From Cyanidioschyzon merolae (taxonomy: Eukaryota): a stretch of DNA of 64,000 bases. How positions within the stretch are numbered: position 1 is the stretch's first letter; the number at the start of each line of letters is the position of its first letter. This document shows positions 1 through 64,000 of this stretch, piece after piece. The stretch is taken from assembly GCA_000091205.1 (NCBI GenBank), contig AP006501.2. The stretch is one strand, 5' to 3'. Made by a program: the position numbers and the translations under genes. The notes under the pieces are model-generated. The model was given only the letters and a program-made list of their open reading frames with translations, had not been told where the DNA came from and made no database searches.

Positions 1-985
1 AATATCGTAACCATCGCTGTGCCCAAGCGTCCGGTAGATGGTACTGACGGCAACTTATGTCAGAAAGACATGCGGCTTTTAAAGCTCTCGAGAGCGAGAT
101 ACTATCGAGAATCCGGTATGATGAATGGAAGAAAGAAAACTGAGATATGGAATGCAGGATTGAAAGAGCACTTGGGAGCTTTGAGCGAGGTGACGAGCCG
201 CGGAACGGACTTTCAGGCTTTTCTGAAATTCATGGAAGTTCGCTTTGCTCATTGGGAGGCGCTGTGGGAGGAGTATGCAAAGCCCCGGTGGGCTCGTTTG
301 CGTATGAACTTGTATTGTGGTAAGCAGCGGGCGTTTGCCAACTTTTCAATCAGTTGAGTGCCTTGAAGGAGGATCAAAGTCAGAGGTTCGTTGTGGCATA
401 CGGAGCAGGGCGTTGGAAGACCCAAAAAGGTACTACGCCAGCTCCAACGACGAGAACGTACAAGGAGTGTGCACGGCGTTTCGTTACGATACCTGTATGT
501 GAGTTCCGAACGTCCTATACATACCATGAACTGGGCTGTACACTTCAGAGAGTGGAGATAGAAAAGTGCCAGAGGAGCCCCGAGGATATAGCAAAGTGCG
601 GACCGCTGACGGAAGAGCAAATGGAAAGGAGGGCGAAAGTTCGTGGCCTACTCGCATTAGTAAGTACAACTCCCAACGGCAAGAAACGGATGGAGTTTGT
701 TAACCGAGATTTTAACGCCGCTATCAATATACGGAGATGCGCGGTGATGGAGAAAAGACCTCCAGAGCTGACAAGTGAGAATTTTGTTGGACAATCTCTT
801 AAAGTGGAACTATATGAGAAAAAATTTGAACCAGCCGTGGGTGGCCGGTCGAGAAGAACGGGGAGACGACTGCACGTTAGACGGAGACGTCTTGTCTAGG
901 GCGGGTTTCTCGCCACTACTGTAAACCGCTTGCGGCAGCGTTTTTCTTTGAAAGGCGTGCGGTGGTATCACGTGCACAAAGCCAC
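1..985 (+). mobile_element. Decayed TnpB/Fanzor-like element, copy A (3' part; runs off the left window edge). Includes ~85 nt of conserved sequence after the stop codon
   Basis: Frames 19..357 and 354..899 together read as a frameshifted TnpB-type C-terminus: 'TYKECARRFVTIPVCEFRTSYTYHELGC' matches the L-YKA..G..V.V.P.YTSQ.C..CG block, followed by 'C..C...CG' and 'FVNRDFNAAINI' (the RuvC-III D-x-NAA-x-NI signature). It is about 75% aa and up to 90% nt identical to an inverted copy at 29290-30300. The frame breaks near 319-354. Confidence 0.5.
354..899 (+). pseudogene. TnpB/Fanzor-like RuvC-II / Zn-ribbon / RuvC-III region. It uses a TTG start, lacks an upstream RuvC-I in frame, and is probably inactive
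   Basis: C-terminal motif 'KKRMEFVNRDFNAAINIRRCAV' plus a basic tail. The expected RuvC-II Glu is not evident ('FVVAYGAG'). The upstream part sits in another frame. Confidence 0.5.
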
Positions 986-1085
986 ACGCTATTGCCTTCT
1001 CGTGCGTGCTGCGTTTCAATATTTATAGCCGAGTTGGCCCGCTTCGATTCCGTTGCTGAAGCCGCGGTCGATAAGCGCAGAGCTG

Positions 1086-3391
1086 ATGAGCGATGTTTCG
1101 CTCCAAGGTGCGGAAAACGTCTCTCCTGTGCGTGAGCAGTTTCAGCAGCCTACGTCTAGTGCAGCAGATCCGCGAGAGCCCGCGGTCGGCAGCCGAGACT
1201 CAGCCGGCTACCCCCGAGAGCACAACGTTACCCCAGGTGTTCGGTCTAGTTCGGGTACGCAGCATGAGCGTCAGCGGACTGCGGCTTTAGCGGCCTGTGT
1301 TCGAGCGCTCGGCTGTTTCGGTGGTGCGCGAAACTCTCAATGGACGCAGGCCCAGGCGAAGCGGGAAACGACGACAGGCGCTACGGACCAATCAGCGGAA
1401 CCGTCGGTCCCGTGCGAGTCGAAAGTCGGGTCAGCAGTTGCGACTGAAAATACTGAGGACGTGCTGGGTGCTGTTGACGGCGACCACGGCGCCCCGGCCG
1501 ACGTGGACGCGGAGCGTTCTTCAGAGGTTTCTTCGGCGAGCGAGGAGCTTCCATTTCGCTCCCTGTATCGGCGGGCGCAGGTGAAATGGGCCCGCCGGCG
1601 ACTCGAGAAGCAGGTTCAGAAGCTGCTTGCATTTACCTCCACACAGCTTAGTAACCTGCAGCATGTTCGTTCCGGACAAAAGTTGGATGCCGAGTTTGCG
1701 ATCCTCGCACGAATATATACCAATGCACATATCGACGAGGATTTCGCAAGGTTTAGTCGTCAGGAGTTTCGAACCTTCGCGGAGCACTTGCCGCTGTTTC
1801 TGAATTACTTGTTGCATTCGCGGCCGCTCGATGCGCCGGCGACGAGCGCAGCGCAACGCAACGCCTGGCGAGAAGTTGCCTCTTCGACGAGAGAGCGCAT
1901 CCGCCGCCATCAGAATACTCGCAAGCTAATCGAGACGCATTTGTTGCGGCGCTGTAGCGAGTCTGTGCGTTTCGCCCTATTTGTTTATTGGTATTTGGAT
2001 GGTTGTCTGCAGCTTGGACCTGAATCGGACCGGAAGGATACCCTCCGAATTATTATTGAGATTGAGAACATCATGTCGAGGAGCATCACATGCGCGACGC
2101 CCTCTTCACAGGTCGCTGGGGCACGCCCCCCGGTCAAGTCGTTCATGGCGTCGGATACGCCGGACGCGGCGACAGCGGACTCGGCCCCGGCGACATGGAG
2201 CCCCGGTGCTGCGCTTGCGGCTCCCGCCGGTGAAGTGCTCAGCCCAGCAGACGCTGCCGACGTTGGGTCTGTTGAGAGGATCGTGCACCAGCGCGCGATC
2301 GTCCATGAGATCGGTAACGAGTCTCGAGGCGAGGGCGTCTTCAGAGATCGCATGCTGCAGGATGAGACATGTTTGGCAGGCATCCTACCTGCAGAGCATA
2401 CGATCGCAGTGGATCTCGACGCGGATGCAGCTGACTGTGCAGTGCGCTCTGCGGACTGCAGTTTTCCAGAGGCGCCTGGCGTTCAGTCAACGACAGAACA
2501 AGAGCCGCGCATGCTCGCCCAGTCAAGCTTGATGTCGAATACGCGCGTTTTTCCACGAGAATCCATAGAAACTGGCCCTGAACGGGAGATAAGTTTCGCA
2601 TATGTTTCCCGTGGTAATCTTTTTCATGCACAGCTAGATTTTATGCGCGCGCTCATATCCATCTCCGAATTGGCGCTAGGCCTGAATCGATCGCAAAGAT
2701 CACGATTCGTCGTGAGGGAACTAGGCCGCCTGAACGCGCTTGTGGAAGCAGAGCGGCGATATGTTTTTCTGCCAACGGAGCGCATTCCACACCGGGTGCT
2801 TCGCATCCTCGCAGACGAGTCACATGTGTTCTCGACAAAGGAACATGCGCCGTACCTGGCCATTGTCGAAGTGCAGGATCTGGAGTCAACCAAGCTCGCA
2901 GAGCGCGAGCCCCGCAAGACATTGGCACGCACCATTGGCGATTGGCTGCATCGGGCAGGAGAGTATCGCCCGCGAGCGCCCCGCTCCGAACAACGACATA
3001 CAATGACCTGGTTCGCTTCACCACGCGGCACCGAAGCCGTCAAATCCCCTGAAAGCGGTCTCGCAGCAGCAACATCACCAGCGACGACTCCCGATCCACC
3101 GACAAGCCCAGCGTCGCGAAGCGCACCCGCTGTCGATACGCCTTCACCTGCAGGAGAGGAGCTTTCACAGAGCCGTGGCGGGAAAAACGCCTCCGTGTCC
3201 GAGAAACGCAGTGCACGCACGCGATTGCACGCACAGGAGCGTCACGCACGGAATCGCGCCCTGCATGGCGTCGCGAATGCGGCGGCGCATTCACTGACGT
3301 TTCCTGGCCCTAATCAGGCGGAGGCACCGTTCCCATTCTCAACGCGAACAGGCACGGATGCCGCTGAGCTACCACCGATGACCCATCGGTC

Positions 3392-3429
<38 letters not shown>

Positions 3430-4529
3430 GTCTACGAGCGGACGGCGTCGGTTCCAGTCATCCAAATCTTGAGACTGCAGCTGCTTCGGCGACGGGTGAC
3501 GGGATGACTGCATCGATGCCTGCATGTAGCGAAGCACAGGATGCGCGGGATCTTGGAGCGGAACTGGAATCTGGTGAAATCAAAAACGCTTTGGCGGAAT
3601 CGCGTGAAGCATGCTCGACACCGACCAGTGTTGGCAGCGATCGTTGGCGACGTCTCTTTGGGGAGCGCTGGGCTGAAAGGGTTCAGCGTTTGCAGCAGAC
3701 GTCACCATTTGGCCGCATGCCCGGTTGGCGACTGACCTCTGTAATCGTGAAAAGCAAGGACCAACTGCGACAGGAAATGTTTGCAACCATGTTGATTGCT
3801 GAGTTTGCGCGCATCTTTGAGTCAGCTCGTCTTGACGTTTGGCTATGTCCGTACCGCATTGTTGCAACTGGGGCCGATTGCGGATTCGTGCAAGTAATCC
3901 CCGATGCGCCCTCCATTGATCAGATCAAGAAAGCTTTCCACGGTAACATGACGCTTTCTGGCTATTTTGAGGAACGGTTCGGAGCGCGCGGCAGCGCTAC
4001 ACATCGCTTGGCGGTTCGCAACTTTGTGAAAAGCATGGCCGCATACTCCGTTATCACATATCTCCTGAACATCAAAGATCGACACAACGGAAACCTGCTC
4101 ATTGATGCTGAAGGCCATATCATCCACATTGACTTTGGATTCTTCTTCACCAATTCACCTGGTGGCAATATCGAGTTCGAGAAGGCTCCCTTCAAACTCA
4201 CCTGGGAACTTGCCGATGTGATGGGCGGCCCCGACTCGAACGCGTTCCGCCTATTCCGACGACTCTGCGGGCATGCTTACGCCGAGGCCTGTGCGCATCG
4301 AAACAAGATCATGCTCATGGTAGAGTTCATGATGATGGGAAATGAGTCGCTGCCGTGCTTCCGCGGCGGGGCCGACCTCACCCTCGAGCAACTGCGAGAG
4401 CGGTTCATGCCGCGCCAGACCCGTGTCAAACGCATTGCGCACATGAACGCGCTTATCGATCGAAGCAGTAACCATTGGACGACGAGATTTTACGATCGCT
4501 ATCAGCGGTGCTGTACTGGAATTTATTAG
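1086..4529 (+). CDS. Phosphatidylinositol 4-kinase, PI4KIII-beta/Pik1 type, with a long low-complexity N-terminal region including poly-Gln
   Basis: C-terminal PI3/4-kinase catalytic domain: '...NIKDRHNGNLLIDAEGHIIHIDFGFFF...'. The ORF opens at TTG 1053 and the first ATG is 1086. Q12 run at 3398-3433. Confidence 0.85.
3398..3433 (+). repeat. (CAACAG)n / CAG-type trinucleotide repeat encoding poly-Gln inside the PI4K gene
   Basis: 'caacagcaacagcaacagcaacagcaacag' is visible and translates to QQQQQQQQQQQQ. Confidence 0.9.
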
Positions 4530-5417
4530 CTCCACGGTAAATGAGAGATCTCAATGGCTGGTATACACACTGGACAACGAGAACGGTCACCGTTCGGGTC
4601 GGGTCCGACCCTATACCGAAGTCCTGTCGCACGATACGCTGGACAGGTGCACTGCTGATGCGGACGAAGGCACCCCAGTCGAGTGCTGCACGTCGCGACG
4701 GTATGGCAAGCATCACCAACTTGCCGTCCAGTGGGTGCTCGGATTTCCGCTAAGCGAATCATTTAGATTTGTCGAGCGGCTGCGTCGCAGCCAGCGAAGG
4801 CAGGTCGAGTAGCAAGCGAATATATCGCGTGGCTCGCTACCCGGATGCCCGGACCCCAGTGCAGGTATCCTGTACGAGCGCGATCTGCTGTCGCAGACGC
4901 TCGCTACGCATGGGCGTTAGGTTCAGGCAGAAAAGCGACAGGCCAGTTCTCGATACAGCGACACGGCACAAGCAACGGAACGGAACACAAGCGTACTTAC
5001 CGAATGACGAGGCCCGAAGCCATGAGTCGCCGCTCTTGGTTCGGAGCACGCACGCACGCACACCATCACCCGCAGCAGTCTGACAACGATGCGTACGGCG
5101 TTGCAGTGTCCTAGTCGGGGCTCAAGGACACCCGCGGATGACCACTGGGAAGTGCAGGCGTCGTTTACGCGGAGCTGCTCGCGGACTGGCGAGCGGTTTG
5201 CCGGGCTCGTCGCGACACTGCGCGTGCCAACATGGACTGGGCGCCCGTCCGACTTGCGCTGAGCCTCGAGCCTGGTACAGCGCCGATGCGAACACGTGGA
5301 ACACAGAGGCCCACTCCTCTGGCAATGCTCGTCAATAGCATCCGCATGTAGACGGGTCAGCTTTGATGACGTTTTCTGAAGGCTGCCTTCCACAGAAACA
5401 CTGCCCGCTTCGATGTA

Positions 5418-5603
5418 CTACCCTGAACCAGATCGCAGTTTCCCGTGCCAGTATCGAATGCAAGCACTGTACCAGACAGTGCACCGACTGCAATTGACTC
5501 CAGACTATCCTGAACCAGATCGCCGTTTCCCGTGCCAGTATCGGAGGCAATCACTGTACCAGAAAGTGCACCGACTGCAATTGGATGTGTCTGGGTGCCG
5601 AGC
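5418..5603. repeat. Tandem duplication, 2 x ~93 bp, about 88% identical
   Basis: Unit 'cctgaaccagatcgc(a/c)gtttcccgtgccagtatcg(a/g)a(t/g)gcaa(g/t)cactgtaccaga(c/a)agtgcaccgactgcaattg' occurs twice back-to-back. It lies intergenic, ~850 bp upstream of the ArsS-like gene. Confidence 0.8.
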
Positions 5604-6447
5604 AACCACTGCAGCATATAATGAACTCGGAGACGAGCTCATCGCCGCACCTCCCTGGTAAGAACGCCCCAAGCAACAATCAAGCACTCTGATGGGCAAA
5701 GCGATATGAAAACAAGCGGGCTCCTCTTTGAAGCTTCAGTACGAGCATCTGTATCCAAGCGTGTGTACATCGACGCCCGCTCGTGATGCGGCGACTCCGC
5801 ATGAAAAATTCCAACTGCATTACAGAGACACCGAGGCGCTGTGGGTGCCCATTGTCAGCAGGGGTATCTCAATGGACGCTCAGAACATCGAGCATCGGGC
5901 GACATCGTCATGCATCCGGGCAAGTGCCGTTTCCGAAGCACAGAAGCGCTCGCATGCCGCTGTCCAGCGGATAGACGACGACAGGTGCAACTGCGGATGC
6001 CGCGCGCAAAAGATACAAACAAGACATATATGCTCCAAATTAGATATAAAGGACCAAGCTGTTGACGGGCGCATCTGGCGCGCCACCACGCCGCCTTCAC
6101 GACCGCGCTGGGTGCTACCCGACACCCCCGAACGTCTACCTCAGCGGCTGGGATTCCCTGCCGGAATCCTTCGCAGGTTCCGGACCAGAACAGAACGATT
6201 CACCCTATCTTTGCTGTCTTCGTTCGCTTACTTCTTCCATTCAACGCCACAAAGAGGTGACATGTACAGAAACTGTTTTGTAAGTCAAGGTTTCGCGGGG
6301 AAGTGCAGCGCCCCCGCAAAGCACCGCACGGCGAGCGCGTGGTGCAGGTGCCGTGGTGCACGTGGCGCCAGCTGGGCACCCTGCTTCAGAAACCGGTGCG
6401 CACCGCGGCGAACTGCGCGTGAAACTCGGCTCGGCCGTCTCGCAGCG

Positions 6448-7452
6448 ATGTTTCCGAGCGAAGACGCCGGAGAAAACGTTTTCGAAAAGCACATCGGGAG
6501 GCCGCTCTTTCACGAGAACCCAACCACGCTCCAAATTAACATCGGTTTGACCTGCAACATGGCGTGCAGTCATTGCCACGTTGAGTCGTCGCCAAACCGC
6601 AGGGAAACCATGTCCTTCGAGGTTGCCGACAGGATCCTAGAGCTCCTACGGAACTCCTGGTTCATCGAAACAGTGGATATTACTGGCGGTGCGCCCGAAA
6701 TGCACGACGCCTTTCGGTACCTGATCAGGCAGATACGCACGCACATACCGCATGTGCGAACCATCTACGATCGCTGCAACCTGACCATTCTTCGACAAAT
6801 AGAACAGTACGACTTGGTGGAATTCCTCAAACGACACCAAGTGGATATTATAGCTTCACTCCCGTGCTACGTTGAAGAGAACGTCGATCGACAACGTGGA
6901 AACACGGCTTATCGGAGGAGCATTGCGGCTTTGCTCGAGCTGAACCGTGCTGGATACGGTCTGCCCAATTCACCACATCACCTGCATCTGGTTTACAACC
7001 CGCTGGGTCCGTACTTGCCACCGAATCAACTTGGACTGGAAATCCAGTACCACGAGTATTTGTACCGTAATTTTGGCATATTCTTCAATCGACTGATCTG
7101 TATCACGAACATGCCCATCAAAAGATTCCTCGACGATCTCTGTCGGACCGGCTACTACGAAGCGTACATGGAACTGTTGGTCAACAGCTGTAACCTCGCT
7201 GCAGTGGACGGTGTCATGTGTCTCGACCAGATCCATGTGTCTTACGACGGGACGCTCCATGACTGCGATTTCAACTACGCGCTGGAGATGCCGGTGTGCT
7301 GGGGTCATCCTGATGACCCTGGTCCCCAGACCATCTTTGATTTGCAGCGTAGCTTCGATGAAGTCGCCGGAAAACAGATTCGAACGGGTGTGCACTGCTT
7401 TGGATGCACGGCGGGGAACGGATCGAGCTGTACCGGGGCGATCGTCACTTAG
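6448..7452 (+). CDS. arsS: Radical SAM/Cys-rich-domain protein of the ArsS type (arsenosugar-biosynthesis radical SAM family, TIGR04167/DUF3641-like)
   Basis: 'LQINIGLTCNMACSHCHVE' is the CxxxCxxC radical-SAM cluster in the ArsS-typical context. The Cys-rich C-terminus reads 'CLDQIHVSYDGTLHDCDFNY...CFGCTAGNGSSCTG'. Length ~334 aa fits ArsS. The upstream 240 codons of ORF 5728.. are low-complexity with no homology, so the start is set at ATG 6448. Confidence 0.75.
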   Translation: MFPSEDAGENVFEKHIGRPLFHENPTTLQINIGLTCNMACSHCHVESSPNRRETMSFEVADRILELLRNSWFIETVDITGGAPEMHDAFRYLIRQIRTHIPHVRTIYDRCNLTILRQIEQYDLVEFLKRHQVDIIASLPCYVEENVDRQRGNTAYRRSIAALLELNRAGYGLPNSPHHLHLVYNPLGPYLPPNQLGLEIQYHEYLYRNFGIFFNRLICITNMPIKRFLDDLCRTGYYEAYMELLVNSCNLAAVDGVMCLDQIHVSYDGTLHDCDFNYALEMPVCWGHPDDPGPQTIFDLQRSFDEVAGKQIRTGVHCFGCTAGNGSSCTGAIVT

Positions 7453-8206
7453 GTTCGCGTGCAACCTTGGCGGGCGATACGAGCGCGCACCGAGTGAACT
7501 GGTGAATGCAGAACCGCTCGCGCGCTGCCGGATCTGCAACACCAACCTTGTGGGGTCCAGATGCCTCTTGTGCTTCATGTGTCGACGCGACGCCATAAAG
7601 AGGGCTATGTACCGGCATGTCGCTTCATGAATATGATGCAGAGCGTGTGAGAGCATCCGTACGAAACTCTGCATGCATCACGCGGATGAGGGACGCTCCC
7701 CCATCGATAGCTGCAAGCCTGGTGCCGCTGTGTGACGTTTGATGCCTGGAGCGTCGCTTTCAAACGAACAAACGAACGAGCGAGCGAGTCCCGTTGACCT
7801 TGGACAACGCGCCGCCGACTCTACGCGTGCGAATAAGAAACCGACCGGTATGCACTGGACGTTGAGGTCGAGTCAGAGGCAGGCGCACCTTGCATCCGTT
7901 TCCAGCGTTGCTTTCCCGGTCGTCGGGTATCCAGGGATTGCGTCCCTGGTTATTCACGGTGAGGCGAGTACGGAAAGCATCAGAGGTTCTGCGCTATGGG
8001 ACAGAAACCGCGCACGGATGAACAGCCGCCATCATGTTTACGCATCCGCAGTGCTATAACCCGCTTGTTCCACCGCGGCATCCGAACGAACCCAAACGAG
8101 TCCCTGTTTCGAAGTAGACGCGAACACCTACGTACAAAGCGAGCGAGGCGTGCACCAAACTGGACGCATCCACTGCTTGAGCAGGCGCAGTCCCTCTGAC
8201 GCAGAC

Positions 8207-9712
8207 TCAGCGAGTCACCACAATATCATCAATTTTGAGAATCATTCGCGCTGCCTCGGTGGCCAAGGTAAAAGCGCTCGAGCTGACCAGGGTCGGCTGG
8301 ACGACGTGTTCGCTCAACATGTTGGCAACGACGCCGCCGCTCCGCCGAATATGGATGCCAACGCTCTTCTCACCGCGAACGTGCCGGTTCCGGAGCTCGG
8401 TGATTACCTGGATCGGGTTGAGTCCCGCGTTCTCCGCTAAGGTGTACGGGATCGTTTCCAGAGCTTCCGCGTAGCTTTTCACACAGTAGGCTTTGGCGCC
8501 ACTCAGCGTTTTCGCCCATTCTCCGAGACGCACACTGACTTCGGTCTCGACTGCTGCCCCGCCGGGAACGAGGCTGCGTTTCCGAACGAGTGACCGAACC
8601 ACACAGAGCGCATCATGCAGGGAACGTTCCGCTTCGTCCAAGATGAGTTGATTGGATCCTCTTAGCACAATGGTCATCGTCTGTGGCAGATTCGAGGTTC
8701 CAGCAGGCAAACTCGTCCAGAAAGCTGGCCGCTCCGACGAGCCATCGGGCAACATCGAGAGGCCGTTGGTATTGCTCGCGAGCGCGGCAGCCGTTGCTGC
8801 CGCCGCAGGACCCTGCACGAAACGTACGATCTTTTCGTCCCCACTGTCAAGTGCGACCTCTTCAACGACGTCGACTTTGGCGAGCTTGTCCGCGGTGAAT
8901 GTGTCCAGGCCGGCAATCGGAACACAACCTAGCGTCTTGCAGATAAATCCCACTTGATCCCGTTCAATATCGCGCACCACCATGATTTTCATTTTGGCAA
9001 GGTAGTGTAGACTCAAATCGTTGGTCGCATCCCGTAGAATCGATTTCTGAATCAACAAAACGTTGCAGCCGGTAGCCTTGATTTTCTTGCACATTTGCAG
9101 GATATGCTGGCGCTCCTCTCGTAGTATCCGATCCATTGCCGCATAGTCCTGCACGACGACGTTGTTTTCAATATCCGTTTTTGGAGCCGACAAGCAGAAC
9201 TGGATCAATGCTACTTGCGCGTTCACGATGCGGCTTGGCCCGCCCGCGGACTTGACCACCGACTGCGTCAGGATCAGTCCTGGGTAGAGGAAAGAGTCCT
9301 CGATGGTGGAGCCGAGTTTCTTGATAATGCGGATCCGCGAGAGGTCCACCGCTTGCGGTGGTGCTTCGGTCGCTTCCGACTCGATGAAGCGACGCTCGGC
9401 TACATGCAAAACAGCATCAACAGCAATCGGTGCGAGCAAACTCGCATGCTGAGAAACTATCTTGGAGTTAAGTGCCGTTGTCGCAAGTTTCACCAGTTCG
9501 TCTCTATCCGAAAGCGAAACCGGTACCGCAATCGAATCGATAATACGGAGCGCCTCCGTGCACGCAGACTGGTACGCGTCAGAGATCGTCGTCGGATGAA
9601 TACCTCGCTCGAGGAGAAGCTGACTCGCAGCAAGCAGCGCACCGCAGATAACGACGACGGTGGTGGTTCCATCACCCGCTTCTATATCCTGCGACTTTGC
9701 CAGGTTCACCAA
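8207..9712 (-). CDS. CCT4: T-complex protein 1 subunit delta (CCT4), exon 2
   Basis: '[21 protein letters not shown]...' shows the chaperonin GDGTTT motif and carries the full equatorial/apical/equatorial domains through to the C-terminus. An acceptor AG lies immediately before 'ttggtgaacctg'. Confidence 0.85.
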   Translation of the reverse strand: [501 protein letters not shown]

Positions 9713-10078
9713 CTTTTCGTGACGAAAGTAAGCGTCCAAGGTTAGTTTTTGTTCTCAACAAGTGCGGAAAATGCACAGTCCTGATATCAACGACAACGCG
9801 CTCTACGCGAAGCGTGTCAGCGTACGCGCCGCAGAGGAAGCACACGTCGCCTCCGACGGCCACGGAACGGTGGAAGGTGCCGCCACCGGCGACGCCGAAC
9901 GCCTAGATTGCTCTCGCAAACGCGTTTAACAGCCACCCCATGAATAACAGGCTCATACTATTTCGCAGTTCGAGCCCGAACAGGGGCGCTGCAAAGATTC
10001 ATTTGCAGTTGTTCTAGGTGTTATAACGCTCAGAGACCTGAACGTCTCCGTATTTGATAGATCGGTGATCAAACTTAC
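9713..10078 (-). other. CCT4: Spliceosomal intron (366 nt) of CCT4, phase 0
   Basis: Donor 'atg|gtaagt' follows 'AAKM' (plus 10074-10079 reads 'acttac'). Acceptor '...cgaaaag|ttggtg'. The joined protein reads 'PAAKM|[15 protein letters not shown]', matching the conserved '[20 protein letters not shown]'. Confidence 0.8.
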
Positions 10079-10348
10079 CATTTTCGCAGCTGGTTCCTGC
10101 ACACCCAAGCGATCCAGAATAGTCGCACCGTCATTCGTGATCAAAACGTCCCCGCGAGCACCTTCGATCATCTTGTCCATGCCTCGCGGGCCGAGGGAGG
10201 TTCGCACCGCGTCCGCCAAGGCTTTCGCCGCAGCGATGTTCGCGACGCGCACATCCCGCGCTTTAGCAGTAGTTGCAGAGGTCGAATTATCACCAGTTCG
10301 TCCCTGTTGTCCCGAACGAATCAAAGCGGTCGCTTGGTGGTTGTTCAT
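10079..10348 (-). CDS. CCT4: T-complex protein 1 subunit delta (CCT4), exon 1 (90 codons)
   Basis: 'MNNHQ...[61 protein letters not shown]' is the canonical CCT N-terminus (LGP+GMDKM, NDGATIL). ATG at 10348. Confidence 0.85.
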
Positions 10349-10576
10349 TGGCGTCCTATTCGTTCCGCTGCGCTCGAAGAAGAGCGATACACCCCAGCGC
10401 AACGGTACCGCGGAGTACCGCGGCAGGCGCGAATGCCGCGATGGCCTCGGAAGCGCACAGGCGCGCTTCGCAGCGCTGCTGGCGAAATGCACCAGGGAAG
10501 CTGCTTCTGGGGCAGGCACTGGAGCAGTCCACGAGACCTGATAATCAGGCACAGAAGCTCGGTACGAGTCACGTTG

Positions 10577-11104
10577 ATGTTTGTACACGCAACGCTTTCC
10601 TTTCCTCGTGGTTTCGTGGGACTCGTGCGTCCATCCGTACAGCGAACGCTTGGTGAGACGTTCAGACGATTTGCGAGTCCAGGGCGTGGAGAGAGACCTC
10701 GCGTGGCGCTGGGAAGAGCGCACCAGGCGCTGCAGAGGCTCGCACGTCGACCGTTATGTGCGCTGGCGGGACGGCAGACTTTCGGTTCCTTCGACGAGAT
10801 GTTGAAGGCAGCGCCAGAACCGGCGCTCGTTGACTTTTACTCGAACACTTGTGGGCCGTGTGTTATGATGGGAAGAACGCTGGATCAGGTCGCTGGTAGG
10901 CTCAAGGCTATTCCCTGTCGGGTCATGAAAGTTGACGTGGACAAGTATCCGTCGATTGCAGACCGTTTCCAGATTCAGGCTCTGCCAACGCTGATTCTAT
11001 TTCGGGACGGCAAGGAGCTGAAGCGCTTTTTAGGCTATCGGGATGGTACCACCCTGGAACAAGAAGTACGCGAAAGTCTCGCCCAGACATCGCCGGCAGC
11101 ATGA
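10577..11104 (+). CDS. Thioredoxin with an N-terminal presequence (possibly organellar, Trx2-like). The core Trx fold spans ~10775-11104
   Basis: '[31 protein letters not shown]...[13 protein letters not shown]' is a thioredoxin fold with a TCGPC active site in place of WCGPC. The upstream in-frame Arg-rich '[25 protein letters not shown]...' resembles a targeting peptide. The start is uncertain: alternatives are ATG 10799 or an unseen upstream exon. Confidence 0.55.
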
Positions 11105-11782
11105 GTCCGAGCCTGCACGCTGAGCTCGGATAGCATCGAGCGTGGCTGATACCAGAGCTCGGAAACGATATGCGGGCGATTCATTCTGAGATCGCGTGTG
11201 GACCCTCGTGGCGTCGCGAAGGATAGGCACACAGAACCTATTCCGAGAGTGCTCGCAAAACACTCGCACACTGCAGCGTGGCCCAAGCACTAGAGCGATT
11301 TCGTTTGGAGCCGTTTTGCGCTCCGGCAAAGTACGCGGGTAAGGACGTGGCTGAAGGCACGGCTGCAAACAGGTTCAGTTGCGTCCGCGCCCCTGTGACT
11401 TGTCGTTTCACCCCAAAGGTCTAACGCAATCTGCGGGAACGGTTGGATTACCGGAATTCGTAGTTCCACTGGACCAGACTTTGTGCGCATACCGTGTGCA
11501 AGTCGTGAGAGATTGATTGATTTTGGATATCACTGAATTTCCTCTGAAAAGAAAGTGTCCGTCGTGAGCCAGTGCCCTTCAGTTTTGAGCGTAAACCACA
11601 TGCAGGCCTGGGCCGCAAACGACCAACAGTCGACTTCATCTCTCGTTTCTATTCATTCGCAAAACAATGATCAGCGCGCAAACGCACACCGCGAGGAGAC
11701 TTCACGTTTGCAGCGCGAGCACCCGGTCCTTCGGGCTTTTTCGAGGATAGACAAATGTCGGTTTTTTCGTGTTGGTTGAAAC

Positions 11783-12949
11783 CTAGAGCTTACTGATAAT
11801 GGCTTGCGTGTACTCGGAGCACAAAGCCTTGCCTCCCAGATCACGCGTACGTACCTGACCCTCGCGCAGGACCGTGTAAATAGCATGCTCAATACGATTC
11901 GCGTGTTCCTGCAATCCCATGTCACGGAGCAGAAGAACGGCTGAAAGCAGCAAGGCGGTCGGATTCGCAAGGTCCTTTCCCGCAATGTCCGGCGCTGTTC
12001 CGTGCACGGCCTCTGCCAAAACGGTGTGCTCGCCCTTGTTCAGGGATGCCGTCAGCCCAAGGCCACCTACGAGTCCCGCAGCCAGATCGCTGATGATGTC
12101 ACCCGCAAGATTGGTCAAGACGAGGACGTCGTAGCGTTCTGGCTGGCTGATCAAGTACCCGGAACAGAGCTCAATCAATGCTTCTTTGAACTCGATATCC
12201 GGGTATTCGGCTGCAATGCGTCGGCAGCAATCCAAGAACATGCCGTCGCTTAGCTTCAGAACCGATGCTTTGTGGATCGCCGTAACGCGACGACGTTTGT
12301 TCTGGCGAGCGAACTCGAACGCGAAACGGGCAACGCGTTCACTCGCAACACGCGTGATAACTTTCAGAGATTCCACGACGCCGGGCACCACCTCGTGCTC
12401 AAGGCCAACGTACTCGCCCTCTGTGTTCTCGCGAATAATCACAACATCAACGGCTGGGAATTTCGTTTGGATGCCCGGGATTGTGCGACAGGGGCGAACG
12501 TTCGCATAGAGGCCGAGCGCCTGACGCAGCGTCAAGTTCAGGGATTTGTGACCCTTGCCGATGGGCGTCTCCAGCGGCCCCTTGATGCCGTAGCCGAGGC
12601 GGCGGATGGAATCCAGAACATTGCTCGGAATGAGATCTTGACCTGGAACCACGTTCTTCGTGCTAATGGGATACTCTTCCCACTGAATGGGAACACCTGC
12701 AGCCGCAAGTACCTTCTTAACCGCATCGGATATCTCCGGACCAATGCCGTCCCCCGGAATAAGAGCAACCGTGCGCATCGTGTTCGCCGTCGAGAGCGTC
12801 CTCCAATGGTGTCGTCTCGCGAGCCCAGCATGTCCTTCGCTAGTCGCAGCTCTTATCGGAGAGCCCTCCAGGCCGTGCCGCCACCTGGCCACGAAGGCAC
12901 GTTGGGCGCAAGCGCGCAAGCAGGTCAACGTGCGCTGCAAAGTCCGCAT
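11783..12949 (-). CDS. Isocitrate dehydrogenase [NAD] subunit, mitochondrial (IDH3-type) with a presequence
   Basis: 'TVALIPGDGIGPEI...IRENTEGEY...NLAGDIISDLAAGLVGGLGLTASLN' are isocitrate/isopropylmalate dehydrogenase family motifs. The N-terminus 'MRTLQRTLTCLRACAQRAFVARW' is mito-presequence-like. ATG at 12949 verified. Confidence 0.85.
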   Translation of the reverse strand: MRTLQRTLTCLRACAQRAFVARWRHGLEGSPIRAATSEGHAGLARRHHWRTLSTANTMRTVALIPGDGIGPEISDAVKKVLAAAGVPIQWEEYPISTKNVVPGQDLIPSNVLDSIRRLGYGIKGPLETPIGKGHKSLNLTLRQALGLYANVRPCRTIPGIQTKFPAVDVVIIRENTEGEYVGLEHEVVPGVVESLKVITRVASERVARFAFEFARQNKRRRVTAIHKASVLKLSDGMFLDCCRRIAAEYPDIEFKEALIELCSGYLISQPERYDVLVLTNLAGDIISDLAAGLVGGLGLTASLNKGEHTVLAEAVHGTAPDIAGKDLANPTALLLSAVLLLRDMGLQEHANRIEHAIYTVLREGQVRTRDLGGKALCSEYTQAIISKL

Positions 12950-13354
12950 TTTTCAAGGTCAGTGCCGATCCAGTGATATCCTCGAAAGCGAGCTTGGTCA
13001 GATGATCTGCGCTATGGACACCGACAGGGAAAAATAGTAATGCGTTTGCAGCGCTAAACTATTGACGTAGAGCAGATCGTCTCAGAAAGAACGCCTCCTG
13101 GGCACTCGGTTTCACGTTCTATGAGGTGCAGCGCTATGCGCACGCTTAAGTTATGGTGACTTGAGCGTCCAGGTTCACACTGATCTGCCAAGAACAGTTT
13201 CACAGAACAATACGTGCAACCGCAGTTCTTTGGGGTAAAGAAAGCGTTGCCCCTCAAAAGCACCTATACGTACCGTCTCGGAACGGTGGACGCTATCCCG
13301 CCTGCCGATAATAACCACACACTCAGGAAAACACTGGCTCGCGGAGAAGATCCG

Positions 13355-13368
13355 ACACACACACACAC
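13355..13368. repeat. (AC)7 microsatellite
   Basis: 'acacacacacacac' visible. Confidence 0.9.
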
Positions 13369-16236
13369 ACCCGCTGCCCAAAGAAAAGCGCGTATCGTCT
13401 GTTGAACAAGTCGCGCACGTACAACCCGCGTGCACGCATTCGATACGCGAAGCGCTGCATGGATCTTCGCCCTGCCAGTCGGGGGTGTATGTTGGATAAT
13501 CTTCGAGCTTGATCAGGGATACCTGTGCTAGGCTCTGGTGCTTTTTTCCAGCGTATGCGGCTGGCGATACACTGCATGCGTTTACGAGTCGAGCCTCCAC
13601 AGCGCCGGCGCATGCGCGTCCACGGAGGTGCATGCGTGTCGGGGTTGCATGTGCGTTACACGTACACCCTTGCGCGACGACGTCCATGGGCGTCTACGGT
13701 AGGCGTGCATTCAGGGAGCTTGCGTATTTATCTGCATATCAAAGTTAAACTGGAACAGGTGGACTTGCGAACTCGAGGGTACACGCTGACGTTTGCATCA
13801 CGTCGTACTGTCCTTCAAAACAGAGTGTGCGGGATTTCGTTGGGACTGCTCCTGTTTCCTGTCGCTTACATCCAGCTGTGAACAGGCCGGATTTTTTTTC
13901 TAGAAGCGATCGATGCGATATCCAAAGTCCATGGCCGTGGCCATTTCGCATCTCAACCGCAGCAATGGGAGCCAATCGGGAGGAATCCGCTTTAGAGGTA
14001 TGGTGCAGGTGCGGAACTCCTTTTCGCTGATGACCGAAAAAGCGAGGAGGAATTGTCTTCGGGACGGCATCCATTATTTGACATGACAAGTTCAGTGAAG
14101 TTTCGGCATGATCTTGTGGAGAAACCGGCCAGGGGTGACGTCGAGTTTTTCGTTTTCATTTTCAATCCAGTTGCGCTGGCTGCTGCGTCCGCGAGTTGCC
14201 TCGCAACAGCAGGATCGGAAACTTGTACAGTGCGGCATTCGAATATGTGACACGTAAAGCAGCGGAGAAGCGTAGAGCATTGCACCTATGCATTGAATAA
14301 AGACATCAATGAAATTACGAGACTTTGTCGGAAGGTGTCGCAAATGACCCTGATTCCGGTGACGTAACGGATTCCAGCGGTATGGCGAGGAAGCGGCTAC
14401 CCCGGAGAAAAAAACGACCGAGAATCCCAAGACTTTGCGTACATCCATAAGCCGTTATTGTTGCGCTTCAAATGACGAGACCGAACGTCTGAGAAAAATT
14501 CGAAAAATCGAAATACAGAAACAGAGCGAGCAGTTCAGTGTTCCATTTCCATCCGCCGCAAGTGGAGATGAACAAATGCGCTCATTTGCGGGTGATCACG
14601 GTGCGAGACATCCAGCCGGTTTGGTGTAGGTTTCGCGAAACCCGCACGAACGAAAGCAAGCTACTGTGATTAGCTGGAGCGTTCGAATTCCTCACTGAGT
14701 AGCGATTTGCCGTGTTTCTCGACAGCATTTCATTCCACGATGGCCGTCGAATCGAGCACGTCCGATAAGACCTTCTCCGCTGCTCGATTCTCAGTGCACC
14801 ATTCTTCCAAGAATAGAACCCTTCTCTTTCCGGAATCCGTCTCCACGCAGGTCACTAGTTTCTGTCAGCGCGGCGTGCCCACTGCTGTGACACGGGGAAC
14901 AACGCTCCATGCTGCGGCTCCATGTTTTTGACATTCCCCGTACCGATTCTTTCGACCATGCCGAGCACGCAGATTTTCAACGATGGACTCAGCGTCGGAT
15001 TCGAGAACTATAAGGAATATCCAGTATGGCGCAGTAAAGTAATGAGCTTTCGATGAAATGGTAGGTAAGCGTCCTCCTGCTTCGGGGACAAGGTCTAGAA
15101 TTCATCTTTGGTGCTGCAGCTTCCGCAAAAAGCGCGCATGCCATGATTGTCCAGGGACTGTAGACCTGCCAATTCTTACGGTCTTACAAGTCAATTTTGT
15201 TTCCGTACTGCCAGATATCATCGAATGCTTTTTCGCAGTGTATAGCAGGAAATCGAATTCGCGATTCAACGCACCGTATACATCGGAGAAGAATTGCCTC
15301 CAGGATATATATTCTTTACTGAACAGAGCGAGCAGGACTACGCCCCTTCTTCAGGTCAGTCATACTATAGTTCTCTCATGATTGAAGAGCACTGAAAGAT
15401 ACAAATAGATGCACTTTGCCCCAAAAACCGATATTCTGACAGCGTGCCTGCTGTCAGTATGCAATATACGACACCGTGATCACTTTCTGGGGAACGCAAA
15501 AGCGAAGATCGTGGTCACCACGGGCGTCTGCACAGTTCAATAGCTTGTTCGTGTAGTCCTGGAAACACTGAAATACAGTTGCAAAAGAGTCCAGGTTCAC
15601 GCATGGCCATCTTCCACCGAAATTGCAGCAACTAGCGCGTTCCCCGGAACTCACTGCCGAATCTCGTGCTACCGCAGACATTCCATCGAGAAGCGGTCTG
15701 GACTGAGGCTTCAGTGTGGACCCTGTTCGGGAGACGACGGCACGCCTGGGCTGGCGGCGTCTGTTGCTTTGCACGACAGGCGAAGAGGTATCGTTCTATT
15801 CGGGAGACGGTCTCATCAGGCGGGGGGCGGACCACGCCAAAACACACGCTGGATAGCGGCAACTGAGGCGTGCTCGGCTCGCAACCAGCGTACGCCCACA
15901 GCACGTTGTCGCGTACGTTGAGCGCTGGACACTCGTCGGCGCGAGACTTGACCTTTGGACGCTCGTGTGTGGACCGCTACCCACCGACTAGACAGTTCGT
16001 CTGGTCGTGGGTCGGAAAGCAACGTGCGTACTGCGTACCGACGCGGCTACGTGCAGACAGTTGCAAGCGTTCTCGTAAGCGCTTGCGGGGTCAGAGGCAG
16101 CCGTTTCATCCCCGGCTTTTTAGTCACAAAAAAACTTTACGTTTTGAAGAGGAGGAGGGGTAGGATCCAAGAACGTGTCTGGTACAACTAAAGCCGTCCT
16201 GTTACCAGCGAATCCAAATTGATCACGTACAGCTTG

Positions 16237-17628
16237 ATGGAAGCGAGGAAGCGAGCACGCTTTCTCGAGCGCGTGGCCAAATATGGCTTTCCGTGTGTGC
16301 TGTGCCCTCATCGTGGCGGTGCGCTGAAACCGCTCACAGCATCATCGACTACCGAGCATGAAAACGAGCCCGAACACGTGACTGGTGCGTCGAAGCCGTG
16401 CTTGCCGGTCTCTACTCCAGAGACAGAGAAGCACGACCCCGACGCAGTGCAGCGCCGTTCGCAAGCATCGAGATGGGAGCACCAGGATCCGCGCTTTGCC
16501 CACGTTGCATGCCTGTACTGGCTCCTAGCGAAGCCAAAGGCAGATGAAACTGTCGCAACCAGCGTACAGCGATTGCTCGAAGAGTTAGCAGCCAGCGAGG
16601 ATCCGTGTCTAACACAACGCATTCGAGCGAATGCGGCAGTACGCTGCATTGTCTGCAAGCAGCGGGGCGTAGGTCTCTGTATGCGCTGTAATGCCCCGTC
16701 TTGTGATGTTGGATACCATATTACGTGCGCACAGCGCGCCCAGTTATTCATGGATGTGCATACGCACCAAAGCCTGTGCCCCAAGCACACGCAACTACGG
16801 GTCATTGCCGAAACAGGAAACGCGCTTTTGTTGTCAACGAAGACATCAGGAGGCATTGCCCCGGAAGGGATACCGCCCCGACAACGACGAGGTCGATCGT
16901 CGCGGACCGAGTTACAGCACCGCCACCTGAGCGTACATGATGCCCCAGACAGAACGCGGATGACAGTGCGCGTGCCGCAAAGTATCGAGCTGGGCTTTCT
17001 GCCGACTCGCGTTGACGCTGTGCCGCTTTCCGAAGCTGCAGAATGCTACGCAAACCTTCGCCAATGCCGGCAAAGTCTGGAACACCTACGCACGCTTGCG
17101 GACTTGGTTTGGCGGCGAGAGTCCATGAAACTGGGCCATACCGAGGTTTTCTTCAAGCTTCTGAGGCGATCCATTGCAGCGTTTCTTGCTACCGAGCGCA
17201 TACTAGGTCACGACGCCTCGGCTGCTGCAGAGCTGGTGTCTGCAGCGCGGCTCGCGGAAGCATCGAATACTGATAGTCATGGCAACTCCGCAACTACCGA
17301 GGATGTTGTCGTCAGAAGGCCACGTCGCCGCGGTCGCCGAGCGCGTCAACCTATGCCCTCCAGCGTACGAGAACGAAACGAGTCACCAGCAGTGCAGACT
17401 TGCCTGGACGCATCCTCGCCGACGTTTCCGCGTGCCGAGGCTGCGGTGCCAACAAGCGATAGTCCGATGGACGAGTCGGAGGCTGCTGGCTGTTCTGAAG
17501 AAGCACGGCCAGCAGCAGGCGTCGGCATGCCACCGTCGCTTCGCTTTTCGGGTTTCGTTGAGAACGCGCTTCGTGTTGCCGGGGCGGCCTTTCGGTTTAG
17601 CAGAGGAAACGGTAAACAAGACACGTAA
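16237..17628 (+). CDS. Extended-PHD (ePHD/PZP) zinc-finger protein. It may be the 3' exon of a multi-exon gene whose upstream exons were not resolved
   Basis: 'CVLCPHRGGALKP...RFAHVACLYWLLAKP...CIVCKQRGVGLCMRCNAPSCDVGYHITCAQ' is an ePHD (C2HC + PHD-like). The ORF opens at TTG 16219 and the first ATG is 16237. No PHD lies upstream in frame. Confidence 0.5.
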   Translation: MEARKRARFLERVAKYGFPCVLCPHRGGALKPLTASSTTEHENEPEHVTGASKPCLPVSTPETEKHDPDAVQRRSQASRWEHQDPRFAHVACLYWLLAKPKADETVATSVQRLLEELAASEDPCLTQRIRANAAVRCIVCKQRGVGLCMRCNAPSCDVGYHITCAQRAQLFMDVHTHQSLCPKHTQLRVIAETGNALLLSTKTSGGIAPEGIPPRQRRGRSSRTELQHRHLSVHDAPDRTRMTVRVPQSIELGFLPTRVDAVPLSEAAECYANLRQCRQSLEHLRTLADLVWRRESMKLGHTEVFFKLLRRSIAAFLATERILGHDASAAAELVSAARLAEASNTDSHGNSATTEDVVVRRPRRRGRRARQPMPSSVRERNESPAVQTCLDASSPTFPRAEAAVPTSDSPMDESEAAGCSEEARPAAGVGMPPSLRFSGFVENALRVAGAAFRFSRGNGKQDT

Positions 17629-17773
17629 CCCCTCAGTTGACCGAGTGACTGGAGCATGACACGACGCGAGATCATCACGCTAGATCAAGCGACTGGCCTG
17701 CTCGCGTGACCTATACCCCAGAACAGCACGGTGTTCGTGGAGTGGCCATACTCCGCGGTATGCGTATGGATTG

Positions 17774-17793
17774 GTGTGTGTGTGTGTGTGTGT
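17774..17793. repeat. (TG)10 microsatellite in the convergent intergenic region
   Basis: 'tgtgtgtgtgtgtgtgtgtg' visible. Confidence 0.9.
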
Positions 17794-18429
17794 TGGAGCG
17801 GGTTCCGGAGCCATAGGAAAGCAGCCAACGCCTTAGGTTACCTGCACTTGCACAATCTCGAAAACGCAACGCCATCCTCGAGGACTCGTCACCGCCGAAA
17901 GACAGTGCTGAGCTGTCAGTGAAAAGCCAGCGCTACTTGCGGACGCTTCGGGGTCAGGTGTCATGCGCCGCTTCCACTACTACCACTCGTCGTTCTGCTG
18001 CTGCGATGATGTCGAGTTTGGCTGGCGCTATTCAGACGCTTACGCATCCAAGCACTAGCCTCGGAGAGGAGCGCTCGCGAGCTCGACCGCCACGCGGCTT
18101 AGGTTTGCGTCTCTACACGCACGCACACTCCAAGGCGCTAACCAAATACCTTGCAATAGGGAGCACCGGTGTCAAGGCGTGCTTGCCACATAGACCGGTT
18201 TTGGTGAACGCAACGCTGCTGCCGTTGCCCCCCGACGTCGCGAAGCAGCTACGTCTGCGCAGCACAGGCGACTTGTTCAGGAATACGCAGCGGGAAGACG
18301 TGTGCACACTCGTGCGCCTCGTGTATCTCGCAAAGTGATGCATCACCCGAGCAACAGAAGCAGCAGGCGTCACAGCAGTACCTGGGGCACTTTACGCGTT
18401 ACAAGAACTCTACTGAGAGGTCTCCTGGT

Positions 18430-21400
18430 TTACGGCAGGACGGGTGCGTTAGCCTCAAGGTGGAGCAGCACCTGGCAGGCGTCACAAAACCAGTCGCCTG
18501 CGGGGATTTCGGTGACACCATAGCATTGCTGGTGGACACCAACACCGCATCGATCACAGAGGATAATATCGTTTTCCTTTCCATCGCAGTCACCGTCTCC
18601 ACAGACATCGCAACGCGCATTCATAGCAAGAAGCATTCGTGCATCGCTCGGCAAACTGACGGTAGCTTCAGTTGCACCGGATAGACTGTCCATGAGACGC
18701 CGATGCGGTGCTATCGCGCGAGCACGTTCCAGCTGATGCAAGGCGAGGTCTGCTTCGACTTCGGCAAGCGTTTGTGGTGGACACGAGTCCAGATTCGCGA
18801 GACCGCCATGGCGAATTGCCGGTGGAGCTGGTGCAGAGGCGGCAACCGCAGGAGCTTCGCGCTTCAAGCCACGCACTCGGATGCTTGTGGAGTCCATCAC
18901 GCTACCGTAACGCCGGATTCCACTGATTTGGTTCAAACGCTGGATGTGCGCTTCGAGTTCACGTTCGGAGGCGGCAAGTTGCGCGCGCTCGGCCTGATCT
19001 GTCTTGGAGCGCTCCAGTAACAAAAGCCGATACGCGTGATTCTCTGCGTTCACGCGTTGCAATGCTTCCCATTTGGCGCGCAGCAGGCATTCCAATGACG
19101 ACGACGATGATGATGATGATGATGACGACGACGACGACGACGCTGGAGACGAACCGAATGTTCCTGGGGTGGCATCGGGAGCCAGGAAAGTCGCCGCGCC
19201 AGCAGGCGATGCAGGCGGCACCAAGCGGTACCCGAGCAGCACGAGATCGTTCTGTGCTGAAGACGGTGTTTCAGGGGCACCAGAAAGGTTTTGTTTCTGC
19301 CAACGATAGGCGCCCTCAATCGCCAAGCCACTCTGGTCGAGCACCAGCCGAAAGTGAAGTGCGGATAACGTGCTATCCGCATTCGGTGGTTGCTTCCGCA
19401 TGCGCTTCCGTGGAGCTCCTGCCAGTTCCGGAGACTCGTCATCGGCGTGATCGTCTTCGCCATGGACCCAGCTGCTGCTTGTGGGGTCGTCCAGTTGCTC
19501 CCAGCGAGCGTGGCTGCTCAGCCAGTTCAAGGTATCCGTCGCACTGAGCGCGTCCTGGCTGACAGTACCTGGTGGAGCGCCTCCTTGGGGCGACGACGGT
19601 ATCGATTGCCCGGTGACTGCATCCGGTTTCTCCATACTGTGTAGCATGTTCTGTTGCGAGAGCATTTCTTCAACGCTGCTTATGACGGCGGCGAGCCTCT
19701 CAAACGCAGACAACCCACGAATACCTCTTCCAACGGCGCCACGACTTGTCTCGAAGGTGGCCGCAACGCGGTTGAAACGACAGAGCGCATCGTAGAGTTT
19801 GCGGCTCATACTTTTGCAAAGACATGCCTGGCACGAGAAACCGTTGCTGTGAATGTGCCTCATGCGCTGCTTTGCTTTCTCGAAAGTTTCCAGACCAGCC
19901 ATGGTCCGCATACGAAGCAAGCGCAAGTAGGCACGCAATTCGTTGCGCCGATGCAACTCTCGTAGTTTCTTCAGTGACGGGCTCGCTTCCCAGTATGTCG
20001 ATTCCCGCGAACTGGAGTGCTGAGCATCTTTCACGGCGCGGTGGACGACTTCTTCCGCAACATTCGTGCGCTGGGCGGAAGCAGAAATTCGGTGTAGAGC
20101 GCTTTGCGTATGTTCACGACACAGACAAACGGCTACGATGGAGCCGCGCTTCTCCAGGACATGCCTGTCCACAACCTGCACTAGTTCCGTCTTTTGCAGA
20201 AGTTTTCGTAAAGACTCGCGTTCACCGATGAGAAACAGATACCCGGCTCGTCGCCCACAACTCGCATGAAAGGCTGCGCTGCAGTGCAGCCAGTGGCAGC
20301 GAACAACGCCACCACAACCCGTTGATTTGTGACAAATGACGCAACGGAGATGCCGCCGCTGCACCGGAATCTCGTCAAGGCCGAGAATAGGTTCCATTTC
20401 GCGTATTTCGCCAATAGTTGTATCCGGAGCGCAAAGCGCACAGAAAATATGGGCCCATTCGCCATTCAGGCCCGGCTTGAGGGCGCCCGCAGCGGCACCG
20501 CAGAGCGAGCAGCGGATGCTTCTGCGAAGAATCGATGCTGCTCGGCGCGAGGGTGCGTTCATGTACGTTTGCTGACATGGCCGACATAGCCAATTGAAAT
20601 CCACGGTGTCGTTTTGGGTCACTGAATCCGCTTGAATTCCGTAACACATCTGATGCACGACCGTTCCACAACCATTGCAACGCCACAGTCGGTTCTCCGG
20701 CGAATATTCGTCCGACATGCATACGTCGCATGACCTTTCAGCGACCTCGACTGGGTGGTTGTCTCTTGCCTGCTTCAGTTCAGTACCCGCCATTTCAGTT
20801 ATGCTAACCTGCTTACTTCGTGGAAAGAGTGCATGCGCGTTGAAAAAGACCGCATGGGTGAAGGCGCTTCCAGAGCGTTCCGAACCGAGCCACGACTCAG
20901 TGGCTTCATAGCCCACACTGCCGCCACTCGCATTGCCGCCGCCACTGCAGCGAGCTGTCTCCAACCGGAATCGCATGTTTGGTGCCGGCTCGTCAGGGCG
21001 GCTATCTTGCTCCGCATGGAGCCGAAGGTTCAGGCGAGACTGCTGTGCTCGGAGTCGGCTCTGGAGGAGGCAAGTTTCACAAACGATACCCCGACGGTGA
21101 TCGTGTTTCGCACGTGTCGTCGTCCCCAAGAGCTGAAGCGTCTCTGTGGCCGACGCAGCTGGCATCTTGGGCTCATTCAAAATTCGTCTCGCATGCCCCG
21201 TGGCTTGAACAAGCTCATGAGCATCCTCCGTGAGCCATTTCCAAAGATACGGTACATCGGCGGGGCTTGCGAGCAGTGCATTCTGCATATCTGAGGAAGC
21301 CAATGGGATCTGAATGATCTGGAGGTCGGTCGCGTCCAAGGATTTGAAGCAAAGGCTCACTGGTTGCCATTTCCAGAGTTCCTCACAGCTCGAGGGCCAG

Positions 21401-22053
21401 TGCGACTCGGCGAAACGTGAGAGCCATTCTCTATCGGCGGATGGATCCTCGCTCATGAGAGCGTTGTAGGCACGCAAATAGGCCGTTGCTGCCTTCAGCG
21501 AGCTCGTCTTCAAATCAAGGTCATCATTTGTCGCTGCTGTATGGCCGCCGCGGCCGCATGCATTGACAGTAAATCCGGTGCTTCGACCAAACCGCGATGA
21601 GACCGAGCGCTCGGGCGCGTCGGTCGCGTCCTTTGCCTTTGAGGAATCAGCTTGGCTCATATTCCTATCGTTCGAAGCTGAAACGCGGGGATCCATCGGG
21701 AACGCTTGCACTGATGAAGTAGAAACACTAGACATCAACGTAGCACAGGACGAGTCTCTGCTCGGTCCGTGCCCAGCGACTATTGGCTCGAGCACGTTGC
21801 CTCGCTCAACGTCTTTCGTCCTCGAGGTCTTGAGCTCGGCTGCATCCGTCTGTGGGGCGCTCTCGAGCTCTTCGACCTTCCTTGCACTTCCTGGACCAAC
21901 TCGCAACGGCCGCGTCTGCCAGCTCAGAACTGCCTCTTCGCGGTGGGCGCGGGACCACTTGGGTCGTCTTTTGCACTCGTGGTTTACCTGGACTTCGTGG
22001 GGCTTACTCACGGCTCGTGGGCGTCCCCGACGTCTACCGCGCCCTGCTGACAT
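18430..22053 (-). CDS. Large chromatin protein with an AT-hook, a PHD + Zn-knuckle + ePHD (PZP) module and a C-terminal PHD finger (BRPF/JADE/PHF14-like). It contains a poly-Ser tract
   Basis: N-terminal 'GRGRRRGRPRA' is an AT-hook. PHD: 'CDVCMSDEYSPENRLWRCNGCGTVVHQMCYG...WLCRPCQ'. ePHD: 'CSLCGAAAGALKP...WAHIFCALCAP...CVICHKSTGCGGVVRCHWLHCSAAFHASC'. C-terminal PHD: 'CDVCGDGDCDGKENDIILCDRCGVGVHQQCYG...WFCDACQ'. The ORF opens at TTG 22077 and the first ATG is 22053. Confidence 0.75.
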   Translation of the reverse strand: MSAGRGRRRGRPRAVSKPHEVQVNHECKRRPKWSRAHREEAVLSWQTRPLRVGPGSARKVEELESAPQTDAAELKTSRTKDVERGNVLEPIVAGHGPSRDSSCATLMSSVSTSSVQAFPMDPRVSASNDRNMSQADSSKAKDATDAPERSVSSRFGRSTGFTVNACGRGGHTAATNDDLDLKTSSLKAATAYLRAYNALMSEDPSADREWLSRFAESHWPSSCEELWKWQPVSLCFKSLDATDLQIIQIPLASSDMQNALLASPADVPYLWKWLTEDAHELVQATGHARRILNEPKMPAASATETLQLLGTTTRAKHDHRRGIVCETCLLQSRLRAQQSRLNLRLHAEQDSRPDEPAPNMRFRLETARCSGGGNASGGSVGYEATESWLGSERSGSAFTHAVFFNAHALFPRSKQVSITEMAGTELKQARDNHPVEVAERSCDVCMSDEYSPENRLWRCNGCGTVVHQMCYGIQADSVTQNDTVDFNWLCRPCQQTYMNAPSRRAASILRRSIRCSLCGAAAGALKPGLNGEWAHIFCALCAPDTTIGEIREMEPILGLDEIPVQRRHLRCVICHKSTGCGGVVRCHWLHCSAAFHASCGRRAGYLFLIGERESLRKLLQKTELVQVVDRHVLEKRGSIVAVCLCREHTQSALHRISASAQRTNVAEEVVHRAVKDAQHSSSRESTYWEASPSLKKLRELHRRNELRAYLRLLRMRTMAGLETFEKAKQRMRHIHSNGFSCQACLCKSMSRKLYDALCRFNRVAATFETSRGAVGRGIRGLSAFERLAAVISSVEEMLSQQNMLHSMEKPDAVTGQSIPSSPQGGAPPGTVSQDALSATDTLNWLSSHARWEQLDDPTSSSWVHGEDDHADDESPELAGAPRKRMRKQPPNADSTLSALHFRLVLDQSGLAIEGAYRWQKQNLSGAPETPSSAQNDLVLLGYRLVPPASPAGAATFLAPDATPGTFGSSPASSSSSSSSSSSSSSSLECLLRAKWEALQRVNAENHAYRLLLLERSKTDQAERAQLAASERELEAHIQRLNQISGIRRYGSVMDSTSIRVRGLKREAPAVAASAPAPPAIRHGGLANLDSCPPQTLAEVEADLALHQLERARAIAPHRRLMDSLSGATEATVSLPSDARMLLAMNARCDVCGDGDCDGKENDIILCDRCGVGVHQQCYGVTEIPAGDWFCDACQVLLHLEANAPVLP
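19088..19140. repeat. Trinucleotide (GAY)n repeat. It encodes a poly-Ser run in the minus-strand PHD gene and reads as poly-Asp on the plus strand
   Basis: 'gacgacgacgatgatgatgatgatgatgacgacgacgacgacgac' visible. Confidence 0.9.
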
Positions 22054-25000
22054 GTCCGTTGGCCGCACGACAATCAACGACGGGATGTACGATCAGTGGC
22101 TAAAGTTCGCCAAACTGCAGCCAAACTGCCCGTTCAGAGTTTCCACCAACGCGAGGCGCTCCCGTCGCACGTACCGGCCTTGTGCAGTCCAGTGGATGTG
22201 CCAAGGCAATCAACTCCCCGAAGCTTGACAGGTCGACACTCGAACAAGACCCGCCCCAGAGAAGCATAAACCGACACGTGGACAAACCTTCGCGCTCACT
22301 AGCCTCCTCAAACCAGCCTCAAACACTTGAGCCTCACAAGAAAGGCTCCCGCGTTTACGACTTTAAGCCTCAGCAGCGAGAGAGGCACCGTGGCGTGTCA
22401 AAAGCGTCTTGTGTAGCGTTTTGTTCGAACACGCACGCACGCAGCCGAAGATCGAGCACGCACACATCTGAACCGCGATGCGTGCGGACGTAACGTGACG
22501 CATGCTTGCGTGACGACACGAAAAGCGACGCGCCGGCCGCCGCGCCTGTTGCGCGCTTGGCGCGCTCAAGAGCGCTGTCCCAATCTAGGACATAGAGGAC
22601 GCCTTTCCAGGCGGCTTCTCTGCGCCATTCAGTTGGCGGCTGCGCGGTTGCGGGTGATGTTTTTCGCGATTCCATTGGCCAGGGATCTCTGATTCCGCGC
22701 TTCGCATCAGCGCGCAGTGAAACAGGTATCGTACCATGGCCTGCTTCTAAGTTGCACGATCCGTACTTTTTTTGTCGGAGATCGTGGTTGTTGTCCGCGT
22801 TCTGTCGTACGCTGCGTGCATGCCGTGAGCGTTCGCAGTGAGCCCTATTGTGCCGCCACGGTCGCAGCACGGAGACAAAGCGGCTTTGCTACAGTCCTGA
22901 GGGCCTCGGCTCGAGGCGTGCTGCCTGCGCGAATGCTCCAAAAACGGGTGTCAGGCGCGTCAGGTATCGGGGGCGTCTCGAACAACTGCGGCTGTGCGAA
23001 GCAAGTTTCCCTTTGGACACCTTTTCATATTAATGCGAAGAAAACTCTGGGCGCTGCCCTCGTTCAGTGTGGCTTTGGCAGTAAAGTATCTTGCGTTCAT
23101 GGTTCTTTCACGCTAATTATTACTTTGCTGTATATACCTGGATTCATTGAGGAAATAGTACTTTCTATTTAGCAGTTATTCTTTGACCTAGGCTATTTTT
23201 AGGGCTAAACAGCTGCAGCAGTCTCGTTTGCATCTATTGAATCGAAAGCTCCATGTCCGAAACTTCAAAAGCAGACTTGGTTGACGTTTCTGCAGCGTCG
23301 TACCTCTCCAGACGCGGCACAGATGAAACGTACAGTTCTGCAGTTGGCATTGTGGTTGCTGCGCGCTTGTGGAGCATGTTTCCGGGACAGGTGCGCATGG
23401 TTCTCATGCGTGACGTCCGATCGAAGGGAACGCGCTCGAAGGAGACGGAAGCGCGTTTGACGGAGGAATATGCGGATGTTGTTGCACCACGTTATGGGAC
23501 GGAAGAAAAGTTCATGGCAAACCTGTGGCTCTTGCGATGACCCGAACTAGGTGTAGAATGGTCTCGGTATGCTGGTCTGCAGTGGACAACCGGCGGGCTC
23601 GCTTCCTTACTAAATGTAGTATGGAATATATCCTGAGAGAAACGAGTAGGGTCCGATACCAGATCTGCTTAAAGTGTTATGGTGGTTACTTCTGCTGCGA
23701 AGCGCTCGCTGGCAAGTCGTTTTCAAGTATGCTGCAGAGCGCGAACTCTATTCTGGACTCGGTGCTGCTTCTGTGTGCTACAAAACGGATCTAGAAGCTC
23801 TCCGCATTCCACTGACTTCGACATGGCGTGCTGTACCCCAACTGCAACCAAGCGTTTGCGAAAGGTTTCGCGTGCTGCAGCATGGGAAACCCAAGTGAAC
23901 AAAGCTGAGTCGATCGCAGAATCCGTACATGATTTGGATCCATCGGCGATAATATCTCGCCACGTGAAATCAGAAGATACTTTATGGGAAGCGCTGTGAA
24001 GTCGAACGGCCAGTTCTAGCGTCCCGGAGCATGAAGAGACACACATACGGGATGAAAGCACCTTCCTTGCAGGTCGTAGACTGCCGCAAGTACATGGCAT
24101 CGGCGTAAGGTACGAATACCTCCCGTTTTTTATGATGCTGGATCCATACGTCAAAGCAGAATCCCCCGTACTGGGAACGGTGCCGATAACCAGGGCCGGG
24201 ACCCCCGCTCGCCTCAGCCGATCCACCGCACCACAGGGTCACCTCGTGTATACCCTCAGAGCCACACATTGGACCGATCTGGTGAGTTCATCCGCACCGG
24301 GCCTCCAGAGTACGCTCGCCAGGACACACGATACACCTTTGAAGTCGTTCACACAGGTGGACAGGACGGCTTCGCGCTGCCTTTGCTGAAATTCGTCCAA
24401 GGGCATATCGCCTGACCCTCTCCAGGCACCCAAATCGCGTTGGAGCACGTATTGCAACTCGCTTAATCTCGCAGAATCTCACCGAGCGCATCCCGCGAAA
24501 AACACACTTTGCATCTTCAGATCAGCGCTACCTAGCAGAGCTGAGGTTCATTCTAGCACATTCTAGAATGTCATTTGGCGAGAGGACGCTTTGTCGGAGC
24601 TCTTGTAGAAAGCGCCCCGAATTCAGAATGCTCAACTTTGCAGCGCAAACACTCGGGAGAGCGCCGAGCCCGTCGCTTGTCCGTGCAGATACAGGTCTCG
24701 GTGTTCATGCTCGCAGCGGCTCCTGCAGCTTGACTTTCCGCAAACTCGCACCGAACCAACGGTGTAAACTCGGTCTCGACAACGGATTCGGCCACTGTAC
24801 TTTTGTACGCGTTTTTCCTTGCATCCGAGTTCGAAATGGGTGTAACACTCAGCGGCACGGTCGGTGAACGGTACCTGCTGTTGGAAAAGCCAACGCACGC
24901 TGCATCTGGTTTCGAATATGCTCGACTGCACCACTCTCGCCGCAGTCTGAATTCATAAACAGCTACGCTACACGATTGAATCTGAACGGAAGCCCGACCG

Positions 25001-25737
25001 GCTTGTTCATTGCAGTAACTGCTTCGGACTCGAGGGTGCACACACGGATACGGTACCAGAATAGAGCATGAGAAATGCCCTGATCGGCCTGGTCGTTGTG
25101 GGAACTGCTTCGGTAATGGCACACGGTGACGAGGTGCTTGAGCAAGCCCCCGCGCACCCGCACCCCTGATGGACACCTCTACCAGAATCGCTCGCGTCAC
25201 TGCAAATGCAACAGGAACCAACCAATACGCCCATATAACTAACAGCATACGTTTACATACACATTCATGAGAACGATAATCGAAAGCACACAAACAAACA
25301 TCTCGCTGCGAAACGCTTCCCAGCACGACAGTACCTGGAATGAACGAATCGCACGCTGCAGGTGCTGAACGCAGCAGGTCGCCAGGGCCTCGGCCCCCGC
25401 TCCGAGGCGTCGCAGCTTCGGAAGGCATCGATCGCTTTTGATGCGTGCGCGCTTGGGCGCGGGCACCTGCATACGTGCACGCTGCGCACGCCGCTTGCGT
25501 GAGTCGACTTGCCGCGAAAACAACCTCAAGGCACACGCTGAACGCAAAAACGCTCCACTTTTCCAAACAGGTGCCTAGTACTTGTGGTGTGAGTTCTGTG
25601 TTAGGGCAGGTTTCGGTCTCCGTTGAGAATAGTGCAGGTTAGGAGCGACCTTATCCAGACGTGGCGTTCCTCGGTGTTTCCAGGCGTTTCTTTCGTTGCG
25701 AGCTGGTGCGTGCTGGTGAGCGCGCCCCTCGGAACCT

Positions 25738-28700
25738 ATGGCAACCTCAGATGCAACCTTTGGGGCGGTTGAATCTGATACAGCGGGATCGCTTCTGAAC
25801 TTTGAGCTGCCAGATCAGGACTTTTTGCTGCAGCTCGAGGCAAAAGTCCAGCAGCTCTATGGGGCGCGGTCTGAAACAGATCGCAAGTCGGCCCAGGAGG
25901 AGCTGACGGCGCTCCAGATGCATCCACAGGCGTGGATGCGTGTCGATAAGATTCTCGATTCGAGCACGACTAGTGAGCCCTCCAAGTTTTTCGCGCTACA
26001 AATTCTCGAGTCTTTAATCAAGTATCGTTGGAAGACTTTGCCGACCGAGACACGAGAGTCCATCAAGCTTTATGTTCAGAACAAGGCAATACTCTTGTCG
26101 TCGTCGGCGGAATCTCTGGTACGTGAACGCACGTTCCTTTCAAAGCTGAACCTCATCTTGGTGCGAATAGTGGCCCAGGAGTGGCCCTCCCGTTGGCGCT
26201 CGTTTATCAGCGACGTTGTGAACGCGAGCAAAACGTCGCCGACACTTTGCGAAAACAACTTGCATATTCTCCGATTGCTGAGCGAGGAGGTGTTTGATTT
26301 CTCAGCTGGGCAAATGACGCAAGACAAAATCGACGAGCTCAAGACGACATTCAACCAAGATTTTAGTGAGGTTTACGACCTCTGTCAGTATGTATTCGCA
26401 CAGCGAGTAATACTGCAGCAGATGCAGCCATCGCTTCTTGTGACTACGGTGCAGACGCTAGAGAAGTTTTTGTCGTGGGTTCCTTTGGGCTATATCTTCG
26501 AGACCGACCTTTTGGAGACGCTGCTTGAGCTGTTCGATTACTCTGCAGAGCTGCGCAATAGTGTGATGCGTTGCCTCGTTGAGATTGCAACACTCTCTGT
26601 TGGTCCCGAGTACGACGAAAGATTTCTGTTTCTCTACATGACACTTCTATCAAAACTCGCCGTTGCGGTACCACTGGAGGTCGACATTGCTGCGCACTAC
26701 GACCAGGCCAGTGAAGCAACCCAGTCTTTTATTATGGACTTGGCGCTGTTCCTCACAGGCTTCTTTGGGGCGCACGCAGCGCTGCTCGAGCAGTCTTCGG
26801 ACCCGGCACATCGTCAGGCACTCGTGACGGGAAACATGTACGTCGTGAAGATTGCTCGAGTCAACGACGTGGAGGTTTTCAAGGTCTGCCTCGAATGGTG
26901 GCGGAGCCTCACGGAGAGCCTATATCGGGCTCTCTTCTCCATGTTAGACTACGCCGTGGGAGAGCGGACGCCACTCACTTTGGACGCGGATCGACCCAAT
27001 TTCGAGCGACTCGAAGATCAGCATGCACGTCGCCAGCTCTACGCCAGCGTACTATACCAGATTGCCCTGGTCATGATCCAGAGAATGGCGAAGCCAGAGG
27101 AGGTGCTCATTGTAGAAGACGAGAACGGCGAGATCGTGCGGGAAACCACGAAGGACACCGATGCGTTGGCGCTATACAAGACAATGCGGGAGACGTTCAT
27201 TTTTCTAACCCACATTGACCCGCTGGATATTGAAACCATCATGATTGAGAAGCTCGATCGTCAACTTGACGGAACCGAGTGGAGTTGGCAAAATCTGAAC
27301 ACGCTCTGTTGGGCCATTGGATCCATCTCTGGTACCATGAGCGAAGAGTCCGAGAAACGCTTCCTCATTCATGTTATCAAGGATCTCCTGCGATTATGTG
27401 AGGAGAAGCGAGGAAAGGACAACAAAGCCGTGGTCGCAGCGAACATCATGTACGTCGTGGGGCAGTACCCGCGCTTCCTGCGAGCACACTGGCGTTTCCT
27501 GAAAACCGTGGTGAACAAGCTTTTCGAGTTCATGCATGAGCTGCACCCAGGAGTCCAGGACATGGCGTGCGACACGTTTCTGAAAATCGCGCAGAAATGC
27601 CGAAGACAGTTTGTCATCGTACATGCAGGTGAACATCAATCTTTTGTGAACGAGATGCTGGACAATCTGGAGAGCATTATCGGCGATCTGGAGCCGCATC
27701 AGGTGCACTCTTTCTATCAGTCTGCCGCAACGATGATCAGTGCAGAGACGGAGAGTAGTACGCGGGAACTCTACATCCGCCGTCTCTACGACGCGCCGAA
27801 TCGTCGCTGGCGATCCCTTTTGGAGGAGGCGACGCTTGACCAGAGCTTGCTGCGGGATAGGAATCGCATGAAGGAGCTCGTTCACGTTTTGCGCCTGAAC
27901 GTGCGAGGCGCGCAGGCTTTGGGTCCCCTCTTCTATCCCCAGCTGGTGCACATTTACATGGATCTGCTCGCGCTGTACCGGCAATTTTCGCAGATGGTCT
28001 CCAATGCGGTCGCATTAGGGGGCATGATCGCAACACGAAGCACCGACGTCAAGAATATGCGCGCCGTGAAGAAGGAGGCACTCCGTCTGCTAGAGACATT
28101 TTTCGAGCTAGTCGATCGTGACCCCGAGGTTCTGCACGCGGCAGCGGAGCAACTGGTGGAGCCGCTCTCCGGCCCCATTCTCGGCGACTATGCGCAATCC
28201 GTACCGGATGCCCGTGACGCGGAGGTGCTTACGCTCTACGCTGTCATTATCGAACATCTGCGGCCGTACGCAAATATGCTGACGCCTCTCATACCAGTCA
28301 TATTCCGATCGTGTTTCAATGCGACGCTAGAGATGATTACGACGAATTTTGAGGATTTTCCGGACCATCGAATAGGTCTGTTTCAGTTGTTGCGAGCAAT
28401 TAACACGTCTTGCTTTTCCGCGCTGTTCTCATTGGATCCGGACCCGGCAGTAGCGGAGCAGTCGTTCCAGCTGGTCATTAACGCTATAGTATGGGCGTTC
28501 AAGCATACGGAGCGGAACGTTGCCGACACAGGACTGCAGACGCTGCTCGAGCTCCTTCGGAATCTGGATAGTAGCGGTTTCACCGAGTACTTTTACGAGC
28601 GCTATTACTTGTTCATTCTTAACGATATTCTTGCAGTGCTTACGGATACCTTGCACAAACCAGGTTTCTCGCTACAGGCACAAGTGCTCATGCATCTTTT

Positions 28701-29079
28701 CACGGCAGCTCGTCGGGGTCAAGTTCGATTGCCGCAAACCGATGGTGGCGAAGCGACTGGCTCCACCACTGCGATGGCCTCTGAGACGATGGTACGCGAG
28801 CATTTGCAAACGCTCCTGGAGAACGCCTTTCCGAATATGGGCCCTGTGGCAGTGCGTCAAGCGGTTGATGGCATGTTCCTCTTCCTGGACGACGAGCGCC
28901 TCTTCAAGCAGCACTTGCGAGATTTTCTGGTCCGGACCAAAGAGTTTCTCGCAGGTGACAATACCGATCTTTACGACGAGGATCGCCGATCACTAGAGAC
29001 GAATGCCCAGAGGGCCTTAGCTGTGGTCCCTGGCATGTCCAAGCCCAGCCAAGCAGCCGATTCAGACGACGAAGACTGA
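25738..29079 (+). CDS. XPO1: Exportin-1 (CRM1/XPO1), single exon
   Basis: Full-length 1113 aa. 'AQEELTALQMHPQAWMRVDKIL...FALQILESLIKYRWKTLP' is the importin-beta N-terminal domain, and HEAT-repeat architecture is conserved throughout. ATG at 25738 verified. Confidence 0.9.
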   Translation: MATSDATFGAVESDTAGSLLNFELPDQDFLLQLEAKVQQLYGARSETDRKSAQEELTALQMHPQAWMRVDKILDSSTTSEPSKFFALQILESLIKYRWKTLPTETRESIKLYVQNKAILLSSSAESLVRERTFLSKLNLILVRIVAQEWPSRWRSFISDVVNASKTSPTLCENNLHILRLLSEEVFDFSAGQMTQDKIDELKTTFNQDFSEVYDLCQYVFAQRVILQQMQPSLLVTTVQTLEKFLSWVPLGYIFETDLLETLLELFDYSAELRNSVMRCLVEIATLSVGPEYDERFLFLYMTLLSKLAVAVPLEVDIAAHYDQASEATQSFIMDLALFLTGFFGAHAALLEQSSDPAHRQALVTGNMYVVKIARVNDVEVFKVCLEWWRSLTESLYRALFSMLDYAVGERTPLTLDADRPNFERLEDQHARRQLYASVLYQIALVMIQRMAKPEEVLIVEDENGEIVRETTKDTDALALYKTMRETFIFLTHIDPLDIETIMIEKLDRQLDGTEWSWQNLNTLCWAIGSISGTMSEESEKRFLIHVIKDLLRLCEEKRGKDNKAVVAANIMYVVGQYPRFLRAHWRFLKTVVNKLFEFMHELHPGVQDMACDTFLKIAQKCRRQFVIVHAGEHQSFVNEMLDNLESIIGDLEPHQVHSFYQSAATMISAETESSTRELYIRRLYDAPNRRWRSLLEEATLDQSLLRDRNRMKELVHVLRLNVRGAQALGPLFYPQLVHIYMDLLALYRQFSQMVSNAVALGGMIATRSTDVKNMRAVKKEALRLLETFFELVDRDPEVLHAAAEQLVEPLSGPILGDYAQSVPDARDAEVLTLYAVIIEHLRPYANMLTPLIPVIFRSCFNATLEMITTNFEDFPDHRIGLFQLLRAINTSCFSALFSLDPDPAVAEQSFQLVINAIVWAFKHTERNVADTGLQTLLELLRNLDSSGFTEYFYERYYLFILNDILAVLTDTLHKPGFSLQAQVLMHLFTAARRGQVRLPQTDGGEATGSTTAMASETMVREHLQTLLENAFPNMGPVAVRQAVDGMFLFLDDERLFKQHLRDFLVRTKEFLAGDNTDLYDEDRRSLETNAQRALAVVPGMSKPSQAADSDDED

Positions 29080-29289
29080 GTATCTTCCTCGTCCGAAAAT
29101 CGCAAGCGCAATTCGAATCAAACGGAAACGCGAGCAGCAGAAACCCAGGAAACGATGTTGTTGCTGGTGATGAACGCGAGACGCAGTGCGGACCCTGCAC
29201 CAGCACGCCCTCGACATCTCGTATGCCGCCGTCCATCAAAGCGTTTCCTGCTCTCCGGGCAATGGCAGTGCAAAGCTACGAAATCCGGA

Positions 29290-30300
29290 TTCGCTGACGA
29301 CAGCGAACGCCTTTCTAAAGTCGAAAGCAGTCGTCAGCGATACAGTGGTGGCGGCGAACGCCCGCCCTAGACAAGACGTCGCCCACTGATGTGCAGAGGC
29401 CTCCCAGTCTTTCTCGACCGGCCACCTACTACTGCTTCCAACTTTTTCTCATGTAATTCCACCATGAGAGGTTGTCCATGAAAATTCTCTCTCGTCATTT
29501 CTGGGGGTCTTTTCTCCATCACCGCACATTTCCTTATATTGATAGCAGCGTTAAAGTCTCGGTTCACGAATTCCATACGTTTCTTGCCATCTCTGGTTGT
29601 ACGTACTAATGCAAGTAGTCCTCGAACTTTCGCTCGCCTATCCATTTGCTGCTCCGTCAGCGCTCCGTATTTTTTACAATCCTCAGTACCCCGCTGGCAC
29701 TTTTCCACAGAGACCCTCTGAAGTGTACACCCCAGCTCATGGCGTATGTATGACGTTCGGAACTCATCTACAGGTATCGTAACGAAACATCGTTCGCACT
29801 CCCTGGACGCTCATTCCGAGTCGCTGTAAACCGGAAACGAAACTCTCCTCGACAAGCCATGAAAGTGGTGTTGTGGCTTTCCGCCAGACACGGTGGCTGT
29901 ATTTGCCGTGCCCGTGGCCCTGCAGGCGTGTTTCGGGGTGCGCTGACTGCACAAAAGCGGCGAGTTCGCGCTGCTGCCCTAGTATCTGGATGCTGGCGAC
30001 TCCCCGGCACAGATACCTTACGATGTGCGGACGGAGCATGCTGCTTCAGCACCGTAAGAACGACGCGCTCTCATGCGCGTTCCCTTGTGATCCAAGATAT
30101 GATCCACAGAGTGATAGTGGCGGCTAGCACGGAGCGTCTTCCGCATCGACTGCCGATCTGGGAACTGCGGCCCAGGGTTCGGAGTTTCACGTCACGAATG
30201 GTCCATACGCTCACGAGCGGTACTCGAAGCGGGCGCGCTGGACATTACACACTGCTTTGCTGCACGAGAACAGTGCTATGCTCGGGGCCGGCTAGAGTAC
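29290..30300 (-). mobile_element. Decayed TnpB/Fanzor-like element, copy B, inverted relative to copy A. Includes the conserved flank after the stop codon
   Basis: ORF 29367..29708(-) reads '...KKRMEFVNRDFNAAINIRKCAVMEKRPPE...GRRLV*', ~75% identical to copy A. Upstream frames 29764..30039 and 29768..30052 align to copy A (nt core 'gtttcgttacgatacctgta(t/g)(g/a)tgagttccgaacgtc' ~90% identical). An in-frame TAG and a 1-nt deletion disrupt the frame. Confidence 0.5.
29367..30052 (-). pseudogene. TnpB/Fanzor-like nuclease pseudogene (frameshifted, with an internal stop)
   Basis: Same motif set as copy A (YTSQ-like block, Zn-ribbon Cys pairs, NRDFNAAINI) split across two frames. Confidence 0.5.
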
Positions 30301-31078
30301 CTAAAGAAAAGTCAGCGTGAACGTCGCTTGCAGGTACGGTGCATGCCACGGGCTAGGCGAGCGTGATCCGATTGCCCCTCATTTCGTAATGCGAATTCGC
30401 TGTGCATGAGTGTCTTCCCGTACTAACGCCTCTTTACTTCAGGTCAGAGGCGCGCCTGTTCGAGCTGGGTTAGCGCTTGCGTTCTAGCGCGAGCGCGCCA
30501 CCCAATTTGTCGATTATATGCAGTAAGAGGGAATATACAGATTTGCGTTGGCCCTACACACATCGCAAATCTACTCCACAAACGAGGCAAGGATATGAGG
30601 ATCGCCTCATCGATCGCTGGACACAGCTTGTGTCTACATCACCTAGAGATACGCAGCACAAGCGGCAGCCCAAGCGGCAGCCCAAGCGGCAGCACAAGCA
30701 GCAGCAATCTGCGTCTGTGGACCGAAATGTATAGACTTGGATTCGCCCAACGGATTGGCCAACAAAGTGGCCTTCGGTGGCGTTTTGCGCGCGTATTCGC
30801 TCAGCATACTGTGCGTTCAGGTCTGTTTCAATCCCTGCGTACGCTTTGGGAGCTGGTGGAGCATCGCTTTCTTGTGCATGGTTTCGCTTTGTTATCTGAC
30901 AGGTGTATGGACAAGTGATTCAGACTCGAAAAAACGATGCTGGCGCTGTGTACAGAGAAATGAAACCGTGTTGCCGTTTGTAACGAGACTCCAGCGCAAC
31001 AGCCCAGGGGCGTGCCTCGTGCCGCGCAGGCGCGCTGGCTTGCCCCAAGCTGGTGTTGCGGGAGCGACCTTTTGGACG

Positions 31079-33142
31079 ATGAACCAGTCCATGCCCCATG
31101 AAACCGGTTCGGAACTTTTGGAAAAATTGTGTGGACTCCGTTTGGCTCAGCCTTCTGAGGCAGAAAAACGGAGTTTCGGACTGAATCTTGCACGCCTCCA
31201 GCAGGAGCTGGACTGGCGACGAGACCGTTTGAGTCTTGCGCAGCTACGCGCTCTACTCGACGCATCCGAAACCTTGTTGCCCGCTGAAGCACTTCCGAGT
31301 CTCCTGGACTGGGTGCAGGGGTGTCTGCACAGCACAGTGCCTCGCGCGGAGCGAGACGCGTTGTTCTGGGGCCTGGTAGCTGCCTGGGAGCGCCTCATAA
31401 TCCGTCTGCCGGTGTCGTCGCTGGTGCAGGTGTTGCAACGGAGCCCAACGAGCGCAACTACCTACAACGCCCTGCTATGTGCACTCTCGAGGCGCTCGCG
31501 TCGCTCAGATGCCGAACAGCTTTGGCGTTCGCTCCTAGCGAAACGTGTTCCACTTGCGCCCCATGCCATAAGCTGCGTTCTGGAAATGTATCTGCGCGCC
31601 AACATGCCCGAACACATTCCAATGCTTTTTGAAAAGTTGGCGGTGCACGGTGTCCACCTCGATACCATCGCCCTGAACGCTTTATTGCACTGTATGTGCC
31701 GGATGAGCCGAGTACGGGAATCGCTGGTGCTCTTTCGTATCATGCGCGCGCACCGCGTCGCAGACACCCCTAGTTACAATATCCTGCTGAGTATGTGCCG
31801 GCGGCTTGGGCTCGTCTCCAGTGCGCTGGCGCTGAAAGCGGATCTCGATAGCCAACCGCATCTGGAACCGGACGCGCTGACGTATTCGCTTCTGATGACG
31901 CTGTTGACTACTGCTGACCGACCTCTGGAGACACTGGCACTCTACCGTGAGATGGAGGCGAGGAAACTCCCGCTAACAGGACCTGCCCTGAACGCCTACG
32001 TTGGCTTCTTGTTTGGAAGGGGAAAATTCGAAACGGTTTGGATCGTGTACGCCAAGGCCGTTCAAGCCTGCGAGGCGCGCTTGCAAATGCAGCGAACCGA
32101 GGAACTCGGGCATGGTACTGCGACTGCAGCGAACGATCAAGTCGTTTGGAAGCGCCCAGTGCCGCCCGCGTCCTCAGACGAGACGGATCCTGTTCCAGAT
32201 CGCGAACGTTCTGGACTGGCGAAACTCTCTGAACCCGCCGCGCGTCGACAGGCAGCTCTTGCAGGATTAGGTGCATCCGCTGAAACTTTCGCTCATGTTG
32301 TGCTGGCTTGTGTCAAGAGTCTGCAGAAACCGGAGGCTGTCCAAGCGTACAGCGACATGCGCCTCTGTGGTTATCGTTTGAACAGCGGAGGCTACAATGC
32401 CCTGGTAGAGTTGTGCTGCCGCAGCGCTGATATCGCTCGTGGGCTGGAGCTTTTCGCGGAAATGCGGCGTATTGGCCTTGAGCCAAATGTGACGGCATAT
32501 ACTTTGGTCATCAGGGATATGGCGAATGTCGCCACTGATGTGCAGCGACAGCTCAACGCTATCTCGCGTGCGGATATCGCAACGCAACGCTCCGCTCTGG
32601 ATGCAAAGGTGCTCCAAGAGCGGGTACAACTTCTTGTCAAGCAAGCGCTGCATTATTTTGCCGAAATGCGTTCCCGTTCCTATGCACCGAGTCGAATGCT
32701 ATACAAGGCACTGGTACGCGCGTGCGCAGTGTCCGGACAGAGCAAGCGCTTAGCAGATCTCTTGCTGGAAGGGGATTCTGCAGCGCCAGCGATCGAGCAG
32801 CTTGTTGCAGGTGAACTCGTGGAGTCGCTTCTTGATGAGGGACACCACGCAACCGCCGTGCAACTTGTCGAACACTTTGCTGCTCTGGGGGTGCGTCTTA
32901 GTGTCATAACCTGTCGCACGCTGATTCACACGCTGTATCGTATTCGAGATGCCCAGGGCATTCTGCGTATCTGCTCGCTGATGCTGCAGCACGGCGTCGA
33001 AATCAATCATATTACGCTGCGGATGATCGAGCGTGCGTTGATGCACCATGAATTACCTCCGAATATACCAGCAGAGATTGGAGAGCGAGCCCAAATCCTC
33101 CTTAGTCGACTGAGGGCCAGTCAAGGCTATGCTCGTCCGTAA
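31079..33142 (+). CDS. Pentatricopeptide-repeat (PPR) protein, probably organellar RNA-binding. The 5' end is uncertain
   Basis: Repeated 35-aa helical PPR motifs: 'TYNALLCALSRR', 'SYNILLSMCRRLGLVSSALAL', 'TYSLLMTLL', 'GYNALVELCCRSADIARGLELFAEMRRIGLEPNVTAYTLVI'. The ORF opens at TTG 30737. In-frame ATGs lie at 30878 and 31079. Confidence 0.65.
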   Translation: MNQSMPHETGSELLEKLCGLRLAQPSEAEKRSFGLNLARLQQELDWRRDRLSLAQLRALLDASETLLPAEALPSLLDWVQGCLHSTVPRAERDALFWGLVAAWERLIIRLPVSSLVQVLQRSPTSATTYNALLCALSRRSRRSDAEQLWRSLLAKRVPLAPHAISCVLEMYLRANMPEHIPMLFEKLAVHGVHLDTIALNALLHCMCRMSRVRESLVLFRIMRAHRVADTPSYNILLSMCRRLGLVSSALALKADLDSQPHLEPDALTYSLLMTLLTTADRPLETLALYREMEARKLPLTGPALNAYVGFLFGRGKFETVWIVYAKAVQACEARLQMQRTEELGHGTATAANDQVVWKRPVPPASSDETDPVPDRERSGLAKLSEPAARRQAALAGLGASAETFAHVVLACVKSLQKPEAVQAYSDMRLCGYRLNSGGYNALVELCCRSADIARGLELFAEMRRIGLEPNVTAYTLVIRDMANVATDVQRQLNAISRADIATQRSALDAKVLQERVQLLVKQALHYFAEMRSRSYAPSRMLYKALVRACAVSGQSKRLADLLLEGDSAAPAIEQLVAGELVESLLDEGHHATAVQLVEHFAALGVRLSVITCRTLIHTLYRIRDAQGILRICSLMLQHGVEINHITLRMIERALMHHELPPNIPAEIGERAQILLSRLRASQGYARP

Positions 33143-35109
33143 ATTACCCAGAATGCCTGAAATTGTTGGTGCCCGGCACGTAGATATCGGGGTCGCGGAC
33201 GCATTCGTGGATCCATCGCCAGCTCAATGACTAGTGCTCTATACTCATTTACGATTAAAATGGAGCGGGTCCACAAACACAGGCGCGTATGCGAAAGTCG
33301 GGGCTTCTTCCAGTTTTCATCAGTATTAGCCATTTTGGGCTTTCTCTGCGGCTCCTTTCCAATCTCTGTGTTATCTTCGAGTTGAGCGTGTGCAGGTGAC
33401 CTCTGTCGTTCGAGCTCCGGTGTCCAAAGTCGAAGAACGTACACGACAACGTTCAAGTCCCGGTTTCGCTGCTTCTAGCAGTTCTCTATGCATTTCATGC
33501 AGTGGCGGATGTTGAACTCGACGCTTCGCTCCGTATTTGCACCTCCATTGTATACATCCTCGGTGCGCACTTCGCAGCGATGATATTTGGCTATGGTCAG
33601 TGTTCCTCTTCCGCGTGGTTACGCGTACCTCTTCGGCGTAGTGGCACCCCGTGACGCGTGAACGCTTGCTTCAGCGCTCGCGAAATGCCCATGACCGGCA
33701 GGGAAGGTGCTGCCTCATGTCTTGTTTTGTTCTCGTGCCCAGTGCGGTACTCCGCGAGCACAGGCTTCTCCTGGACAGTCCATGTAGCGAGGATGCTGCC
33801 CGCTGCACACATAAGTGCGTGCTGTCCCAGGTCATAGAGGAATTAAGGAATACGATATATTGCATCATGAAACAAGTACCGAAACAAAATCTAGGATGGA
33901 GAACAGCCCAAGAAATTTCCACCTGTCTATGCGCTCTCAGCGCAAATCGATGACGCAAGCTCCGCGCAAAGTCATCGCTGCGACGGCTGAATTCCGAGTC
34001 CAAGGCGCTTTTCCATGGAAACAGAAGAAACGGAACCTCTGGGAGCATATCTTGTGACGAGTGATATACTGCGCTCGAGTCCTGTTTCACCGATGGCCAC
34101 GAAGGTATGAAAATTTGCCCTGCGAACAGAGTCGATTTGACTTGACGTGAAGAATGAAGTCGACGTTCAGCATGAGCTTGTAAACCAATCGTCAAGGGAT
34201 GAGGTCCAGTTGTTTTGGTAGCCAATCCATTGGCGCCAGTTGCAACGGCCAGAAAAGCCTTGAATCGAAAGCACCGAAAAACTGAAGCATTCATGCTTTG
34301 GGCATGCCACACATAAATAAAGAAGATTGTCGAGACATGTACGTATGTGTTGCATAGTGGTGTCGATGGTTTTACCAAGGCTTGTTCAAGTGCGTCGCGA
34401 ATGATCTTCGTTCATTTGACATAAAGAATCCCAACCCAACAACCTCGAAGAAGCCATGCCCAAAAGCAGACCGAAATTCTTAGAACGACGCAAAGACTCG
34501 AAAGTCCTTGTTGCTGCGCTTCAAGTATCGAGGCTGTACATCGGAAAAAACTCCGCGTACAACCGGAACGCAGGAACGTAGCGATCAGTTGGGCATGCCA
34601 TTCTAATCTGACACGACAGGAAATAGATGAAAACGGCGCTTTACGCAAACTGACCACAGCACGCGCGCTACGGAGCAGTCTTGTTGAATCCACCGATCCG
34701 ACATCCCGCGAAAGAATGCTCGGTGAATGGGGTTCGCACACACGCGCCATCCAGGCGCCCTGCGCAAACCGGCAGCAACAGTTGAACGCCTTGAGGCTTC
34801 GCGGACGAAACCGCGATACAACAAGCGAGCCGACACTACCGGATGCAGAGTCGCGCTTGTGGCGCTGCCCAGACAAGCCAGACGCCCTCTGATGCGTCTC
34901 GGGAGAGCGCCTGCGCTTCTTTCGGACCGAAAGGAACACATTCCATGCGTCCAGCAACGTTACTGAGGTTCTTTCCGCACCGACCAGGGGCTCTGGATTA
35001 CTCGTAGTCGTCTGTTCTCCTAGATGCTCGCAGAATACGCCATCCCTGTCGATTCCTTACGTGTCCAGAAGGCGAGCAATCCAGTACCTAGACGTCAAGC
35101 TCAAGTCGT

Positions 35110-36414
35110 TCAGGCATCGTCGTGATCGTTTGCGAAGGAGAGAACCCCGAAAAGAATGAAGAGAATGCCCCCACAAAGCGCAATAAAGCGCTCAGGAATC
35201 TTGTGCGCTACCAGACGCCCGCCGACTACCGCTAAACCCGTACAGAGCAGATGACCCAATACCGCTCCGAGCACAACGCCGTGGATATTTCGATGGGCGG
35301 CAAGAGCGATGGTTGCGATTTGACTGCGGTCGCCCCATTCAGCTAAAAAGGTCAGCGTAAACGCCCGTAAGAACAAGGGTGAAAAGCACAGTTGCGCCAG
35401 TGTCTCTATCACGCGGATTTTGTCGCGAGCAATATTCAGCCAGGTCGAAGGGCCCGGCATTGAGCTCTGCTCTGTTCGCGTCCCTGCGTCGGGCAACGGA
35501 CGTCCATCGTCGCCTGGTGTCCAGCTCGGGCGCTCTCGATCCCGTGAAAGCTTCTCTTCGAGCGCCTGGAGGTCGAACTCGCTTCCATTGGCGCCCTCGG
35601 CAGCGACTTCACAAGTCGTGCTTCCATCGTTCGATTCAGTATCGATTTCTCCTCCGGCACGGTTCCGTTTCTGACAAAGCCGCCAATAATCCCGTAGCAT
35701 CTGTACGCCAAAATAGACGAAAAGGACACCAGCCAGAATACTCGTATACTGAGGCGAGAACAGGGTGGGAAACGTGCGCCCGAGCAGCGCAGACAAAACC
35801 GTCATAATGACGAGCGCGCCCAGCGCACCCTGCAGAACAGTGAAACGGGAGTGGCGCGCAGCCAGCACCGCTGCAATGAAGAAAGTTTTGTCACCAAGCT
35901 CCGTCACTAGAATCATCCCCAGCGACTGGTAGGTAGCTACAGAAAAAGAGCGCGCTTTCAGCTCTTTCAGAACCGACCTGCCATGAGCGTGTTGCTCTCG
36001 TTTGGCAAGCGTTATATGCACCCCGCTCTTCCTCGTTAAAGTATCCGCAGTCTGCACGGGATCCTGCATATCGTTTCTTGCCCGAACCGAGGCGCCAGAC
36101 TCAGAGGCGCTGCCCCCGGCCGCAGTGTTTTGTGGAGCTGCCTCCACATTCAGCAAACAGACAAGTGTCAGAGCACAGATCAAAAGCCCAGCCAGGATCA
36201 AGCGATAATTGCAGGTGCGCTCTAGGACGCTGGCTGCTGGTCTCTTGCGTACACGACCCGAACTTGGTTGTGGATCGAGATACCCGCCCGGGCGCAAGTG
36301 CTCGCCGCAGCAACGAGAAGCGAGCTGCTTGTTCGCTTCAGACGTAGCGAACGAGTCCCGGTTCAGCAGCTCGTTCCCGCTGCACAGCTTTGCTCGTGCA
36401 GTGCACCGTGTCAT
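35110..36414 (-). CDS. GDT1/TMEM165/PAM71-family (UPF0016) cation (Ca2+/Mn2+):H+ transporter
   Basis: Two copies of the family signature E-x-G-D-[KR]-[TS]: 'ELGDKTFFIAAVLAA' and 'EWGDRSQIATIALAA'. Multiple TM segments. N-terminal extension with a hydrophobic anchor. ATG at 36414 verified. Confidence 0.85.
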   Translation of the reverse strand: MTRCTARAKLCSGNELLNRDSFATSEANKQLASRCCGEHLRPGGYLDPQPSSGRVRKRPAASVLERTCNYRLILAGLLICALTLVCLLNVEAAPQNTAAGGSASESGASVRARNDMQDPVQTADTLTRKSGVHITLAKREQHAHGRSVLKELKARSFSVATYQSLGMILVTELGDKTFFIAAVLAARHSRFTVLQGALGALVIMTVLSALLGRTFPTLFSPQYTSILAGVLFVYFGVQMLRDYWRLCQKRNRAGGEIDTESNDGSTTCEVAAEGANGSEFDLQALEEKLSRDRERPSWTPGDDGRPLPDAGTRTEQSSMPGPSTWLNIARDKIRVIETLAQLCFSPLFLRAFTLTFLAEWGDRSQIATIALAAHRNIHGVVLGAVLGHLLCTGLAVVGGRLVAHKIPERFIALCGGILFILFGVLSFANDHDDA

Positions 36415-38102
36415 GGGCGAGCGCAGGTCACCACAACCGTAACTGCAGACGACAGCGCCTCAACCTTTGCCTCAACTCGGCAGACCGGACGTCGGATCCC
36501 TGTCGTTCTGCTGTGCACGGGCGATACGCTGCAACGGACTTGCGGATGCGCTGACGGACGAATCGGACACCCAGATCAGGTCGATACAGCGTCATTCTGT
36601 GTCACATTGTGTCACTATATATCAGTGCGTAAGGCTACATGGCGCGATGTTTCTATGTAGTTCGCTTGATCATGTTATGTACTAATAAATACCATTTTGT
36701 TCCTGGTGGGATGCGCGGCTGGCGCTCTGTTCACTGCGCGCCACGTCTTCACGAAGCAGATACTACGCATGCCGTCTTCGACTAGACAGTACTGGATACT
36801 GTGAAAGCGTACGGATCCGATTTATTTTGTTTGACAAAACGCTGCCGTATATAATGGATCCCAGATAGCGGGATCGATATTGGTAATCGAGAAAGCGTTC
36901 ATCATGATGCACTCTACTTCCAAGTTACATTTCCAATGCTTCCTTCCAGGTACACGAGTCGTTTTGTACGTTCTGTCGTGCACCTAACCTGCCTTACTGC
37001 GTTCGCAATAGCTGCTAGACCGCTGGTGCGGATGCAGCACGGAGACGGAACGGCTATGCCATAGCAATGAGGGTGTCGGCTCGAAGCCTGGTTCACCTGA
37101 TACGGGGTTGGGGTTCATGATCATTCTGGGAGCTTGGAAACTGTGCGGACAGACCTAATGCCCGCATCAGCGCGAAGCGATATACCATCAGGCCACTGCA
37201 GTCGGGGCGACAACCGGATGCATTCTTCCCGCTCCTAATCCCAGAATAATCTGCGTCTCAAACGAGTTGTCCATGGATGGTCACAGCACCCGTCATAGGG
37301 TGGAGCGTACAGCACGAGCCGCACAGACCCGTCCAGCTCACGCGACCTTCCGCGTAGAAGGTGGGCTTTGGGAAACACGGAACAGTGTTCCCACTCCCAA
37401 CGCTCACCGTAGACGAGGAACGATGTTGCTATTTCGTTGCTACCCAGTGATTAGTTTCTGTTCTTTCGACACAGTTACAGCTAGTAAGTCGTTCGTTTCT
37501 GTAGTTTTATGCGCTCGCCCATAGAAAAGAGCAACCGCACTGATCCGATGCTTGGGGTAGCCACGTGCCTGCTGCATGGGTCAACCTTTTCCGTGCAGCG
37601 GATCCATACCGGGCATACAAAAGTCCTGGCGTGACTGAATCGAGACCAAGTCTCGTTTTTTTACATACTGGTATGGAAGATATTGTTGGCTGCGTTCGGA
37701 TGTGTCAATGCTGCGAGTAACTGGGCTAGGAACTCGCCATCAGCTGATCATCCCATAGATCCCAAACTGAAATCCATTGGTATGCGGCGAATCTGCCTGC
37801 ATGACCGGTGACGGAGAACGTAGTCGCCGACCTCGATGCCCGCCAAGACGCTCACGCTGGAACGAGCGTGGTATCCTCTAAAGCTGGCGGCAAGCGGTTC
37901 TTTCGGGCAAGCCCCGCCACAAGTTGCGATCAGCCTCAGCGCAGTGCCTGTATCCAGTCGTGAGAGTCGGTTCCGAAGTACCACTCGCTCGCAGTAACCC
38001 GAAACTGAGTGCACCTTCACCAGAACAGGAAACTTGTAAAAGTTGCTGAGTTTCGAACAGCGAGCAACGTGAAACGCAGCGCAGCCGAATAGGTGCATGT
38101 GC

Positions 38103-38119
38103 CACACACACACACACAC
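38103..38119. repeat. (CA)8 microsatellite
   Basis: 'cacacacacacacacac' visible. Confidence 0.9.
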
Positions 38120-38478
38120 GTGCAGAGTCGTTGATCGAAGATTTGGAAGCGTTGCGCTCCTCTCGCTCGATGTCTTGCCTTCCTAGAAGTGTATCAAGCA
38201 TGCCCCACCGCCATCATCCGACGCATGGAGCCATTGTTCGAGACGCAGCGTGGCAGCGCTGAGCCCTTTCGGCAAATGCCGCGCAGCTGGAGGCAAGTTT
38301 GTTTGCCAATCACCAACAAGCTACAGCGACGCACCACGAACGAGGTCTCGTCATTGCGATAACAGTCCCTGCAGATAGATGCTCGATTGGTTCCGTCGTC
38401 ATTCCTCGCAGCAACCAGGCTCCAGCATGATCTGGCGAGCCCCACGGGCAGCGTACCGTGTCGAATGTGGTCGCAGCA

Positions 38479-39897
38479 TTAGTCGATCTCGTCCCAGAGG
38501 TCCGGGCTCGCGTCGACATCTACCCATTGCCGCTGAACGCGTTCGGCGAATACGGTGGCCAAATACTCGCCCGGGTGACCATACAATTCACCGGTATTCG
38601 CCTTGCCCCAACTGAGAATAAATTCCGGATACTTGTCCGGCAAACCGGCATTTTCGCGCTGACGCCGCATGAGCTCCAGGTAGGGGTTCACAGAAACCAA
38701 ACAGTAACCTTCAGCGCGCAACTTTGACGGGAACCGCAACCGCAGCCGCTCTTCGAGCCTCCTCGGGACAAAGTCGCCAACCAGATAAACATAGTTTCCT
38801 CCGAAATACCGAACGACTGTTTTTGGAGTCCCCAAACACAGCAGAATCTCAGGTTTGAGAAAGCGATCGCGCTGGATATCGGGAATTCGCGGTCCCCGAA
38901 GCACATCCCAACCAGACGGTACATCGACACTGATCAGCGGCAGTTGCGACTCCGATAGCGTCTGAATGAGCGGCTGGAACGCTGCCGCTGCGGCTTCTAG
39001 ACCCCCGATGGGATCACTCCAAGTTGCGTCGGGGGTCGTAGCACCGGCATCGCCCAGTTTTTCAGATCCGTACAAATCCATATCAGCGCCAACGAGCGCA
39101 TCGATAACCAGGTCGAAGTAGAAGTCGAGTGTGCGCGGTACAAAGCCCAGCGTGTCAACACCGACACCGCGGGCGTTCGCCAGCCCGGTTTCCCGTCTCG
39201 CTGGAACCTGCCACAATTCTCGCTGGGCGGAGAACCATTGCTCATCCTCTTTGGAGAGCGAGACGCTAAACCACGGAGCACTCGGATCAAAGTCTGCTAT
39301 CAAACACACCGCATGGCCAGCGCGAGCGAGTGCAGATGCCAACTCAATACCGTAGAGTCCAGTGAGCCACGGGCCAGCACATACGAGGATGCGCATTTTG
39401 CGGGTCCCAGCAAAGCGTTCTATAACGGGCAACGTTCCTTCACACAGCTTTTCGAGGAGTGCATCTAACGAAATTTGACTTGGGACCAGTTCACGCAGGA
39501 TGAGGCTGTGCTCTAAACGCGTAAGCGATCGCGGCAAAGCATCAACCACAGTACCTGGGGAGCCTTGCTTGAAATGCAGCTGACGAGGTTCCAGTCGGGC
39601 TGCGACCTCTGCGAACCCATCCGGCTCTCCACCGCTGACATCGTCTATGTTTTCAGGCGCTGCCCGAGCATAGACGCCAATAGCTCGTTTCTGCACCAGG
39701 GGCACTGCGGGTGTGTCGGAAACTCGCCGCTGCAGTTTGTGGAGGCAGGCACCACGTCTCTTGTTTGTCAGGTGGCGCTGTGCCTCTCGCACTGCCCGTT
39801 TCCAGCGTGTAGTTGCAGAGCTACGAACCCTGCAGGCGTCGCTGTTGATACGCAGCTGCCGCTGCGTGGAGCTTCCGTCCCCCTGAACGCTGAACAT
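38479..39897 (-). CDS. YjeF_N-domain protein (NAD(P)HX-epimerase fold) with a degenerate Gly-rich catalytic loop. It is probably a non-catalytic, EDC3-like scaffold
   Basis: 'ILVCAGPWLTGLYGIELASALARAGH', 'DLVIDALVGADMDLYGS' and 'PLISVDVPSGWDV' match YjeF_N blocks (VLVLCGPGNNGGDG / DLIVDALFG / PVVSVDIPSGWDVE), but the GNNGGDG loop is replaced by WLTGLYG. The ORF opens at GTG 40032 and the first ATG is ~39897. Upstream exons are possible. Confidence 0.55.
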   Translation of the reverse strand: MFSVQGDGSSTQRQLRINSDACRVRSSATTRWKRAVREAQRHLTNKRRGACLHKLQRRVSDTPAVPLVQKRAIGVYARAAPENIDDVSGGEPDGFAEVAARLEPRQLHFKQGSPGTVVDALPRSLTRLEHSLILRELVPSQISLDALLEKLCEGTLPVIERFAGTRKMRILVCAGPWLTGLYGIELASALARAGHAVCLIADFDPSAPWFSVSLSKEDEQWFSAQRELWQVPARRETGLANARGVGVDTLGFVPRTLDFYFDLVIDALVGADMDLYGSEKLGDAGATTPDATWSDPIGGLEAAAAAFQPLIQTLSESQLPLISVDVPSGWDVLRGPRIPDIQRDRFLKPEILLCLGTPKTVVRYFGGNYVYLVGDFVPRRLEERLRLRFPSKLRAEGYCLVSVNPYLELMRRQRENAGLPDKYPEFILSWGKANTGELYGHPGEYLATVFAERVQRQWVDVDASPDLWDEID

Positions 39898-40625
39898 CAG
39901 CCTTTGCAGTCGTCGTGCGTAACGCAAACGCAGCTGCGTATCCTGGGACGAGTCGCTGGTCACTCCAGCGTCACTCAGATGCAAACACGACGAACAGAGG
40001 CTTTCCTGAAGATACCCAGCAAACTCGCCCACAGACCCGAGTAAACGTCGGGCGCGCTTCGCGTCCCGCCTCGGAGTCGGCTCTCGGAGCGACCCGCCTC
40101 ACTCGATTGAAACCCCAGACGCGACGAGAGGAAAGATTTCGAGCCTCCACTTGACTGGGCTTTAGGCAAAACGACTAGTGAAGACGCTTGAACGCGATGC
40201 TCCTGAACGTTTCGAAAACCGGGAGCCTCCCTGGCACAGGAGCGCGTTTCTGGCGCTGGGGAGCGCGAGTCGTTTGACAGCCTCCGGTGACGTCTCGAGT
40301 CGTGGCAAACCCGGTGCGTCAATTCCAGTACCAAGCTTCACTGGAAACTGTGGAATCCTAAAAGTTTCTGATCCCGCCAGACTGACTATCTCATAACGAT
40401 TTCTGCACTAACCCAGGAACAAAGGACCTCTAGCACGGGTTGTCTTGAAGCAGGTTTGACCGTTGCCGCGGCAGCAACGCGAGTACAAGCGTCTCGAGCT
40501 CCATCTCGAGTGGCGGTTGGCGTTCGGGGATCCCGCGGTGAGCCTTTCCCAGCATAGGATGTATCTACAATATATCCAGCCCATGAAATCAATATAAAGT
40601 CTCGATTATTTATTATTAGAATAAG

Positions 40626-43600
40626 ATGAGTGCCTCTTTATCGCGGAAAAGAGCGCACACTGCTGCAGCGCTCGCTTCTGCAGGGGAAGTTTCGGTGAAA
40701 CGAGCAGCTGCGTTTGAATCTTTCGGCGATTACATGGCGGTGAAGGAGCATAAACTACGTGAACAGCAACGAAAAGATGCACAAGCTGCAACGGGGTGTC
40801 AAAACCTCGATAGTGGTCCGATGAGAGGGGTCTGCATCTGGGTGGACGGTCGCACGGATCCACCACGTGAGGTCCTGCGCACCCTCATCACCCGTGCGGG
40901 TGGACGTTTCGAGACCTACCTGCACCGCGACTTGGTAACGCACGTAGTCGCTACGCACTTTGCAAAAGGCCGAGCAAAGGAGCTTCGCAGAGCCGCTCAA
41001 AAGCTCGGTGGCGGTGCTGGTCGCGCGTTGAACGTCGTCTCGCCCGCCTGGGTTGTCGATAGCGTCCGAGCAGGGCGACCGCTACCAGAATGGAAGTACA
41101 GCGTTGACGACGTCAGCAGAGACGCTCAACAAACGACGCTACCTGGTCAGACACTGCGATCGATCGATGCACTAGTACGATGCGAAACGAACGTAGCATC
41201 GCACGTGTCGGCTGCAACAACACAGAAGCAGCAGCGCGAAACGACTGTCGATCCGAGCGGTGCGCTGAAAGCGGATGAAGTTCCATCTTCACCTCTGAAT
41301 ACTAGACTGGATCAGGTTGCGTACCCGGCCAATCATGAAGAGAGTTTCCCACATCTGGGTGAACTGGCGCTGCCAGAGACAACCATGCGCGGCTTGCGCT
41401 CGAGCCGAGAGACTCCTAACTTTGTCCGCGAATTCTTTGCACAGTCACGGCTTCATCTGATTGGCTCTTTCCGAGAAACTTACGAAGGAATTTTACGCAA
41501 ACTTCAACGAGATTTGCATTCGATAGTGGCCGATGCACCGCGGACCCTACCCCATAGCTCTTGTTTTGTCCTCCACGTGGATATGGACGCTTTTTTTGTG
41601 TCCGTTTCTCTGGCGAAATACCCGCATTTGCGCGGGAAACCAGTAGCTGTATGTCACTCGGGCTCTGGAGAACACAGTCGTGCAGAGATTTCGTCTGCTT
41701 CGTACGAGGCTCGCGCTCGGGGTGTTCGCGCGAATATGTTCTTTGGTGAAGCGCTGCGCCGCTGTCCCGACCTGGTGATGATTCCGTACGACTTTGCTGC
41801 ATACAAGGAAGCCTGTGAGCGATTGTATCGAATCCTCTTCACGGAAGCTGATGTTGTGGAAGGCGTGAGCATTGACGAAGCCTATCTATTGCTGCAGCAC
41901 TGCGAAAACGTCACGCAGGCGGAGGCGATGGCAGCCCGAATCCGCCAGCGCATAGTCACTGAAATTGAAGGTTGCACAGCGTCCATTGGCATCGGAAGAA
42001 ACAAACTTTTCGCTCGCTTAGCGACCAAGCACGGAAAAGAGAAACTCGGTCAGGGTTCTCAGTTCGTGCTCGTTGATCGAGCGCACCCGCTGGGGTTCGG
42101 AACACCAATGGGTGCAGACCTGCGCTCCTTTCTCGACGAATTGCCGGTGAGGTTCGTGTCCGGGGTCGGCTGGAGCACAGAGGAACGGCTCAGGGCAGCC
42201 GTCGAAGCTGTTGCACCCGAATCGCTGCAAGCGCAACAGCCTTTGAAGGTTGGCACCGTTCGTGCACACCTGACTCTGTCGATGTTCGAGAAATCGCTGG
42301 GCGCTGTTAACGGCAATCGAATCTATCGCCTTCTTCATGGAGAGGATCCGCGTCCGGTTCAACCTATGGGACCGCGCAAGTCTGTCAGTGCCCAGATTGG
42401 CTGGGGTGTACGATTCCTGGCCACGGAGGAGGACAAGGTGCGCAAGTTTATGACTGACCTTGCTCTGGTAGTAGCGGAACGATTACGAGAAGCGCGTATC
42501 GCTCGCTGCAGTGTGGTCACTGTCACCGCACTTCGTCGTCAAACTGGCGCAGGTATGCCCTACAAACCGCTCGGGCACGGGCTATGTGATGAGTTCTCCG
42601 CAACGAGCCCCGTAGAATGGTATGTTTGTGCAGGCGATCCATGTCTGCAGTCGAAAGTGGATGCCGATTTTGCAGACATTGTCTGGAACCTCTACCAGGG
42701 CCTGCAAATAGCACCTGATGCCCTGCGCGGTGCTGGCGTGCACGCCCGCAAACTCGTAGAAGTGCCCGCTCACTCTGGAATCGTACAGCCGGCCTGTGCT
42801 TCGGGCAAAGATGGACCGCTGTCGAATGTGCCGCAACAGTTGCCGCTACCTGCTGCCTGGCGATCGCGTTCATCGACAAACGCAGCGGATATGAGCTGTG
42901 CAGATGCTGCGGACAAGCAGCAGCCTCCGCCTCCGCCTCCGCCTCCACGAACGATTCCATTGGCGATGCCCGCGGCAGTGACTCCACGCGACCGCAAGCG
43001 CTCTCTTGCTTCGTTGCCTTCGAATGCAGTATCGATGCGCAGCACTCGCCGGACCCCGGCATCTTCCGGTGCTTTTCATATCGCTGACGCAGCGTCGGCT
43101 GATAAAGCCGGAAACTCAAAAGAAGGGCAGAAACTTTTCAAACAAGCCCATGGTGGCGAATGGAACGAGGCGACAGGGATCAGGAACACGCGGCCGCCGA
43201 CCCCGCCTGATGTCGATCAAGAAGTATGGCATGCTTTACCGATAGAGGTGACCCGTCAAGTCTGGAAAGAGAATCTCGCTCAGGAGCAGCTACGTCGATG
43301 GAAGCTGCATCGTTCACGTCATGCAAACGGCGTTCTGGATCCCACGGTGCCTATGTTTCAACCTTCATTGCCGCTGTTTTCAGAAATAAGATCTAGACAA
43401 GTCGCGCTCAACGGGGCAGTGCTGTACGCTCGAGATCTCCAGAGCTTCTGGCGCACCACGAAACCCGTCCGAACAGCTGAACGCCCCAGTGGTAAGACCT
43501 ACGGGTTCGAGGACCGTTTGCGCGGGCGTGTTCCAACGGTAGCAGCAGCAGCAGCAGCAGCATCTGTAGCAACTGCAACGGAACCGATGCTATCACTGGC

Positions 43601-44006
43601 GCAATGGTCCTCGCTTCTGCATGCATACCTGCAGAAGCTCTCTTCACAGCGGGCGTATGGCAGCGACCTGGGTTCATCGTGGCACCAGTTCCACGTCAAA
43701 GTGCTGGCGTTTGTTGAAGAGGTGGCCTATTCTCGGCGCTGGGCCTTTCTCTGTGCGTTCTTGGAGCTGCTTCGCGGAAAACTCTCCACTTTCAGTCGAG
43801 ATATCCGGCCAATCGCCGCTCTTTTGGTCAAAACCTATGAAAAGTGTGTAGAACTCGTACAGATCGCTTGGATGAAGCACCAAAGCGATCGCATTGTTCC
43901 CGGGGCAAGCACACTACCGCCTCTGGCGATTCAGTCGTTGACATCCAAGTCCGAAGCACATGACGCGTGGAAATTTTTGCTCTTGAATACACAGATTCCC
44001 GAGTAA
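40626..44006 (+). CDS. REV1: DNA repair protein REV1 (BRCT + Y-family polymerase/deoxycytidyl transferase)
   Basis: N-terminal BRCT: '[44 protein letters not shown]'. Y-family catalytic core: '[32 protein letters not shown]...[32 protein letters not shown]...GVSIDEAYL'. ATG at 40626 verified. Internal poly-Pro/poly-Ala tracts. Confidence 0.85.
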   Translation: [1126 protein letters not shown]

Positions 44007-44933
44007 GTCGCGTAAACCGAGCGTTCCATCGGTTGCCGGCCCTGGATGCATGACAAGTCCCGCGTTGAACTGTGTCAGTCGAGCTTGAGCTGCTCGTTTC
44101 AAGTCACATTCCGAGCATTTGACCTGGGACGCGTCATCGACGAGTCCCATACCCACGGAAAGCAACGCTTGCTCTGAACGAATGCACAAAGTCAATAAAC
44201 CCAGATTCTGTTGAAGAGTTTCCGGATTTCTCGGGCACGATGTAGCTCGACTGACGATTGGCTGATCGCTGTTTACGTTGATCTCAAAGCGCTGTGACAG
44301 AAAGGCGCACCGCTCCATACGGCCACTCCCGGGTTTGTGTATCTATGTACGTATCCGTTTGCGCGTGAAAGCATCCGTAAGCATCCATATGTGTACGTGT
44401 GACCGCGAGCGTGTTCACGCGTCGGGCGCCTTCCCCTCCGGAACCGTTCGCCAGGGGATTTCTGGGCTTGGACCCGCTTTCGTATGCCAGCTTCGTTCTT
44501 CGTTTGCACCTGTCGCAAATATCTTGTCTCCCAGGTTCCAGCGCTTTTTCGACAAGGCCCTGCGACAAGATTGTGCAAGCAACAACGCACTGATGTTGCC
44601 GCACGACGCTTTTTAAATGCAAACACTCTACGCATACCGGATAGCATGCGGAAAGCGTCATGGGATGCGCCTGCGTTCGGGCGCGTTGACCGAGTTCAGG
44701 CGGGTGCCACTGCTTCATGCGCTGATATCTGGATCCATGAAAAGACCTCGAAAGCGATGGCGTTTCCAAAGCGTTTTTGATGTAATCACAGCGCCCACGG
44801 AACCGCAATCAGATGTGGCCCATGCCAAGCTAGTTTCACGCTGTGCTCTGTACAAGCTCGTGGCTCCTGCTACCGTGAAGCATTTTAGTTGCCTTGCAGG
44901 TATGCTTTCAGGTCACGATTCTTCCGAGTATGC

Positions 44934-45767
44934 CTACACCAGACTTGAAACGGTTTCCGGATCCATTGTGTTCACGATACCTGCTTCCGATACCATGGTG
45001 GCGATGATATGACAGAGTTCCTCGTAGCGCTCTACAAGGATTTGCTCTAGCTTCTGGTGGTTGTCAACGCCAGCACCCAAGTAACCGACGCTGGTACCGT
45101 TTTGGGCTTCCTCAGACGTCCCAGACGAGAGGAGTGGTGGTTCCAAAGTTGTCGCGACGTTGCTCCGTGCCTGAGACGCCGTGAAAGGCAGAACGCTGCC
45201 TCCCTCGAGGTGCAGTGTACGGCGGAGGCACTGTTCGAACCTTTGGCCAAACTCCAACAGCAGAAGAGACTCATGTTCTCGCTCTCCAATGATGACCGCA
45301 ACTACATCACCCAAGCGTCGGACAAGGATCGTATAGTCCTCGAGGCGGAGGACCTGCTCGCGATCAGCTGCGGCTTCAGATAAACCCAACTGCGCCCACA
45401 CCGGTGGCAGCAACTCCTCCAACGTGCGAAGCAGGCGTTCGTTTAACTCCAGGGGACTCAGTCTGGCGCTCAGGATGTGCGCAGTTCCCGGAGCGGAACG
45501 CTCTCCAGCGTCGCTCGCTTGCCGGGTAGGGGTCAGGTTGCCACTGGTCCGTCGCTCCACCCCGAGGGCGCTGTGTGCAGGCCGAGCCGCTTTTCCAGCA
45601 GGAAAGTCCCCGAAGATGCTTCCATAGAGAATTCCACGAGTGTAATAAGATATGAGGTACAGCGCCCGAATCATGCGGCCCCAGACCTGCAACACGTTCG
45701 AGAATAACGTCAACGAAAGTACGTTGATCTGCAGCGCAAGCGCTGCGCCTGGTAAACTGCTTCTCAT
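44934..45767 (-). CDS. Hypothetical protein (277 aa), no confident family. Possible longin/roadblock-like fold
   Basis: ATG-initiated ORF with GC3-biased codon usage. 'DYTILVRRLGDVVAVIIGEREHESLLLLEFGQRFEQCL' resembles small alpha/beta regulatory domains. Confidence 0.35.
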   Translation of the reverse strand: MRSSLPGAALALQINVLSLTLFSNVLQVWGRMIRALYLISYYTRGILYGSIFGDFPAGKAARPAHSALGVERRTSGNLTPTRQASDAGERSAPGTAHILSARLSPLELNERLLRTLEELLPPVWAQLGLSEAAADREQVLRLEDYTILVRRLGDVVAVIIGEREHESLLLLEFGQRFEQCLRRTLHLEGGSVLPFTASQARSNVATTLEPPLLSSGTSEEAQNGTSVGYLGAGVDNHQKLEQILVERYEELCHIIATMVSEAGIVNTMDPETVSSLV

Positions 45768-46604
45768 ACGATCTTCGACGTGCTCTGTGAACGATGATTC
45801 GCTTCAGGCGACGTTGCGTTCGATGCGGGCTACTCAGACGCATAGACCACCAAGGGAGCTACGAGCTTGCATTGAGGAGCGTCATCCAGGAAAACGTCTT
45901 CCGATCACGCGAGCAGGTAGTCTTCGGGAACAGGTCGCTTGTGCAGTTGTCACGCTCGAACAAATCACCACTTTCTGGTCACTCTGAGCCGTTGATGGAA
46001 TCTGCAATCAAAGCATAGGACGAGCTGGTAGAAAATGAAAGGAAAACAGCGCGAAGAGCGCCTGGGTATACCTCTATCGGACGGTTTTGTGTTCTCTACC
46101 AAACGACATACGTTGTTGTTGACGAAACCGAGTTTCCGCGTTCGCACCGCGCTCGCCGTTTGCTAGACTCATTTCCGTGTTAAATAGGGCAGAGCCAATG
46201 ATGCGGGCGTACACTCGAAAGTTTGCGTCTCATGTGACTTTCATCAATACCAGCCTTTGCGGGCTATTTCTCCTACTGCGTCCTTTTCCTCTTTCTCATC
46301 ACTGTCATGAAGGATGCCGGTCTACACGGTTTCCCTACCTCCATTGCTAGCTTTCGAGGGATGCTGATGTCAGCGCTGCAATTCTGATTTCACCGCATCC
46401 GCCAAGTGTCGATCCATGTCATGCACAGACCATCGTTGTGAACTACGCGTTGATTTCCATTTTCTTCTTCTTGGTAAACTACCTCGCTGCGTCCTTCTCG
46501 CCTGGGTCACTTGACTGTGGTCAGGTATTCTTATGTACGTCCGTCCTGGAGCGGACACCCTCTGGGGTACGCGAAAGCCGTTCTGTCTCCGTGTCGCATC
46601 CGCA

Positions 46605-46730
46605 CCGGCGCTAGAGGCGCTATCGCAGACGACCGGGGCAGGTACTCGGCGCGCGATAGAACGTATGAAACAACCAGCATATCCGAGAAGAGGTATGGGA
46701 CATGGAACTCGGAAGTATGGTGCATCATGA
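46605..46730 (+). other. Conserved non-coding element, copy 1 (~115 nt), ~430 bp upstream of the RPL12 gene
   Basis: About 80% identical to 55228-55340 in the same orientation. Shared core: 'gatagRacgtatgaaacRaccagMatatccgagaRgaRKtatggg'. The element spans ORF-track entries 46533..46730 and 55146..55340, which share a 'RMK.P.YPR' translation; their encoded proteins are judged spurious. Confidence 0.6.
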
Positions 46731-47156
46731 TGGGCACTTTCCAGAATGCCAACATCCATTGCGCAATCAGGCAACGCGAGTCTGTGTCAACGTTTCGTCT
46801 GATGCAACGAAAAACCATCGTTTGGATTGCGCTGCAGGCGTCACGACACGAGCTGTGACACATGATGCCGCCATCGCCGCTGCCGCCTAGCGCAGCACGC
46901 GCATGGCGCAGAAATGACCCGAAAATATACAAATCTCCCTGAGCCTCCGGCGTGCACCGCGCACTGCACTGCAAGCGAGCGCTCTCTACGCTGTCTTCCG
47001 TATGGACAACTGTTGCGATCCATAGAACAACGCGCGTTGAGCCGCTGTTCTTAGAGAAACGGACCCGGGCGTGTGAATCTTGTTTCTTTTATAGCCCTAA
47101 ACACCGGGTTTTCTTGGTTGCTATAGAGAAGCCGTCAGACAAGACCAGCACACAAA

Positions 47157-47654
47157 ATGCCTCCAAAAGGCGACCCGAACGCTGTAACCATCGTCTACGT
47201 CAGGGTTGTTGGCGGGGAAGGTGCGGCTGCCTCCAGTTTGGCGCCCAAGATTGGTCCACTCGGACTCTCACCTAAGAAAGTTGGCGATGATATCGCAAAA
47301 GCGACAAAGGATTGGAAGGGTCTGCGCATTATGGTCAAGCTCACCGTTCAGAATCGTCAAGCGCAGGTTGAAGTCGTCCCGAGTGCTGCAGCGCTGATCA
47401 TCCGCGCTCTGAAAGAGCCGCCCCGAGACCGAAAGAAAGTGAAGAACGTGAAGCACGATGGGAACTTGACTCTTGATGAAATCAAAGAGATCGCTCGAAT
47501 TATGCGGGAACGATCCTGTGCACGTGAGCTCAGTGGAGTGGTACGTGAAATTCTCGGGACCTGCCACAGCATCGGGTGCATGGTCGAGGGACGTCATCCA
47601 CGAGAAGTCATCGAGCAGATCCGCTCTGGCGAGATCATGATCGAGAACGTGTAA
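47157..47654 (+). CDS. RPL12: 60S ribosomal protein L12 (uL11), single exon
   Basis: '[94 protein letters not shown]' is near-identical in pattern to eukaryotic RPL12. Confidence 0.95.
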
Positions 47655-48526
47655 AAGCTGATGTGGACAAGATAGGTCTCGCTCTGTCGACATAACGACC
47701 CGTGCATCGCCGGCACGATACGCGGCGCGAATGTCCCCGAATACGCACGAGCGATCGCGCAGCCTGCACGTAACCGGATGACGAGGAGGCGCTGCCGCCC
47801 TTGTAGATGATGGTACACGATTTTTCCTCGATGGACGGCAGGTGTCTCGTTCAGTCCCTTACACGGGAAATCCTTGAACGAAGCCCGCTTCCAGGTCAGT
47901 TGAACGTTGATGCAATGCCCATGCATACAAGAACACGCGGAAAGGCATGCGAACGTGCACCTGCATACCGCAGGGCACTTTGATCGAATTCGTGTCCAGG
48001 GCGATGATGATCCGCGCGCCACAGGGGCATACGCTCGCACCGCACGCAACGTCAGGGACTAGGCAGATAACAACTCAGAACGATCACGCTGAAGAAGTCG
48101 AATTGCGCCTCGACTGGCTCGTGCTAACTCGTGCACACGTGCGCCAACGGTCTACACACATCCGTGTCATCAAAAATAGACGACGGGTACGCCTCCATGA
48201 CGACCAACATGAATCCTGACACATGATACCCACAGCAGAGCCGAATGCATACACCCGCATCGCGTTTCCAGATCCGAGCGCCAATCCAAGCCACGAAACG
48301 CAACTTGTCGACAGGAGACGCCACAGTTGCCGCCGAGCAGGCGACGATGTCGCCGCCAGGAAGTCGCATCTCGTGACGCGCGCCACAGCCACGGCCTCGT
48401 GCGATCGTTTGATCTGCGTCCTGCGGGACGACTCCAGTCCGAGCGACTTGTTGTTGATAGCGATTTCGCGTGTTGGGCTTCTCTCTAAAACACTTTGCGA
48501 GTTTCACTGCAACTCTAGCTGCATCT

Positions 48527-49456
48527 ATGAATAGGCTCTCTATAAATTCTAACTCATGTGTCTGTAGAAAACAGATTGATTTGGCAGCATCCGGACGACA
48601 CGCTCTGCGTCGGTGCGAGGGGCTGCGGCCGGCCACAGCACGGCTAGCACAAGTCTGCGGCTTCGTCGCGGGCCCAGCAACGACATGGAACCGGGATCAG
48701 GGAAAGACCCAACAGTGTCGGACTTGTGCCCGTTGCTGTTTCAAGTATGGGCTTCGGGGGGCGAATTTCTCGCTTGCTGCTCGAGCCCGGTCCCATTCTC
48801 GACTCGTCTGCTGCGAGGGCCAAAGCGTCCAGCACGGGCGCACTGAGCGCTCCCCCGTCGGGTGCAGCAGCGAGCTTCGTCGAAACAACAAGGGCGGCGG
48901 ATCAGGCCCCGAGACCGAGATCACCGTAGAACCCGAGGTAAGCACGGCAACGATCGCACGCGAGGTTGAGCGATCGTTTGATACGGTTCTCCAGGAGCTG
49001 GCGGCGATTCAGTCGGACTCGCCGCGAAACGTGGCGATTCTAGGAACCCGCCATTGCTCATACTTGCACCAGCAAATCATTGAACTCCTGACGTTTGCCA
49101 ACGTGCTCCTGGGAAACCATGTCATCACCTCGGGGGGTATCGGTAGCAATATGGCCGTGATCCGTGGGGCGCTGCGGGCCGACAAGCCCGAACTCTTGAC
49201 TGTCGTGCTGCCGCAGAGTGTCGAGAAGCAGCCTACTGAAGTGCGCGAATTGTTGGAACGTGTGACACAGGTTGTGGAAATGAAGCAGAATGATAGCTTA
49301 CCGTTAGATGTCGCGAGTAGACTATGCAACTCAGATATCATCAGCAGAGCGGATCGTTTCATAAGTTTCGCGTTCCACGATAGTGAAGTGGTGCTGGAAG
49401 CCGCCAGGGAGGCTAAGGCACTGAACAAAGTAGTCACTTTACTGTATTTGGACTAG
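48527..49456 (+). CDS. DprA/Smf-like (SLOG Rossmann-fold) protein with an N-terminal extension (possible organellar targeting)
   Basis: 'VAILGTRHCSYLHQQIIELL...NHVITSGGIGSNMAVIRGALRA...LLTVVLPQSV' parallels DprA blocks (VAIVGSR..S.YG / VVSGlArGiDaaAHrGAL / TiAVLg). The ORF opens at GTG 48470 and the first ATG is 48527. Assignment is from motif order only. Confidence 0.5.
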   Translation: MNRLSINSNSCVCRKQIDLAASGRHALRRCEGLRPATARLAQVCGFVAGPATTWNRDQGKTQQCRTCARCCFKYGLRGANFSLAARARSHSRLVCCEGQSVQHGRTERSPVGCSSELRRNNKGGGSGPETEITVEPEVSTATIAREVERSFDTVLQELAAIQSDSPRNVAILGTRHCSYLHQQIIELLTFANVLLGNHVITSGGIGSNMAVIRGALRADKPELLTVVLPQSVEKQPTEVRELLERVTQVVEMKQNDSLPLDVASRLCNSDIISRADRFISFAFHDSEVVLEAAREAKALNKVVTLLYLD

Positions 49457-51153
49457 GCGTTGGCTGTCCGTTCTCGGGGTCCGACGGCACCTGCCTCGAA
49501 CATGCCGAGCGCGTGTTCGGGGCCTCTCTCTCTCTGGTCGCTGCGCTGCGGCCAGATCATCCACGTTCTTCATGGGGATGGATCGCTCGCTCGCCAGGAT
49601 GAAAAGCGGTGCGTCGGTCTGACAAGTTGCATCCCCCGCGACTGGGCGCCGACCAACGAAGATGGCGACCAGAGAACGAGGACTCCATCATGCGCCAGTC
49701 ATCTAAAATCGTCTGTTTTACGGAGCACTCATATGCCGCACGCTGTTTCTGAACGAGTCCCCGGGTTGCTGTAGCCGTGCTCGTTACCCGTCTCTGGAGG
49801 CGAACACCGATTACCTAACGTCATGATGCTCGCTGGGGTCCGAATGTCTCCCCAGCCGTCCATGAGCTTGGCACCGAATGGCACCCCATGAAACGGCCAT
49901 CCAGGGTCCAGCCTCACACAAAACTCATTTCATCATGTATGTGCAGGTGCATCCTCGCCGGATGACCAGCGATCTCGTCTCAAGTGCTGGCTCGCGTACC
50001 CAGTCCTTGGTGTGTCGCTGATGCGCCACAAGGCCGCTTGCTTGCGCAGCGCGCGTTCACAATTTCTCTGTAAGGAATACAGCGTAAACCATGGCGCCTG
50101 ACCCAGAGCTAACGTTTACAGGGGTATCACAAACCTGCGCTCTCCGCGGATATTACCAGGCGGGGCCCTGAGTCAAGCCGCCCGTTCCCTACGAGCACGC
50201 CTCTCAACCGATAGGCTCTGAGAGTGCCCGCAGCGACGTTCAGCCGAGGTATACGCCCTGGTGGGATCCGCGCACCCCAGGGCGTACGGCGACAAAGGCC
50301 GTCTGACAATGCAGCAAAAGGACAGCAGCATCCGCGGCCTCTGGTCCATCCGAGCCACCCGCTTATCCTAACTTTGCGTGCCGCGTATTGCTAGAAGCAT
50401 GGACGAGCCATTCAGTGGACAGCCGCCTCTGCACCGCACTCGTCAATCGAAGCGCTTGACAATCCAGCGCTGGTACGGATACGCAGCGTTGCGTCGCAGT
50501 CCGATCACGTCTTGATCGATAGACACTTTTGCGGCAAGTCGTGGACGCACCGTCGCCGGACGGGGCAAGCACCCGCACGCGCAGCCTGCGTTACACGACT
50601 TGGTGGACGGCGCTGCTCGCTCGCCGTGACTTGTGTTCGGCAGCGTTTCGAGCGGAGCATGAAAGGGCACGATTGCACTCGCACACCTCCAACGACCCGT
50701 CCAGAGTTGGTTCAGAAGTCGGTGCTGCAGCTGCGATGCAGTGCGGTCTGTAGTACTCGCGTACCCAGGAAACTGGTACGAAAGCAGCGATCGAGATGCG
50801 CTCGCAGTACCCGAGGAAACGGAAACGATCGACAACGTCTCTGAACTGGTGTCGTGCTTGCTTCCCATCGTGCCGGTGATGTGTCCAGCTGTACCCGTCC
50901 GTGTACCCAGTTCGTCCAAGCAGCTCCATATTGAGCGCTGGGCATCCCGTAGCGCTGCAAAGCAGCAACACTGGACGGATGCATAGGTCGCTGGTGCAGA
51001 CGCTGCAACTTTCCGAGCGCTGCTACAGGTCTGCGCTGGCCGTGAAAACGCGGCCTCCAGAGCCAGCGCGTGTGCACACCCCAGCGTTAAGCACGTCAGC
51101 ACTGGACGAAACCTGCTACTGCCGTTCGCCGTTCGGGGTTCACGTTTCCGTTG

Positions 51154-51687
51154 ATGTCTCCGAACGACCTCTGGTCTAGTATCGCGTTTTGCGGACAGTG
51201 TGCACAGTTGCTGTCGTCGACCGGAGCGACGGGCGAACAGGACCCTTCAGCTGGTGGGGCTTCTGCCTCGTCCGCTGCGGGCTCGGGCATGTCGCTGGGG
51301 TTCCTCACGGACCTCCCTCGAGTGCCCTGCTTTCGAGTGTCGGTCCTTCAGGGAATTCTAGGAGGTTTCACGCTGACAGGGTTTCGTGTCTTCCACGAGT
51401 TCCGCAAAGCACGACAACAAACAAGCAGCAACACGTTTACGCAGGTTCCGGTGCTCGCCCGGGTGGCTGGGATCGGCACCGTTGACTTTGCGGTGCGCTC
51501 TATCCTGGTTTTTTCGGCGTTGAGTTGGTTAGTGTGCCGCTACAAGTACCGCCAGAGTCGTGAGCAGATTCGTCGTGCGATAGGACAGGCCACGTGGCAA
51601 CCAGAGCCAAAGCTGCTGCCTGCACGCGAAAGCGACCCGCCAGAGGCAGCTGTATCCGAGGTTCCGAAGGAAGAGCACACGCCCTGA
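51154..51687 (+). CDS. Small membrane protein, tentatively PRAT (Tim17/Tim22/OEP16-like) family
   Basis: 'PCFRVSVLQGILGGFTLTGFRVFHEFRKA' resembles the Tim17 N-terminal '[34 protein letters not shown]'. Predicted TM segments. Weak evidence. Confidence 0.3.
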   Translation: MSPNDLWSSIAFCGQCAQLLSSTGATGEQDPSAGGASASSAAGSGMSLGFLTDLPRVPCFRVSVLQGILGGFTLTGFRVFHEFRKARQQTSSNTFTQVPVLARVAGIGTVDFAVRSILVFSALSWLVCRYKYRQSREQIRRAIGQATWQPEPKLLPARESDPPEAAVSEVPKEEHTP

Positions 51688-51923
51688 CAGGTATACAGTC
51701 GGTAGCCGGTCACTGGCCCTCGAGGGCCGCGCTAGGCTGCAAGCTGAGGCGGGCTCCGCAGTGAAAACTCACCCGAGTCTGCTGCCTGCTCGAGAGCGCC
51801 CCCTTGCCGTTCAATGAACCAGGACAACGGCACAAGAAAGCTTCCATCGCCAGCGTTTTCACGCTCAACTCGTCAGGATATTGTCGAGTGCCCGCTGCGG
51901 CAGACAGCTTTGCCCTCCGAGCT

Positions 51924-52376
51924 CTACTGGTCGGAAGTATGCCCGCTAGCCGCTGGTGCCTCAGGCGGGAGACCTGACGTCTCGAGCACGGCCCTGAACT
52001 TTTTCAGAGCGTTTTCCTTTTCACGTCCAATGTATTCGAGGTCGTAGACATCGTATAATAAACGCAGTAGAAACAGGTCAGGGTTCTCGCCGCGGTCCAG
52101 CCACTGCAGCAACTCCAGTGGAACGCGCCAGTTCCCTGGCTCCGCCAGAGAAGCCTCTGTAGCGCTCAGCGTGGCACACTTGGTCCGCTGCTCCATGCAG
52201 AGCGCTCGAAGGCGTTGGTACGCTCCCGCCAACGCTTGGATCGTCGCGGACAACGCGTCAGGCCCCGCTTGCGACGAAGCCTCGCGGTAGAAGACGGCAG
52301 CACGGTTTAAGCGTTCCCACAGACGGATGCACTCCACCAGCTGCTTCTCTACCGCAGCATAGTCGTTGTCACTCAT
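51924..52376 (-). CDS. MED10: Mediator complex subunit 10 (MED10/NUT2)
   Basis: 'VPLELLQWLDRGENPDLFLLRLL...GREKENALKKFRAVL' matches MED10 'VPLEVFEYIDQGRNPQLYTKECLER...GKIDTMKKFKSLL'. 'FYREASSQAGPDAL' matches 'FQPSSQAGLNQKL'. The ORF opens at TTG 52379 and ATG is 52376. Confidence 0.7.
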   Translation of the reverse strand: MSDNDYAAVEKQLVECIRLWERLNRAAVFYREASSQAGPDALSATIQALAGAYQRLRALCMEQRTKCATLSATEASLAEPGNWRVPLELLQWLDRGENPDLFLLRLLYDVYDLEYIGREKENALKKFRAVLETSGLPPEAPAASGHTSDQ

Positions 52377-52592
52377 CAACGAAGCAAGCGTCTCCCGTTC
52401 AGACGCGAAGACAATCCCTGTGGCAGCGCGGTGGCGCTCACAACAATACCGACAAAGCGACTAGTTTGCGGTATCCAGCCCGGCATGCCCAGGCAAAGGA
52501 CTGGCAAACGATTCGCGTACCGTCGTGAATGCAGCCCGGACTGCAGCGCGGTCAGTCATTGGCACTGACGAAGCACTGTCCAGGTGTTACCG

Positions 52593-53465
52593 ATGTTCAC
52601 GTTTTTGGCCTCATCGACGATCGAAACGAATACGTCGTTTGCATCTTTGGTACTGGTGAGCGTTGTCGTGCTGGCAAGCGCTTGGCTATGGCACCGGTAT
52701 AGCAACCGCGCTGGCGAGAGAGCACCTGCCCTTAAGCCTGATACGTTCACCCGGTTCCGTCTGGTAGCCAAAACCGTCGTGTCCCATAACACGCGTCTGT
52801 TTCGGTTCGCGCTTCCGTTCCCTGATCAACTACTTGGTCTGCCGCCAGGGCAGCACGTTGTGCTACGTGCGCGCGTTCCTGACGCCGAGGAGCCAATTCT
52901 CCGACCGTACACACCGGTGTCGAAACCGGAAACACGCGGTTACTTCGAGTTGCTCGTGAAGGTCTATCCTGCGCCTAGCGGAAAAATGGGTCGCTATCTA
53001 GACGCTCTGGAACCGGGAAGAGACTTTGTGGAAGCACGAGGCCCAAGCGGAACCTTCAGTTACCAACGGAACATGGTTGCAGAACTTGGTATGATCGCAG
53101 GCGGCACGGGGATCACGCCCATGTGGCAATTGATTCAAGTAATCCTGAGTGACCCTTCTGATAAGACTCGAATCAAACTGATCTTTGCAAATGTGAAAGA
53201 AGAAGATATTTTATTGCGTTCTGCGATCGATGCTGCAGCAGCGCAATACGCGGAGCGATTCACTCGTTTTTACGTCCTAAACGAGCCGCCTGCTGAATGG
53301 AGCATGGGCATAGGTTTCGTTACGCAAGAGCACATCCGAAGTTTTATAGGTCTCCCGGATGCGAGCAAGATGGTGCTCATCTGCGGCCCGCCGCCGATGA
53401 ACAAGGCAATGCGCGAGCATCTCGAGGCCCTTGGCTACGACAAAGCCGCTGTGTTTCGGTTCTAA
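52593..53465 (+). CDS. NADH-cytochrome b5 reductase (FNR-type FAD/NAD oxidoreductase) with an N-terminal membrane anchor
   Basis: 'RPYTPVS' (FAD-binding RxYTxxS), 'GMIAGGTGITPMWQLI' (NAD-binding GGxGxxP), 'CGPPPM' C-terminal motif, N-terminal hydrophobic anchor. The ORF opens at GTG 52584 and ATG is 52593. Confidence 0.9.
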   Translation: MFTFLASSTIETNTSFASLVLVSVVVLASAWLWHRYSNRAGERAPALKPDTFTRFRLVAKTVVSHNTRLFRFALPFPDQLLGLPPGQHVVLRARVPDAEEPILRPYTPVSKPETRGYFELLVKVYPAPSGKMGRYLDALEPGRDFVEARGPSGTFSYQRNMVAELGMIAGGTGITPMWQLIQVILSDPSDKTRIKLIFANVKEEDILLRSAIDAAAAQYAERFTRFYVLNEPPAEWSMGIGFVTQEHIRSFIGLPDASKMVLICGPPPMNKAMREHLEALGYDKAAVFRF

Positions 53466-54397
53466 AGTATCCGGTACGCAACAGACGATGCGGTGTCTAG
53501 GGTTTTGCGTCATCATGGAGCAAACGCATCCGGCAGTCGCACGACGCGCTCTGCAACGTACACGCTCGCAACCCGAATACGCACCGCTGGACACGGCCCT
53601 GGGACGCTAGGTACCGGCGCATGCTCCATGGCGCCTGTCGTCTGCGTAGGCGCGTTGCAGCGATCCTAGTACCAGCAGCATGCGTTGACAAGGGTGCGTA
53701 TCTAGACGCGAGTCCATGGAAACCGCTGCTCTGGGCGTGTCGAGCGTGAACGCGACCATTGATAGAGAGAGACAGGGCAGACGCTGGGCGCCTGCTTTGT
53801 AAAGCATCCTATATAAGTCCACAACAAGACGCAGCACGGTCTCTTCCAGTCCGCTGAAATCATTTTCATCTGCTGGCGAATAGAGCCTGGTGTGGGCGGA
53901 TCCACTGCGTCGCGCGATTCCCGACGTGGTCAGGTTCTGCTGCACCGTCCGAGGTGAAGCGTTCTAGACCAATCGATGCTAGTGTCGTCGATACGCAGCT
54001 GCTCTGTCATCTGTGCAGTTTAAAGCTCGCGGGTGTGACACGACGCCCGATGGTCCCCGTACGTGTCGCGCCGCCGATACCCGCTTTCAGACGGAATGGC
54101 CCCCGCACCTAAACCATGCCATGCTTCCCCTCGATTCGCTTCCTATTCTGAACTGTAATGTGCCAAAGCATAAATTCGTAGACCTGCAGCCGTAACACAG
54201 CGGAAGCTGCCGATTGCTAGAGTTCACGCAACCCCCGGCGCTGTCAAGCCCCTGTTTCAGCAATCATCTGTCGAAACGGCTCCGATTCTCGATGCCATGC
54301 AGCGTGCGGCACGCGTAGCACGGGAATCCCTCATACCACCGCGACTACCGGCATCGTCGCGGGTACGCACGTCGGCTTTTTCCATGGTTATACGTCG

Positions 54398-55213
54398 TCA
54401 AGGCAAAGCAAGCATGTTCCGGTGTTCATAGTAGGCATAGAGTCGCTCAACGAGGGGGTCGAGGCTGAGCTTCACGCGGCGCATATACTCGTCTTTGCGG
54501 GACGCTTCCACTCCAATGGATGTAAGAAACTGTTCGATGGGAGGCAGGAAGAAAACCGCTGCACGAACCGCCGCAATAACGACGCTCCCGTGGTGTTCAC
54601 GCAGCGCCTCCTGGTACGCGGTCCAGACGCACTCGCGTGTCGCCGCGCGTTTCGAGTAGGACGCTGCCGGGCAGCGCGCGAGCTCCCGCATGAGTACCTG
54701 AATGAACTTGAGGCACCACATCATTCGCAGAATATTACGGGCTGCACCTTGCTTACCACTGCCGGTTTCCAGACACCCTTCTCGGGTTTCTCGCTCGATA
54801 ACCTTACGAATAGTGGCGTAATTCTCTGGGTCGCTCCGGTATATGCGGTACAGCGTGTCACGCTTTTCAACAACATCCTGGTGCGCGAAAGAGAATGCAG
54901 CACCGAGGTGCTGAAACATGCCCGCAACTGCGGACAAAGCCGCAATAAAGTCCAGCAGGTACGGCAGCGGCCAAGGCTCTTGCGCAGGCGGCTCGTCGTA
55001 GCGGATTCGCTCAAACGCTTCGAGAAACTTTTCGAATGAGAACGGCGTACCAGCGTCAGTGGTAATTCGATCAAGTTCGTTTCCTTTCGCTGACAACTCG
55101 CGAACGTGCATCCAAGATTCACTCTGTTCATCCCGTTGAGTCATAGTGTCGACCTGTCGGGAACGAGTGACCAAACGAGATGCGCCGTACCGCAGGTGTT
55201 CGGCGAGCCGCAT
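54398..55213 (-). CDS. Glycolipid transfer protein (GLTP/ACD11 superfamily)
   Basis: 'FSFEKFLEAFERI' and 'GSGKQGAARNILRMMWCLKFIQVLMREL' parallel GLTP 'FLEAVSHL' and 'KVGATLALMWLKRGLRFIQVFL'. An alternative in-frame ATG lies at 55144. Confidence 0.75.
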   Translation of the reverse strand: MRLAEHLRYGASRLVTRSRQVDTMTQRDEQSESWMHVRELSAKGNELDRITTDAGTPFSFEKFLEAFERIRYDEPPAQEPWPLPYLLDFIAALSAVAGMFQHLGAAFSFAHQDVVEKRDTLYRIYRSDPENYATIRKVIERETREGCLETGSGKQGAARNILRMMWCLKFIQVLMRELARCPAASYSKRAATRECVWTAYQEALREHHGSVVIAAVRAAVFFLPPIEQFLTSIGVEASRKDEYMRRVKLSLDPLVERLYAYYEHRNMLALP

Positions 55214-55227
55214 CCGTCTTCCTCAAC

Positions 55228-55340
55228 CGGCGCTATCGACGCTATTGCGGCCGCTTTCGGCAGGCACTAGCACCACGATAGGACGTATGAAACGACCAGA
55301 ATATCCGAGAGGAATTATGGGTAATGCAACTTGGAGGTAG
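55228..55340 (+). other. Conserved non-coding element, copy 2 (~115 nt), immediately upstream of and divergent from the GLTP gene
   Basis: Aligns end-to-end with 46605-46730 (see copy 1). It is followed by an unusual A-rich tract at 55368-55450. Confidence 0.6.
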
Positions 55341-57206
55341 GGGGTTGATGGATACCTCACCGCGCACTGAAAAAAACACACAAAAAAGTAAGAAAAGAAA
55401 AATGCACCAAATCGGAGAACGTTGGCCCAAGTAAAAGTTTTGACAATGAAAAAAATCCGTCTGCCTCACTGGACGTCGTCGAGCGATGGAGAGCGCGGGT
55501 GTACAGCGACAGACGCAAGCACTGGCTCTTCCATTCGATTGCGAATGTCTGGATGGCGATACGGTCCGTGAGGAAACAGGTACCCGAGACAAAGTCCATA
55601 CTGGAGGAAAAGTTCCGCAATTTCGACTCAACTACGCTCCCTTCGCACCCACACGTGACCTATTGACCACCGGAGGCGATCGCTACGATGACTGCAATCC
55701 GGGTCCTTGGCCGTTTTCCATGCAAGCTGAGGAGCGCGGAGCCGCTGGGAGCGTGCTCCCCTGTGAGCGAGGTATCATGCTGCAGTCGACTTTGGTATCG
55801 TGGATGGCTACGACGAGATGCGGATTCGTGTTTCGGAAGACATCGATGATCGGACGCGAGCGGTTCCGTGAGCTGCCGCCTCTGACAGCCTGTGGTCGAC
55901 TTGTCACTGCGCGACGTCGCGATGCGCTCGATGTGCACCCAGCGGCGCGAGTCGCTGCGTCCACGCGGTGCCTTGGCGGGGAACCATCGAACACGTGAAG
56001 CGGGCGTGATTGGAACATGCTCCGCATTCGCACAAGAGCGTCACGGAGGCTTGGACGTATGCACGGGATACGGATATCGGTTGCTTTATGAACCGTACGC
56101 GGGAGGCGTCACGAGTCGCGTTGATTACGGTGACGTGCCGATGCCAGCGGGAGAACGTCGAACACGTCACTCTGGACACTCGATCGAGATTCCCTGAACC
56201 TCGTATGAAACCGTTGGCTCTGACAACTGCCATCGGCATGTCGAGGCTATGTGTTTCTGAAAACCCAAGTCCGGAACAACATCCGAATACGTGAACCGTA
56301 CGATCATCAGTATAGTGTTTGAGTCTGAACGCACACAAGTGTGGATCCTCTGCGTACCGACTCGTGTTCATAGACGCACAGACAATCCGCTGAATTCATG
56401 GGTGTTGCTCCGTAACCAAAGGCCGCAATCTCTGCGTTTGGTATCTACCTGCCAGGAAGACTCTTTTACTCTTTAGATGCTTCTTGTGATCGTGGATGCA
56501 TTTCGAATAGGTTCGGTGCCGCGCCACTGCCGCATCCCAAGGTCACCCGGCATCGTGGTGCTCTCAGCGCTTCAGTTCGAAGGTATCTCGGGTGCGCTGA
56601 GGCGCGTCCAATAACCACATGTCGACTGTGGACGCTGCATATCAGTTCAGCTCGTCTGTTGTGTGTTCCTGTCGCGAGAAAACCGAACGTTGACGCAGCG
56701 TTGTCGCTTGCTCACCATTCACGGAAGCACGCTGTGCAAAGTTTCCAGTCAGTCGGCCGGCTTCACGCACCAGACATAAACACGGGCGAACCGAGTTCGA
56801 GTTCCGCGACGACCGCAACACAGCACCTGTCGCTGCAGAGACACCAGGCGGACTGAGTCGTGACCCGCTCGCCCGCCGGAGGCACGCGTGCTGCTCTCGA
56901 GGCCGGTACAGCGTTGTTCGTTAACGCTCGGGTGCTCGTTGAGTGGGTTACGGGGATCGGGCACGAGAACAGAGCTTCCTCGTCTGCACAAGCTTTGAAG
57001 CTCGTAGCGTCAACAACCGTACAGCGGGCTTTGCAGCCCCGGGAGTTGTCTACAGTTGCGTCTGGATGACGTTCGCGTTAACCTGGCACCGGTTATCGTT
57101 CAGTGCACGAGCGAGGCAGGTTCTCGCCGAACGTCGCATAGCGAAGCGGTGGCACCTGCCTCGCGATATGCACCAACGCTGCCAGCTTCGTCAAGCACCG
57201 TAAACT

Positions 57207-59765
57207 TTATGCAAACTTGGGAAACGACTCGCGCAAAGTCACCGTTCTGTTGAAAACGAGGTGAGGTGGCGAGGCCTCAAGCTGGGAGTCCGGGTCCACG
57301 CAATAGAACCCGACTCTCTCGAACTGAAAAATAGCGCCTGGTTGCCAATCATCCGCGGATTCGCACCGAGCTTGTTGCAGAATGCGCTCGCTCTTGGGAT
57401 TGAAGAAGGTCAGCCACCCGTCGCGCTCTGATAGGTTCTGCTCGGCAGCGGCTTGAAGCGGATCTTCCACGCAGAACAGGGGCTCGTACAAGCGGCATTC
57501 ACAGGGCATGCTTTTCTCGGATACCCAGTGCAACACACCTTTTGGACGAGGTTGCGGTAATTGGGTGAGAATCTCGGCATGCAGCAACTGAACTTGGTCA
57601 TCACTTGTGGCGGGCGCATGCTGGGCAGTCAAGGCGGCAAGAACGCGAATCGCGAACCCAGTGTGACGCAGCAGGGCTGCTTTCCCTGGTGCAAGCCCGT
57701 AATAGTCCTTCGCATCTTGTAAACGAAAATCAGTTCGCTCCAAGTAGATCATCGGGGTAAATTCGAGCGTACGCGTGCCCAACTCGGGTCGTTTGGGATG
57801 GTTCGGCACCTGCACGGTAACTGCTTCCGCTGCCGACAGCGCCTGGGCAAAGTTCTTCAGCAGCACGGGCAACGGTTCGAGCACCACCATGCGACGCGGA
57901 GCATGCTGATCCATATACTGACGCACACAAGCCTCTAGCTTGCGCAGATGCACGTTGTTCTCCGCCCGTGAAAACCCTACACTAGCCACAAAGTGGTTAA
58001 TGGCGACTGGCGTGTAGCCCCGGCGCCTCATGCCAATCAGGGTCGGCATGCGTGGATCATCCCAACCGCGCACTAAGCCGCGCTCAATGATCTGGGTTAG
58101 TTTGCGCTTGCTCAAAACCGTGTGTGAAAGATTCAAACGACTGAATTCAAAAACGAACGGCCGATACATGTCGAGAGCCTCTAGCAACCAGTAGTACGAG
58201 TCCCGTCGTATCTCGAATTCCAGCGTGCACATCGAGTGCGTAATCCACTCCAGCGAGTCGACCAGGCAGTGCGTAAAGTCGTACGACGGATAGATGCACC
58301 ATCGATCTCCGACGTGCGGATGCGCTGCGTACTTGATGCGGTATGCGACGGGGTCTCTCATGACAGGATTCGGATGCTGCATGTCGATCTTCATACGAAG
58401 AACGGCGGCACCCTCATCGTATAGTCCAAGACGCATCCGCTCGAAGCAGTCAAGGTTCTCCTCGACGGAGCGATTTCGCCACGGAGACGGACGCTTCTCT
58501 TCGCGATCGCGCGCCATCTCCTCAGGCCGCTGATGGCACACATAAGCCTTGCCACGTCGAATGAGTTCCACAGCGAGTTCATGCAGACGGTCGAAGTAGT
58601 CGGAAGAGTACGTGATCTGGTAGGGTTGATAACCCATCCACTGCACTGTCTCGATGATTGAATCGATAAAGGCCTGCTCTTCTGTGTCGGGGTTGGTGTC
58701 GTCAAAGCGCAGGATGCACCGGCCTCCGTTTCGCATTGCGTAACCAAAGTCGAGCAACATCGCCTTGGTATGACCGCAATGAAGATGTGCGTTCGGCTCA
58801 GGCGGGAAGCGCGTGACAACAGAGCATCCATCCGTATTTGCACGTTGCAGAGCGAGCAGCTCCGGTGTATTCCGCATGGAGTCTAACGATCGTGCGTCGA
58901 AATAGGCTGGTAGCGCTGCAAATGGATTTTCAGCGAGCTGCGCGTCCGTTTCGTTATCGATAGCCGATCCCGAGCCGATACCAGCGTGCCCGTCTTTCGT
59001 CTTTGGTGCGGAACTCGCAGACGTCGCGGTGTTGAGCATGCGTCGGTTGGTTTTGCAGCGATCATCTGATGGACGATCTGCCGCCTCTTTGCTGGTGGTC
59101 GTTGAGGCGCGCGATCCCGCTCCGGCCTCTGACGAGCGTGGGCCCAGCAACGCAAAGAGTTTTGCATCGACCGCTTCCTTGATGCGGCGGCCTTCAACAA
59201 AACGAACACGCCGCTGAACACCAGCGATAATGGGACCAAGTGGATACTTGTAGCCCCGCACCAACAGGTCGTCCATGATTGTCCGAATTTCTTCGTCGAC
59301 TGCAGCCGACAGCGTACTGTCGTCAACAACAACGCCCGCACCCACTGCAGCATTGAAGTCGTCGCGGTCAACTTTGCCCTCGGCAGCTGTGCCCGGAGCC
59401 GACTCGAGCAGCGCCTCGAGGTAAGCGAACGCCGCTTCGAGCTTGGCCGTGTTGTCGATGCGCCCGTCGCCAATTGCTTCAAAGATGAGCTCGCGAAAGC
59501 AGCGCAGTTTTGTCGGGAGCTTGCTCACAGCCACATAAAGCAGCGAGGCTTTCTGCGGCGTGAGTGCCTGCTCCTCAGGCAATCGATCCGCAGTCGACTC
59601 CAGCGCTGAACGTTTGGCCACTTGCACGGCCTCAGTTAGTGCCGCCTGGACTTTAGCCGACCGTGCGACCGCTCGAAGGTTTCGATCCTCAAGACCTAGA
59701 GCTCGCAACTGATCTAAGAGACCATCGTCACCGGAGGCAGCTGCAGCGACGGCGTTCGTCTCCAT
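57207..59765 (-). CDS. Glutaminyl-tRNA synthetase (class I, GlnRS) with a eukaryotic N-terminal appended domain
   Basis: 'TRFPPEPNAHLHCGHTKA' is a HIGH-motif variant. Also present: 'RFDDTNPDTEEQAF', 'VLSKRKL' (KMSKS variant) and 'FERVGFYCVDPDS...LVFNRTVTLRE' (GlnRS anticodon-binding C-terminus). The ORF opens at ATG ~59954, but the conserved N-terminus begins at 'METNAVAAA' (~59765). Start +/- a few nt. Confidence 0.9.
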   Translation of the reverse strand: METNAVAAAASGDDGLLDQLRALGLEDRNLRAVARSAKVQAALTEAVQVAKRSALESTADRLPEEQALTPQKASLLYVAVSKLPTKLRCFRELIFEAIGDGRIDNTAKLEAAFAYLEALLESAPGTAAEGKVDRDDFNAAVGAGVVVDDSTLSAAVDEEIRTIMDDLLVRGYKYPLGPIIAGVQRRVRFVEGRRIKEAVDAKLFALLGPRSSEAGAGSRASTTTSKEAADRPSDDRCKTNRRMLNTATSASSAPKTKDGHAGIGSGSAIDNETDAQLAENPFAALPAYFDARSLDSMRNTPELLALQRANTDGCSVVTRFPPEPNAHLHCGHTKAMLLDFGYAMRNGGRCILRFDDTNPDTEEQAFIDSIIETVQWMGYQPYQITYSSDYFDRLHELAVELIRRGKAYVCHQRPEEMARDREEKRPSPWRNRSVEENLDCFERMRLGLYDEGAAVLRMKIDMQHPNPVMRDPVAYRIKYAAHPHVGDRWCIYPSYDFTHCLVDSLEWITHSMCTLEFEIRRDSYYWLLEALDMYRPFVFEFSRLNLSHTVLSKRKLTQIIERGLVRGWDDPRMPTLIGMRRRGYTPVAINHFVASVGFSRAENNVHLRKLEACVRQYMDQHAPRRMVVLEPLPVLLKNFAQALSAAEAVTVQVPNHPKRPELGTRTLEFTPMIYLERTDFRLQDAKDYYGLAPGKAALLRHTGFAIRVLAALTAQHAPATSDDQVQLLHAEILTQLPQPRPKGVLHWVSEKSMPCECRLYEPLFCVEDPLQAAAEQNLSERDGWLTFFNPKSERILQQARCESADDWQPGAIFQFERVGFYCVDPDSQLEASPPHLVFNRTVTLRESFPKFA

Positions 59766-60000
59766 AACTACCAACGCAGCCGCAACGCAGCCGCGACACA
59801 GCACGACGGGCGCTAACGGGAGAGCCGTGCGTAGACGCCTGCGAAACGCCAGGCGTGGGAAAATAGCCCCAGCAGGGCGCTGCTGTCCAGGCGCTTCGAT
59901 GTCCGGTTTACGGCTGCGTTGCGATCCTGGCGTATGCACTCGGGTGCAGTGCATCGATTCCGTCTAGGCATGCTCATTTTTCGATGTCCACGACAATTGG

Positions 60001-60488
60001 AGGCTTGTTTCGCATCTATACGAGCTGTGGTATCTGTATCCCGGATCTATATACAAAATAGAGGATTCGATGTGTAAGACGATTAGAGGCTTGTTTCGCA
60101 TCTATACGAGCTGTGGTATCTGTATCTCGGATCTATATACAAAATAGAGGATTCGATGTGTAAGACGATTAGAGGCTTGTTTCGCATCTATACGAGCTGT
60201 GGTATCTGTATCTCGGATCTATATACAAAATAGAGGATTCGATGTGTAAGACGATTGGAGGCTTGTTTCGCATCTATACGAGCTGTGGTATCTGTATCTC
60301 GGATGTATACCCAAAATAGAGGATTCGATGTGTAAGACGATTAGAGGCTTGTTTCGCATCTATACGAGCTGTGGTATCTGTATCTCGGATGTATACCCAA
60401 AATAGAGGATTCGATGTGTAAGACGATTAGAGGCTTGTTTTGCATTTGTACGTGCTGTGGTATCTCTACATCAGATACAGGTACAGTC
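60001..60488. repeat. Minisatellite, ~86-bp unit x ~5.5 copies (last copy degenerate)
   Basis: Unit 'gaggcttgtttcgcatctatacgagctgtggtatctgtatctcggatctatatacaaaatagaggattcgatgtgtaagacgatta' starts at 60001, 60086, 60172, 60258, 60345 and 60430. It lies in the divergent intergenic region between GlnRS (-) and DHHC (+). Confidence 0.9.
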
Positions 60489-61085
60489 TGGAGAATCCGA
60501 TACCCGCCGGTGGTCTGTTTTCAAAAGCCCTCTGCCGGTCGACAGCACGCGACATCAGGCTGCCAAACTCGGTTGCCACGCTGGACTTGTCGCCGGCATT
60601 CCAGACCGCATCGCTCTCGTTAACGATCTCAATCTTTCAAACAGTCGATTCAACGAAATTCACCAGATTCCCCCAAACGAGCGACTGCTGTCACGAATCC
60701 GCTGGAAAACGCGCAGTTTCCGCGCACTGCGTGTTTGGCAGGCATCTAAACTAGAACTAATTATATTATTAGGGACTAAATTACCATGTGGAAGCATTGG
60801 CGCTTCGCTGGACGTGGCGCGACGGCTGCCCGCCAGCCTCCCGCAGCACCCGCAACGTTGACGCTTCAGACGAAACGGTGTATGCTGGTATGCAGCTCGG
60901 CTGCAGTCGTTCCCGCTACTTCACGTTCGGGTTGCCTTCAGGGTCTCGAGACCTATACCACTAGTTGATTGCGGATAGTGGTGGCTTGACGTGTGTTTGT
61001 GTGTAAGCCGTACGGTGAGCGCGCTCTCGCGAGGGCGCGCGCCCTCATCGGACGTACAGTGCACGTCTGACACGGTGCGCTCGTG

Positions 61086-62222
61086 ATGGCGTGTCGAAAC
61101 CTGTGGCGCCTACCGCTCTCGCGCCGCTGGACGGGGCCTTCTTTCGCTCGTAGACGTGCGTTGAGTTTCGAGTACATTGCAGATGAAGCTCCCGGTTGTT
61201 TTGAGTGGTTTCTTGACTGGACGTCGCAGTTGAGTACGCTCTGCGCTCGGTACACAGGTCCTGTGTTCGTCTGTCTTGGCCTAGCGCTGATAAGTTTAAT
61301 CGTCTTCTCCTATTTTCGTCACATGTTACCAGCTCTCTATGAACTTGCGACGCGAAGCCCCTACTCAGGTTGGGCGCAGACGGCACTCCTCGTTCATCTC
61401 GTCATAGCACTCTACCTCCTCTACTGCGTCGTGTATGCGTACGCGAAAACGGTGACCACGGACCCCGGATCGCCGCCGCTCGCCGAAACTGTTCAGATGG
61501 CAGCACTTGATCCCCACATCGACGTCGCCGTCGTCGACGCAAAGCAGGGACGCTGCGCGGCTCGTGCTGCCACACCAAACTGCACCTGGACTGTCTGCGG
61601 ACGATGTCGTCGGTGGCGACCACCGCGCACACACCACTGCTCCGTTTGCCGCCGCTGCATCCTGCACATGGATCATCACTGCATCTGGATGAACGCGTGT
61701 GTAGGTTACCGCAACTACAGGTTCTTTCTCTCGACACTCTACTTTCTGGTCGTCGGGGCCGCCGATACGGTCGCTACGGTTCTCTTTCTCTGGTGGCGGG
61801 CATCGCATCGGAGAGAACTGCGCACGAACATCTGGCTCCTCTATTCCTTCGCACTGGCGCTTTGCCTCGGGGTCGCATTGTTGCTGCTGCTGGTGTTTCA
61901 CATTCGGATTCTTTCGCTGGGCCTCTCGACGATCGATTATCTCGCTGGCGGTGCGCGTGGCGCTGAGTCCGTAGCTGCACCGGTCGACTCGGGCGAGCGC
62001 ATGCAGCCGGGCTCGCAACTGGACCCCACGATCGGCAGGCATGGGCGTGCACCCCGACAAAGTCGCTTTTTCGAGCGGCTGCGGTTGAATGCTCGCAAGG
62101 TATTCGGCATCGAAAGACCATTGTGGTCTGTTTTTTTGTTTCCTCCCGTGCGTGGGGGCTCGAAAGAATCCCTTGCAGGCGAGCGACACCAGCCGGCTTT
62201 GCTTTCAGGCCTTGTGGTCTGA
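61086..62222 (+). CDS. DHHC-type protein S-palmitoyltransferase
   Basis: 'CGRCRRWRPPRTHHCSVCRRCILHMDHHCIWMNACVGYRNYRFF' is a canonical zDHHC-CRD, flanked by TM helices. The ORF opens at GTG 61083 and ATG is 61086. Confidence 0.85.
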   Translation: MACRNLWRLPLSRRWTGPSFARRRALSFEYIADEAPGCFEWFLDWTSQLSTLCARYTGPVFVCLGLALISLIVFSYFRHMLPALYELATRSPYSGWAQTALLVHLVIALYLLYCVVYAYAKTVTTDPGSPPLAETVQMAALDPHIDVAVVDAKQGRCAARAATPNCTWTVCGRCRRWRPPRTHHCSVCRRCILHMDHHCIWMNACVGYRNYRFFLSTLYFLVVGAADTVATVLFLWWRASHRRELRTNIWLLYSFALALCLGVALLLLLVFHIRILSLGLSTIDYLAGGARGAESVAAPVDSGERMQPGSQLDPTIGRHGRAPRQSRFFERLRLNARKVFGIERPLWSVFLFPPVRGGSKESLAGERHQPALLSGLVV

Positions 62223-62690
62223 GCGAATAGTCGCAGCCGTGGCTGGCGTTCGGTGCATGCGTTGTTTCTCGAGGTTTGCTTGCAATCACCTGCTCTGCAC
62301 GCCACTCAGTTTCCCGCAGGTTCTTCGAAACAAGGACTTGCGATCTTGACCGATGAGCTGTTCGCTCGCTTGCTTCTCAAATGCTCTGAGTATTGTGCGC
62401 TGCTCCGCGCATGTACACTCGTCATAGCACAAGCCAATTTATGTGTACGATATCGAACGCGAATGTTCTCCCTACGAAACGATCCTGCAGAGCGGCTGCG
62501 CAGGTCCACCACCTCGTCCGTTCGGAAGAACGAGTGCATGTCGCGTTTTTGCAACATGGGACCGCTTTGAACGCGGCCGCAGCATTGCCCTGCCGCTCCC
62601 AGCACCGGTGCGATAACGTTCTTCATGCTCCTCTACGCAGAGCACGGATGCAGTCGCGACTAGCTCGTGCGAGCCTTTTCGCCGCCGTAT

Positions 62691-63902
62691 TCATTCCTCT
62701 TCCATGGGTACGTCGACCTGCACCAGCTCGATATCGAAGATCAAGAGTGCATTTTTCGGGAGCATTTGTCCGAACATTTCGGACATATTCTCGCAGCTTT
62801 CCGGGTGCACGTAAACGGTGCGCGCCTCGCCCTCGTGCATGTCGAGAACGATCTTTCTGAGCGCAGGCGGAGCGTCACCCACGCGCATGGTAATTGGATT
62901 CACCATTTCTCCGTTTTCATCGGACGGGCACGTAAAGAAGAAGCGCCCATCCAATAGACGGCCTTGCAACACCATCATGACGTTCACGTCATCGCTTTCG
63001 CATTTCTTGTGTGAGCCCCCTGCGGTCGCAGACGGCTCAGCGTCGTCGACTTCCTCCCAGACAATACGATCCGGTTCCAGGACATTAAACAGTTCTGGCA
63101 TTGTCTTTGCGGTCTCGAAGAAAGCTTCCGCCTCTTGCAAATTGATTTCACCAACGACATCATTCGCGATACCTTGTAGGATGCCCATCTGTCGCTCGTA
63201 TTTTGCGATATTAACCGGAAATTCTTTGCCGGCAAGCGCGTCACGAAAGCCGCGAATCACAAGCTCGTGATCGAGGCCGAATCCCGAGTTCAACAACGCC
63301 TGACCCAATGCAAAGCCATAGCCTATGGATAATTCGTTGAGATTCAGTCCCTGAGCACGTGCGAGCTCGCGCGTGCGCTCATCTCGCAACCGAGCACTCT
63401 CCTTGGCGGGATTTTCGGCCTCTGCGTCGTCAGCGCGTTCATCGTCTCCGGTATCCACCATGAGCCGGGATGAAGTCTGATGCACACCGTCGTGATGCCT
63501 GCGGTCGCTACCTGCCGCTGCATGGAGTGCGGAAGCTGCGCGCGCTGCGCCACTCGTCTGACCTGCTGCCTCGGTGGCGGCACTCAGACCTCCCTGCTGG
63601 GCGAATAGCTCTCTGGCAGCGCGCATAGACTCAGCCCATTTCTGAGGATCCTCCACAACTTCACGAAATTGCGGATCCGCATCCATCCATTGACGCAGAA
63701 AAGGATTGTTAAGGAGCGCTTGGCGCGACTCCTCCTGCTTCTCCGCAGATGAGAGGTACTCCTGCATTGCAGGCGATTCCCATAGTCCGCCCATTAACTG
63801 GGTCATCTGCTGCAACCAGTTCATGGTATCCGCCTGATCGCCACCTGCGGCGCCGCTGTTACCAGCGAGGAGCGACTGCAGGAGCGCGTTCGGATCAGCC
63901 AT
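62691..63902 (-). CDS. FKBP-type peptidyl-prolyl isomerase, Mip/FkpA-like, with an N-terminal STI1-like low-complexity region. The reading frame stays open upstream to the window edge
   Basis: C-terminal FKBP domain: 'VMMVLQGRLLDGRFFF...ITMRVGDAPPALRKIVLDMHEGE...LLIFDIELVQV'. Preceding FkpA-N-like 'LSIGYGFALGQALLNSGFGLDHELVIRGFRDALAGKEF'. ATG at 63902, but no stop in frame between 63903 and 64000. Confidence 0.75.
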   Translation of the reverse strand: MADPNALLQSLLAGNSGAAGGDQADTMNWLQQMTQLMGGLWESPAMQEYLSSAEKQEESRQALLNNPFLRQWMDADPQFREVVEDPQKWAESMRAARELFAQQGGLSAATEAAGQTSGAARAASALHAAAGSDRRHHDGVHQTSSRLMVDTGDDERADDAEAENPAKESARLRDERTRELARAQGLNLNELSIGYGFALGQALLNSGFGLDHELVIRGFRDALAGKEFPVNIAKYERQMGILQGIANDVVGEINLQEAEAFFETAKTMPELFNVLEPDRIVWEEVDDAEPSATAGGSHKKCESDDVNVMMVLQGRLLDGRFFFTCPSDENGEMVNPITMRVGDAPPALRKIVLDMHEGEARTVYVHPESCENMSEMFGQMLPKNALLIFDIELVQVDVPMEEE

Positions 63903-64000
63903 GGCTGGGTTGGCGCCGCTGCTCCGCGAGCCTCGACCGCTGCTACCTGTGCCCAGGTTGCGCAGTTGCCGCGCAAGTGACTCGACGTCAGCAAGGCCAG

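Follow-up and report, generated by a model that had tools for sequence, protein, structure and literature searches.

Fanzor1 is the eukaryotic relative of the bacterial RNA-guided nuclease TnpB, and its experimentally characterised representatives include the nucleases of Spizellomyces punctatus (8gkh), Parasitella parasitica (9cf0) and Guillardia theta (9cer). A Fanzor1 gene is also carried by CMe-1A, a transposon family of Cyanidioschyzon merolae (Bao & Jurka 2013, Mob DNA 4:12, PMC3627910). That paper gives ~150 copies in the genome, a length of ~3 kb, ~80% identity to the consensus, no TIRs, 5′ 635 bp in common with the short element TE-N2_CMe, and some copies still intact. It also likens CMe-1A to HAL1-type 'ORF1-only' non-autonomous families.

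We analysed a stretch of 64,000 nucleotides (the window), which, judged by its sequence, is nuclear DNA of C. merolae 10D; three of its encoded proteins are identical to the RefSeq entries XP_005538902.1, XP_005538903.1 and XP_005538905.1 of this strain. Two segments of the window, copy A at its left edge and copy B to the right, are very probably fossils of CMe-1A, a transposon family that is present in many copies in this alga and whose sole gene is a Fanzor1. The identity with the named family is based on matching descriptions. The published length of ~3 kb corresponds to 3.1 kb here, and the published ~80% identity to the consensus to median identities of 79-83%, with 81% between copies A and B. 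Copy number (~150), lack of TIRs, Fanzor1 as only gene and host genome agree as well, and nothing substantive differs from the description consulted, to which a hairpin at the 3′ terminus and the chimeric short form seen in copy B are additions. The family is therefore not new, having been known from the same genome since 2013, and the argument of the preliminary description that such relics are rarely annotated fails in view of the published CMe-1A. For genome annotation the impact is small, since two more pseudogenised copies are added to a published repeat family. Some interest lies in the family itself, which has Fanzor1 as its only gene and abounds in a highly compact algal genome, without transposase, TIRs or known target site; its Fanzor1 comes from a large zinc-finger-less clade.

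The homolog search returned 231 proteins, and at least 394 metagenome loci were found to encode a relative of the family. Homology among 80 related loci spans 3.1 kb, from position ~7994 to 11136-11144 of the metagenome contig L001, which is orthologous to the copy A locus. The element core measures ~2.5 kb and consists of a leader of ~400 nt, a Fanzor1 ORF of ~690 codons and a structured 3′ end of ~95 nt. Many copies carry an additional TE-N2_CMe-like 5′ unit of ~620-635 nt; this unit is separable (L001 7994-8629) and is found elsewhere in solo copies. Neither a transposase gene nor TIRs were found in the reconstructed element.

The TnpB/Fanzor-like character of the two relics, as claimed in the preliminary description, was borne out and sharpened to Fanzor1 by a deep profile, A4, made from 81 diverse proteins without C. 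merolae family members. These were drawn from the clusters of the family profile A1, which matched 1,426 clusters among protein representatives. The assignment to Fanzor1 follows from the fact that A4 matches both the window pieces (E-values in Table 1) and the solved Fanzor1 chains 9cf0 (2.2e-21), 8gkh (1.5e-14) and 9cer (3.8e-8). When single window sequences were searched, Pfam gave only PF07282 at E=0.5-0.7, limited to an 11-residue motif that covers just the last 11 positions of the TNB domain, and the PDB gave no match. The preliminary description had named the absence of a significant TnpB/Fanzor profile hit as evidence against its own reading; a shallow Pfam check alone would have produced that outcome, and the deep profile was required. 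An AlphaFold2 model from a shallow 23-sequence family alignment reached pLDDT 37 and pTM 0.21, values too low for the model to be of use.

Three catalytic motifs match the Fanzor definition in PMC10711439. The family as a whole has DPG in its RuvC-I motif, with P0002, P0003, P0033 and the consensus all reading GADPGNTNI; in copy B this region is missing, and the motif of copy A lies outside the window and reads GAHPGNT in the ortholog. The RuvC-II glutamate is repositioned, preceding the zinc-finger position by six residues; in 83 sequences it stands in VDEFRT[ST] without exception, and both copies have it. The RuvC-III pattern RD..NAA..NI is nearly invariant in A2 and A4, and NRDFNAAINI was found in both copies, as had been claimed. 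On the contrary, the paired Cys Zn-ribbon residues of the preliminary description did not hold: between RuvC-II and RuvC-III the C4 zinc finger CxxC...CxxC is absent, only HHELGC...EKC (HHxxxC...C) being present, and the wider clade consensus also lacks CxxC pairs. From these sequences the zinc finger is read as degenerate, in a clade whose other parts align to Fanzor1.

In comparison with the characterised Fanzor1 nucleases, homology is at profile level over REC/RuvC (~280-350 aligned positions) and includes DPG in RuvC-I, RD..NAA in RuvC-III and the glutamate that precedes the zinc-finger position by six residues. The level of sequence identity is low. Two features set the C. merolae clade apart from them: an insertion of 20-25 residues takes the place of the CxxC...CxxC zinc finger, and RuvC-I is immediately preceded by a tandem repeat of 24 residues, which is variable. 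With bacterial TnpB of IS200/IS605 and IS607 (e.g. ISDra2) the family shares the RuvC D-E-D architecture, a remnant of the TNB domain (weak PF07282 match), and the arrangement of a gene plus structured 3′ end without TIRs, whereas it differs in its eukaryotic host, DPG, repositioned glutamate, roughly double size, and lack of a TnpA partner and of a defined target motif. HAL1-type families are likewise old and abundant, with a single accessory ORF and no transposase of their own, but they belong to another element class and their protein is unrelated. By homology, an intact Fanzor1 of the family would associate with an omega-RNA made from the element's 3′ end, its guide presumably read from the flanking DNA, and the complex would cleave DNA that matches; the analogy with TnpB suggests that this cleavage might favour retention or copying of the element.

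Table 1. Positions of the two relics and their parts in the window
Feature	Position	Strand	Evidence or remark
Copy A	1..966	+	3′ third of ~3.1-kb CMe-1A Fanzor1 element; nhmmer
Copy A coding piece, frame 1 (NIVTIAVPKR...KQRAFANF)	1..344	+	A4 hmmsearch E=2.4e-37, profile 383-477
Copy A frameshift	341..344	+	TTTT in window, TTTTT in L001 (1-nt deletion)
Copy A coding piece, frame 3	345..899	+	A4 hmmsearch E=8e-38, profile 477-604
Copy A alternative RuvC-II glutamate, E of EFRTS	E 501-503, EFRTS 501-515	+	
Copy A RuvC-III motif NRDFNAAINI	702-731	+	
Copy A stop codon TAG	897-899	+	translation
Copy A non-coding 3′ end	900..966	+	alignment of 45 non-redundant 3′ ends
Copy A small GGCG/CGCC hairpin	~902-914	+	
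Copy A terminal hairpin, decayed	~925-963	+	folding z ~ -0.1
Copy B	29291..29812	-	522 nt, 5′-truncated CMe-1 3′ fragment; nhmmer E=6e-148
Non-Fanzor 5′ part of the repeat unit of copy B	29813..30660	-	alignment to L022, L021
Copy B open frame, 147 codons (29370-29810) + TAG	29367..29810	-	translation; A4 hmmsearch E=2.4e-26
Copy B EFRTS	29751-29765, E 29763-29765	-	
Copy B RuvC-III motif NRDFNAAINI	29535-29564	-	
Copy B stop codon TAG	29367-29369	-	
Copy B terminal hairpin, intact: TCGCTGACGAC ... GTCGTCAGCGA	29291..29340	-	folding

Copy A is a near-full-length insertion adjoining the PI4-kinase gene. It corresponds to positions 1692-2656 of the 2669-position element profile made from 25 copies (nhmmer E=0, 1084 bits), and its first coding piece opens right after the RuvC-I motif. 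In L001, 99.4% identical, the element begins ~2.2 kb upstream of window position 1 and ends at window 966. Since the window edge cuts the element, its upstream part was deduced from this contig, and copy A is not the self-contained ~1-kb relic that had been proposed. The frame split placed near 319-354 was located in a T-run (Table 1). In the Yellowstone ortholog (99.4% identical) the reading frame has already been split into four, and HPG replaces the family's DPG in RuvC-I; beyond these lesions, strain 10D carries one further 1-nt deletion. Copy A has a median nucleotide identity of 82.6% to other family copies, and copy B one of 79%.

Copy B matches element-profile positions 2146-2658 (nhmmer), thus reaching the natural 3′ end of the element, and by tblastn it covers only the C-terminal ~144 aa. 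It had been taken to extend over ~1 kb (~29290-30300), but Fanzor homology is limited to 29812 down to ~29291, and positions 29813-30300 bear no Fanzor resemblance by tblastn, nhmmer or protein profile. The Fanzor/non-Fanzor junction also exists at a second genomic locus: L022 (positions 427-1796) and L021 align through it with 84% identity over 1328 nt, and there the 3′ flank is a macro-domain gene instead of exportin. Copy B is a chimeric short derivative of ~1.37 kb, in which the Fanzor 3′ end is joined to an unrelated repeat of ~850 nt, and this chimera has been copied at least once. The statement that both copies are broken stands in that copy A is frameshifted and copy B is dead, but the lesion of copy B is 5′ truncation together with fusion to the unrelated 850-nt repeat, not a stop or frameshift. 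The supposed in-frame TAG lies in 'cct gta gat gag', read as P-V-D-E in a frame that is open until the natural stop, and the supposed 1-nt deletion is a comparison of TSYIRHELGC with TSYTYHELGC, which are of equal length with no net frameshift. Neither copy is able to make a nuclease, and neither has a detectable function here.

The 3′ end is the part that the derivatives have in common, short forms ending at the same terminus as the full element. In 41 of 45 copies (p=5e-8, mean z -2.3) the sense strand gives the better fold of a long 3′-terminal hairpin, which in copy B has an MFE of -26 kcal/mol (z=-4.05 vs dinucleotide shuffles). Arm-swap covariation is weak (p=0.04 overall, 0.21 within subfamilies), RNAalifold gave no consensus structure for the 3′ end, and a comparison with Rfam gave no match. 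Tentatively, the hairpin might be the functional core of the family, either as the omega-RNA scaffold of the zinc-finger-less Fanzor1 clade or as a copying handle. Such a role would explain why chimeras like copy B and tails of ~100 nt keep exactly that end and, if true, would offer the first mechanistic hold on the Fanzor1-only transposon described in 2013. Together with the derivatives sharing it, the hairpin could guide a search for omega-RNA and mobilisation, a modest lead and not a discovery.

A related proposal is that CMe-1 is not moved by cut-and-paste but copied from its 3′ end, through a LINE-type enzyme priming its RNA at the stem-loop or through rolling-circle copying. This mode would explain common 3′ ends combined with variable or chimeric 5′ ends. 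The single sharp 3′ end of all CMe-1 copies, with its long sense-biased hairpin, is consistent with it, as are nested fragments of ~90, 104, 520 and 940 nt all ending there, the chimeric 5′ sides of copy B and L022, at least four different 5′ regions, among them a TE-N2-like unit that is present in either orientation, and the absence of TIRs from CMe-1A as published (PMC3627910). We nevertheless consider it unlikely: TSDs were looked for at the truncated copies and found for none, a poly-A or microsatellite tail is missing from CMe-1, some of the seeming truncations are due to internal deletions or are embedded in other repeats, no partner enzyme for such copying came to light, and the covariation of the hairpin arms is weak. 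The proposal concerns the movement of the family, and the identity of the two relics as CMe-1A fossils is unaffected by it.

It is very improbable that copy B is a domesticated fragment whose 147-codon C-terminal RuvC/TNB frame was kept because the cell uses it. The frame is indeed open from 29810 to the natural stop, copy B is present at the orthologous site in all nine related contigs examined, and dN/dS is 0.23 vs copy A and 0.34 vs the L022 paralog. However, low dN/dS is expected between transposon copies, as selection on the active lineage predates insertion, and the strains compared, being 97.7-100% identical, are too close for constraint to show. Furthermore, in the L022 paralog, which shares the junction, the RuvC-III codon is hit by an in-frame stop, the first plausible start in the frame is an internal GTG (113 codons), and without RuvC-I, WED and REC copy B cannot be a nuclease.

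The arrangement of the copies was also examined. Repeat search (454-905 pairing with 29361-29812, 452 nt, 80% complementary) and blastn (81% over 476 nt) agree on two homologous relics in inverted orientation with their 3′ ends inward, and the identities given in the preliminary description (~75% aa, up to ~90% nt) correspond to 75.5% aa over 147 residues and 90% in the best 60-nt stretch, the overall nucleotide value being 80-81%. This orientation around the 28-kb block could suggest a composite transposon, or a recombination substrate moving or inverting the block, but such a role is very improbable. The copies share only 470-520 nt at 80-81% identity, and their architectures differ, copy A being of full-length type and copy B a chimeric derivative found elsewhere with another flank. 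The 28-kb interval, which contains the genes for PI4-kinase, CCT, IDH, exportin-1 and others, is ordinary chromosome of single-copy host DNA, collinear in related strains over window positions 1-10,905 and at the exportin/copy B locus (~22,240-32,600). Two or more copies are expected in ~12% (~1/8) of 64-kb windows, as estimated from ~150 copies per ~16.5 Mb (PMC3627910). The inverted pair does not stand as a structural unit. A composite transposon would have near-identical, complete-ended bounding copies, TSDs around the whole unit and a block that moves or is variably present, and this combination is not what the locus shows; no TSDs were found. The repeat search detected only two inverted pairs across the whole window, neither at element ends. 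The two copies look like old insertions, which would have occurred independently of each other, and nothing special is learned from them about the host genes between.

Finally, the suggestion that the reading frame with NRDxNAAxNI is that of a host protein family unrelated to Fanzor, the motif being a coincidental likeness, has next to no probability: despite the PF07282 match confined to 11 residues and the lack of a direct PDB match, it is refuted by the independent profile A4, which, at strong E-values, ties ~280 aligned window residues to three Fanzor1 proteins of solved structure, and the sequence, being a dispersed repeat 80% identical between copies and present at the at least 394 loci, is not a host gene family.

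The two relics proved to be real, although several details of their preliminary description are wrong. A repeat search of the window showed that positions 454-905 and 29361-29812 form a 452-nt inverted repeat, 80% complementary, and blastn aligned copy A (1-966, plus strand) with copy B (29291-29812, minus strand) at 81% identity over 476 nt. The two related segments lie in inverted orientation, with their 3′ ends pointing toward each other. The proposed identities of about 75% for amino acids and up to about 90% for nucleotides were also borne out, with 75.5% identity across the 147 residues of the common reading frame and 90% in the best 60-nt stretch, and the NRDFNAAINI motif was found in both copies. 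By the identity of three window proteins to RefSeq entries of strain 10D, which rules out an oomycete host, the window is nuclear DNA of the intron-poor red alga C. merolae; the interruption of its CCT/TCP-1 chaperonin gene probably marks one of the few introns that the genome contains.

Host genes in the window and conserved motifs of its two Fanzor1 copies
Feature	Position	Strand	Remark
CCT/TCP-1 chaperonin gene	8207-9739 and 9953-10723	-	Two ORFs ~210 nt apart; split in 10D and in metagenome ortholog
Isocitrate dehydrogenase subunit 2	11783-12949	-	End-to-end identical to C. merolae 10D RefSeq protein
PHD protein	16237-17628	+	End-to-end identical to C. merolae 10D RefSeq protein
Exportin-1	25738-29079	+	End-to-end identical to C. 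merolae 10D RefSeq protein
EFRTS, copy A	501-515	+	
NRDFNAAINI, copy A	702-731	+	
TAG stop, copy A	897-899	+	
EFRTS, copy B	29751-29765	-	
NRDFNAAINI, copy B	29535-29564	-	
TAG stop, copy B	29367-29369	-	

Searched as single sequences, the frame-corrected copies gave no matches in NCBIfam or the PDB, and in Pfam they reached only PF07282, below threshold (E=0.5-0.7) and through an 11-residue motif alone; a shallow profile of close family relatives (A1) likewise had no match in the PDB. Run against 1.84 billion representative proteins, a profile of the family retrieved 1,426 clusters, a good number of them 600-700 residues long. An alignment of 81 of these clusters from which C. merolae family members were left out (A4) matched ORF pieces of the window at 324-896 (E 8e-38), 1-354 (E 2.4e-37) and 29370-29810 (E 2.4e-26). 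A4 also matched Fanzor1 proteins of known structure, from Parasitella parasitica (9cf0, E 2.2e-21), Spizellomyces punctatus (8gkh, E 1.5e-14) and Guillardia theta (9cer, E 3.8e-8), which settles Fanzor1 membership. At the level of sequence comparison, the original Fanzor reading, which the Pfam check on single sequences did not support, is correct once tested with the deep profile. Conserved columns comprised G-DPG-R-NI (RuvC-I), an invariant glutamate in VDEFRT[ST] (repositioned RuvC-II) and VNRD-NAA-NI (RuvC-III); the DPG of RuvC-I, the repositioned RuvC-II glutamate and the RuvC-III motif are Fanzor-defining columns (PMC10711439). A further defining feature, the CxxC...CxxC zinc finger, is missing, against the paired Zn-ribbon cysteines of the preliminary description: the C. 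merolae family has HHxxxC...C plus a 20-25 residue insertion instead, and in the wider clade around it cysteine pairs are absent altogether. An AlphaFold2 model from a 23-sequence family alignment was unusable (pLDDT 37).

The Fanzor1 clade to which the C. merolae family belongs (P0123-P0269 among the listed members) is large, consisting of these 1,426 clusters, formed at 50% identity and mostly from metagenome or read-archive assemblies, and includes KAJ9522957.1 of Haematococcus lacustris. Precomputed annotation assigned PF26935.1 to family proteins P0008, P0015, P0017 and others, and a separate Pfam search gave no such match. An acidic 24-residue unit (approximately VTKDEEKKEADPAMQEVEDNDLVV) is tandemly repeated in the Fanzor1 ORF directly before the RuvC-I DPG, and its copy number varies between otherwise near-identical loci (L024 4135-5958 vs L016 4135-5811; proteins P0003, P0006 and P0009).

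TnpB/Fanzor relics had been described as rarely annotated in eukaryotic nuclear genomes; judged by the published description, those in the window belong to a repeat family already known from Bao & Jurka (2013, PMC3627910). That paper describes ~150 copies in C. merolae of the Fanzor1 element CMe-1A, with a consensus of ~3 kb to which copies are ~80% identical, no TIRs, TSDs that could not be determined, a 5′ 635 bp with 95% identity to a separate short element (TE-N2_CMe, ~70 copies), and an intact protein still encoded by some copies. Our reconstruction from 80 related loci matches CMe-1A point by point. In L001, a contig of the Yellowstone metagenome Ga0078972 (PMC8986864) with 99.4% identity to window 1-10905, element homology extends from about 7994 to 11136-11144 (3.1 kb), and its 5′ unit (7994-8629) is separable and also found alone. 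The window copies have a median identity of 79-83% to other copies, and relatives are encoded at at least 394 loci. A fully intact Fanzor1 ORF was sought among the 80 loci, where none covers the whole profile, the best (L002 1760-3541) spanning profile positions 116-604. The CMe-1 core is essentially a single Fanzor1 gene followed by ~95 nt of 3′ sequence, without a transposase. A repeat of ~620 nt is present as a solo copy at 36854-37439 (minus strand) and as fragments at 46558-46771, 55263-55349 and 22864-22924. With 67-75% identity to the 5′ 635 bp of the L001 ortholog of CMe-1A, it probably represents TE-N2_CMe. At other loci this unit abuts the CMe-1 core on its 5′ side, in one orientation or the other, an arrangement suggestive of mutual insertion preference and not of a fixed 5′ end.

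Both copies are broken, as had been described, copy A by a split frame and a 1-nt deletion in 10D and copy B by upstream loss. Judged from their sequence they are inert fossils of the family, and for this reason of low interest in themselves. Copy A, cut by the window edge, covers positions 1692-2656 of the 2669 in the element profile (25 copies, nhmmer). In its L001 ortholog the Fanzor1 frame is already in four pieces (9020-9376, 9352-9756, 9746-9940 and 9944-11074) and RuvC-I has HPG in place of the family's DPG. The additional 10D lesion is the deletion in the T-run at 341-344, one T shorter than in the ortholog, and it accounts for the frame break noticed near 319-354. A short GT...AG intron at 319-354 was ruled out, since the conserved KQRAFANFFNQL motif crosses it and only a single T separates copy A from its ortholog there.

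Copy B covers element-profile positions 2146-2658 only, from 29812 down to about 29291, and its frame is open over 147 uninterrupted codons. The in-frame TAG reported for it consists of letters that straddle two codons (GTA GAT), and what was taken for a 1-nt deletion is two differences that offset each other and leave the length unchanged; copy B is dead through the loss of all upstream sequence. Nor is it a Fanzor relic of ~1 kb, as family homology ends at 29812 and tblastn, nhmmer and protein-profile searches found no Fanzor similarity in the next 850 nt (29813-30660). The same junction between this 850-nt segment and the Fanzor fragment occurs at a second locus (L022, L021; 84% identity over 1328 nt), followed 3′ by a macro-domain gene instead of exportin. 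Copy B is therefore a member of a ~1.37-kb chimeric derivative ending at the natural 3′ terminus of the family. Copy B was present at the orthologous site in 9/9 related contigs retrieved (97.7-100% identity), and no empty allele was found among these nine exportin-linked contigs.

Nothing suggests that the inverted pair is a functional unit around the gene block. The copies differ in build as well as in sequence (81% identity), no TSDs were found around either, and in related strains collinearity extends to the left part of the block (window 1-10,905) and to the exportin/copy B locus. By our own arithmetic, from the published ~150 copies and roughly 16.5 Mb, about 0.6 copies would be expected per 64-kb window and at least two in about 12% of such windows, half of those inverted.

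Every CMe-1 copy has a sharp 3′ end, which folds into a long, imperfect hairpin, with typical arms CACCGCTGGCGACAACGTTTTTC (5′) and GAAAGGCGTTTGTTGTCGCTGCCGTG (3′) and, in two subfamilies, distinct self-complementary inner stems (CGTTCGA/TCGAACG and CGTTTTTC/GAAAGGCG). Copy A has mostly lost this hairpin; copy B keeps it (29340-29291, -26 kcal/mol, z=-4). Among 45 non-redundant 3′ ends, the mean z-score was -2.3 against dinucleotide shuffles and the sense fold was more stable than the antisense in 41 (p=5e-8). The many G·U wobbles among the pairs argue for an RNA structure over one of DNA. Copy-specific covariation was weak (outer arms, own vs swapped, −13.4 vs −12.7 kcal/mol; p=0.04 overall, 0.21 within subfamilies), and RNAalifold on the 45 aligned ends gave no consensus structure, registers differing between the subfamilies. 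By homology, an intact CMe-1 would express Fanzor1 together with an omega-RNA from its 3′ end, with the guide taken from the flank. Fragments of ~90, 104, 520 and 940 nt all end at the common 3′ terminus and there are at least four alternative 5′ regions, which would be compatible with copying of CMe-1 from the 3′ end. A search at eight internally truncated copies gave no TSD in support of this (no common string of at least 7 nt). The last ~100 nt of CMe-1 (stop-codon region and hairpin) also occur inside a different repeat (L042 370-473; L026/L027 2330-2420), where conserved sequence flanks the embedded tail on both sides.

Related contigs are numerous and derive from metagenomes of hot springs. 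L001 and L083-L090, from Yellowstone and other hot springs, match 10D at 97.7-99.4% identity across tens of kilobases, and this includes the transposon insertions. An Rfam scan of the whole window gave no matches. Low-copy repeats at 15220-15628, 33734-34137 and 14162-14234, which lie outside the CMe-1 element itself, have 67-78% identity with flanks of a few CMe-1 loci. In addition, the window contains a tandem array of ~8 units of 86 nt (59894-60581; 66-96% identity) and two copies of an 87-nt direct repeat (5417-5583), also present in the Yellowstone ortholog.

Follow-up and report, generated by a model that had tools for sequence, protein, structure and literature searches.

The window analysed here is a 64,000-nt stretch of Cyanidioschyzon merolae 10D nuclear DNA containing intron-free eukaryotic housekeeping genes, among them those for exportin-1, a TCP-1 chaperonin subunit, glutamine-tRNA ligase and a PPR protein. 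Three of the proteins encoded in it are identical to entries of C. merolae 10D. Between such genes lie two relics of a repeated element, here termed copy A (plus strand, running in from the start of the window and ending upstream of the PI4K gene) and copy B (minus strand). Both are copies of CMe-1A, an element carrying a Fanzor1 gene that was already catalogued in 2013. Their features, including two predicted stem-loops that follow the Fanzor1 stop codon in each copy, are collected in Table 1.

Table 1. Coordinates, strands and supporting observations for the CMe-1A features of the window.
Feature	Position	Strand	Basis or remark
Copy A, 3' part of CMe-1A Fanzor1 pseudogene	1..899	+	Window starts inside element; translations
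Copy A stem-loop 1 (SL1), UAGGGCGGG UUU CUCGCC-CUA	897..918	+	Predicted fold; contains stop codon
Copy A sequence core, CGCCACUACUGUA	911..923	+	Most conserved stretch; SL1 3' side and linker
Copy A stem-loop 2 (SL2), terminal hairpin	925..966	+	Predicted fold; 3' foot is the right end
Host flank 3' of copy A right end	967..985	+	Diverges between all 46 sites
Copy B, 5'-truncated CMe-1A fragment	29367..29812	-	blastn, translation
Copy B SL1, GGCGG ... CCGCC	29350..29366	-	Predicted fold
Copy B SL2, terminal hairpin	29291..29340	-	Predicted fold; 3' foot is the right end

Bao and Jurka (Mob DNA 4:12, 2013; PMC3627910) describe CMe-1A as present in about 150 copies in the C. merolae genome, with about 80% identity to a consensus of about 3 kb. 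In their account the element is without terminal inverted repeats (TIRs), its target-site duplications (TSDs) are left undefined, it stays unclassified, and its 5' 635 bp constitute a separate short repeat, TE-N2_CMe. The repeat family of the window relics agrees with this description in genome, copy number, identity of about 80%, length of about 3 kb and lack of TIRs. The repeated unit that we measured is 2.7–3.3 kb long with a single ORF, again in agreement with the 2013 description; the ORF holds 75-nt in-frame repeats in variable number, and the 5' module of about 600 nt also stands alone in the window. We found no second ORF within the element and no gene for an HUH or other transposase. 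A search for inverted repeats between the right end and the 3 kb upstream of it, at 18 loci, returned only chance matches of 8–11 nt.

Related stretches numbered 475 in a scan of metagenome contigs. Of these, 80 loci from related hot-spring metagenomes were fetched for analysis; clustering by 3' flank reduced these 80 loci to 46 distinct insertion sites, which form the sample used below. CMe-1A is an old transposable element of a eukaryotic host, present in many copies, whose only gene is that of a Fanzor1.

The preliminary description had called the relics TnpB-like, and this assignment can be made more specific. There are 231 close homologues of the TnpB-like protein, all metagenomic (the best, P0001, is 97% identical), and a search with the family profile gave 1405 relatives at E <= 0.001, many of them 600–700 aa long. 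In Pfam, the proteins of the window and their near homologues reached PF07282 only below threshold. The narrow family profile (A2) found nothing relevant among PDB sequences, so a broader alignment was needed; this alignment, A5, contains 82 sequences (79 relatives plus the family members P0005, P0009 and P0033). The A5 profile matches the solved Fanzor1 chains of Parasitella (PpFz1, 9cf0, E = 5.8e-22), Spizellomyces (SpuFz1, 8gkh, E = 5e-15) and Guillardia (GtFz1, 9cer, E = 3.5e-7), and its DPG, DEFRT and NRD-NAA motifs line up with those of the solved chains. Because of these matches and the aligned motifs, the CMe-1A protein family is classed by sequence profile as Fanzor1, the eukaryotic homologue of TnpB. 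An AlphaFold2 model built from the shallow family alignment (mean pLDDT 44, pTM 0.25) was discarded.

The RuvC residues D421, E592 and D658 (A5 numbering) are invariant or near-invariant in the wider family. Both window relics keep the catalytic Glu (in CEFRT and DEFRT) and also the last Asp (NRDFNAAINI); the first catalytic Asp falls outside the window for copy A and is deleted in copy B. P0001, the ortholog of copy A, has His in place of this first Asp (GAHPGNT versus GADPGNT in the family), and the ortholog has further frame breaks upstream. Copy A itself has a frameshift near 350 and ends its reading frame with TAG at 897–899. Copy B is a 3' fragment of 526 nt that keeps 147 codons from the end of the Fanzor1 ORF, with the stop codon at 29369–29367 (minus strand); everything upstream of these codons is gone. 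Like the two window copies, which are pseudogene relics, the copies at all 46 sampled insertion sites lack an intact ORF.

Over their whole length the two relics align at 454–964 (plus) and 29812–29301 (minus), with 79% identity over 516 nt (blastn E = 8e-121). This homology had been said to continue past the stop codon, and it does: between 900–964 and 29366–29301 (minus), 49 of 63 ungapped columns are identical, with three small indels, and the local alignment score of the post-stop part is 34, against 14.2 +/- 2.2 for shuffled sequences, none of 1000 of which reached 34. It was also correctly described as being lost further out, the alignment ending at about 964 in copy A. The short palindromic stems noticed beyond that point are present but do not stand by themselves: those of copy B form the 3' arm of its terminal hairpin. 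Since the stems UCGCUGACGAC ... GUCGUCAGCGA are the arms of this hairpin, the copy B module reaches about 29291, not 29296.

In the preliminary description, a lack of conservation 3' of the stop codon in other genomic copies was to count against the proposal; such a lack was not observed, and the post-stop block is not peculiar to the pair of copies from which it was first recognized. Across the 80 further copies, it follows the stop codon at nearly all of the 46 sites, with a shared edge: 65–85 bases past the stop codon it stops abruptly, and the flanks beyond are unrelated between sites. For copy A, homology to the other copies ends at 958–964. The abrupt common stop identifies the block as the right end of CMe-1A, a conclusion that we regard as close to certain and one that upholds the earlier reading of the conserved flank as a right end. 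The consensus of the block is UAG GGCGCGGUUGCCGCC ACUACUGUACAC CGUUGGCGUCGUUCGA CUU UCGAACGGCGUUGAUGGUG. Two models built from the block, an HMM and a covariance model, find it only at these ends and match the window just at 895–970 (plus) and 29295–29371 (minus), and neither model found a solo right end in the window; among the metagenome loci the same search for solo or 'ghost' right ends gave two extra fragments, L023:2-51 and L075:1520-1568. Rfam at gathering thresholds gave no match in the whole window, and at permissive E-values it gave chance-level matches only for 700–1020 and for one well-preserved copy; a tRNA search of the window found none.

Column entropy is about 0.65 bits at 897–932, 1.15 bits at 933–965, and 1.7–1.9 bits beyond the edge, while third codon positions of the ORF have 0.65 bits (Mann–Whitney tests against the two parts of the block, p = 0.37 and ~1). 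Mean sequence conservation after the stop codon is therefore no higher than at third codon positions, which means that the homology past the stop needs no selection to explain it; what it shows is that the transposon extends for another 65–85 nt. Within the block, conservation is 90% or higher in the stem cores and in most columns of the 13-nt island CGCCACUACUGUA, and a highly conserved stretch, CCACUACUGUACAC, lies between the two stem-loops.

The block is predicted to open, at the stop codon, with a short stem-loop rich in G+C; after the conserved stretch comes a long terminal hairpin, which has up to 19 bp, includes about five G-U pairs and has its 3' foot at the end of the element. In copy A the outer stem of SL2 is ACCGC/GCGGU and the inner stem GCGUUUUUC/GAAAGGCGU; the fold of 895–966 has a predicted energy of -26.3 kcal/mol (z = -1.7), against -14.8 for the antisense strand. 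In copy B the outer stem of SL2 is a perfect 11-bp stem, UCGCUGACGAC/GUCGUCAGCGA. This copy appeared degraded at the earlier coordinates, but both stem-loops became visible once the segment was extended to 29283: the fold of 29283–29370 is predicted at -36.6 kcal/mol (z = -2.7), and the hairpin alone (29283–29345) has z = -3.9. Copy B folds at -23.0 kcal/mol with its own 3' tail and at -13.1 with foreign tails, ranking its own first of 34. The outer stem is kept with differing sequences in copy A, in copy B and in the consensus (CACCGUUGG/UUGAUGGUG).

For well-preserved copies from the metagenomes the predicted energies lie between -27.6 and -40.5 kcal/mol (z between -3.5 and -4.9); two of them were folded both ways, and in these the antisense strand was 8–10 kcal/mol weaker. 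Over all 46 sites the mean energy is -11.9 kcal/mol for the sense strand versus -7.6 for the antisense. When 3' tails are swapped between copies, own tails give slightly more stable folds than foreign ones (-19.0 vs -17.5 kcal/mol), a marginal difference (p = 0.04). Hairpin stability showed no correlation with ORF intactness (rho = -0.13, p = 0.45).

The covariation check that had been proposed for the block gave a divided result. On the positive side, the apical pair of SL1 is exchanged between subfamilies, being G-C in some and C-G in others (11 versus 9 sequences), and in a structure-blind MAFFT alignment 71% of cells pair, against 34–58% when the partners are slid. The strongest covariation figures rest on an alignment fitted to the structure and are to be read accordingly: in this model-fitted alignment, which leans towards the structure, 86.9% of cells pair versus 82.0% after shuffling, double changes occur in 22 of 27 pairs versus 8.8 expected, and none of 500 shuffles reaches the observed value on any of five measures. 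On the negative side, RNAalifold applied to the structure-blind MAFFT alignments recovers only the short invariant GGCG/CGCC stem, the core of SL1, which is near-invariant in 62 copies. It misses the long hairpin because the register of that hairpin changes between subtypes; two of these, UCGUUCGA-CUU-UCGAACGG and AACGUUUUUC-UUUU-GAAAGGCGUU, keep the stem in different registers. In SL2, cells with G-U pairs outnumber those with A-C by 126 to 26, most of the G-U pairs being inherited from the consensus and not independent events. Together these signals support a structure on the sense strand, as modelled by folding, and the same signals would come from a hairpin in single-stranded DNA of the top strand. 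At one locus, L076, an unrelated perfect 15-bp palindrome occupies the position of the hairpin.

The left ends of both window copies lie outside the window, and our data on this end come from other loci. The part common to all CMe-1A copies begins with GCGCTCGGTGAGCGCACC and contains a small hairpin, GCGCUC-GGU-GAGCGC, on the same strand as those of the right end. TE-N2_CMe abuts this core left end in either orientation. The bases before the core left end are CATC, AATC, CATA/AATA, TAGA or CAGC, in about six independent contexts, which tentatively suggests that the left flank carries a fixed motif. A search for empty sites, where a locus flank would match the window across an insertion, found none, and without them such a motif is inseparable from the end of the element itself. 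A Helitron-type end, in which CTRR would follow the hairpin at a distance of about 10 nt, was rejected on visual inspection of the end sequences.

We propose that the block, the right-end module of CMe-1A, probably served in active ancestors as the scaffold of a Fanzor1 guide RNA. The comparison that suggests this is with SpuFz1 of Spizellomyces punctatus (Saito et al. 2023; PDB 8gkh), whose guide-RNA scaffold is 75 nt long and whose protein-bound RNA runs a further 14–15 nt into the variable flank, which acts as the guide (PMC10432273). Other Fanzors likewise co-purify with guide RNAs drawn from 3' non-coding sequence next to the right end, and these RNAs were predicted from the same drop in conservation that is used here (PMC10530073). 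The CMe-1A block has the layout of these RNAs, beginning at the stop codon and running to the right end, and the unrelated flanks at the 46 sites give a conserved block followed by a locus-specific segment, as expected of scaffold plus guide. It is because its position, size and sharp edge match those of the 75-nt SpuFz1 scaffold that we find this reading the best explanation; the guide-RNA role is inferred by that analogy. The proposal of an omega-RNA or right-end scaffold in the preliminary description accordingly finds partial support, in the right end, the Fanzor1 layout and the two predicted stem-loops; sequence conservation after the stop codon, on which it had been built, shows by itself only how far the transposon goes on past the ORF. 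As to the further suggestion that the scaffold overlaps the 3' end of the ORF, the stop codon does pair within the predicted SL1, but there is no clear sign of overlap further into the ORF: in its last ~150 nt codon periodicity weakens, and we found no clear excess of nucleotide-level constraint.

In active ancestors, the module of about 70 nt would have been transcribed on the sense strand as the guide-RNA (omega-RNA) scaffold, and transcription would have run on into the adjacent 15–20 nt of host flank, the putative guide. By analogy with SpuFz1 the guide would start at about 967 in copy A and at about 29290 (minus strand) in copy B. With this RNA bound, the Fanzor1 protein would have cut DNA that matched the flank, beside a short motif at the element's other end. 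The same hairpins may also have been a DNA signal that marked the right end for a mobilising enzyme. Since both copies are relics, the module in the window is a molecular fossil and not a working RNA gene.

The likeness to SpuFz1 has limits. The two share the Fanzor1 protein family and a single-ORF element, and the SpuFz1 RNA too has a predicted stem-loop structure (PMC10432273). SpuFz1 elements, however, have 30-nt terminal inverted repeats, and the RNA spans the 3' repeat, whereas CMe-1A is without such repeats and has a long hairpin as its end. Experiments on SpuFz1 have established its RNA, its TAM (CATA) and cleavage; for CMe-1A a guide RNA is predicted, from likeness in position, size and edge. 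The 2013 account of CMe-1A predates the discovery of Fanzor guide RNAs, and the passages of it consulted are silent on the structure of the 3' end. The present analysis adds the right end with its two hairpins, the exact position of its edge, and the hairpin of the core left end. We found no earlier description of the 3' module in the literature searched, although the family itself was catalogued in 2013, and that search found no report of a C. merolae Fanzor RNA.

Among three alternatives to a guide-RNA scaffold, the serious one is that the hairpins are an end signal in DNA only, marking the right end for the mobilising enzyme, with no guide RNA. Its counterparts would be the hairpins found subterminally in IS200/IS605, IS91 and Helitron-type elements. 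Several observations speak for it: CMe-1A has no terminal inverted repeats, by our search and by its published description (PMC3627910), the boundary of the element is the foot of the hairpin, the core left end also starts with a G+C hairpin on the same strand, and all of our structural signals fit top-strand DNA equally well; moreover, transposons that HUH endonucleases mobilise generally have hairpins at one or both ends (bioRxiv 10.1101/2022.12.15.520654). We nevertheless hold it to be unlikely as the whole explanation. The Fanzor and TnpB RNAs sequenced in the papers considered here (PMC10432273, PMC10530073) are all drawn from exactly such a region, and the protein that precedes the region here is a Fanzor1. 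The five G-U positions in the 19-bp stem would be better tolerated in RNA than in DNA, and the element has no gene for an HUH or other transposase. The two roles are in any case compatible, the right-end hairpin of IS200/IS605 being part of both.

A more ordinary RNA is also conceivable: the block could simply be the 3' UTR of the Fanzor1 mRNA, with hairpins that act in 3'-end formation or stability and have no guide function. It lies directly 3' of the stop codon on the sense strand, is predicted to be more stable on that strand, and pairs the stop codon itself within SL1. We consider this decidedly improbable, for the guide RNA of other Fanzor loci comes from the very region of the 3' UTR (PMC10530073), and the block ends exactly at the edge of the transposon, so that an mRNA would end in host DNA anyway. 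We give least credence to the last alternative, that the block has no function and is conserved merely as part of a repeated element, its hairpins being leftovers or chance palindromes. Under it one would point to the per-site conservation, whose mean equals that of third codon positions, to the sampled copies, which are all pseudogenes with hairpin energies unrelated to the state of the ORF, and to the copy A fold, which lies only marginally beyond its shuffles. Against these stand the at least 90% conservation of the 13-nt island and the stem cores, the subtypes that keep the hairpin despite different sequences and registers, the pairing that beats all slid and shuffled controls, and the asymmetry between G-U and A-C; transposon ends are, as a rule, cis-acting parts.

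In TnpB systems of IS200/IS605 elements such as ISDra2, the scaffold comes from the 3' end of the nuclease gene together with the right end of the element, and the adjacent flank is the guide. IS200/IS605 elements have hairpins at their ends, no inverted repeats and no target-site duplication. CMe-1A is like them in having hairpins at its ends and no inverted repeats, and presumably also in lacking a target-site duplication. The differences are that the TnpB scaffold overlaps the ORF extensively, whereas in CMe-1A only the stop codon is involved; that the IS200/IS605 hairpins lie 10–19 nt inside the element, whereas those of CMe-1A are at its very ends; and that IS200/IS605 elements have a TnpA Y1 transposase, whereas the CMe-1A element has no TnpA-like Y1. 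On the strength of same-strand end hairpins, no inverted repeats, a presumed lack of target duplication and a putative short fixed motif (ATC/ATA) on the left flank, we raise, as a long shot, the idea that CMe-1A may be a eukaryotic counterpart of these hairpin-ended 'peel-and-paste' elements, its right-end hairpin being both a DNA signal and the last stem of the guide RNA. If that were so, a Fanzor1 would be tied to the ancestral lifestyle of TnpB and not to the usual cut-and-paste transposons of eukaryotes, and a heat- and acid-adapted Fanzor1 system would be found in a genetically tractable alga.

A guide-RNA role, if true, would provide the first anatomy of a guide-RNA module for the only Fanzor1 family catalogued in C. 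merolae, giving its exact right end, two stem-loops and the start of the guide in a model extremophile alga with good genetics. The ends of this Fanzor1 element are hairpins and not inverted repeats, which bears on the question of what mobilises 'Fanzor-only' elements, CMe-1A having been unclassified since 2013.

For the window itself the module is of little importance, both copies being decayed fossils between housekeeping genes. The preliminary description had placed the end of the copy A flank 70–100 bp upstream of the PI4K start codon; the actual distance is larger, the module ending at about 964–966 and thus, measured from 966, about 121 nt upstream of the ATG at 1087. Locus L001 of the metagenome sample is the orthologous insertion beside the PI4K gene, with 99% DNA identity. 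Since it is common to related strains in several metagenomes at about 99% identity, the copy A insertion is old.

Many copies of the Fanzor1-carrying family CMe-1A have as their 5' module the same ~600-nt repeat that is found alone in the window, and which is a match to TE-N2_CMe, a repeat published with about 70 copies (PMC3627910). This repeat starts with a T-rich stretch and ATGACAAAACG, in which a small CGUUUU/AAAACG hairpin is possible. The TE-N2-like module lies directly 5' of the core left end GCGCTCGGTGAGCGCACC, where the part common to all CMe-1A copies begins, and occurs there in either orientation, differing by CMe-1A subfamily; in other subfamilies the 5' module is unrelated or absent. 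This pattern points to one junction that was inserted into repeatedly, and not to one composite element.

TE-N2-like modules and copies, and examples of Fanzor1 ORF repeats (L numbers, metagenome loci with CMe-1A copies)
Feature	Location	Orientation
TE-N2-like module 5' of core left end	L001:2988-3596	minus
TE-N2-like module 5' of core left end	L066:448-1050	plus
TE-N2_CMe-like stand-alone copy or fragment	window 36832-37440	+
TE-N2_CMe-like stand-alone copy or fragment	window 46545-46799	-
TE-N2_CMe-like stand-alone copy or fragment	window 55258-55457	
TE-N2_CMe-like stand-alone copy or fragment, weak	window 22667-22924	
75-nt in-frame repeats (others also found)	L010:2328-2632	
75-nt in-frame repeats	L017:2253-2632	
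75-nt in-frame repeats	L024:2183-2632	

Many CMe-1A insertion sites, clustered by site, are common to contigs of several different JGI metagenomes at 97-99% identity, among them the copy A site next to PI4K (L001-L004 compared with window 1-5900). The shared insertions are therefore older than the split between the C. merolae-like populations that were sampled. At about 345-357 copy A of strain 10D reads FANFSIS-stop where its metagenome ortholog P0001 has FANFFNQLSAL, a difference that fits the loss of a single base from a run of Ts. Copy B lies tail-first towards exportin-1. The stop codon of that gene is at 29079, and 212 nt further downstream, in the spacer that precedes the PPR gene at 30737, is the right end of copy B (29291).

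The Fanzor1 ORF carries 75-nt tandem repeats, in frame and varying in number, which encode 25-aa acidic units (e.g. VTKDEDEKEADPATQEVEDNDLVVD). The repeats are located upstream of the first RuvC motif, and a large part of the length variation between copies comes from them.

At one site (L076:2369-2442) an unrelated palindrome of 15 perfect bp, CCGGCGAGCACGCGC ... GCGCGUGCUCGCCGG (about -35 kcal/mol), stands after the conserved ACUGU motif in the place otherwise taken by the terminal hairpin. Two additional right-end fragments have no attached ORF: L023:2-51 (+) and L075:1520-1568 (-), the latter inverted, head to head against a 5'-truncated copy.

What the first reader, a model, noticed from the sequence alone, without database searches (positions are those of the whole stretch)
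6448..7452. Bacterial-type ArsS-like radical SAM gene in a eukaryotic chromosome
The protein has the radical-SAM cluster in the 'LQ(I/V)N(I/V)G..CN..C.HCHVE' context typical of the ArsS/DUF3641 family implicated in arsenosugar biosynthesis, plus the C-terminal Cys-rich domain. It is intronless with host-like GC3 codon usage. No ArsM-like methyltransferase is adjacent. This suggests either an old horizontal acquisition that has been fully host-adapted or an algal-lineage arsenic-lipid/arsenosugar pathway gene.
Basis: partly seen in the sequence, partly recalled or inferred. Interest (0 to 1): 0.55.

Follow-up and report, generated by a model that had tools for sequence, protein, structure and literature searches.

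The report
Red-alga arsenosugar radical SAM gene (ArsS)
This is an intact, already annotated nuclear gene of the hot-spring red alga Cyanidioschyzon merolae that belongs to the ArsS enzyme family, which makes the first arsenic-sugar intermediate; it is an ordinary, anciently inherited algal gene, not a recent bacterial import.

Summary
Window 6448-7452 (+) encodes a radical SAM protein that scores 380 bits on the ArsS equivalog model TIGR04167 (cut-off 300) and has a DUF3641 Cys-rich tail. The real CDS starts 186 nt upstream, at 6262 (396 aa). That sequence matches XP_005538899.1 / UniProt M1VM03 of Cyanidioschyzon merolae 10D exactly, annotated "hypothetical protein, conserved" / "Radical SAM/Cys-rich domain protein".

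The extra 62 residues are a basic N-terminal extension. Every eukaryotic homolog examined has one and the bacterial ones do not. Diatom homologs carry signal-peptide/ASAFAP-type plastid signals, so a plastid location is likely (inferred).

The gene is intronless with host-like codon usage. It is syntenic in two related Cyanidiales and under purifying selection (dN/dS 0.07). No ArsM-like gene lies in the 64 kb window; literature reports arsM elsewhere in cyanidiophycean genomes.

In an NJ tree the gene sits in a red-algal clade (93% bootstrap), so it is not a recent extremophile HGT. It never groups with cyanobacteria (0%). The most likely function is adenosylation of dimethylarsenite to DDMAA, inferred by homology.

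Verdict: correct call, modest novelty. No eukaryotic ArsS was described in the literature I could search.

The parts
6262..7452 (+). Full coding sequence of the ArsS-family protein (396 aa plus stop), equal to C. merolae 10D XP_005538899.1 / BAM82863.1 / UniProt M1VM03
   Evidence: Exact-sequence match of window:6262-7449 to the RefSeq protein. The ortholog on L002 is 397 aa from its only upstream ATG. The SNP distribution against strain L001 also fits.
6262..6447 (+). N-terminal extension of 62 aa (MYRNCFVSQGFAGK...RLGRLAA): basic, Ala/Ser/Arg-rich, Phe at position 6. Probable organelle (plastid) transit peptide.
   Evidence: Over the first 68 residues, RK=14 and DE=3. The extension is absent from bacterial homologs and present but poorly conserved in all eukaryotic homologs examined. 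Diatom homologs have a signal peptide plus ASAFAP-like junctions. The targeting role itself is inferred, not tested.
6448..7452 (+).
   Evidence: TIGR04167 scores 380 bits over residues 23-332. The AlphaFold2 model has mean pLDDT 91.2.
6553..6576 (+). CNMACSHC: the CxxxCxxC motif that binds the radical SAM [4Fe-4S] cluster
   Evidence: Translation. C36/C40/C43 are invariant in a 95-sequence alignment.
6676..6699 (+). DITGGAPE: the 'GGE'-type SAM-binding motif of the radical SAM core
   Evidence: Translation. D77, T79, G80, G81, A82, P83 and E84 are invariant in 95 sequences. The SAM-binding role follows from general radical SAM knowledge.
7015..7440 (+). DUF3641 (PF12345) C-terminal Cys-rich domain
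   Evidence: Pfam 151 bits, residues 190-331, profile 1-134/134.
7219..7266 (+). CLDQIHVSYDGTLHDC: a CX9GX4C motif of the spacing seen in SPASM/twitch auxiliary-cluster domains
   Evidence: Translation. C258, G268 and C273 are invariant. The nearest solved folds are SPASM/twitch radical SAM enzymes.
7396..7431 (+). CFGCTAGNGSSC: a CX2CX7C motif near the C-terminus. NCBIfam calls the family a '(seleno)protein', so some members contain Sec; here every conserved Cys position is Cys.
   Evidence: Translation. C317, C320 and C328 are invariant. The family name comes from NCBIfam.

Best explanation

Proposed mechanism, step by step:
1. The 62-aa N-terminal extension directs the protein into an organelle, most likely the plastid (inferred).
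2. The CxxxCxxC-bound [4Fe-4S]+ cluster reductively cleaves SAM to a 5'-deoxyadenosyl radical. The motifs are shown here; the chemistry is known for the family.
3. The radical adds directly to the arsenic of dimethylarsenite, DMAs(III), instead of abstracting a hydrogen. The As-centred radical then returns an electron to the cluster, giving DDMAA in a redox-neutral reaction. This is known for bacterial ArsS from the literature and inferred here by orthology.
4. DMAs(III) comes from ArsM, which is encoded elsewhere in the genome (literature; not in this window).
5. DDMAA is the committed precursor of arsenosugars and arsenosugar lipids.

The C-terminal DUF3641 domain (CX9GX4C...CX2CX7C) is twitch/SPASM-like. 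It probably holds an auxiliary Fe-S cluster or binds the thiophilic As(III) substrate (inferred).

Evolutionarily the gene is an old, vertically inherited red-algal gene within a pan-algal clade. It is not a recent extremophile HGT, and in this analysis it does not derive from the cyanobacterial ArsS lineage.
For: Family membership: TIGR04167 scores 380 bits against a cut-off of 300 and the next family scores 36 bits. DUF3641 matches at full length. Every family-invariant residue is retained in alignments of 12 and 95 sequences. The fold model is confident (pLDDT 91.2).

The gene is real and functional: it matches RefSeq XP_005538899.1 exactly. Synteny of ArsS next to an intron-split CCT gene is conserved in two other Cyanidiales contigs; the longer one also carries the upstream PI3/4-kinase. 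dN/dS is 0.07 between the two orthologs. Codon usage is host-like.

Link to arsenic: 25 of 80 bacterial arsS loci carry an ArsM-like gene within 4 kb. These include L029, L053 and L054, which branch nearest the eukaryotic clade. A cyanobacterial plasmid has arsM-TVP38-arsS.

Mechanism from the literature: ArsS adenosylates DMAs(III) to DDMAA, redox-neutrally (PMC13598754; bioRxiv 10.64898/2026.04.29.721666). arsS is co-transcribed with arsM in Synechocystis and encodes the first committed step (bioRxiv 10.1101/2022.09.23.509062, citing Xue 2019). arsM is present in 1-4 copies per cyanidiophycean species (PMC9812998).

Origin: the red-algal clade has 93% bootstrap, cyanobacteria 100%, and eukaryotes plus cyanobacteria 0%. 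Mean identities are eukaryote-bacteria 52.7%, cyanobacteria-bacteria 52.2% and eukaryote-cyanobacteria 47.5%.

Targeting: N-terminal extensions occur in all eukaryotic homologs examined, and diatom homologs have SNA|FF, ADA|FS and VDA|FA junctions after a hydrophobic signal peptide.
Against: No biochemical or genetic data exist for any eukaryotic ArsS in the literature I could search. To my knowledge arsenosugars have not been reported from Cyanidioschyzon. The published cyanidiophycean arsenic pathway scheme contains only redox, methylation and transport steps (PMC9812998).

The protein is only 43-48% identical to cyanobacterial ArsS, the clade annotated 'arsenosugar biosynthesis'. In 55 of 80 bacterial loci there is no ArsM within 4 kb, and many instead have MerA-like or TVP38 neighbours, so the family may not be mono-functional.

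Plastid targeting was not run through a predictor, and a mitochondrial presequence would look similar in C. merolae. The phylogeny is neighbour-joining with a simple distance correction. The all-eukaryote node has only 45-56% support, and bacterial sampling was biased toward the sequences most similar to the query.
Confidence: 0.75

Rival explanations
1. The protein is a genuine member of the TIGR04167/DUF3641 family but does not act on dimethylarsenite in the alga. It would adenosylate another soft nucleophile (for example a selenium, antimony or sulfur species) or serve a housekeeping plastid role.
For: 55 of 80 bacterial loci lack an ArsM-like neighbour, while 21 of 80 have a MerA-like flavoprotein and 11 of 80 a TVP38 protein next to arsS. 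In Burkholderia the neighbours are thioredoxin/CcdA, not arsM. The NCBIfam model's short name, 'rSAM_SeCys', points to selenoproteins. The family is retained in algae from habitats where I know of no arsenic enrichment, such as diatoms and Klebsormidium.
Against: The score is above the curated equivalog cut-off. ArsM-linked loci are scattered over the whole bacterial tree, including the branches next to the eukaryotes. Algae are the classic producers of arsenosugars (PMC11009773), and no other enzyme for this As-C bond came up in my searches.
Confidence: 0.15
2. The gene is a recent horizontal acquisition by thermoacidophilic Cyanidiales from hot-spring bacteria, as an adaptation to arsenic. 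This would resemble the horizontally acquired arsenic genes (arsB, arsC) that the literature reports for Galdieria.
For: C. merolae lives in arsenic-rich acid springs. HGT-derived metal-resistance genes are documented in this group (PMC9812998; PMC6629376 listed). The best-scoring bacterial homologs (Nitrospirae, Acidobacteriota) reach 52-53% identity, against 54-55% for the best named algal hits.
Against: The gene groups with mesophilic red algae (Porphyridium, Gracilariopsis, Rhodochaete, Purpureofilum) at 82-93% bootstrap, with no bacterium inside that clade. Codon usage is host-like. It carries a eukaryote-type N-terminal extension. Synteny is conserved across three Cyanidioschyzon-like lineages that are only about 72% identical in protein sequence.
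Confidence: 0.03
3. The gene descends from the cyanobacterial ancestor of the plastid (endosymbiotic gene transfer), and the lack of cyanobacterial affinity is a tree-building artefact.
For: The protein appears plastid-targeted in diatoms and probably in red algae. It occurs in red algae, a streptophyte alga and diatoms, the pattern expected of a plastid-derived gene. Cyanobacteria have arsM-arsS clusters. From memory, Cheng et al. 2021 proposed a cyanobacterial origin for the family; I could not verify this here.
Against: Eukaryotes and cyanobacteria never group in 100 bootstraps, and the 10 cyanobacterial sequences form a tight clade (82% mean identity) that branches among Acidobacteriota, Nitrospira and Gemmatimonadota. 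By mean distance, 84 of 89 sampled bacterial sequences are closer to the algal clade than any sampled cyanobacterium. Only 10 cyanobacteria were sampled, all found by similarity to one Pseudanabaena sequence.
Confidence: 0.15
4. Assembly contamination or a decaying pseudogene: a bacterial fragment mis-assembled into the algal chromosome, or a relic without function.
For: None beyond the general 'bacterial-looking' domain architecture.
Against: The gene is flanked on both sides by eukaryotic genes, including one with a spliceosomal intron. The same gene order appears in independent assemblies and metagenomes. The ORF is intact with all invariant residues, and dN/dS is 0.07.
Confidence: 0.01

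Closest known systems
Bacterial/cyanobacterial ArsS (DDMAA synthase; NCBIfam TIGR04167; the Synechocystis sp. PCC 6803 enzyme was characterised by Xue et al. 2019 and Cheng et al. 2021)
   Same: Same domain architecture (radical SAM core plus DUF3641), same invariant motifs (QxNxG..CN..C.HCHV, DITGGAPE, DRCNLT, SLPCY, QRG, NMPIKRF, CX9GX4C, CX2CX7C) and colinear over about 310 residues. It scores above the equivalog cut-off.
   Different: Only 43-48% identical to cyanobacterial members. It is nuclear, monocistronic and not adjacent to arsM. It carries a 62-aa N-terminal targeting-type extension. Its activity has not been tested.
ArsS homologs of other algae (Cyanidium caldarium CDCA06G1926, Galdieria, Porphyridium FVE85_7977, Gracilariopsis BWQ96_08080, diatoms, Klebsormidium KFL_000070430), all database entries without published characterisation
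   Same: 54-57% identical over the BLASTP alignment (55-59% over the trimmed alignment columns), same clade, and all with N-terminal extensions.
   Different: Apart from the 100%-identical Logan cluster representative (P0001), the C. merolae protein has closer relatives (72-74%) only in unnamed Cyanidioschyzon-like metagenome or SRA contigs. Its presequence is unrelated in sequence to theirs.
SPASM/twitch radical SAM enzymes (SkfB 6efn, SuiB 5v1s, EpeE 8ai2, anSME 4k39, MoaA 1tv7, BtrN 4m7t)
   Same: These are the closest solved folds (Foldseek E 1e-10 to 1e-5, TM 0.33-0.56). They share the CX9-15GX4C-type spacing in the C-terminal domain (direct reading).
   Different: 12-18% identity. Sequence models of these families score no more than 36 bits against cut-offs of 265-850. 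ArsS acts on a small arsenical by radical addition, not by H-abstraction from peptides or sugars (literature). No ArsS structure is in the PDB.
ArsL (arsinothricin biosynthesis radical SAM enzyme)
   Same: It is the other radical SAM enzyme that forms a C-As bond and works with an ArsM.
   Different: ArsL cleaves SAM non-canonically to a 3-amino-3-carboxypropyl radical and acts on inorganic As(III). No ArsL model appears among the 25 NCBIfam hits shown, of 37 in total.

Membership tests
ArsS / TIGR04167 (arsenosugar biosynthesis radical SAM protein, DDMAA synthase) | Whole-protein score above the curated equivalog cut-off of the family HMM | tested here: met
   380.1 bits against a cut-off of 300, covering profile positions 5-303 of 303. 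The next family scores 35.8 bits.
ArsS / TIGR04167 | Canonical radical SAM CxxxCxxC cluster motif in the family-specific context (T)LQxNxGxxCNxxCxHCHV | tested here: met
   TLQINIGLTCNMACSHCHV at 6526-6582. Q29, N31, C36, C40, H42, C43, H44 and V45 are invariant in 95 sequences.
ArsS / TIGR04167 | C-terminal DUF3641 (PF12345) domain with its five conserved cysteines | tested here: met
   PF12345 at 151 bits, full length. C258, C273, C317, C320 and C328 are all present and invariant.
ArsS / TIGR04167 | Phylogenetic placement inside the family rather than as an outlier | tested here: met
   The protein nests in a red-algal clade (93% bootstrap) within a tree of 122 family members.
ArsS / TIGR04167 | Functional partnership with ArsM (in bacteria often an adjacent, co-transcribed gene) | tested here: not met
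   There is no ArsM-like sequence anywhere in the 64-kb window (tblastn E<=1e-3; Pfam scans). Adjacency is not expected in a eukaryote and is absent in 55 of 80 bacterial loci, so it is not strictly defining. arsM is reported elsewhere in cyanidiophycean genomes (PMC9812998), which I could not check on the genome itself.
ArsS / TIGR04167 | Catalysis: SAM-dependent adenosylation of DMAs(III) to DDMAA | not testable with these tools
   This needs anaerobic enzymology or a knockout with arsenic speciation. It is known only for bacterial members.
   The best such models score 20-32 bits against cut-offs of 265-850. The C-terminal motif is CX2CX7C, not CX2CX5CX3C. Only a remote fold resemblance exists (TM 0.33-0.56).
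Recent HGT-derived extremophile genes of Cyanidiales | Cyanidiales sequences nested among prokaryotes, to the exclusion of other red algae and eukaryotes | tested here: not met
   The Cyanidiales sequences group with mesophilic red algae at 82-93% bootstrap.
Plastid-derived (cyanobacterial EGT) genes | Algal clade sister to or nested within cyanobacteria | tested here: not met
   0 of 100 bootstraps support it, and cyanobacteria rank 56th of 59 groups by distance to the algal clade. The method is NJ only and cyanobacterial sampling was limited, so this is provisional.
Nucleus-encoded plastid-targeted proteins of red-lineage algae | N-terminal transit peptide (red algae: basic and hydroxylated with Phe near the N-terminus; diatoms: signal peptide plus ASAFAP motif) | tested here: inconclusive
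   The window protein has a 62-aa extension. Over its first 68 residues, RK=14 and DE=3, with the first Phe at position 6. Diatom homologs show clear SNA|FF, ADA|FS and VDA|FA junctions. No localisation predictor or experiment was available, and the motif rules are from my own knowledge.

The most novel reading that the evidence does not exclude
Cyanidioschyzon and other Cyanidiophyceae are described in the literature I read as only oxidising, reducing, methylating and exporting arsenic. They may also run a plastid-located arsenosugar or arsenosugar-lipid branch, started by an ArsS that algae acquired anciently from a non-cyanobacterial bacterium and retargeted to the plastid. C. merolae has a small, almost intron-free genome and, to my knowledge, allows targeted gene replacement. 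It would therefore be a practical system for confirming the eukaryotic DDMAA synthase and for finding the downstream arsenosugar steps, which none of the papers I read describe.
Probability: 0.4. Interest if true: 0.5.

Novelty: new member of a known kind. Interest (0 to 1): 0.3.

Why it matters
According to the papers read here, arsenosugars and arsenosugar lipids are the main organic arsenic species in marine algae, and diet, including seafood, is the main human source of arsenic exposure. Yet the enzymology has been worked out only in bacteria and cyanobacteria. The papers I could search name no eukaryotic ArsS, and a recent reconstruction of the cyanidiophycean arsenic pathway has no arsenosugar branch.

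The model red alga C. merolae carries a conserved, selected and probably plastid-targeted ArsS ortholog. This gives a concrete, testable gene for the algal pathway and suggests the arsenic metabolism of hot-spring red algae is incompletely described.

This is an incremental result. The gene is already in RefSeq and UniProt, and automatic family models identify it. A specialist would expect algae to have ArsS.

Tried and rejected
1. Reading the primary papers. Xue et al. 2019 (DOI and PMC6467767) and Qin et al. 2009 (PMC2664070) are not held. Statements about them rest on citing papers or on my memory and are marked as such.

2. Literature searches for a eukaryotic or algal ArsS returned nothing relevant. 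The reviews opened do not mention the gene.

3. A third ortholog (P0003 on L085) for the start-codon question. The contig ends 104 nt upstream of the called gene, so it gives no N-terminal information.

4. dN/dS of the window gene against its orthologs. Synonymous sites are saturated and dS is not computable, so only the L002-L085 pair gave a value.

5. Measuring Cys-Cys geometry in the AlphaFold model, to decide between an auxiliary cluster and an arsenic-binding site. Model coordinates are not exposed to the script sandbox.

6. The PDB sequence search found no ArsS structure, only distant radical SAM cores.

Cyanobacterial sequences had to be obtained through a plasmid hit and a second protein search, so bacterial sampling is uneven.

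8. Considered and rejected: contamination or a pseudogene, a SPASM peptide maturase, and recent HGT (see the rival explanations).
Full report
OBSERVATION. Window 6448-7452 (+) translates without interruption into 334 residues ending in a stop. It contains TLQINIGLTCNMACSHCHVESSP, with CxxxCxxC at 6553-6576. Pfam reports Radical_SAM (43 bits) and a full-length DUF3641/PF12345 domain (151 bits; residues 190-331). NCBIfam's equivalog model TIGR04167, 'arsenosugar biosynthesis radical SAM (seleno)protein ArsS', scores 380.1 bits against a curated cut-off of 300. The next best family, an unrelated radical SAM, scores 36 bits.

WHERE THE GENE STARTS. The frame is open from 5728, with in-frame ATGs at 5872, 6262 and 6448. 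Four results favour 6262.
- The 396-aa product of 6262-7449 is an exact match to XP_005538899.1 / BAM82863.1 / UniProt M1VM03, while the 334-aa version is not in the 15-billion-protein collection.
- The syntenic ortholog on metagenome contig L002 (72% identical) has no Met at the position equivalent to 6448. Its only ATG upstream of the Fe-S motif gives 397 aa.
- Against a 99.4%-identical strain (L001), 14 of 16 substitutions fall in 4874-6261, none in 6262-6447 and two in 6448-7452.

WHAT THE WINDOW IS. Seven long ORFs of the window are exact matches to RefSeq proteins of Cyanidioschyzon merolae strain 10D on a 1,282,939-bp record. They include exportin-1 XP_005538905, GlnRS XP_005538916, REV1 XP_005538909, a GDT1-like protein and IDH. 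Other genes are typical eukaryotic nuclear genes: PI3/4-kinase, PHD-finger proteins, PPR, DHHC, GLTP and FKBP. The CCT chaperonin gene next to ArsS is split by a canonical intron (GTAAGT...ACTAAC...AG, roughly 10078 to 9713 on the minus strand). The ArsS gene is therefore already annotated in a reference genome, as 'hypothetical protein, conserved' in NCBI and 'Radical SAM/Cys-rich domain protein' in UniProt.

IS IT A LIVE HOST GENE? Yes.
- GC3 is 0.644, within the 0.54-0.65 range of 14 neighbouring genes.
- Its RSCU profile correlates with the pooled neighbours at r = 0.61, inside their own range of 0.56-0.87.
- The ArsS gene next to an intron-split CCT gene is conserved on two other Cyanidioschyzon-like contigs that are only 71-72% identical at the protein level. 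L002, a 159-kb JGI metagenome contig, also carries the upstream PI3/4-kinase; L085 is a Logan/SRA contig.
- Between those two orthologs dN/dS is 0.07. Against the window gene dS is saturated and dN is about 0.21.
- All residues invariant across 95 family members are present.
- AlphaFold2 gives a confident model (mean pLDDT 91.2, pTM 0.91).

Contamination and pseudogene explanations are excluded.

ANATOMY AND LIKELY MECHANISM. The core has the radical SAM partial-barrel motifs: CxxxCxxC at 6553-6576, DITGGAPE at 6676-6699, and DRCNLT, SLPCY and QRG. The DUF3641 tail contains CX9GX4C (7219-7266) and CX2CX7C (7396-7431). The first spacing is the one seen in SPASM/twitch auxiliary-cluster domains. 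Consistent with this, the closest solved folds are SkfB, SuiB, EpeE, anSME, MoaA and BtrN, but only at TM 0.33-0.56 and 12-18% identity. No ArsS structure exists in the PDB.

For the family, the literature states the following. ArsS uses the 5'-deoxyadenosyl radical from SAM to alkylate the arsenic of DMAs(III), rather than to abstract hydrogen. [quoted passage not shown] In Synechocystis, arsS is co-transcribed with arsM and encodes the first committed step to arsenosugars (bioRxiv 10.1101/2022.09.23.509062, citing Xue et al. 2019). I infer the same reaction for the C. merolae protein, with the Cys-rich tail binding either an auxiliary cluster or the thiophilic substrate. The activity is not shown here.

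THE ArsM QUESTION. In bacteria the linkage is common but not universal. Of the 80 best bacterial loci, 25 have an ArsM-like gene within 4 kb. The five I checked hit arsenite-methyltransferase models best, though below cut-off. These ArsM-linked loci include the Sedimentisphaerales, Methylophilaceae and gammaproteobacterial sequences that branch closest to the eukaryotes. A further 21 of 80 have a MerA-like flavoprotein and 11 of 80 a TVP38 protein as neighbours. The cyanobacterial plasmid pPg_02 has merA-like, arsM, TVP38 and arsS in a row. For the alga itself, Cho et al. 2023 report arsM in 1-4 copies in each of 16 Cyanidiophyceae and note that these group with other red-algal arsM genes (PMC9812998). 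The substrate-supplying enzyme is therefore present in the lineage, but I could not verify it on the C. merolae genome with these tools.

LOCALISATION (INFERRED). The 62-aa extension (MYRNCFVSQGFAGKCSAPAKHRTASAWCRCRGARGASWAPCFRNRCAPRRTARETRLGRLAA) is strongly basic, Ala/Ser/Arg-rich and has Phe at position 6. Other red-algal homologs begin MACFVS..., MMGASTAAFTS... and MDFRIDAAFATP.... Diatom homologs have a hydrophobic signal peptide followed by SNA|FF, ADA|FS or VDA|FA. From my own knowledge, these are the patterns of red-algal transit peptides and of the diatom ASAFAP plastid-import motif. I therefore consider a plastid location most likely (about 60%), with mitochondrial targeting as the alternative.

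ORIGIN. More than 8000 homologs exist, and at least 599 bacterial species representatives encode one. The best named hits are Cyanidium caldarium (55%), Galdieria (54%), other red algae, diatoms and Klebsormidium. Acidobacteria and Nitrospirae follow at 51-53%. Cyanobacterial ArsS form a tight group, at least 70% identical to the Pseudanabaena query used to find them and averaging 82% among the ten sampled. A Pseudanabaena ArsS is only 43% identical to the window protein by tblastn, and 48% over the trimmed alignment columns.

I built a neighbour-joining tree of 122 sequences over 292 trimmed columns, with 100 bootstraps. The main support values are below.

| Grouping | Bootstrap support |
|---|---|
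| Window gene plus its two orthologs | 100% |
| Red-algal clade, including mesophiles | 93% (82% in the first run) |
| Diatoms | 99% |
| All eukaryotes | 45-56% |
| Cyanobacteria | 100% |
| Eukaryotes plus cyanobacteria | 0% |

Mean identities are eukaryote-bacteria 52.7%, cyanobacteria-bacteria 52.2% and eukaryote-cyanobacteria 47.5%. By mean distance, 84 of 89 sampled bacterial sequences are closer to the algal clade than any sampled cyanobacterium.

The gene is therefore vertically inherited within Rhodophyta and is not a recent extremophile HGT. The data do not support derivation from the cyanobacterial ArsS lineage, so an ancient acquisition from another bacterium followed by plastid retargeting is the better-supported reading. 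This conclusion is provisional because the tree is NJ only and the sampling is uneven. Two Phycisphaerae sequences (L029, L080) sit next to the red-algal clade with weak support (36-46%).

COMPARISON WITH WHAT IS KNOWN, AND NOVELTY. By every sequence criterion tested, the protein is a member of the ArsS family. Only the non-defining arsM adjacency is absent, and catalysis is untestable here. The gene is already in RefSeq and UniProt, and automatic models identify it. My searches found no paper describing an ArsS in any eukaryote. The recent cyanidiophycean arsenic-pathway scheme has no arsenosugar branch. I rate it a new, uncharacterised member of a known kind, with interest 0.3. The call is correct, and the result is useful as a pointer to an overlooked branch of algal arsenic metabolism in a tractable model organism. 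It is not surprising, given that algae are the classic arsenosugar producers.

Noticed in passing
window 5417-5583: An 87-bp tandem repeat (1.9 copies, 92% match) lies in the intergenic region between the PI3/4-kinase gene and ArsS. It produces the mirrored short ORFs listed at 5357-5661. Three of the 16 SNPs against strain L001 fall at 5356-5367, just upstream of it, and two more (5460, 5566) lie within it.
   Followed up: partly
window about 9713-10078 (minus strand): The CCT (TCP-1 family) chaperonin gene downstream of ArsS is split by a canonical spliceosomal intron (GTAAGT ... ACTAAC ... AG). Exon 1 ends at ...PAAKM and exon 2 resumes at LVNLAKSQDIE. The same split is seen in the orthologous contigs L002 and L085. 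Introns are rare in this genome (from memory).
   Followed up: partly
bacterial loci L005, L006, L011, L015, L018, L020, L026, L031, L034, L036, L041, L046, L047, L049, L051, L053, L055, L072, L074, L076, L080; L083:1329-4704: In 21 of 80 bacterial arsS loci a MerA-like pyridine-nucleotide disulfide oxidoreductase lies within 4 kb, and in 11 of 80 a TVP38/TMEM64 membrane protein, often without an ArsM. This conserved neighbourhood is not accounted for in the ArsS papers I read. It hints at an extra redox or transport component, or at a second function of the family.
   Followed up: partly
L029 (Sedimentisphaerales) and L080 (Phycisphaeraceae), match at about 4001-4951 and 2132-3226: Two Phycisphaerae ArsS sequences branch beside the red-algal clade in the NJ tree with weak support (36-46%). 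L029 has an ArsM-like gene adjacent. This could mark the donor lineage, an alga-to-bacterium transfer, or long-branch noise.
   Followed up: partly
window 54398-55213 (-), 44934-45767 (-), 62691-63902 (-): The longest ORFs for the GLTP-domain protein (271 aa), the zeta-COP-like protein (277 aa) and the FKBP (403 aa here) differ in length from the RefSeq models (248, 246 and 576 aa). Metagenome gene calls mostly use the longer 271- and 277-aa forms. The reference start codons may be debatable. The 576-aa RefSeq FKBP model is longer than the 403-aa ORF and would reach beyond the window end; that part was not examined.
   Followed up: no
window 10787-11071 (+): A thioredoxin-domain ORF lies about 3.3 kb downstream of ArsS, beyond the CCT gene. 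In Burkholderia thailandensis plasmid p2002721643 a thioredoxin-family gene and ccdA also lie next to arsS (L084). No thioredoxin gene was called in the corresponding part of the syntenic contig L002, so this is probably coincidence.
   Followed up: no
P0001 and cluster members; window 5848-7452: Prokaryote-style gene callers on metagenome and SRA contigs give this gene three different lengths: 535, 396/334 and 280 aa. The 535-aa calls run through non-conserved upstream sequence, and the 280-aa calls drop the Fe-S motif. This explains why the 72%-identical orthologs P0002 and P0003 appeared to lack a Radical_SAM domain.
   Followed up: yes

Follow-up and report, generated by a model that had tools for sequence, protein, structure and literature searches.

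Intergenic repeats in Cyanidioschyzon merolae as probable 5'-truncated copies of the 3' UTR of a LINE-type retrotransposon

In stringent LINEs, which include R2 and the L2-clade elements UnaL2 and ZfL2, the reverse transcriptase (RT) recognises a stem-loop in the 3' untranslated region (UTR). Insertion of LINEs takes place by target-primed reverse transcription, which is the basis of the steps proposed below. In Cyanidioschyzon merolae, 26 RT-bearing class I elements have been counted, all of them closest to non-LTR retrotransposons (Nozaki et al. 2007, PMC1955436); this census considered RT-bearing elements only and put them at 0.7% of the genome, assuming 4 kb each. A paper on dispersed repeats (PMC11050394) is without a usable consensus. 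The class I elements of C. merolae 10D ('retroelement, alive', P0012 and P0016) belong to the same organism as the element described here, whose RT open reading frame (ORF) is 80-84% identical to them.

The element resembles the stringent LINEs in its conserved 3' UTR with a covarying hairpin, in a short fixed A-rich terminus in place of a long poly(A), and in the occurrence of short derivatives sharing its 3' end. Among solved structures, its RT is closer to R2 than to L1 (best PDB matches, R2 RT at 1e-12 and then L1 ORF2p at 1e-6). Recognition of the hairpin, a property of the stringent LINEs, is one that we infer for the RT of this family. Unlike the stringent LINEs, the family gave no Pfam match to an APE or restriction-like endonuclease domain in the ORFs up- and downstream of the RT, in copies that are degenerate or truncated by contig ends; its insertion was not rDNA-specific, and its target-site duplications (TSDs) were 8-22 nt long, varied in length between copies and often started with ATCG. 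Like SINEs and LINE-tail retroposons, the copies are short, non-autonomous, TSD-flanked and A-tailed, carry a LINE 3' end and have a preferred 5' end. Unlike SINEs, they have no Pol III-type head, and their whole sequence is collinear with the LINE 3' UTR.

The window analysed is a stretch of 64,000 nt with about 55% G+C; both of its strands carry long ORFs free of introns, and it gave no tRNA or Rfam hit. The RPL12 of the window is identical to BAM82875.1 of C. merolae 10D, and six hot-spring metagenome contigs carry the window region at 99.3-99.5% identity. Two tandem repeats were observed in the window: an 86-nt unit repeated 5.7 times at 96% identity (59980-60465), whose period is not divisible by three and which lies in intergenic DNA upstream of a glutaminyl-tRNA synthetase-like ORF (57207-59954, minus strand), and an 87-nt tandem duplication at 5417-5583 (1.9 copies, 92% identity).

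A preliminary description of the window had reported two same-orientation copies of a noncoding element of ~115 nt with a near-identical core. Both stretches were confirmed in position and orientation: a MAFFT alignment of 46555-46780 with 55178-55390 gave a mean column identity of 79%, and a repeat search of the window returned them as a direct repeat family (D2; 46604-46720 and 55226-55342, 117 nt, 75% ungapped identity). The near-identical core was also found, in that the 28-nt sequence ACGTATGAAACRACCAGMATATCCGAGA occurs exactly twice in the window, even when up to 3 mismatches are allowed, and had no match in any of 100 dinucleotide-preserving shuffles. The two stretches are intergenic as claimed, the first ending 427 nt upstream of the RPL12 ATG (47157) and the second adjoining the start of the longest GLTP ORF (55213, minus strand). 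The number of copies and their length had to be revised. An nhmmer profile built from the aligned copies detected four copies in the window, two per strand (E=3e-54 to 7e-66), and every copy is longer than ~115 nt (Table 1). The ~115-nt overlap arose because the second copy is 5'-truncated at 55226, equivalent to 46603 of the first, and because the subfamily tails diverge beyond ~46730 and 55340. The copies first described thus correspond to the middle part of the copy designated c1 and to the first half of c2.

Table 1. Coordinates of the element copies in the window and of their associated features
Feature	Position	Strand	Description
c1	46545-46814	+	Old 5'-truncated LINE 3' UTR copy (probable), subfamily-B tail (...CGCAATCA...GTCAACGTTTCGTCTGATGCAACGAAAAA)
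c1, hairpin position	46596-46632	+	4 of 13 pairs mismatched (letters from alignment A4)
c1, tentative upstream TSD	46429-46437	+	ACCATCGTT; partner 46814-46822, 9-nt exact match
c2	55226-55455	+	230-nt 5'-truncated LINE 3' UTR copy (probable), subfamily-A tail ending ...AAGTTTTGACAATGAAAAAAA
c2, upstream TSD	55212-55225	+	ATCCGTCTTCCTCA; matches 55455-55468 at 13 of 14 positions
c2, downstream TSD	55455-55468	+	ATCCGTCTGCCTCA; directly after the A-run, first A common to the A-tail
c3	36821-37392	-	~570 nt, 5'-truncated, subfamily-B tail (...GCGTTTTGTCAAACAAAATAAA)
c4	~22660-22934	-	Most diverged copy; tail ...CCAATGGAATCGCGAAAAA

Copy c2 is the most clearly bounded insertion. When it was aligned with the metagenome loci L047, L052 and L072, homology ran from ACCGGCGC to the A-run, with none outside, and by blastn it matched the 3' end of the RT-bearing locus L047 with 88.3% identity across 205 nt, reaching the common 3' terminus (nhmmer match 55155-55376, plus strand). 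Because homology starts and stops exactly between the two TSDs, c2 is read as a 230-nt insertion at 55226-55455, and its target site as a single copy would be ATCCGTCT(T/G)CCTCA. Copy c1 (nhmmer match 46532-46758, plus strand, E=7.5e-66) starts at a hot spot of 5' ends in the family, its CCTGGAGCGGAC corresponding to the consensus CCTCGAGCCGAC, and its 5' homology limit is family position 0. It was 71% identical over 257 nt to the subfamily-B copy L046 (46554-46807) and 70-76% identical to the RT-linked copies L047 and L109. The candidate TSD of c1 is weak (about p=0.06 by our estimate; none in a reversed-flank control); if real, it would move the start of c1 to 46438, and family homology is not detectable in 46438-46544.

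Copy c3 was matched by nhmmer at 37098-36874 (minus strand, E=2.1e-64), its extent being taken also from the repeat depth profile, and was 71% identical over 542 nt to L046 (37392-36856). A candidate TSD, ATCGGATCAGT (37549-37539) and ATCGGATCCGT (36821-36811), matches at 10 of 11 positions and would extend c3 to 37538. Copy c4 was matched at 22928-22701 (minus strand, E=3e-58), was also present in alignments A2 and A3, and was 69% identical to L046; a search for its TSD found none. The relationship between strands was also seen in the repeat search, in which the 5' side of the first copy had inverted relatives at 37000-37082 and 22859-22920. No RT-coding remnant was found in the window by tblastn, and the four RT-less fragments amount to ~1.3 kb in 64 kb.

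The upstream TSD of c2 contains the start ATG of the longest GLTP ORF (54398-55213, minus strand). One metagenome gene caller chose another in-frame Met (MTQRDEQ..., ~55144), giving a protein of 237 aa in place of 271 aa, and the true GLTP start may therefore be the downstream one.

The family was recovered by scanning a degenerate core pattern against JGI metagenomes, which represent near-identical hot-spring strains and not the reference genome. The pattern matched 102 stretches, all from hot-spring contigs, and nhmmer on the matched loci gave 159 hits that resolved into at least 58 distinct insertion sites; retrieval by pattern is biased (36 of the 58 sites match it), and the site count is not a reliable estimate of copies per genome. 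The full core of ~225 nt is carried by 48 of the 58 sites. The copies average 66% pairwise identity, and decay is distributed over their entire length. The flanks of many copies are themselves conserved. In a repeat depth profile, homology continued upstream for 300-800 nt or more in some of the copies; on the 3' side, ~75 nt beyond the core, depth dropped abruptly from 28 to 0.

In alignment A4, some copies (L080, L088 and L008) pair a core from one subfamily with a 3' tail from a different one, suggesting that LINE lineages have undergone recombination or template switching. The window also holds two partial copies (1-958 and 29306-29812; inverted repeat I1, 80-84% identity) of another dispersed repeat, which is ~2.6 kb long (reference L110:3430-6035) and carries ORFs of 219 aa and 254 aa on its minus strand. 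This repeat probably corresponds to the 'WSV486-like' interspersed repeat for which Nozaki 2007 gave 253 copies. At least 8 loci (L038, L106, L094, L064, L041, L056, L019 and L029) have the LINE A-tail directly next to it, always at the same end, suggesting an insertion preference or a composite unit.

The longest copies link the family to an RT. In L047, an ORF containing the motifs FIDFQKAFD, LRQGDPAS and FADD lies directly upstream of the element; this degenerate ORF matched Pfam RVT_1 (E=2.6e-23), as did that of a second copy, L109 (E=2.9e-22). The nearest named proteins were those annotated as 'retroelement, alive [Cyanidioschyzon merolae strain 10D]'. Since the ORF stops near q2480, the last ~400 nt of L047 constitute its 3' UTR, and the core first described lies wholly inside it. 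By blastn, the element was collinear over its whole length, from the first base, with the 3' UTR of the RT-encoding element. The RT ORF appears to begin only ~260 aa ahead of the RT. The homologues found for the N-terminal ORF share the same starting Met and are without a domain. No intact full-length element was present among the recovered copies.

All copies share a common 3' end, ...AAACGTTTTGTCAATGAAAAAAA, and most finish in the A-rich terminus ...TGAAAAAAA. When the 2.9-kb L047 was compared by blastn with all loci, every alignment ended at q~2880, and the start positions ranged between q104 and q2800, many lying within contigs. TSDs of 13-22 nt abutting the limits of homology were found in 11 of the 29 copies with a recognisable 3' terminus and in 0 of 29 in a reversed-flank control. 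Many TSDs begin with ATCG or ATCC (L054, L008, L041, L072, L092, L040, L077 and L101; in the window, 55212 and 36821), which may point to A|TCG as the site preferred for nicking by the putative endonuclease.

The preliminary description had proposed that all copies be folded together. One hairpin of 13 bp in the 3' UTR (helix 7; A4 columns 80-94 with 103-117) does covary across the family, with double-sided changes in 10 of the 13 pairs (for example, A-U 24 and G-C 15 at one pair, and U-A 16, U-G 12, A-U 8 and C-G 3 at another). Pairing was found in 82% of cells, compared with 33-37% when the partners were slid, and the G-U pairs lie on the sense strand. The hairpin is not maintained in the two copies first described, being mismatched in c1 (Table 1) and lacking its 5' arm in c2, which begins within it. 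RNAalifold with default settings returned no structure for the 48-copy alignment; a RIBOSUM run in Python gave a candidate fold, within which helix 7 was the only helix convincingly supported and the others were weakly supported. An APC-corrected covariation scan was unusable as evidence of structure because it was dominated by subfamily-diagnostic, non-pairing pairs of columns. The many short helices returned by a naive stack search were discarded as false.

Because the copies have a common 3' end, varied 5' ends, an RT ORF upstream and variable TSDs, the element is very probably the ~400-nt 3' UTR of a C. merolae non-LTR (LINE-type) retrotransposon, with the four window copies being dead, 5'-truncated insertions of it. 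The element is an ordinary repeat of an already known kind, namely truncated copies of an annotated retroelement family. Of the three explanations first offered, a repeat came closest, and a small RNA and a regulatory module were unsupported at these loci. Many decayed copies with TSDs, an outcome that the preliminary description had named (as hundreds of copies, an ordinary MITE) as one that would refute its reading, are what was found. In the proposed mechanism, which is modelled on LINEs in general, a protein encoded by the element would nick the target DNA, and the freed 3'-OH would serve as primer for reverse transcription of the element RNA, beginning at its 3' end. This synthesis would often stop early and so truncate the 5' end; such early stops would leave copies with the same 3' end, a variable 5' end and a short flanking target duplication. 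We infer that the hairpin and the core downstream of it may act as the 3'-UTR RNA signal of the element, recognised by its own RT; the signal would be conserved in active lineages and would decay in each inserted copy.

Several observations count against this explanation. No endonuclease domain and no intact full-length element were found among the recovered copies, and TSDs are clear for c2, tentative for c1 and c3, and were not found for c4. The 5' ends are uneven: 13-15 of ~48 copies (about 30%) start within +/-6 nt of family position 0 (CCTCGAGCCGAC), a pile-up that simple random truncation does not predict. A TSD directly abuts this start in L008, L072, L055 and L087, and the piled-up ends occur mainly in the subfamily whose hairpin is GCGACCGC...GCGGTCGC. 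The short form makes up 7 of 10 copies in core cluster 8, whereas it accounts for 1 of 11 in cluster 6, where most of the long, RT-linked copies fall. The pile-up could reflect a discrete short retroposon or a stop site of reverse transcription. Given the coincidence of ~30% of 5' ends and the enrichment in one subfamily, the short form may, as a tentative possibility, be a distinct retroposon that consists of the LINE 3' UTR only, has no Pol III head and has been self-amplified in C. merolae. The more specific proposal, a discrete non-autonomous retroposon of ~300 nt that is mobilised in trans by the LINE RT and of which c1-like copies would be full-length, is somewhat less likely still. It would refine the LINE 3' UTR explanation and does not contradict it. 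However, the short form is without a separate head or Pol III promoter, cluster 8 contains long copies too (L064 at -838 and L041 at -274), the start of c2 is not at the hot-spot position, and the same pile-up would be expected from an RNA-processing site or from a strong stop of reverse transcription.

A regulatory origin, in which the copies would form a shared cis-regulatory module or would be transposon fragments exapted as promoters or UTRs of RPL12, GLTP and a 170-aa ORF, draws on the gene neighbourhood. All four window copies are intergenic, each upstream of a same-strand ORF; c2 sits between the divergent GLTP ORF and the 170-aa ORF, abutting the start of the former and ending 31 nt before the ATG at 55486. 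However, the distances from the copies to the downstream ATG vary from ~31 to ~580 nt and thus do not suggest such a role. Two of the four copies lie in divergent intergenic regions, where either orientation would be "upstream" of something, and the neighbouring genes are functionally unrelated. In addition, tolerated insertions are bound to be intergenic in so compact a genome, and the family is found inserted into other repeats elsewhere. A regulatory origin is therefore very improbable.

If the element were a family of structured small noncoding RNA genes, either resembling snoRNAs or of a novel type, c1 and c2 would be expressed paralogues; this reading would account for the one hairpin with compensatory changes, and TGATGG...CTGA motifs were seen by eye near the 3' part. 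Stable noncoding RNAs have also been described recently in C. merolae (bioRxiv 10.1101/2025.12.01.691491), although these are intronic, and the sieRNAs of that study were set aside as irrelevant to the element for this reason. Rfam returned nothing at the gathering threshold and, at E<=1, only one chance lncRNA match (E=0.22). In the long copies the sequence adjoins an RT ORF without a break, TSDs and A-tails occur on copies, the covarying helix is disrupted in c1 while c2 lacks half of it, and the low identity among copies reflects decay along their whole length. Small RNA genes at these loci are thus scarcely credible. A C/D snoRNA, considered by eye on account of the TGATGG just after the first copy, was dropped because this stretch is part of the subfamily-B LINE tail common to many copies.

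Two further readings were rejected outright. A classical SINE requires a Pol III head, and no tRNA-like, 5S or 7SL head was found with ARAGORN (0 tRNA genes) or Rfam; the sequence follows the LINE 3' UTR collinearly from the first base onwards. Of the repeat label given in the preliminary description, the classical SINE fell away as a class, as did the MITE, and the designation as a repeat stood. A small protein was rejected because only 3 of 48 members keep an open plus-strand frame. Length differences within the family are not multiples of three (remainders 0, 1 and 2 in 19, 13 and 15 cases), and substitutions by codon position were 20.3, 20.9 and 16.9, the third position not being the most variable. 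The ORFs at 46533-46730 and 55146-55340 were spurious, as had been judged beforehand, with no frame conserved across the family.

Short, dispersed, intergenic sequences with two same-orientation copies 8.6 kb apart would also fit a MITE (a DNA transposon that is non-autonomous) or a segmental duplication of local origin, but this reading has a negligible likelihood given the absence of terminal inverted repeats at the element ends, the TSDs of 8-22 nt in place of a fixed length, the A-tails, the 5' truncation and the at least 58 unrelated sites; a duplication is excluded because the flanks share no similarity, which falls to zero outside the element.

For annotation, the intergenic similarities and the ORFs 46533-46730 and 55146-55340 are best masked as remnants of a retrotransposon; they should not be treated as RNA genes, small proteins or regulatory modules. 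The four copies in the window, like most of the 58 sites, are fragments of 3' UTR without an RT and would escape the count in PMC1955436. The retroposon load of C. merolae has probably been underestimated, since the census was RT-based, the window alone holds four RT-less fragments, and at least 58 sites occur in related strains. The hairpin that covaries in the 3' UTR and the bias of target sites towards ATCG may aid in characterising this LINE family. If the short form is indeed a retroposon in its own right, RT-less fragments would far outnumber the census of 26, and the picture of an almost transposon-free genome would need to be revised.
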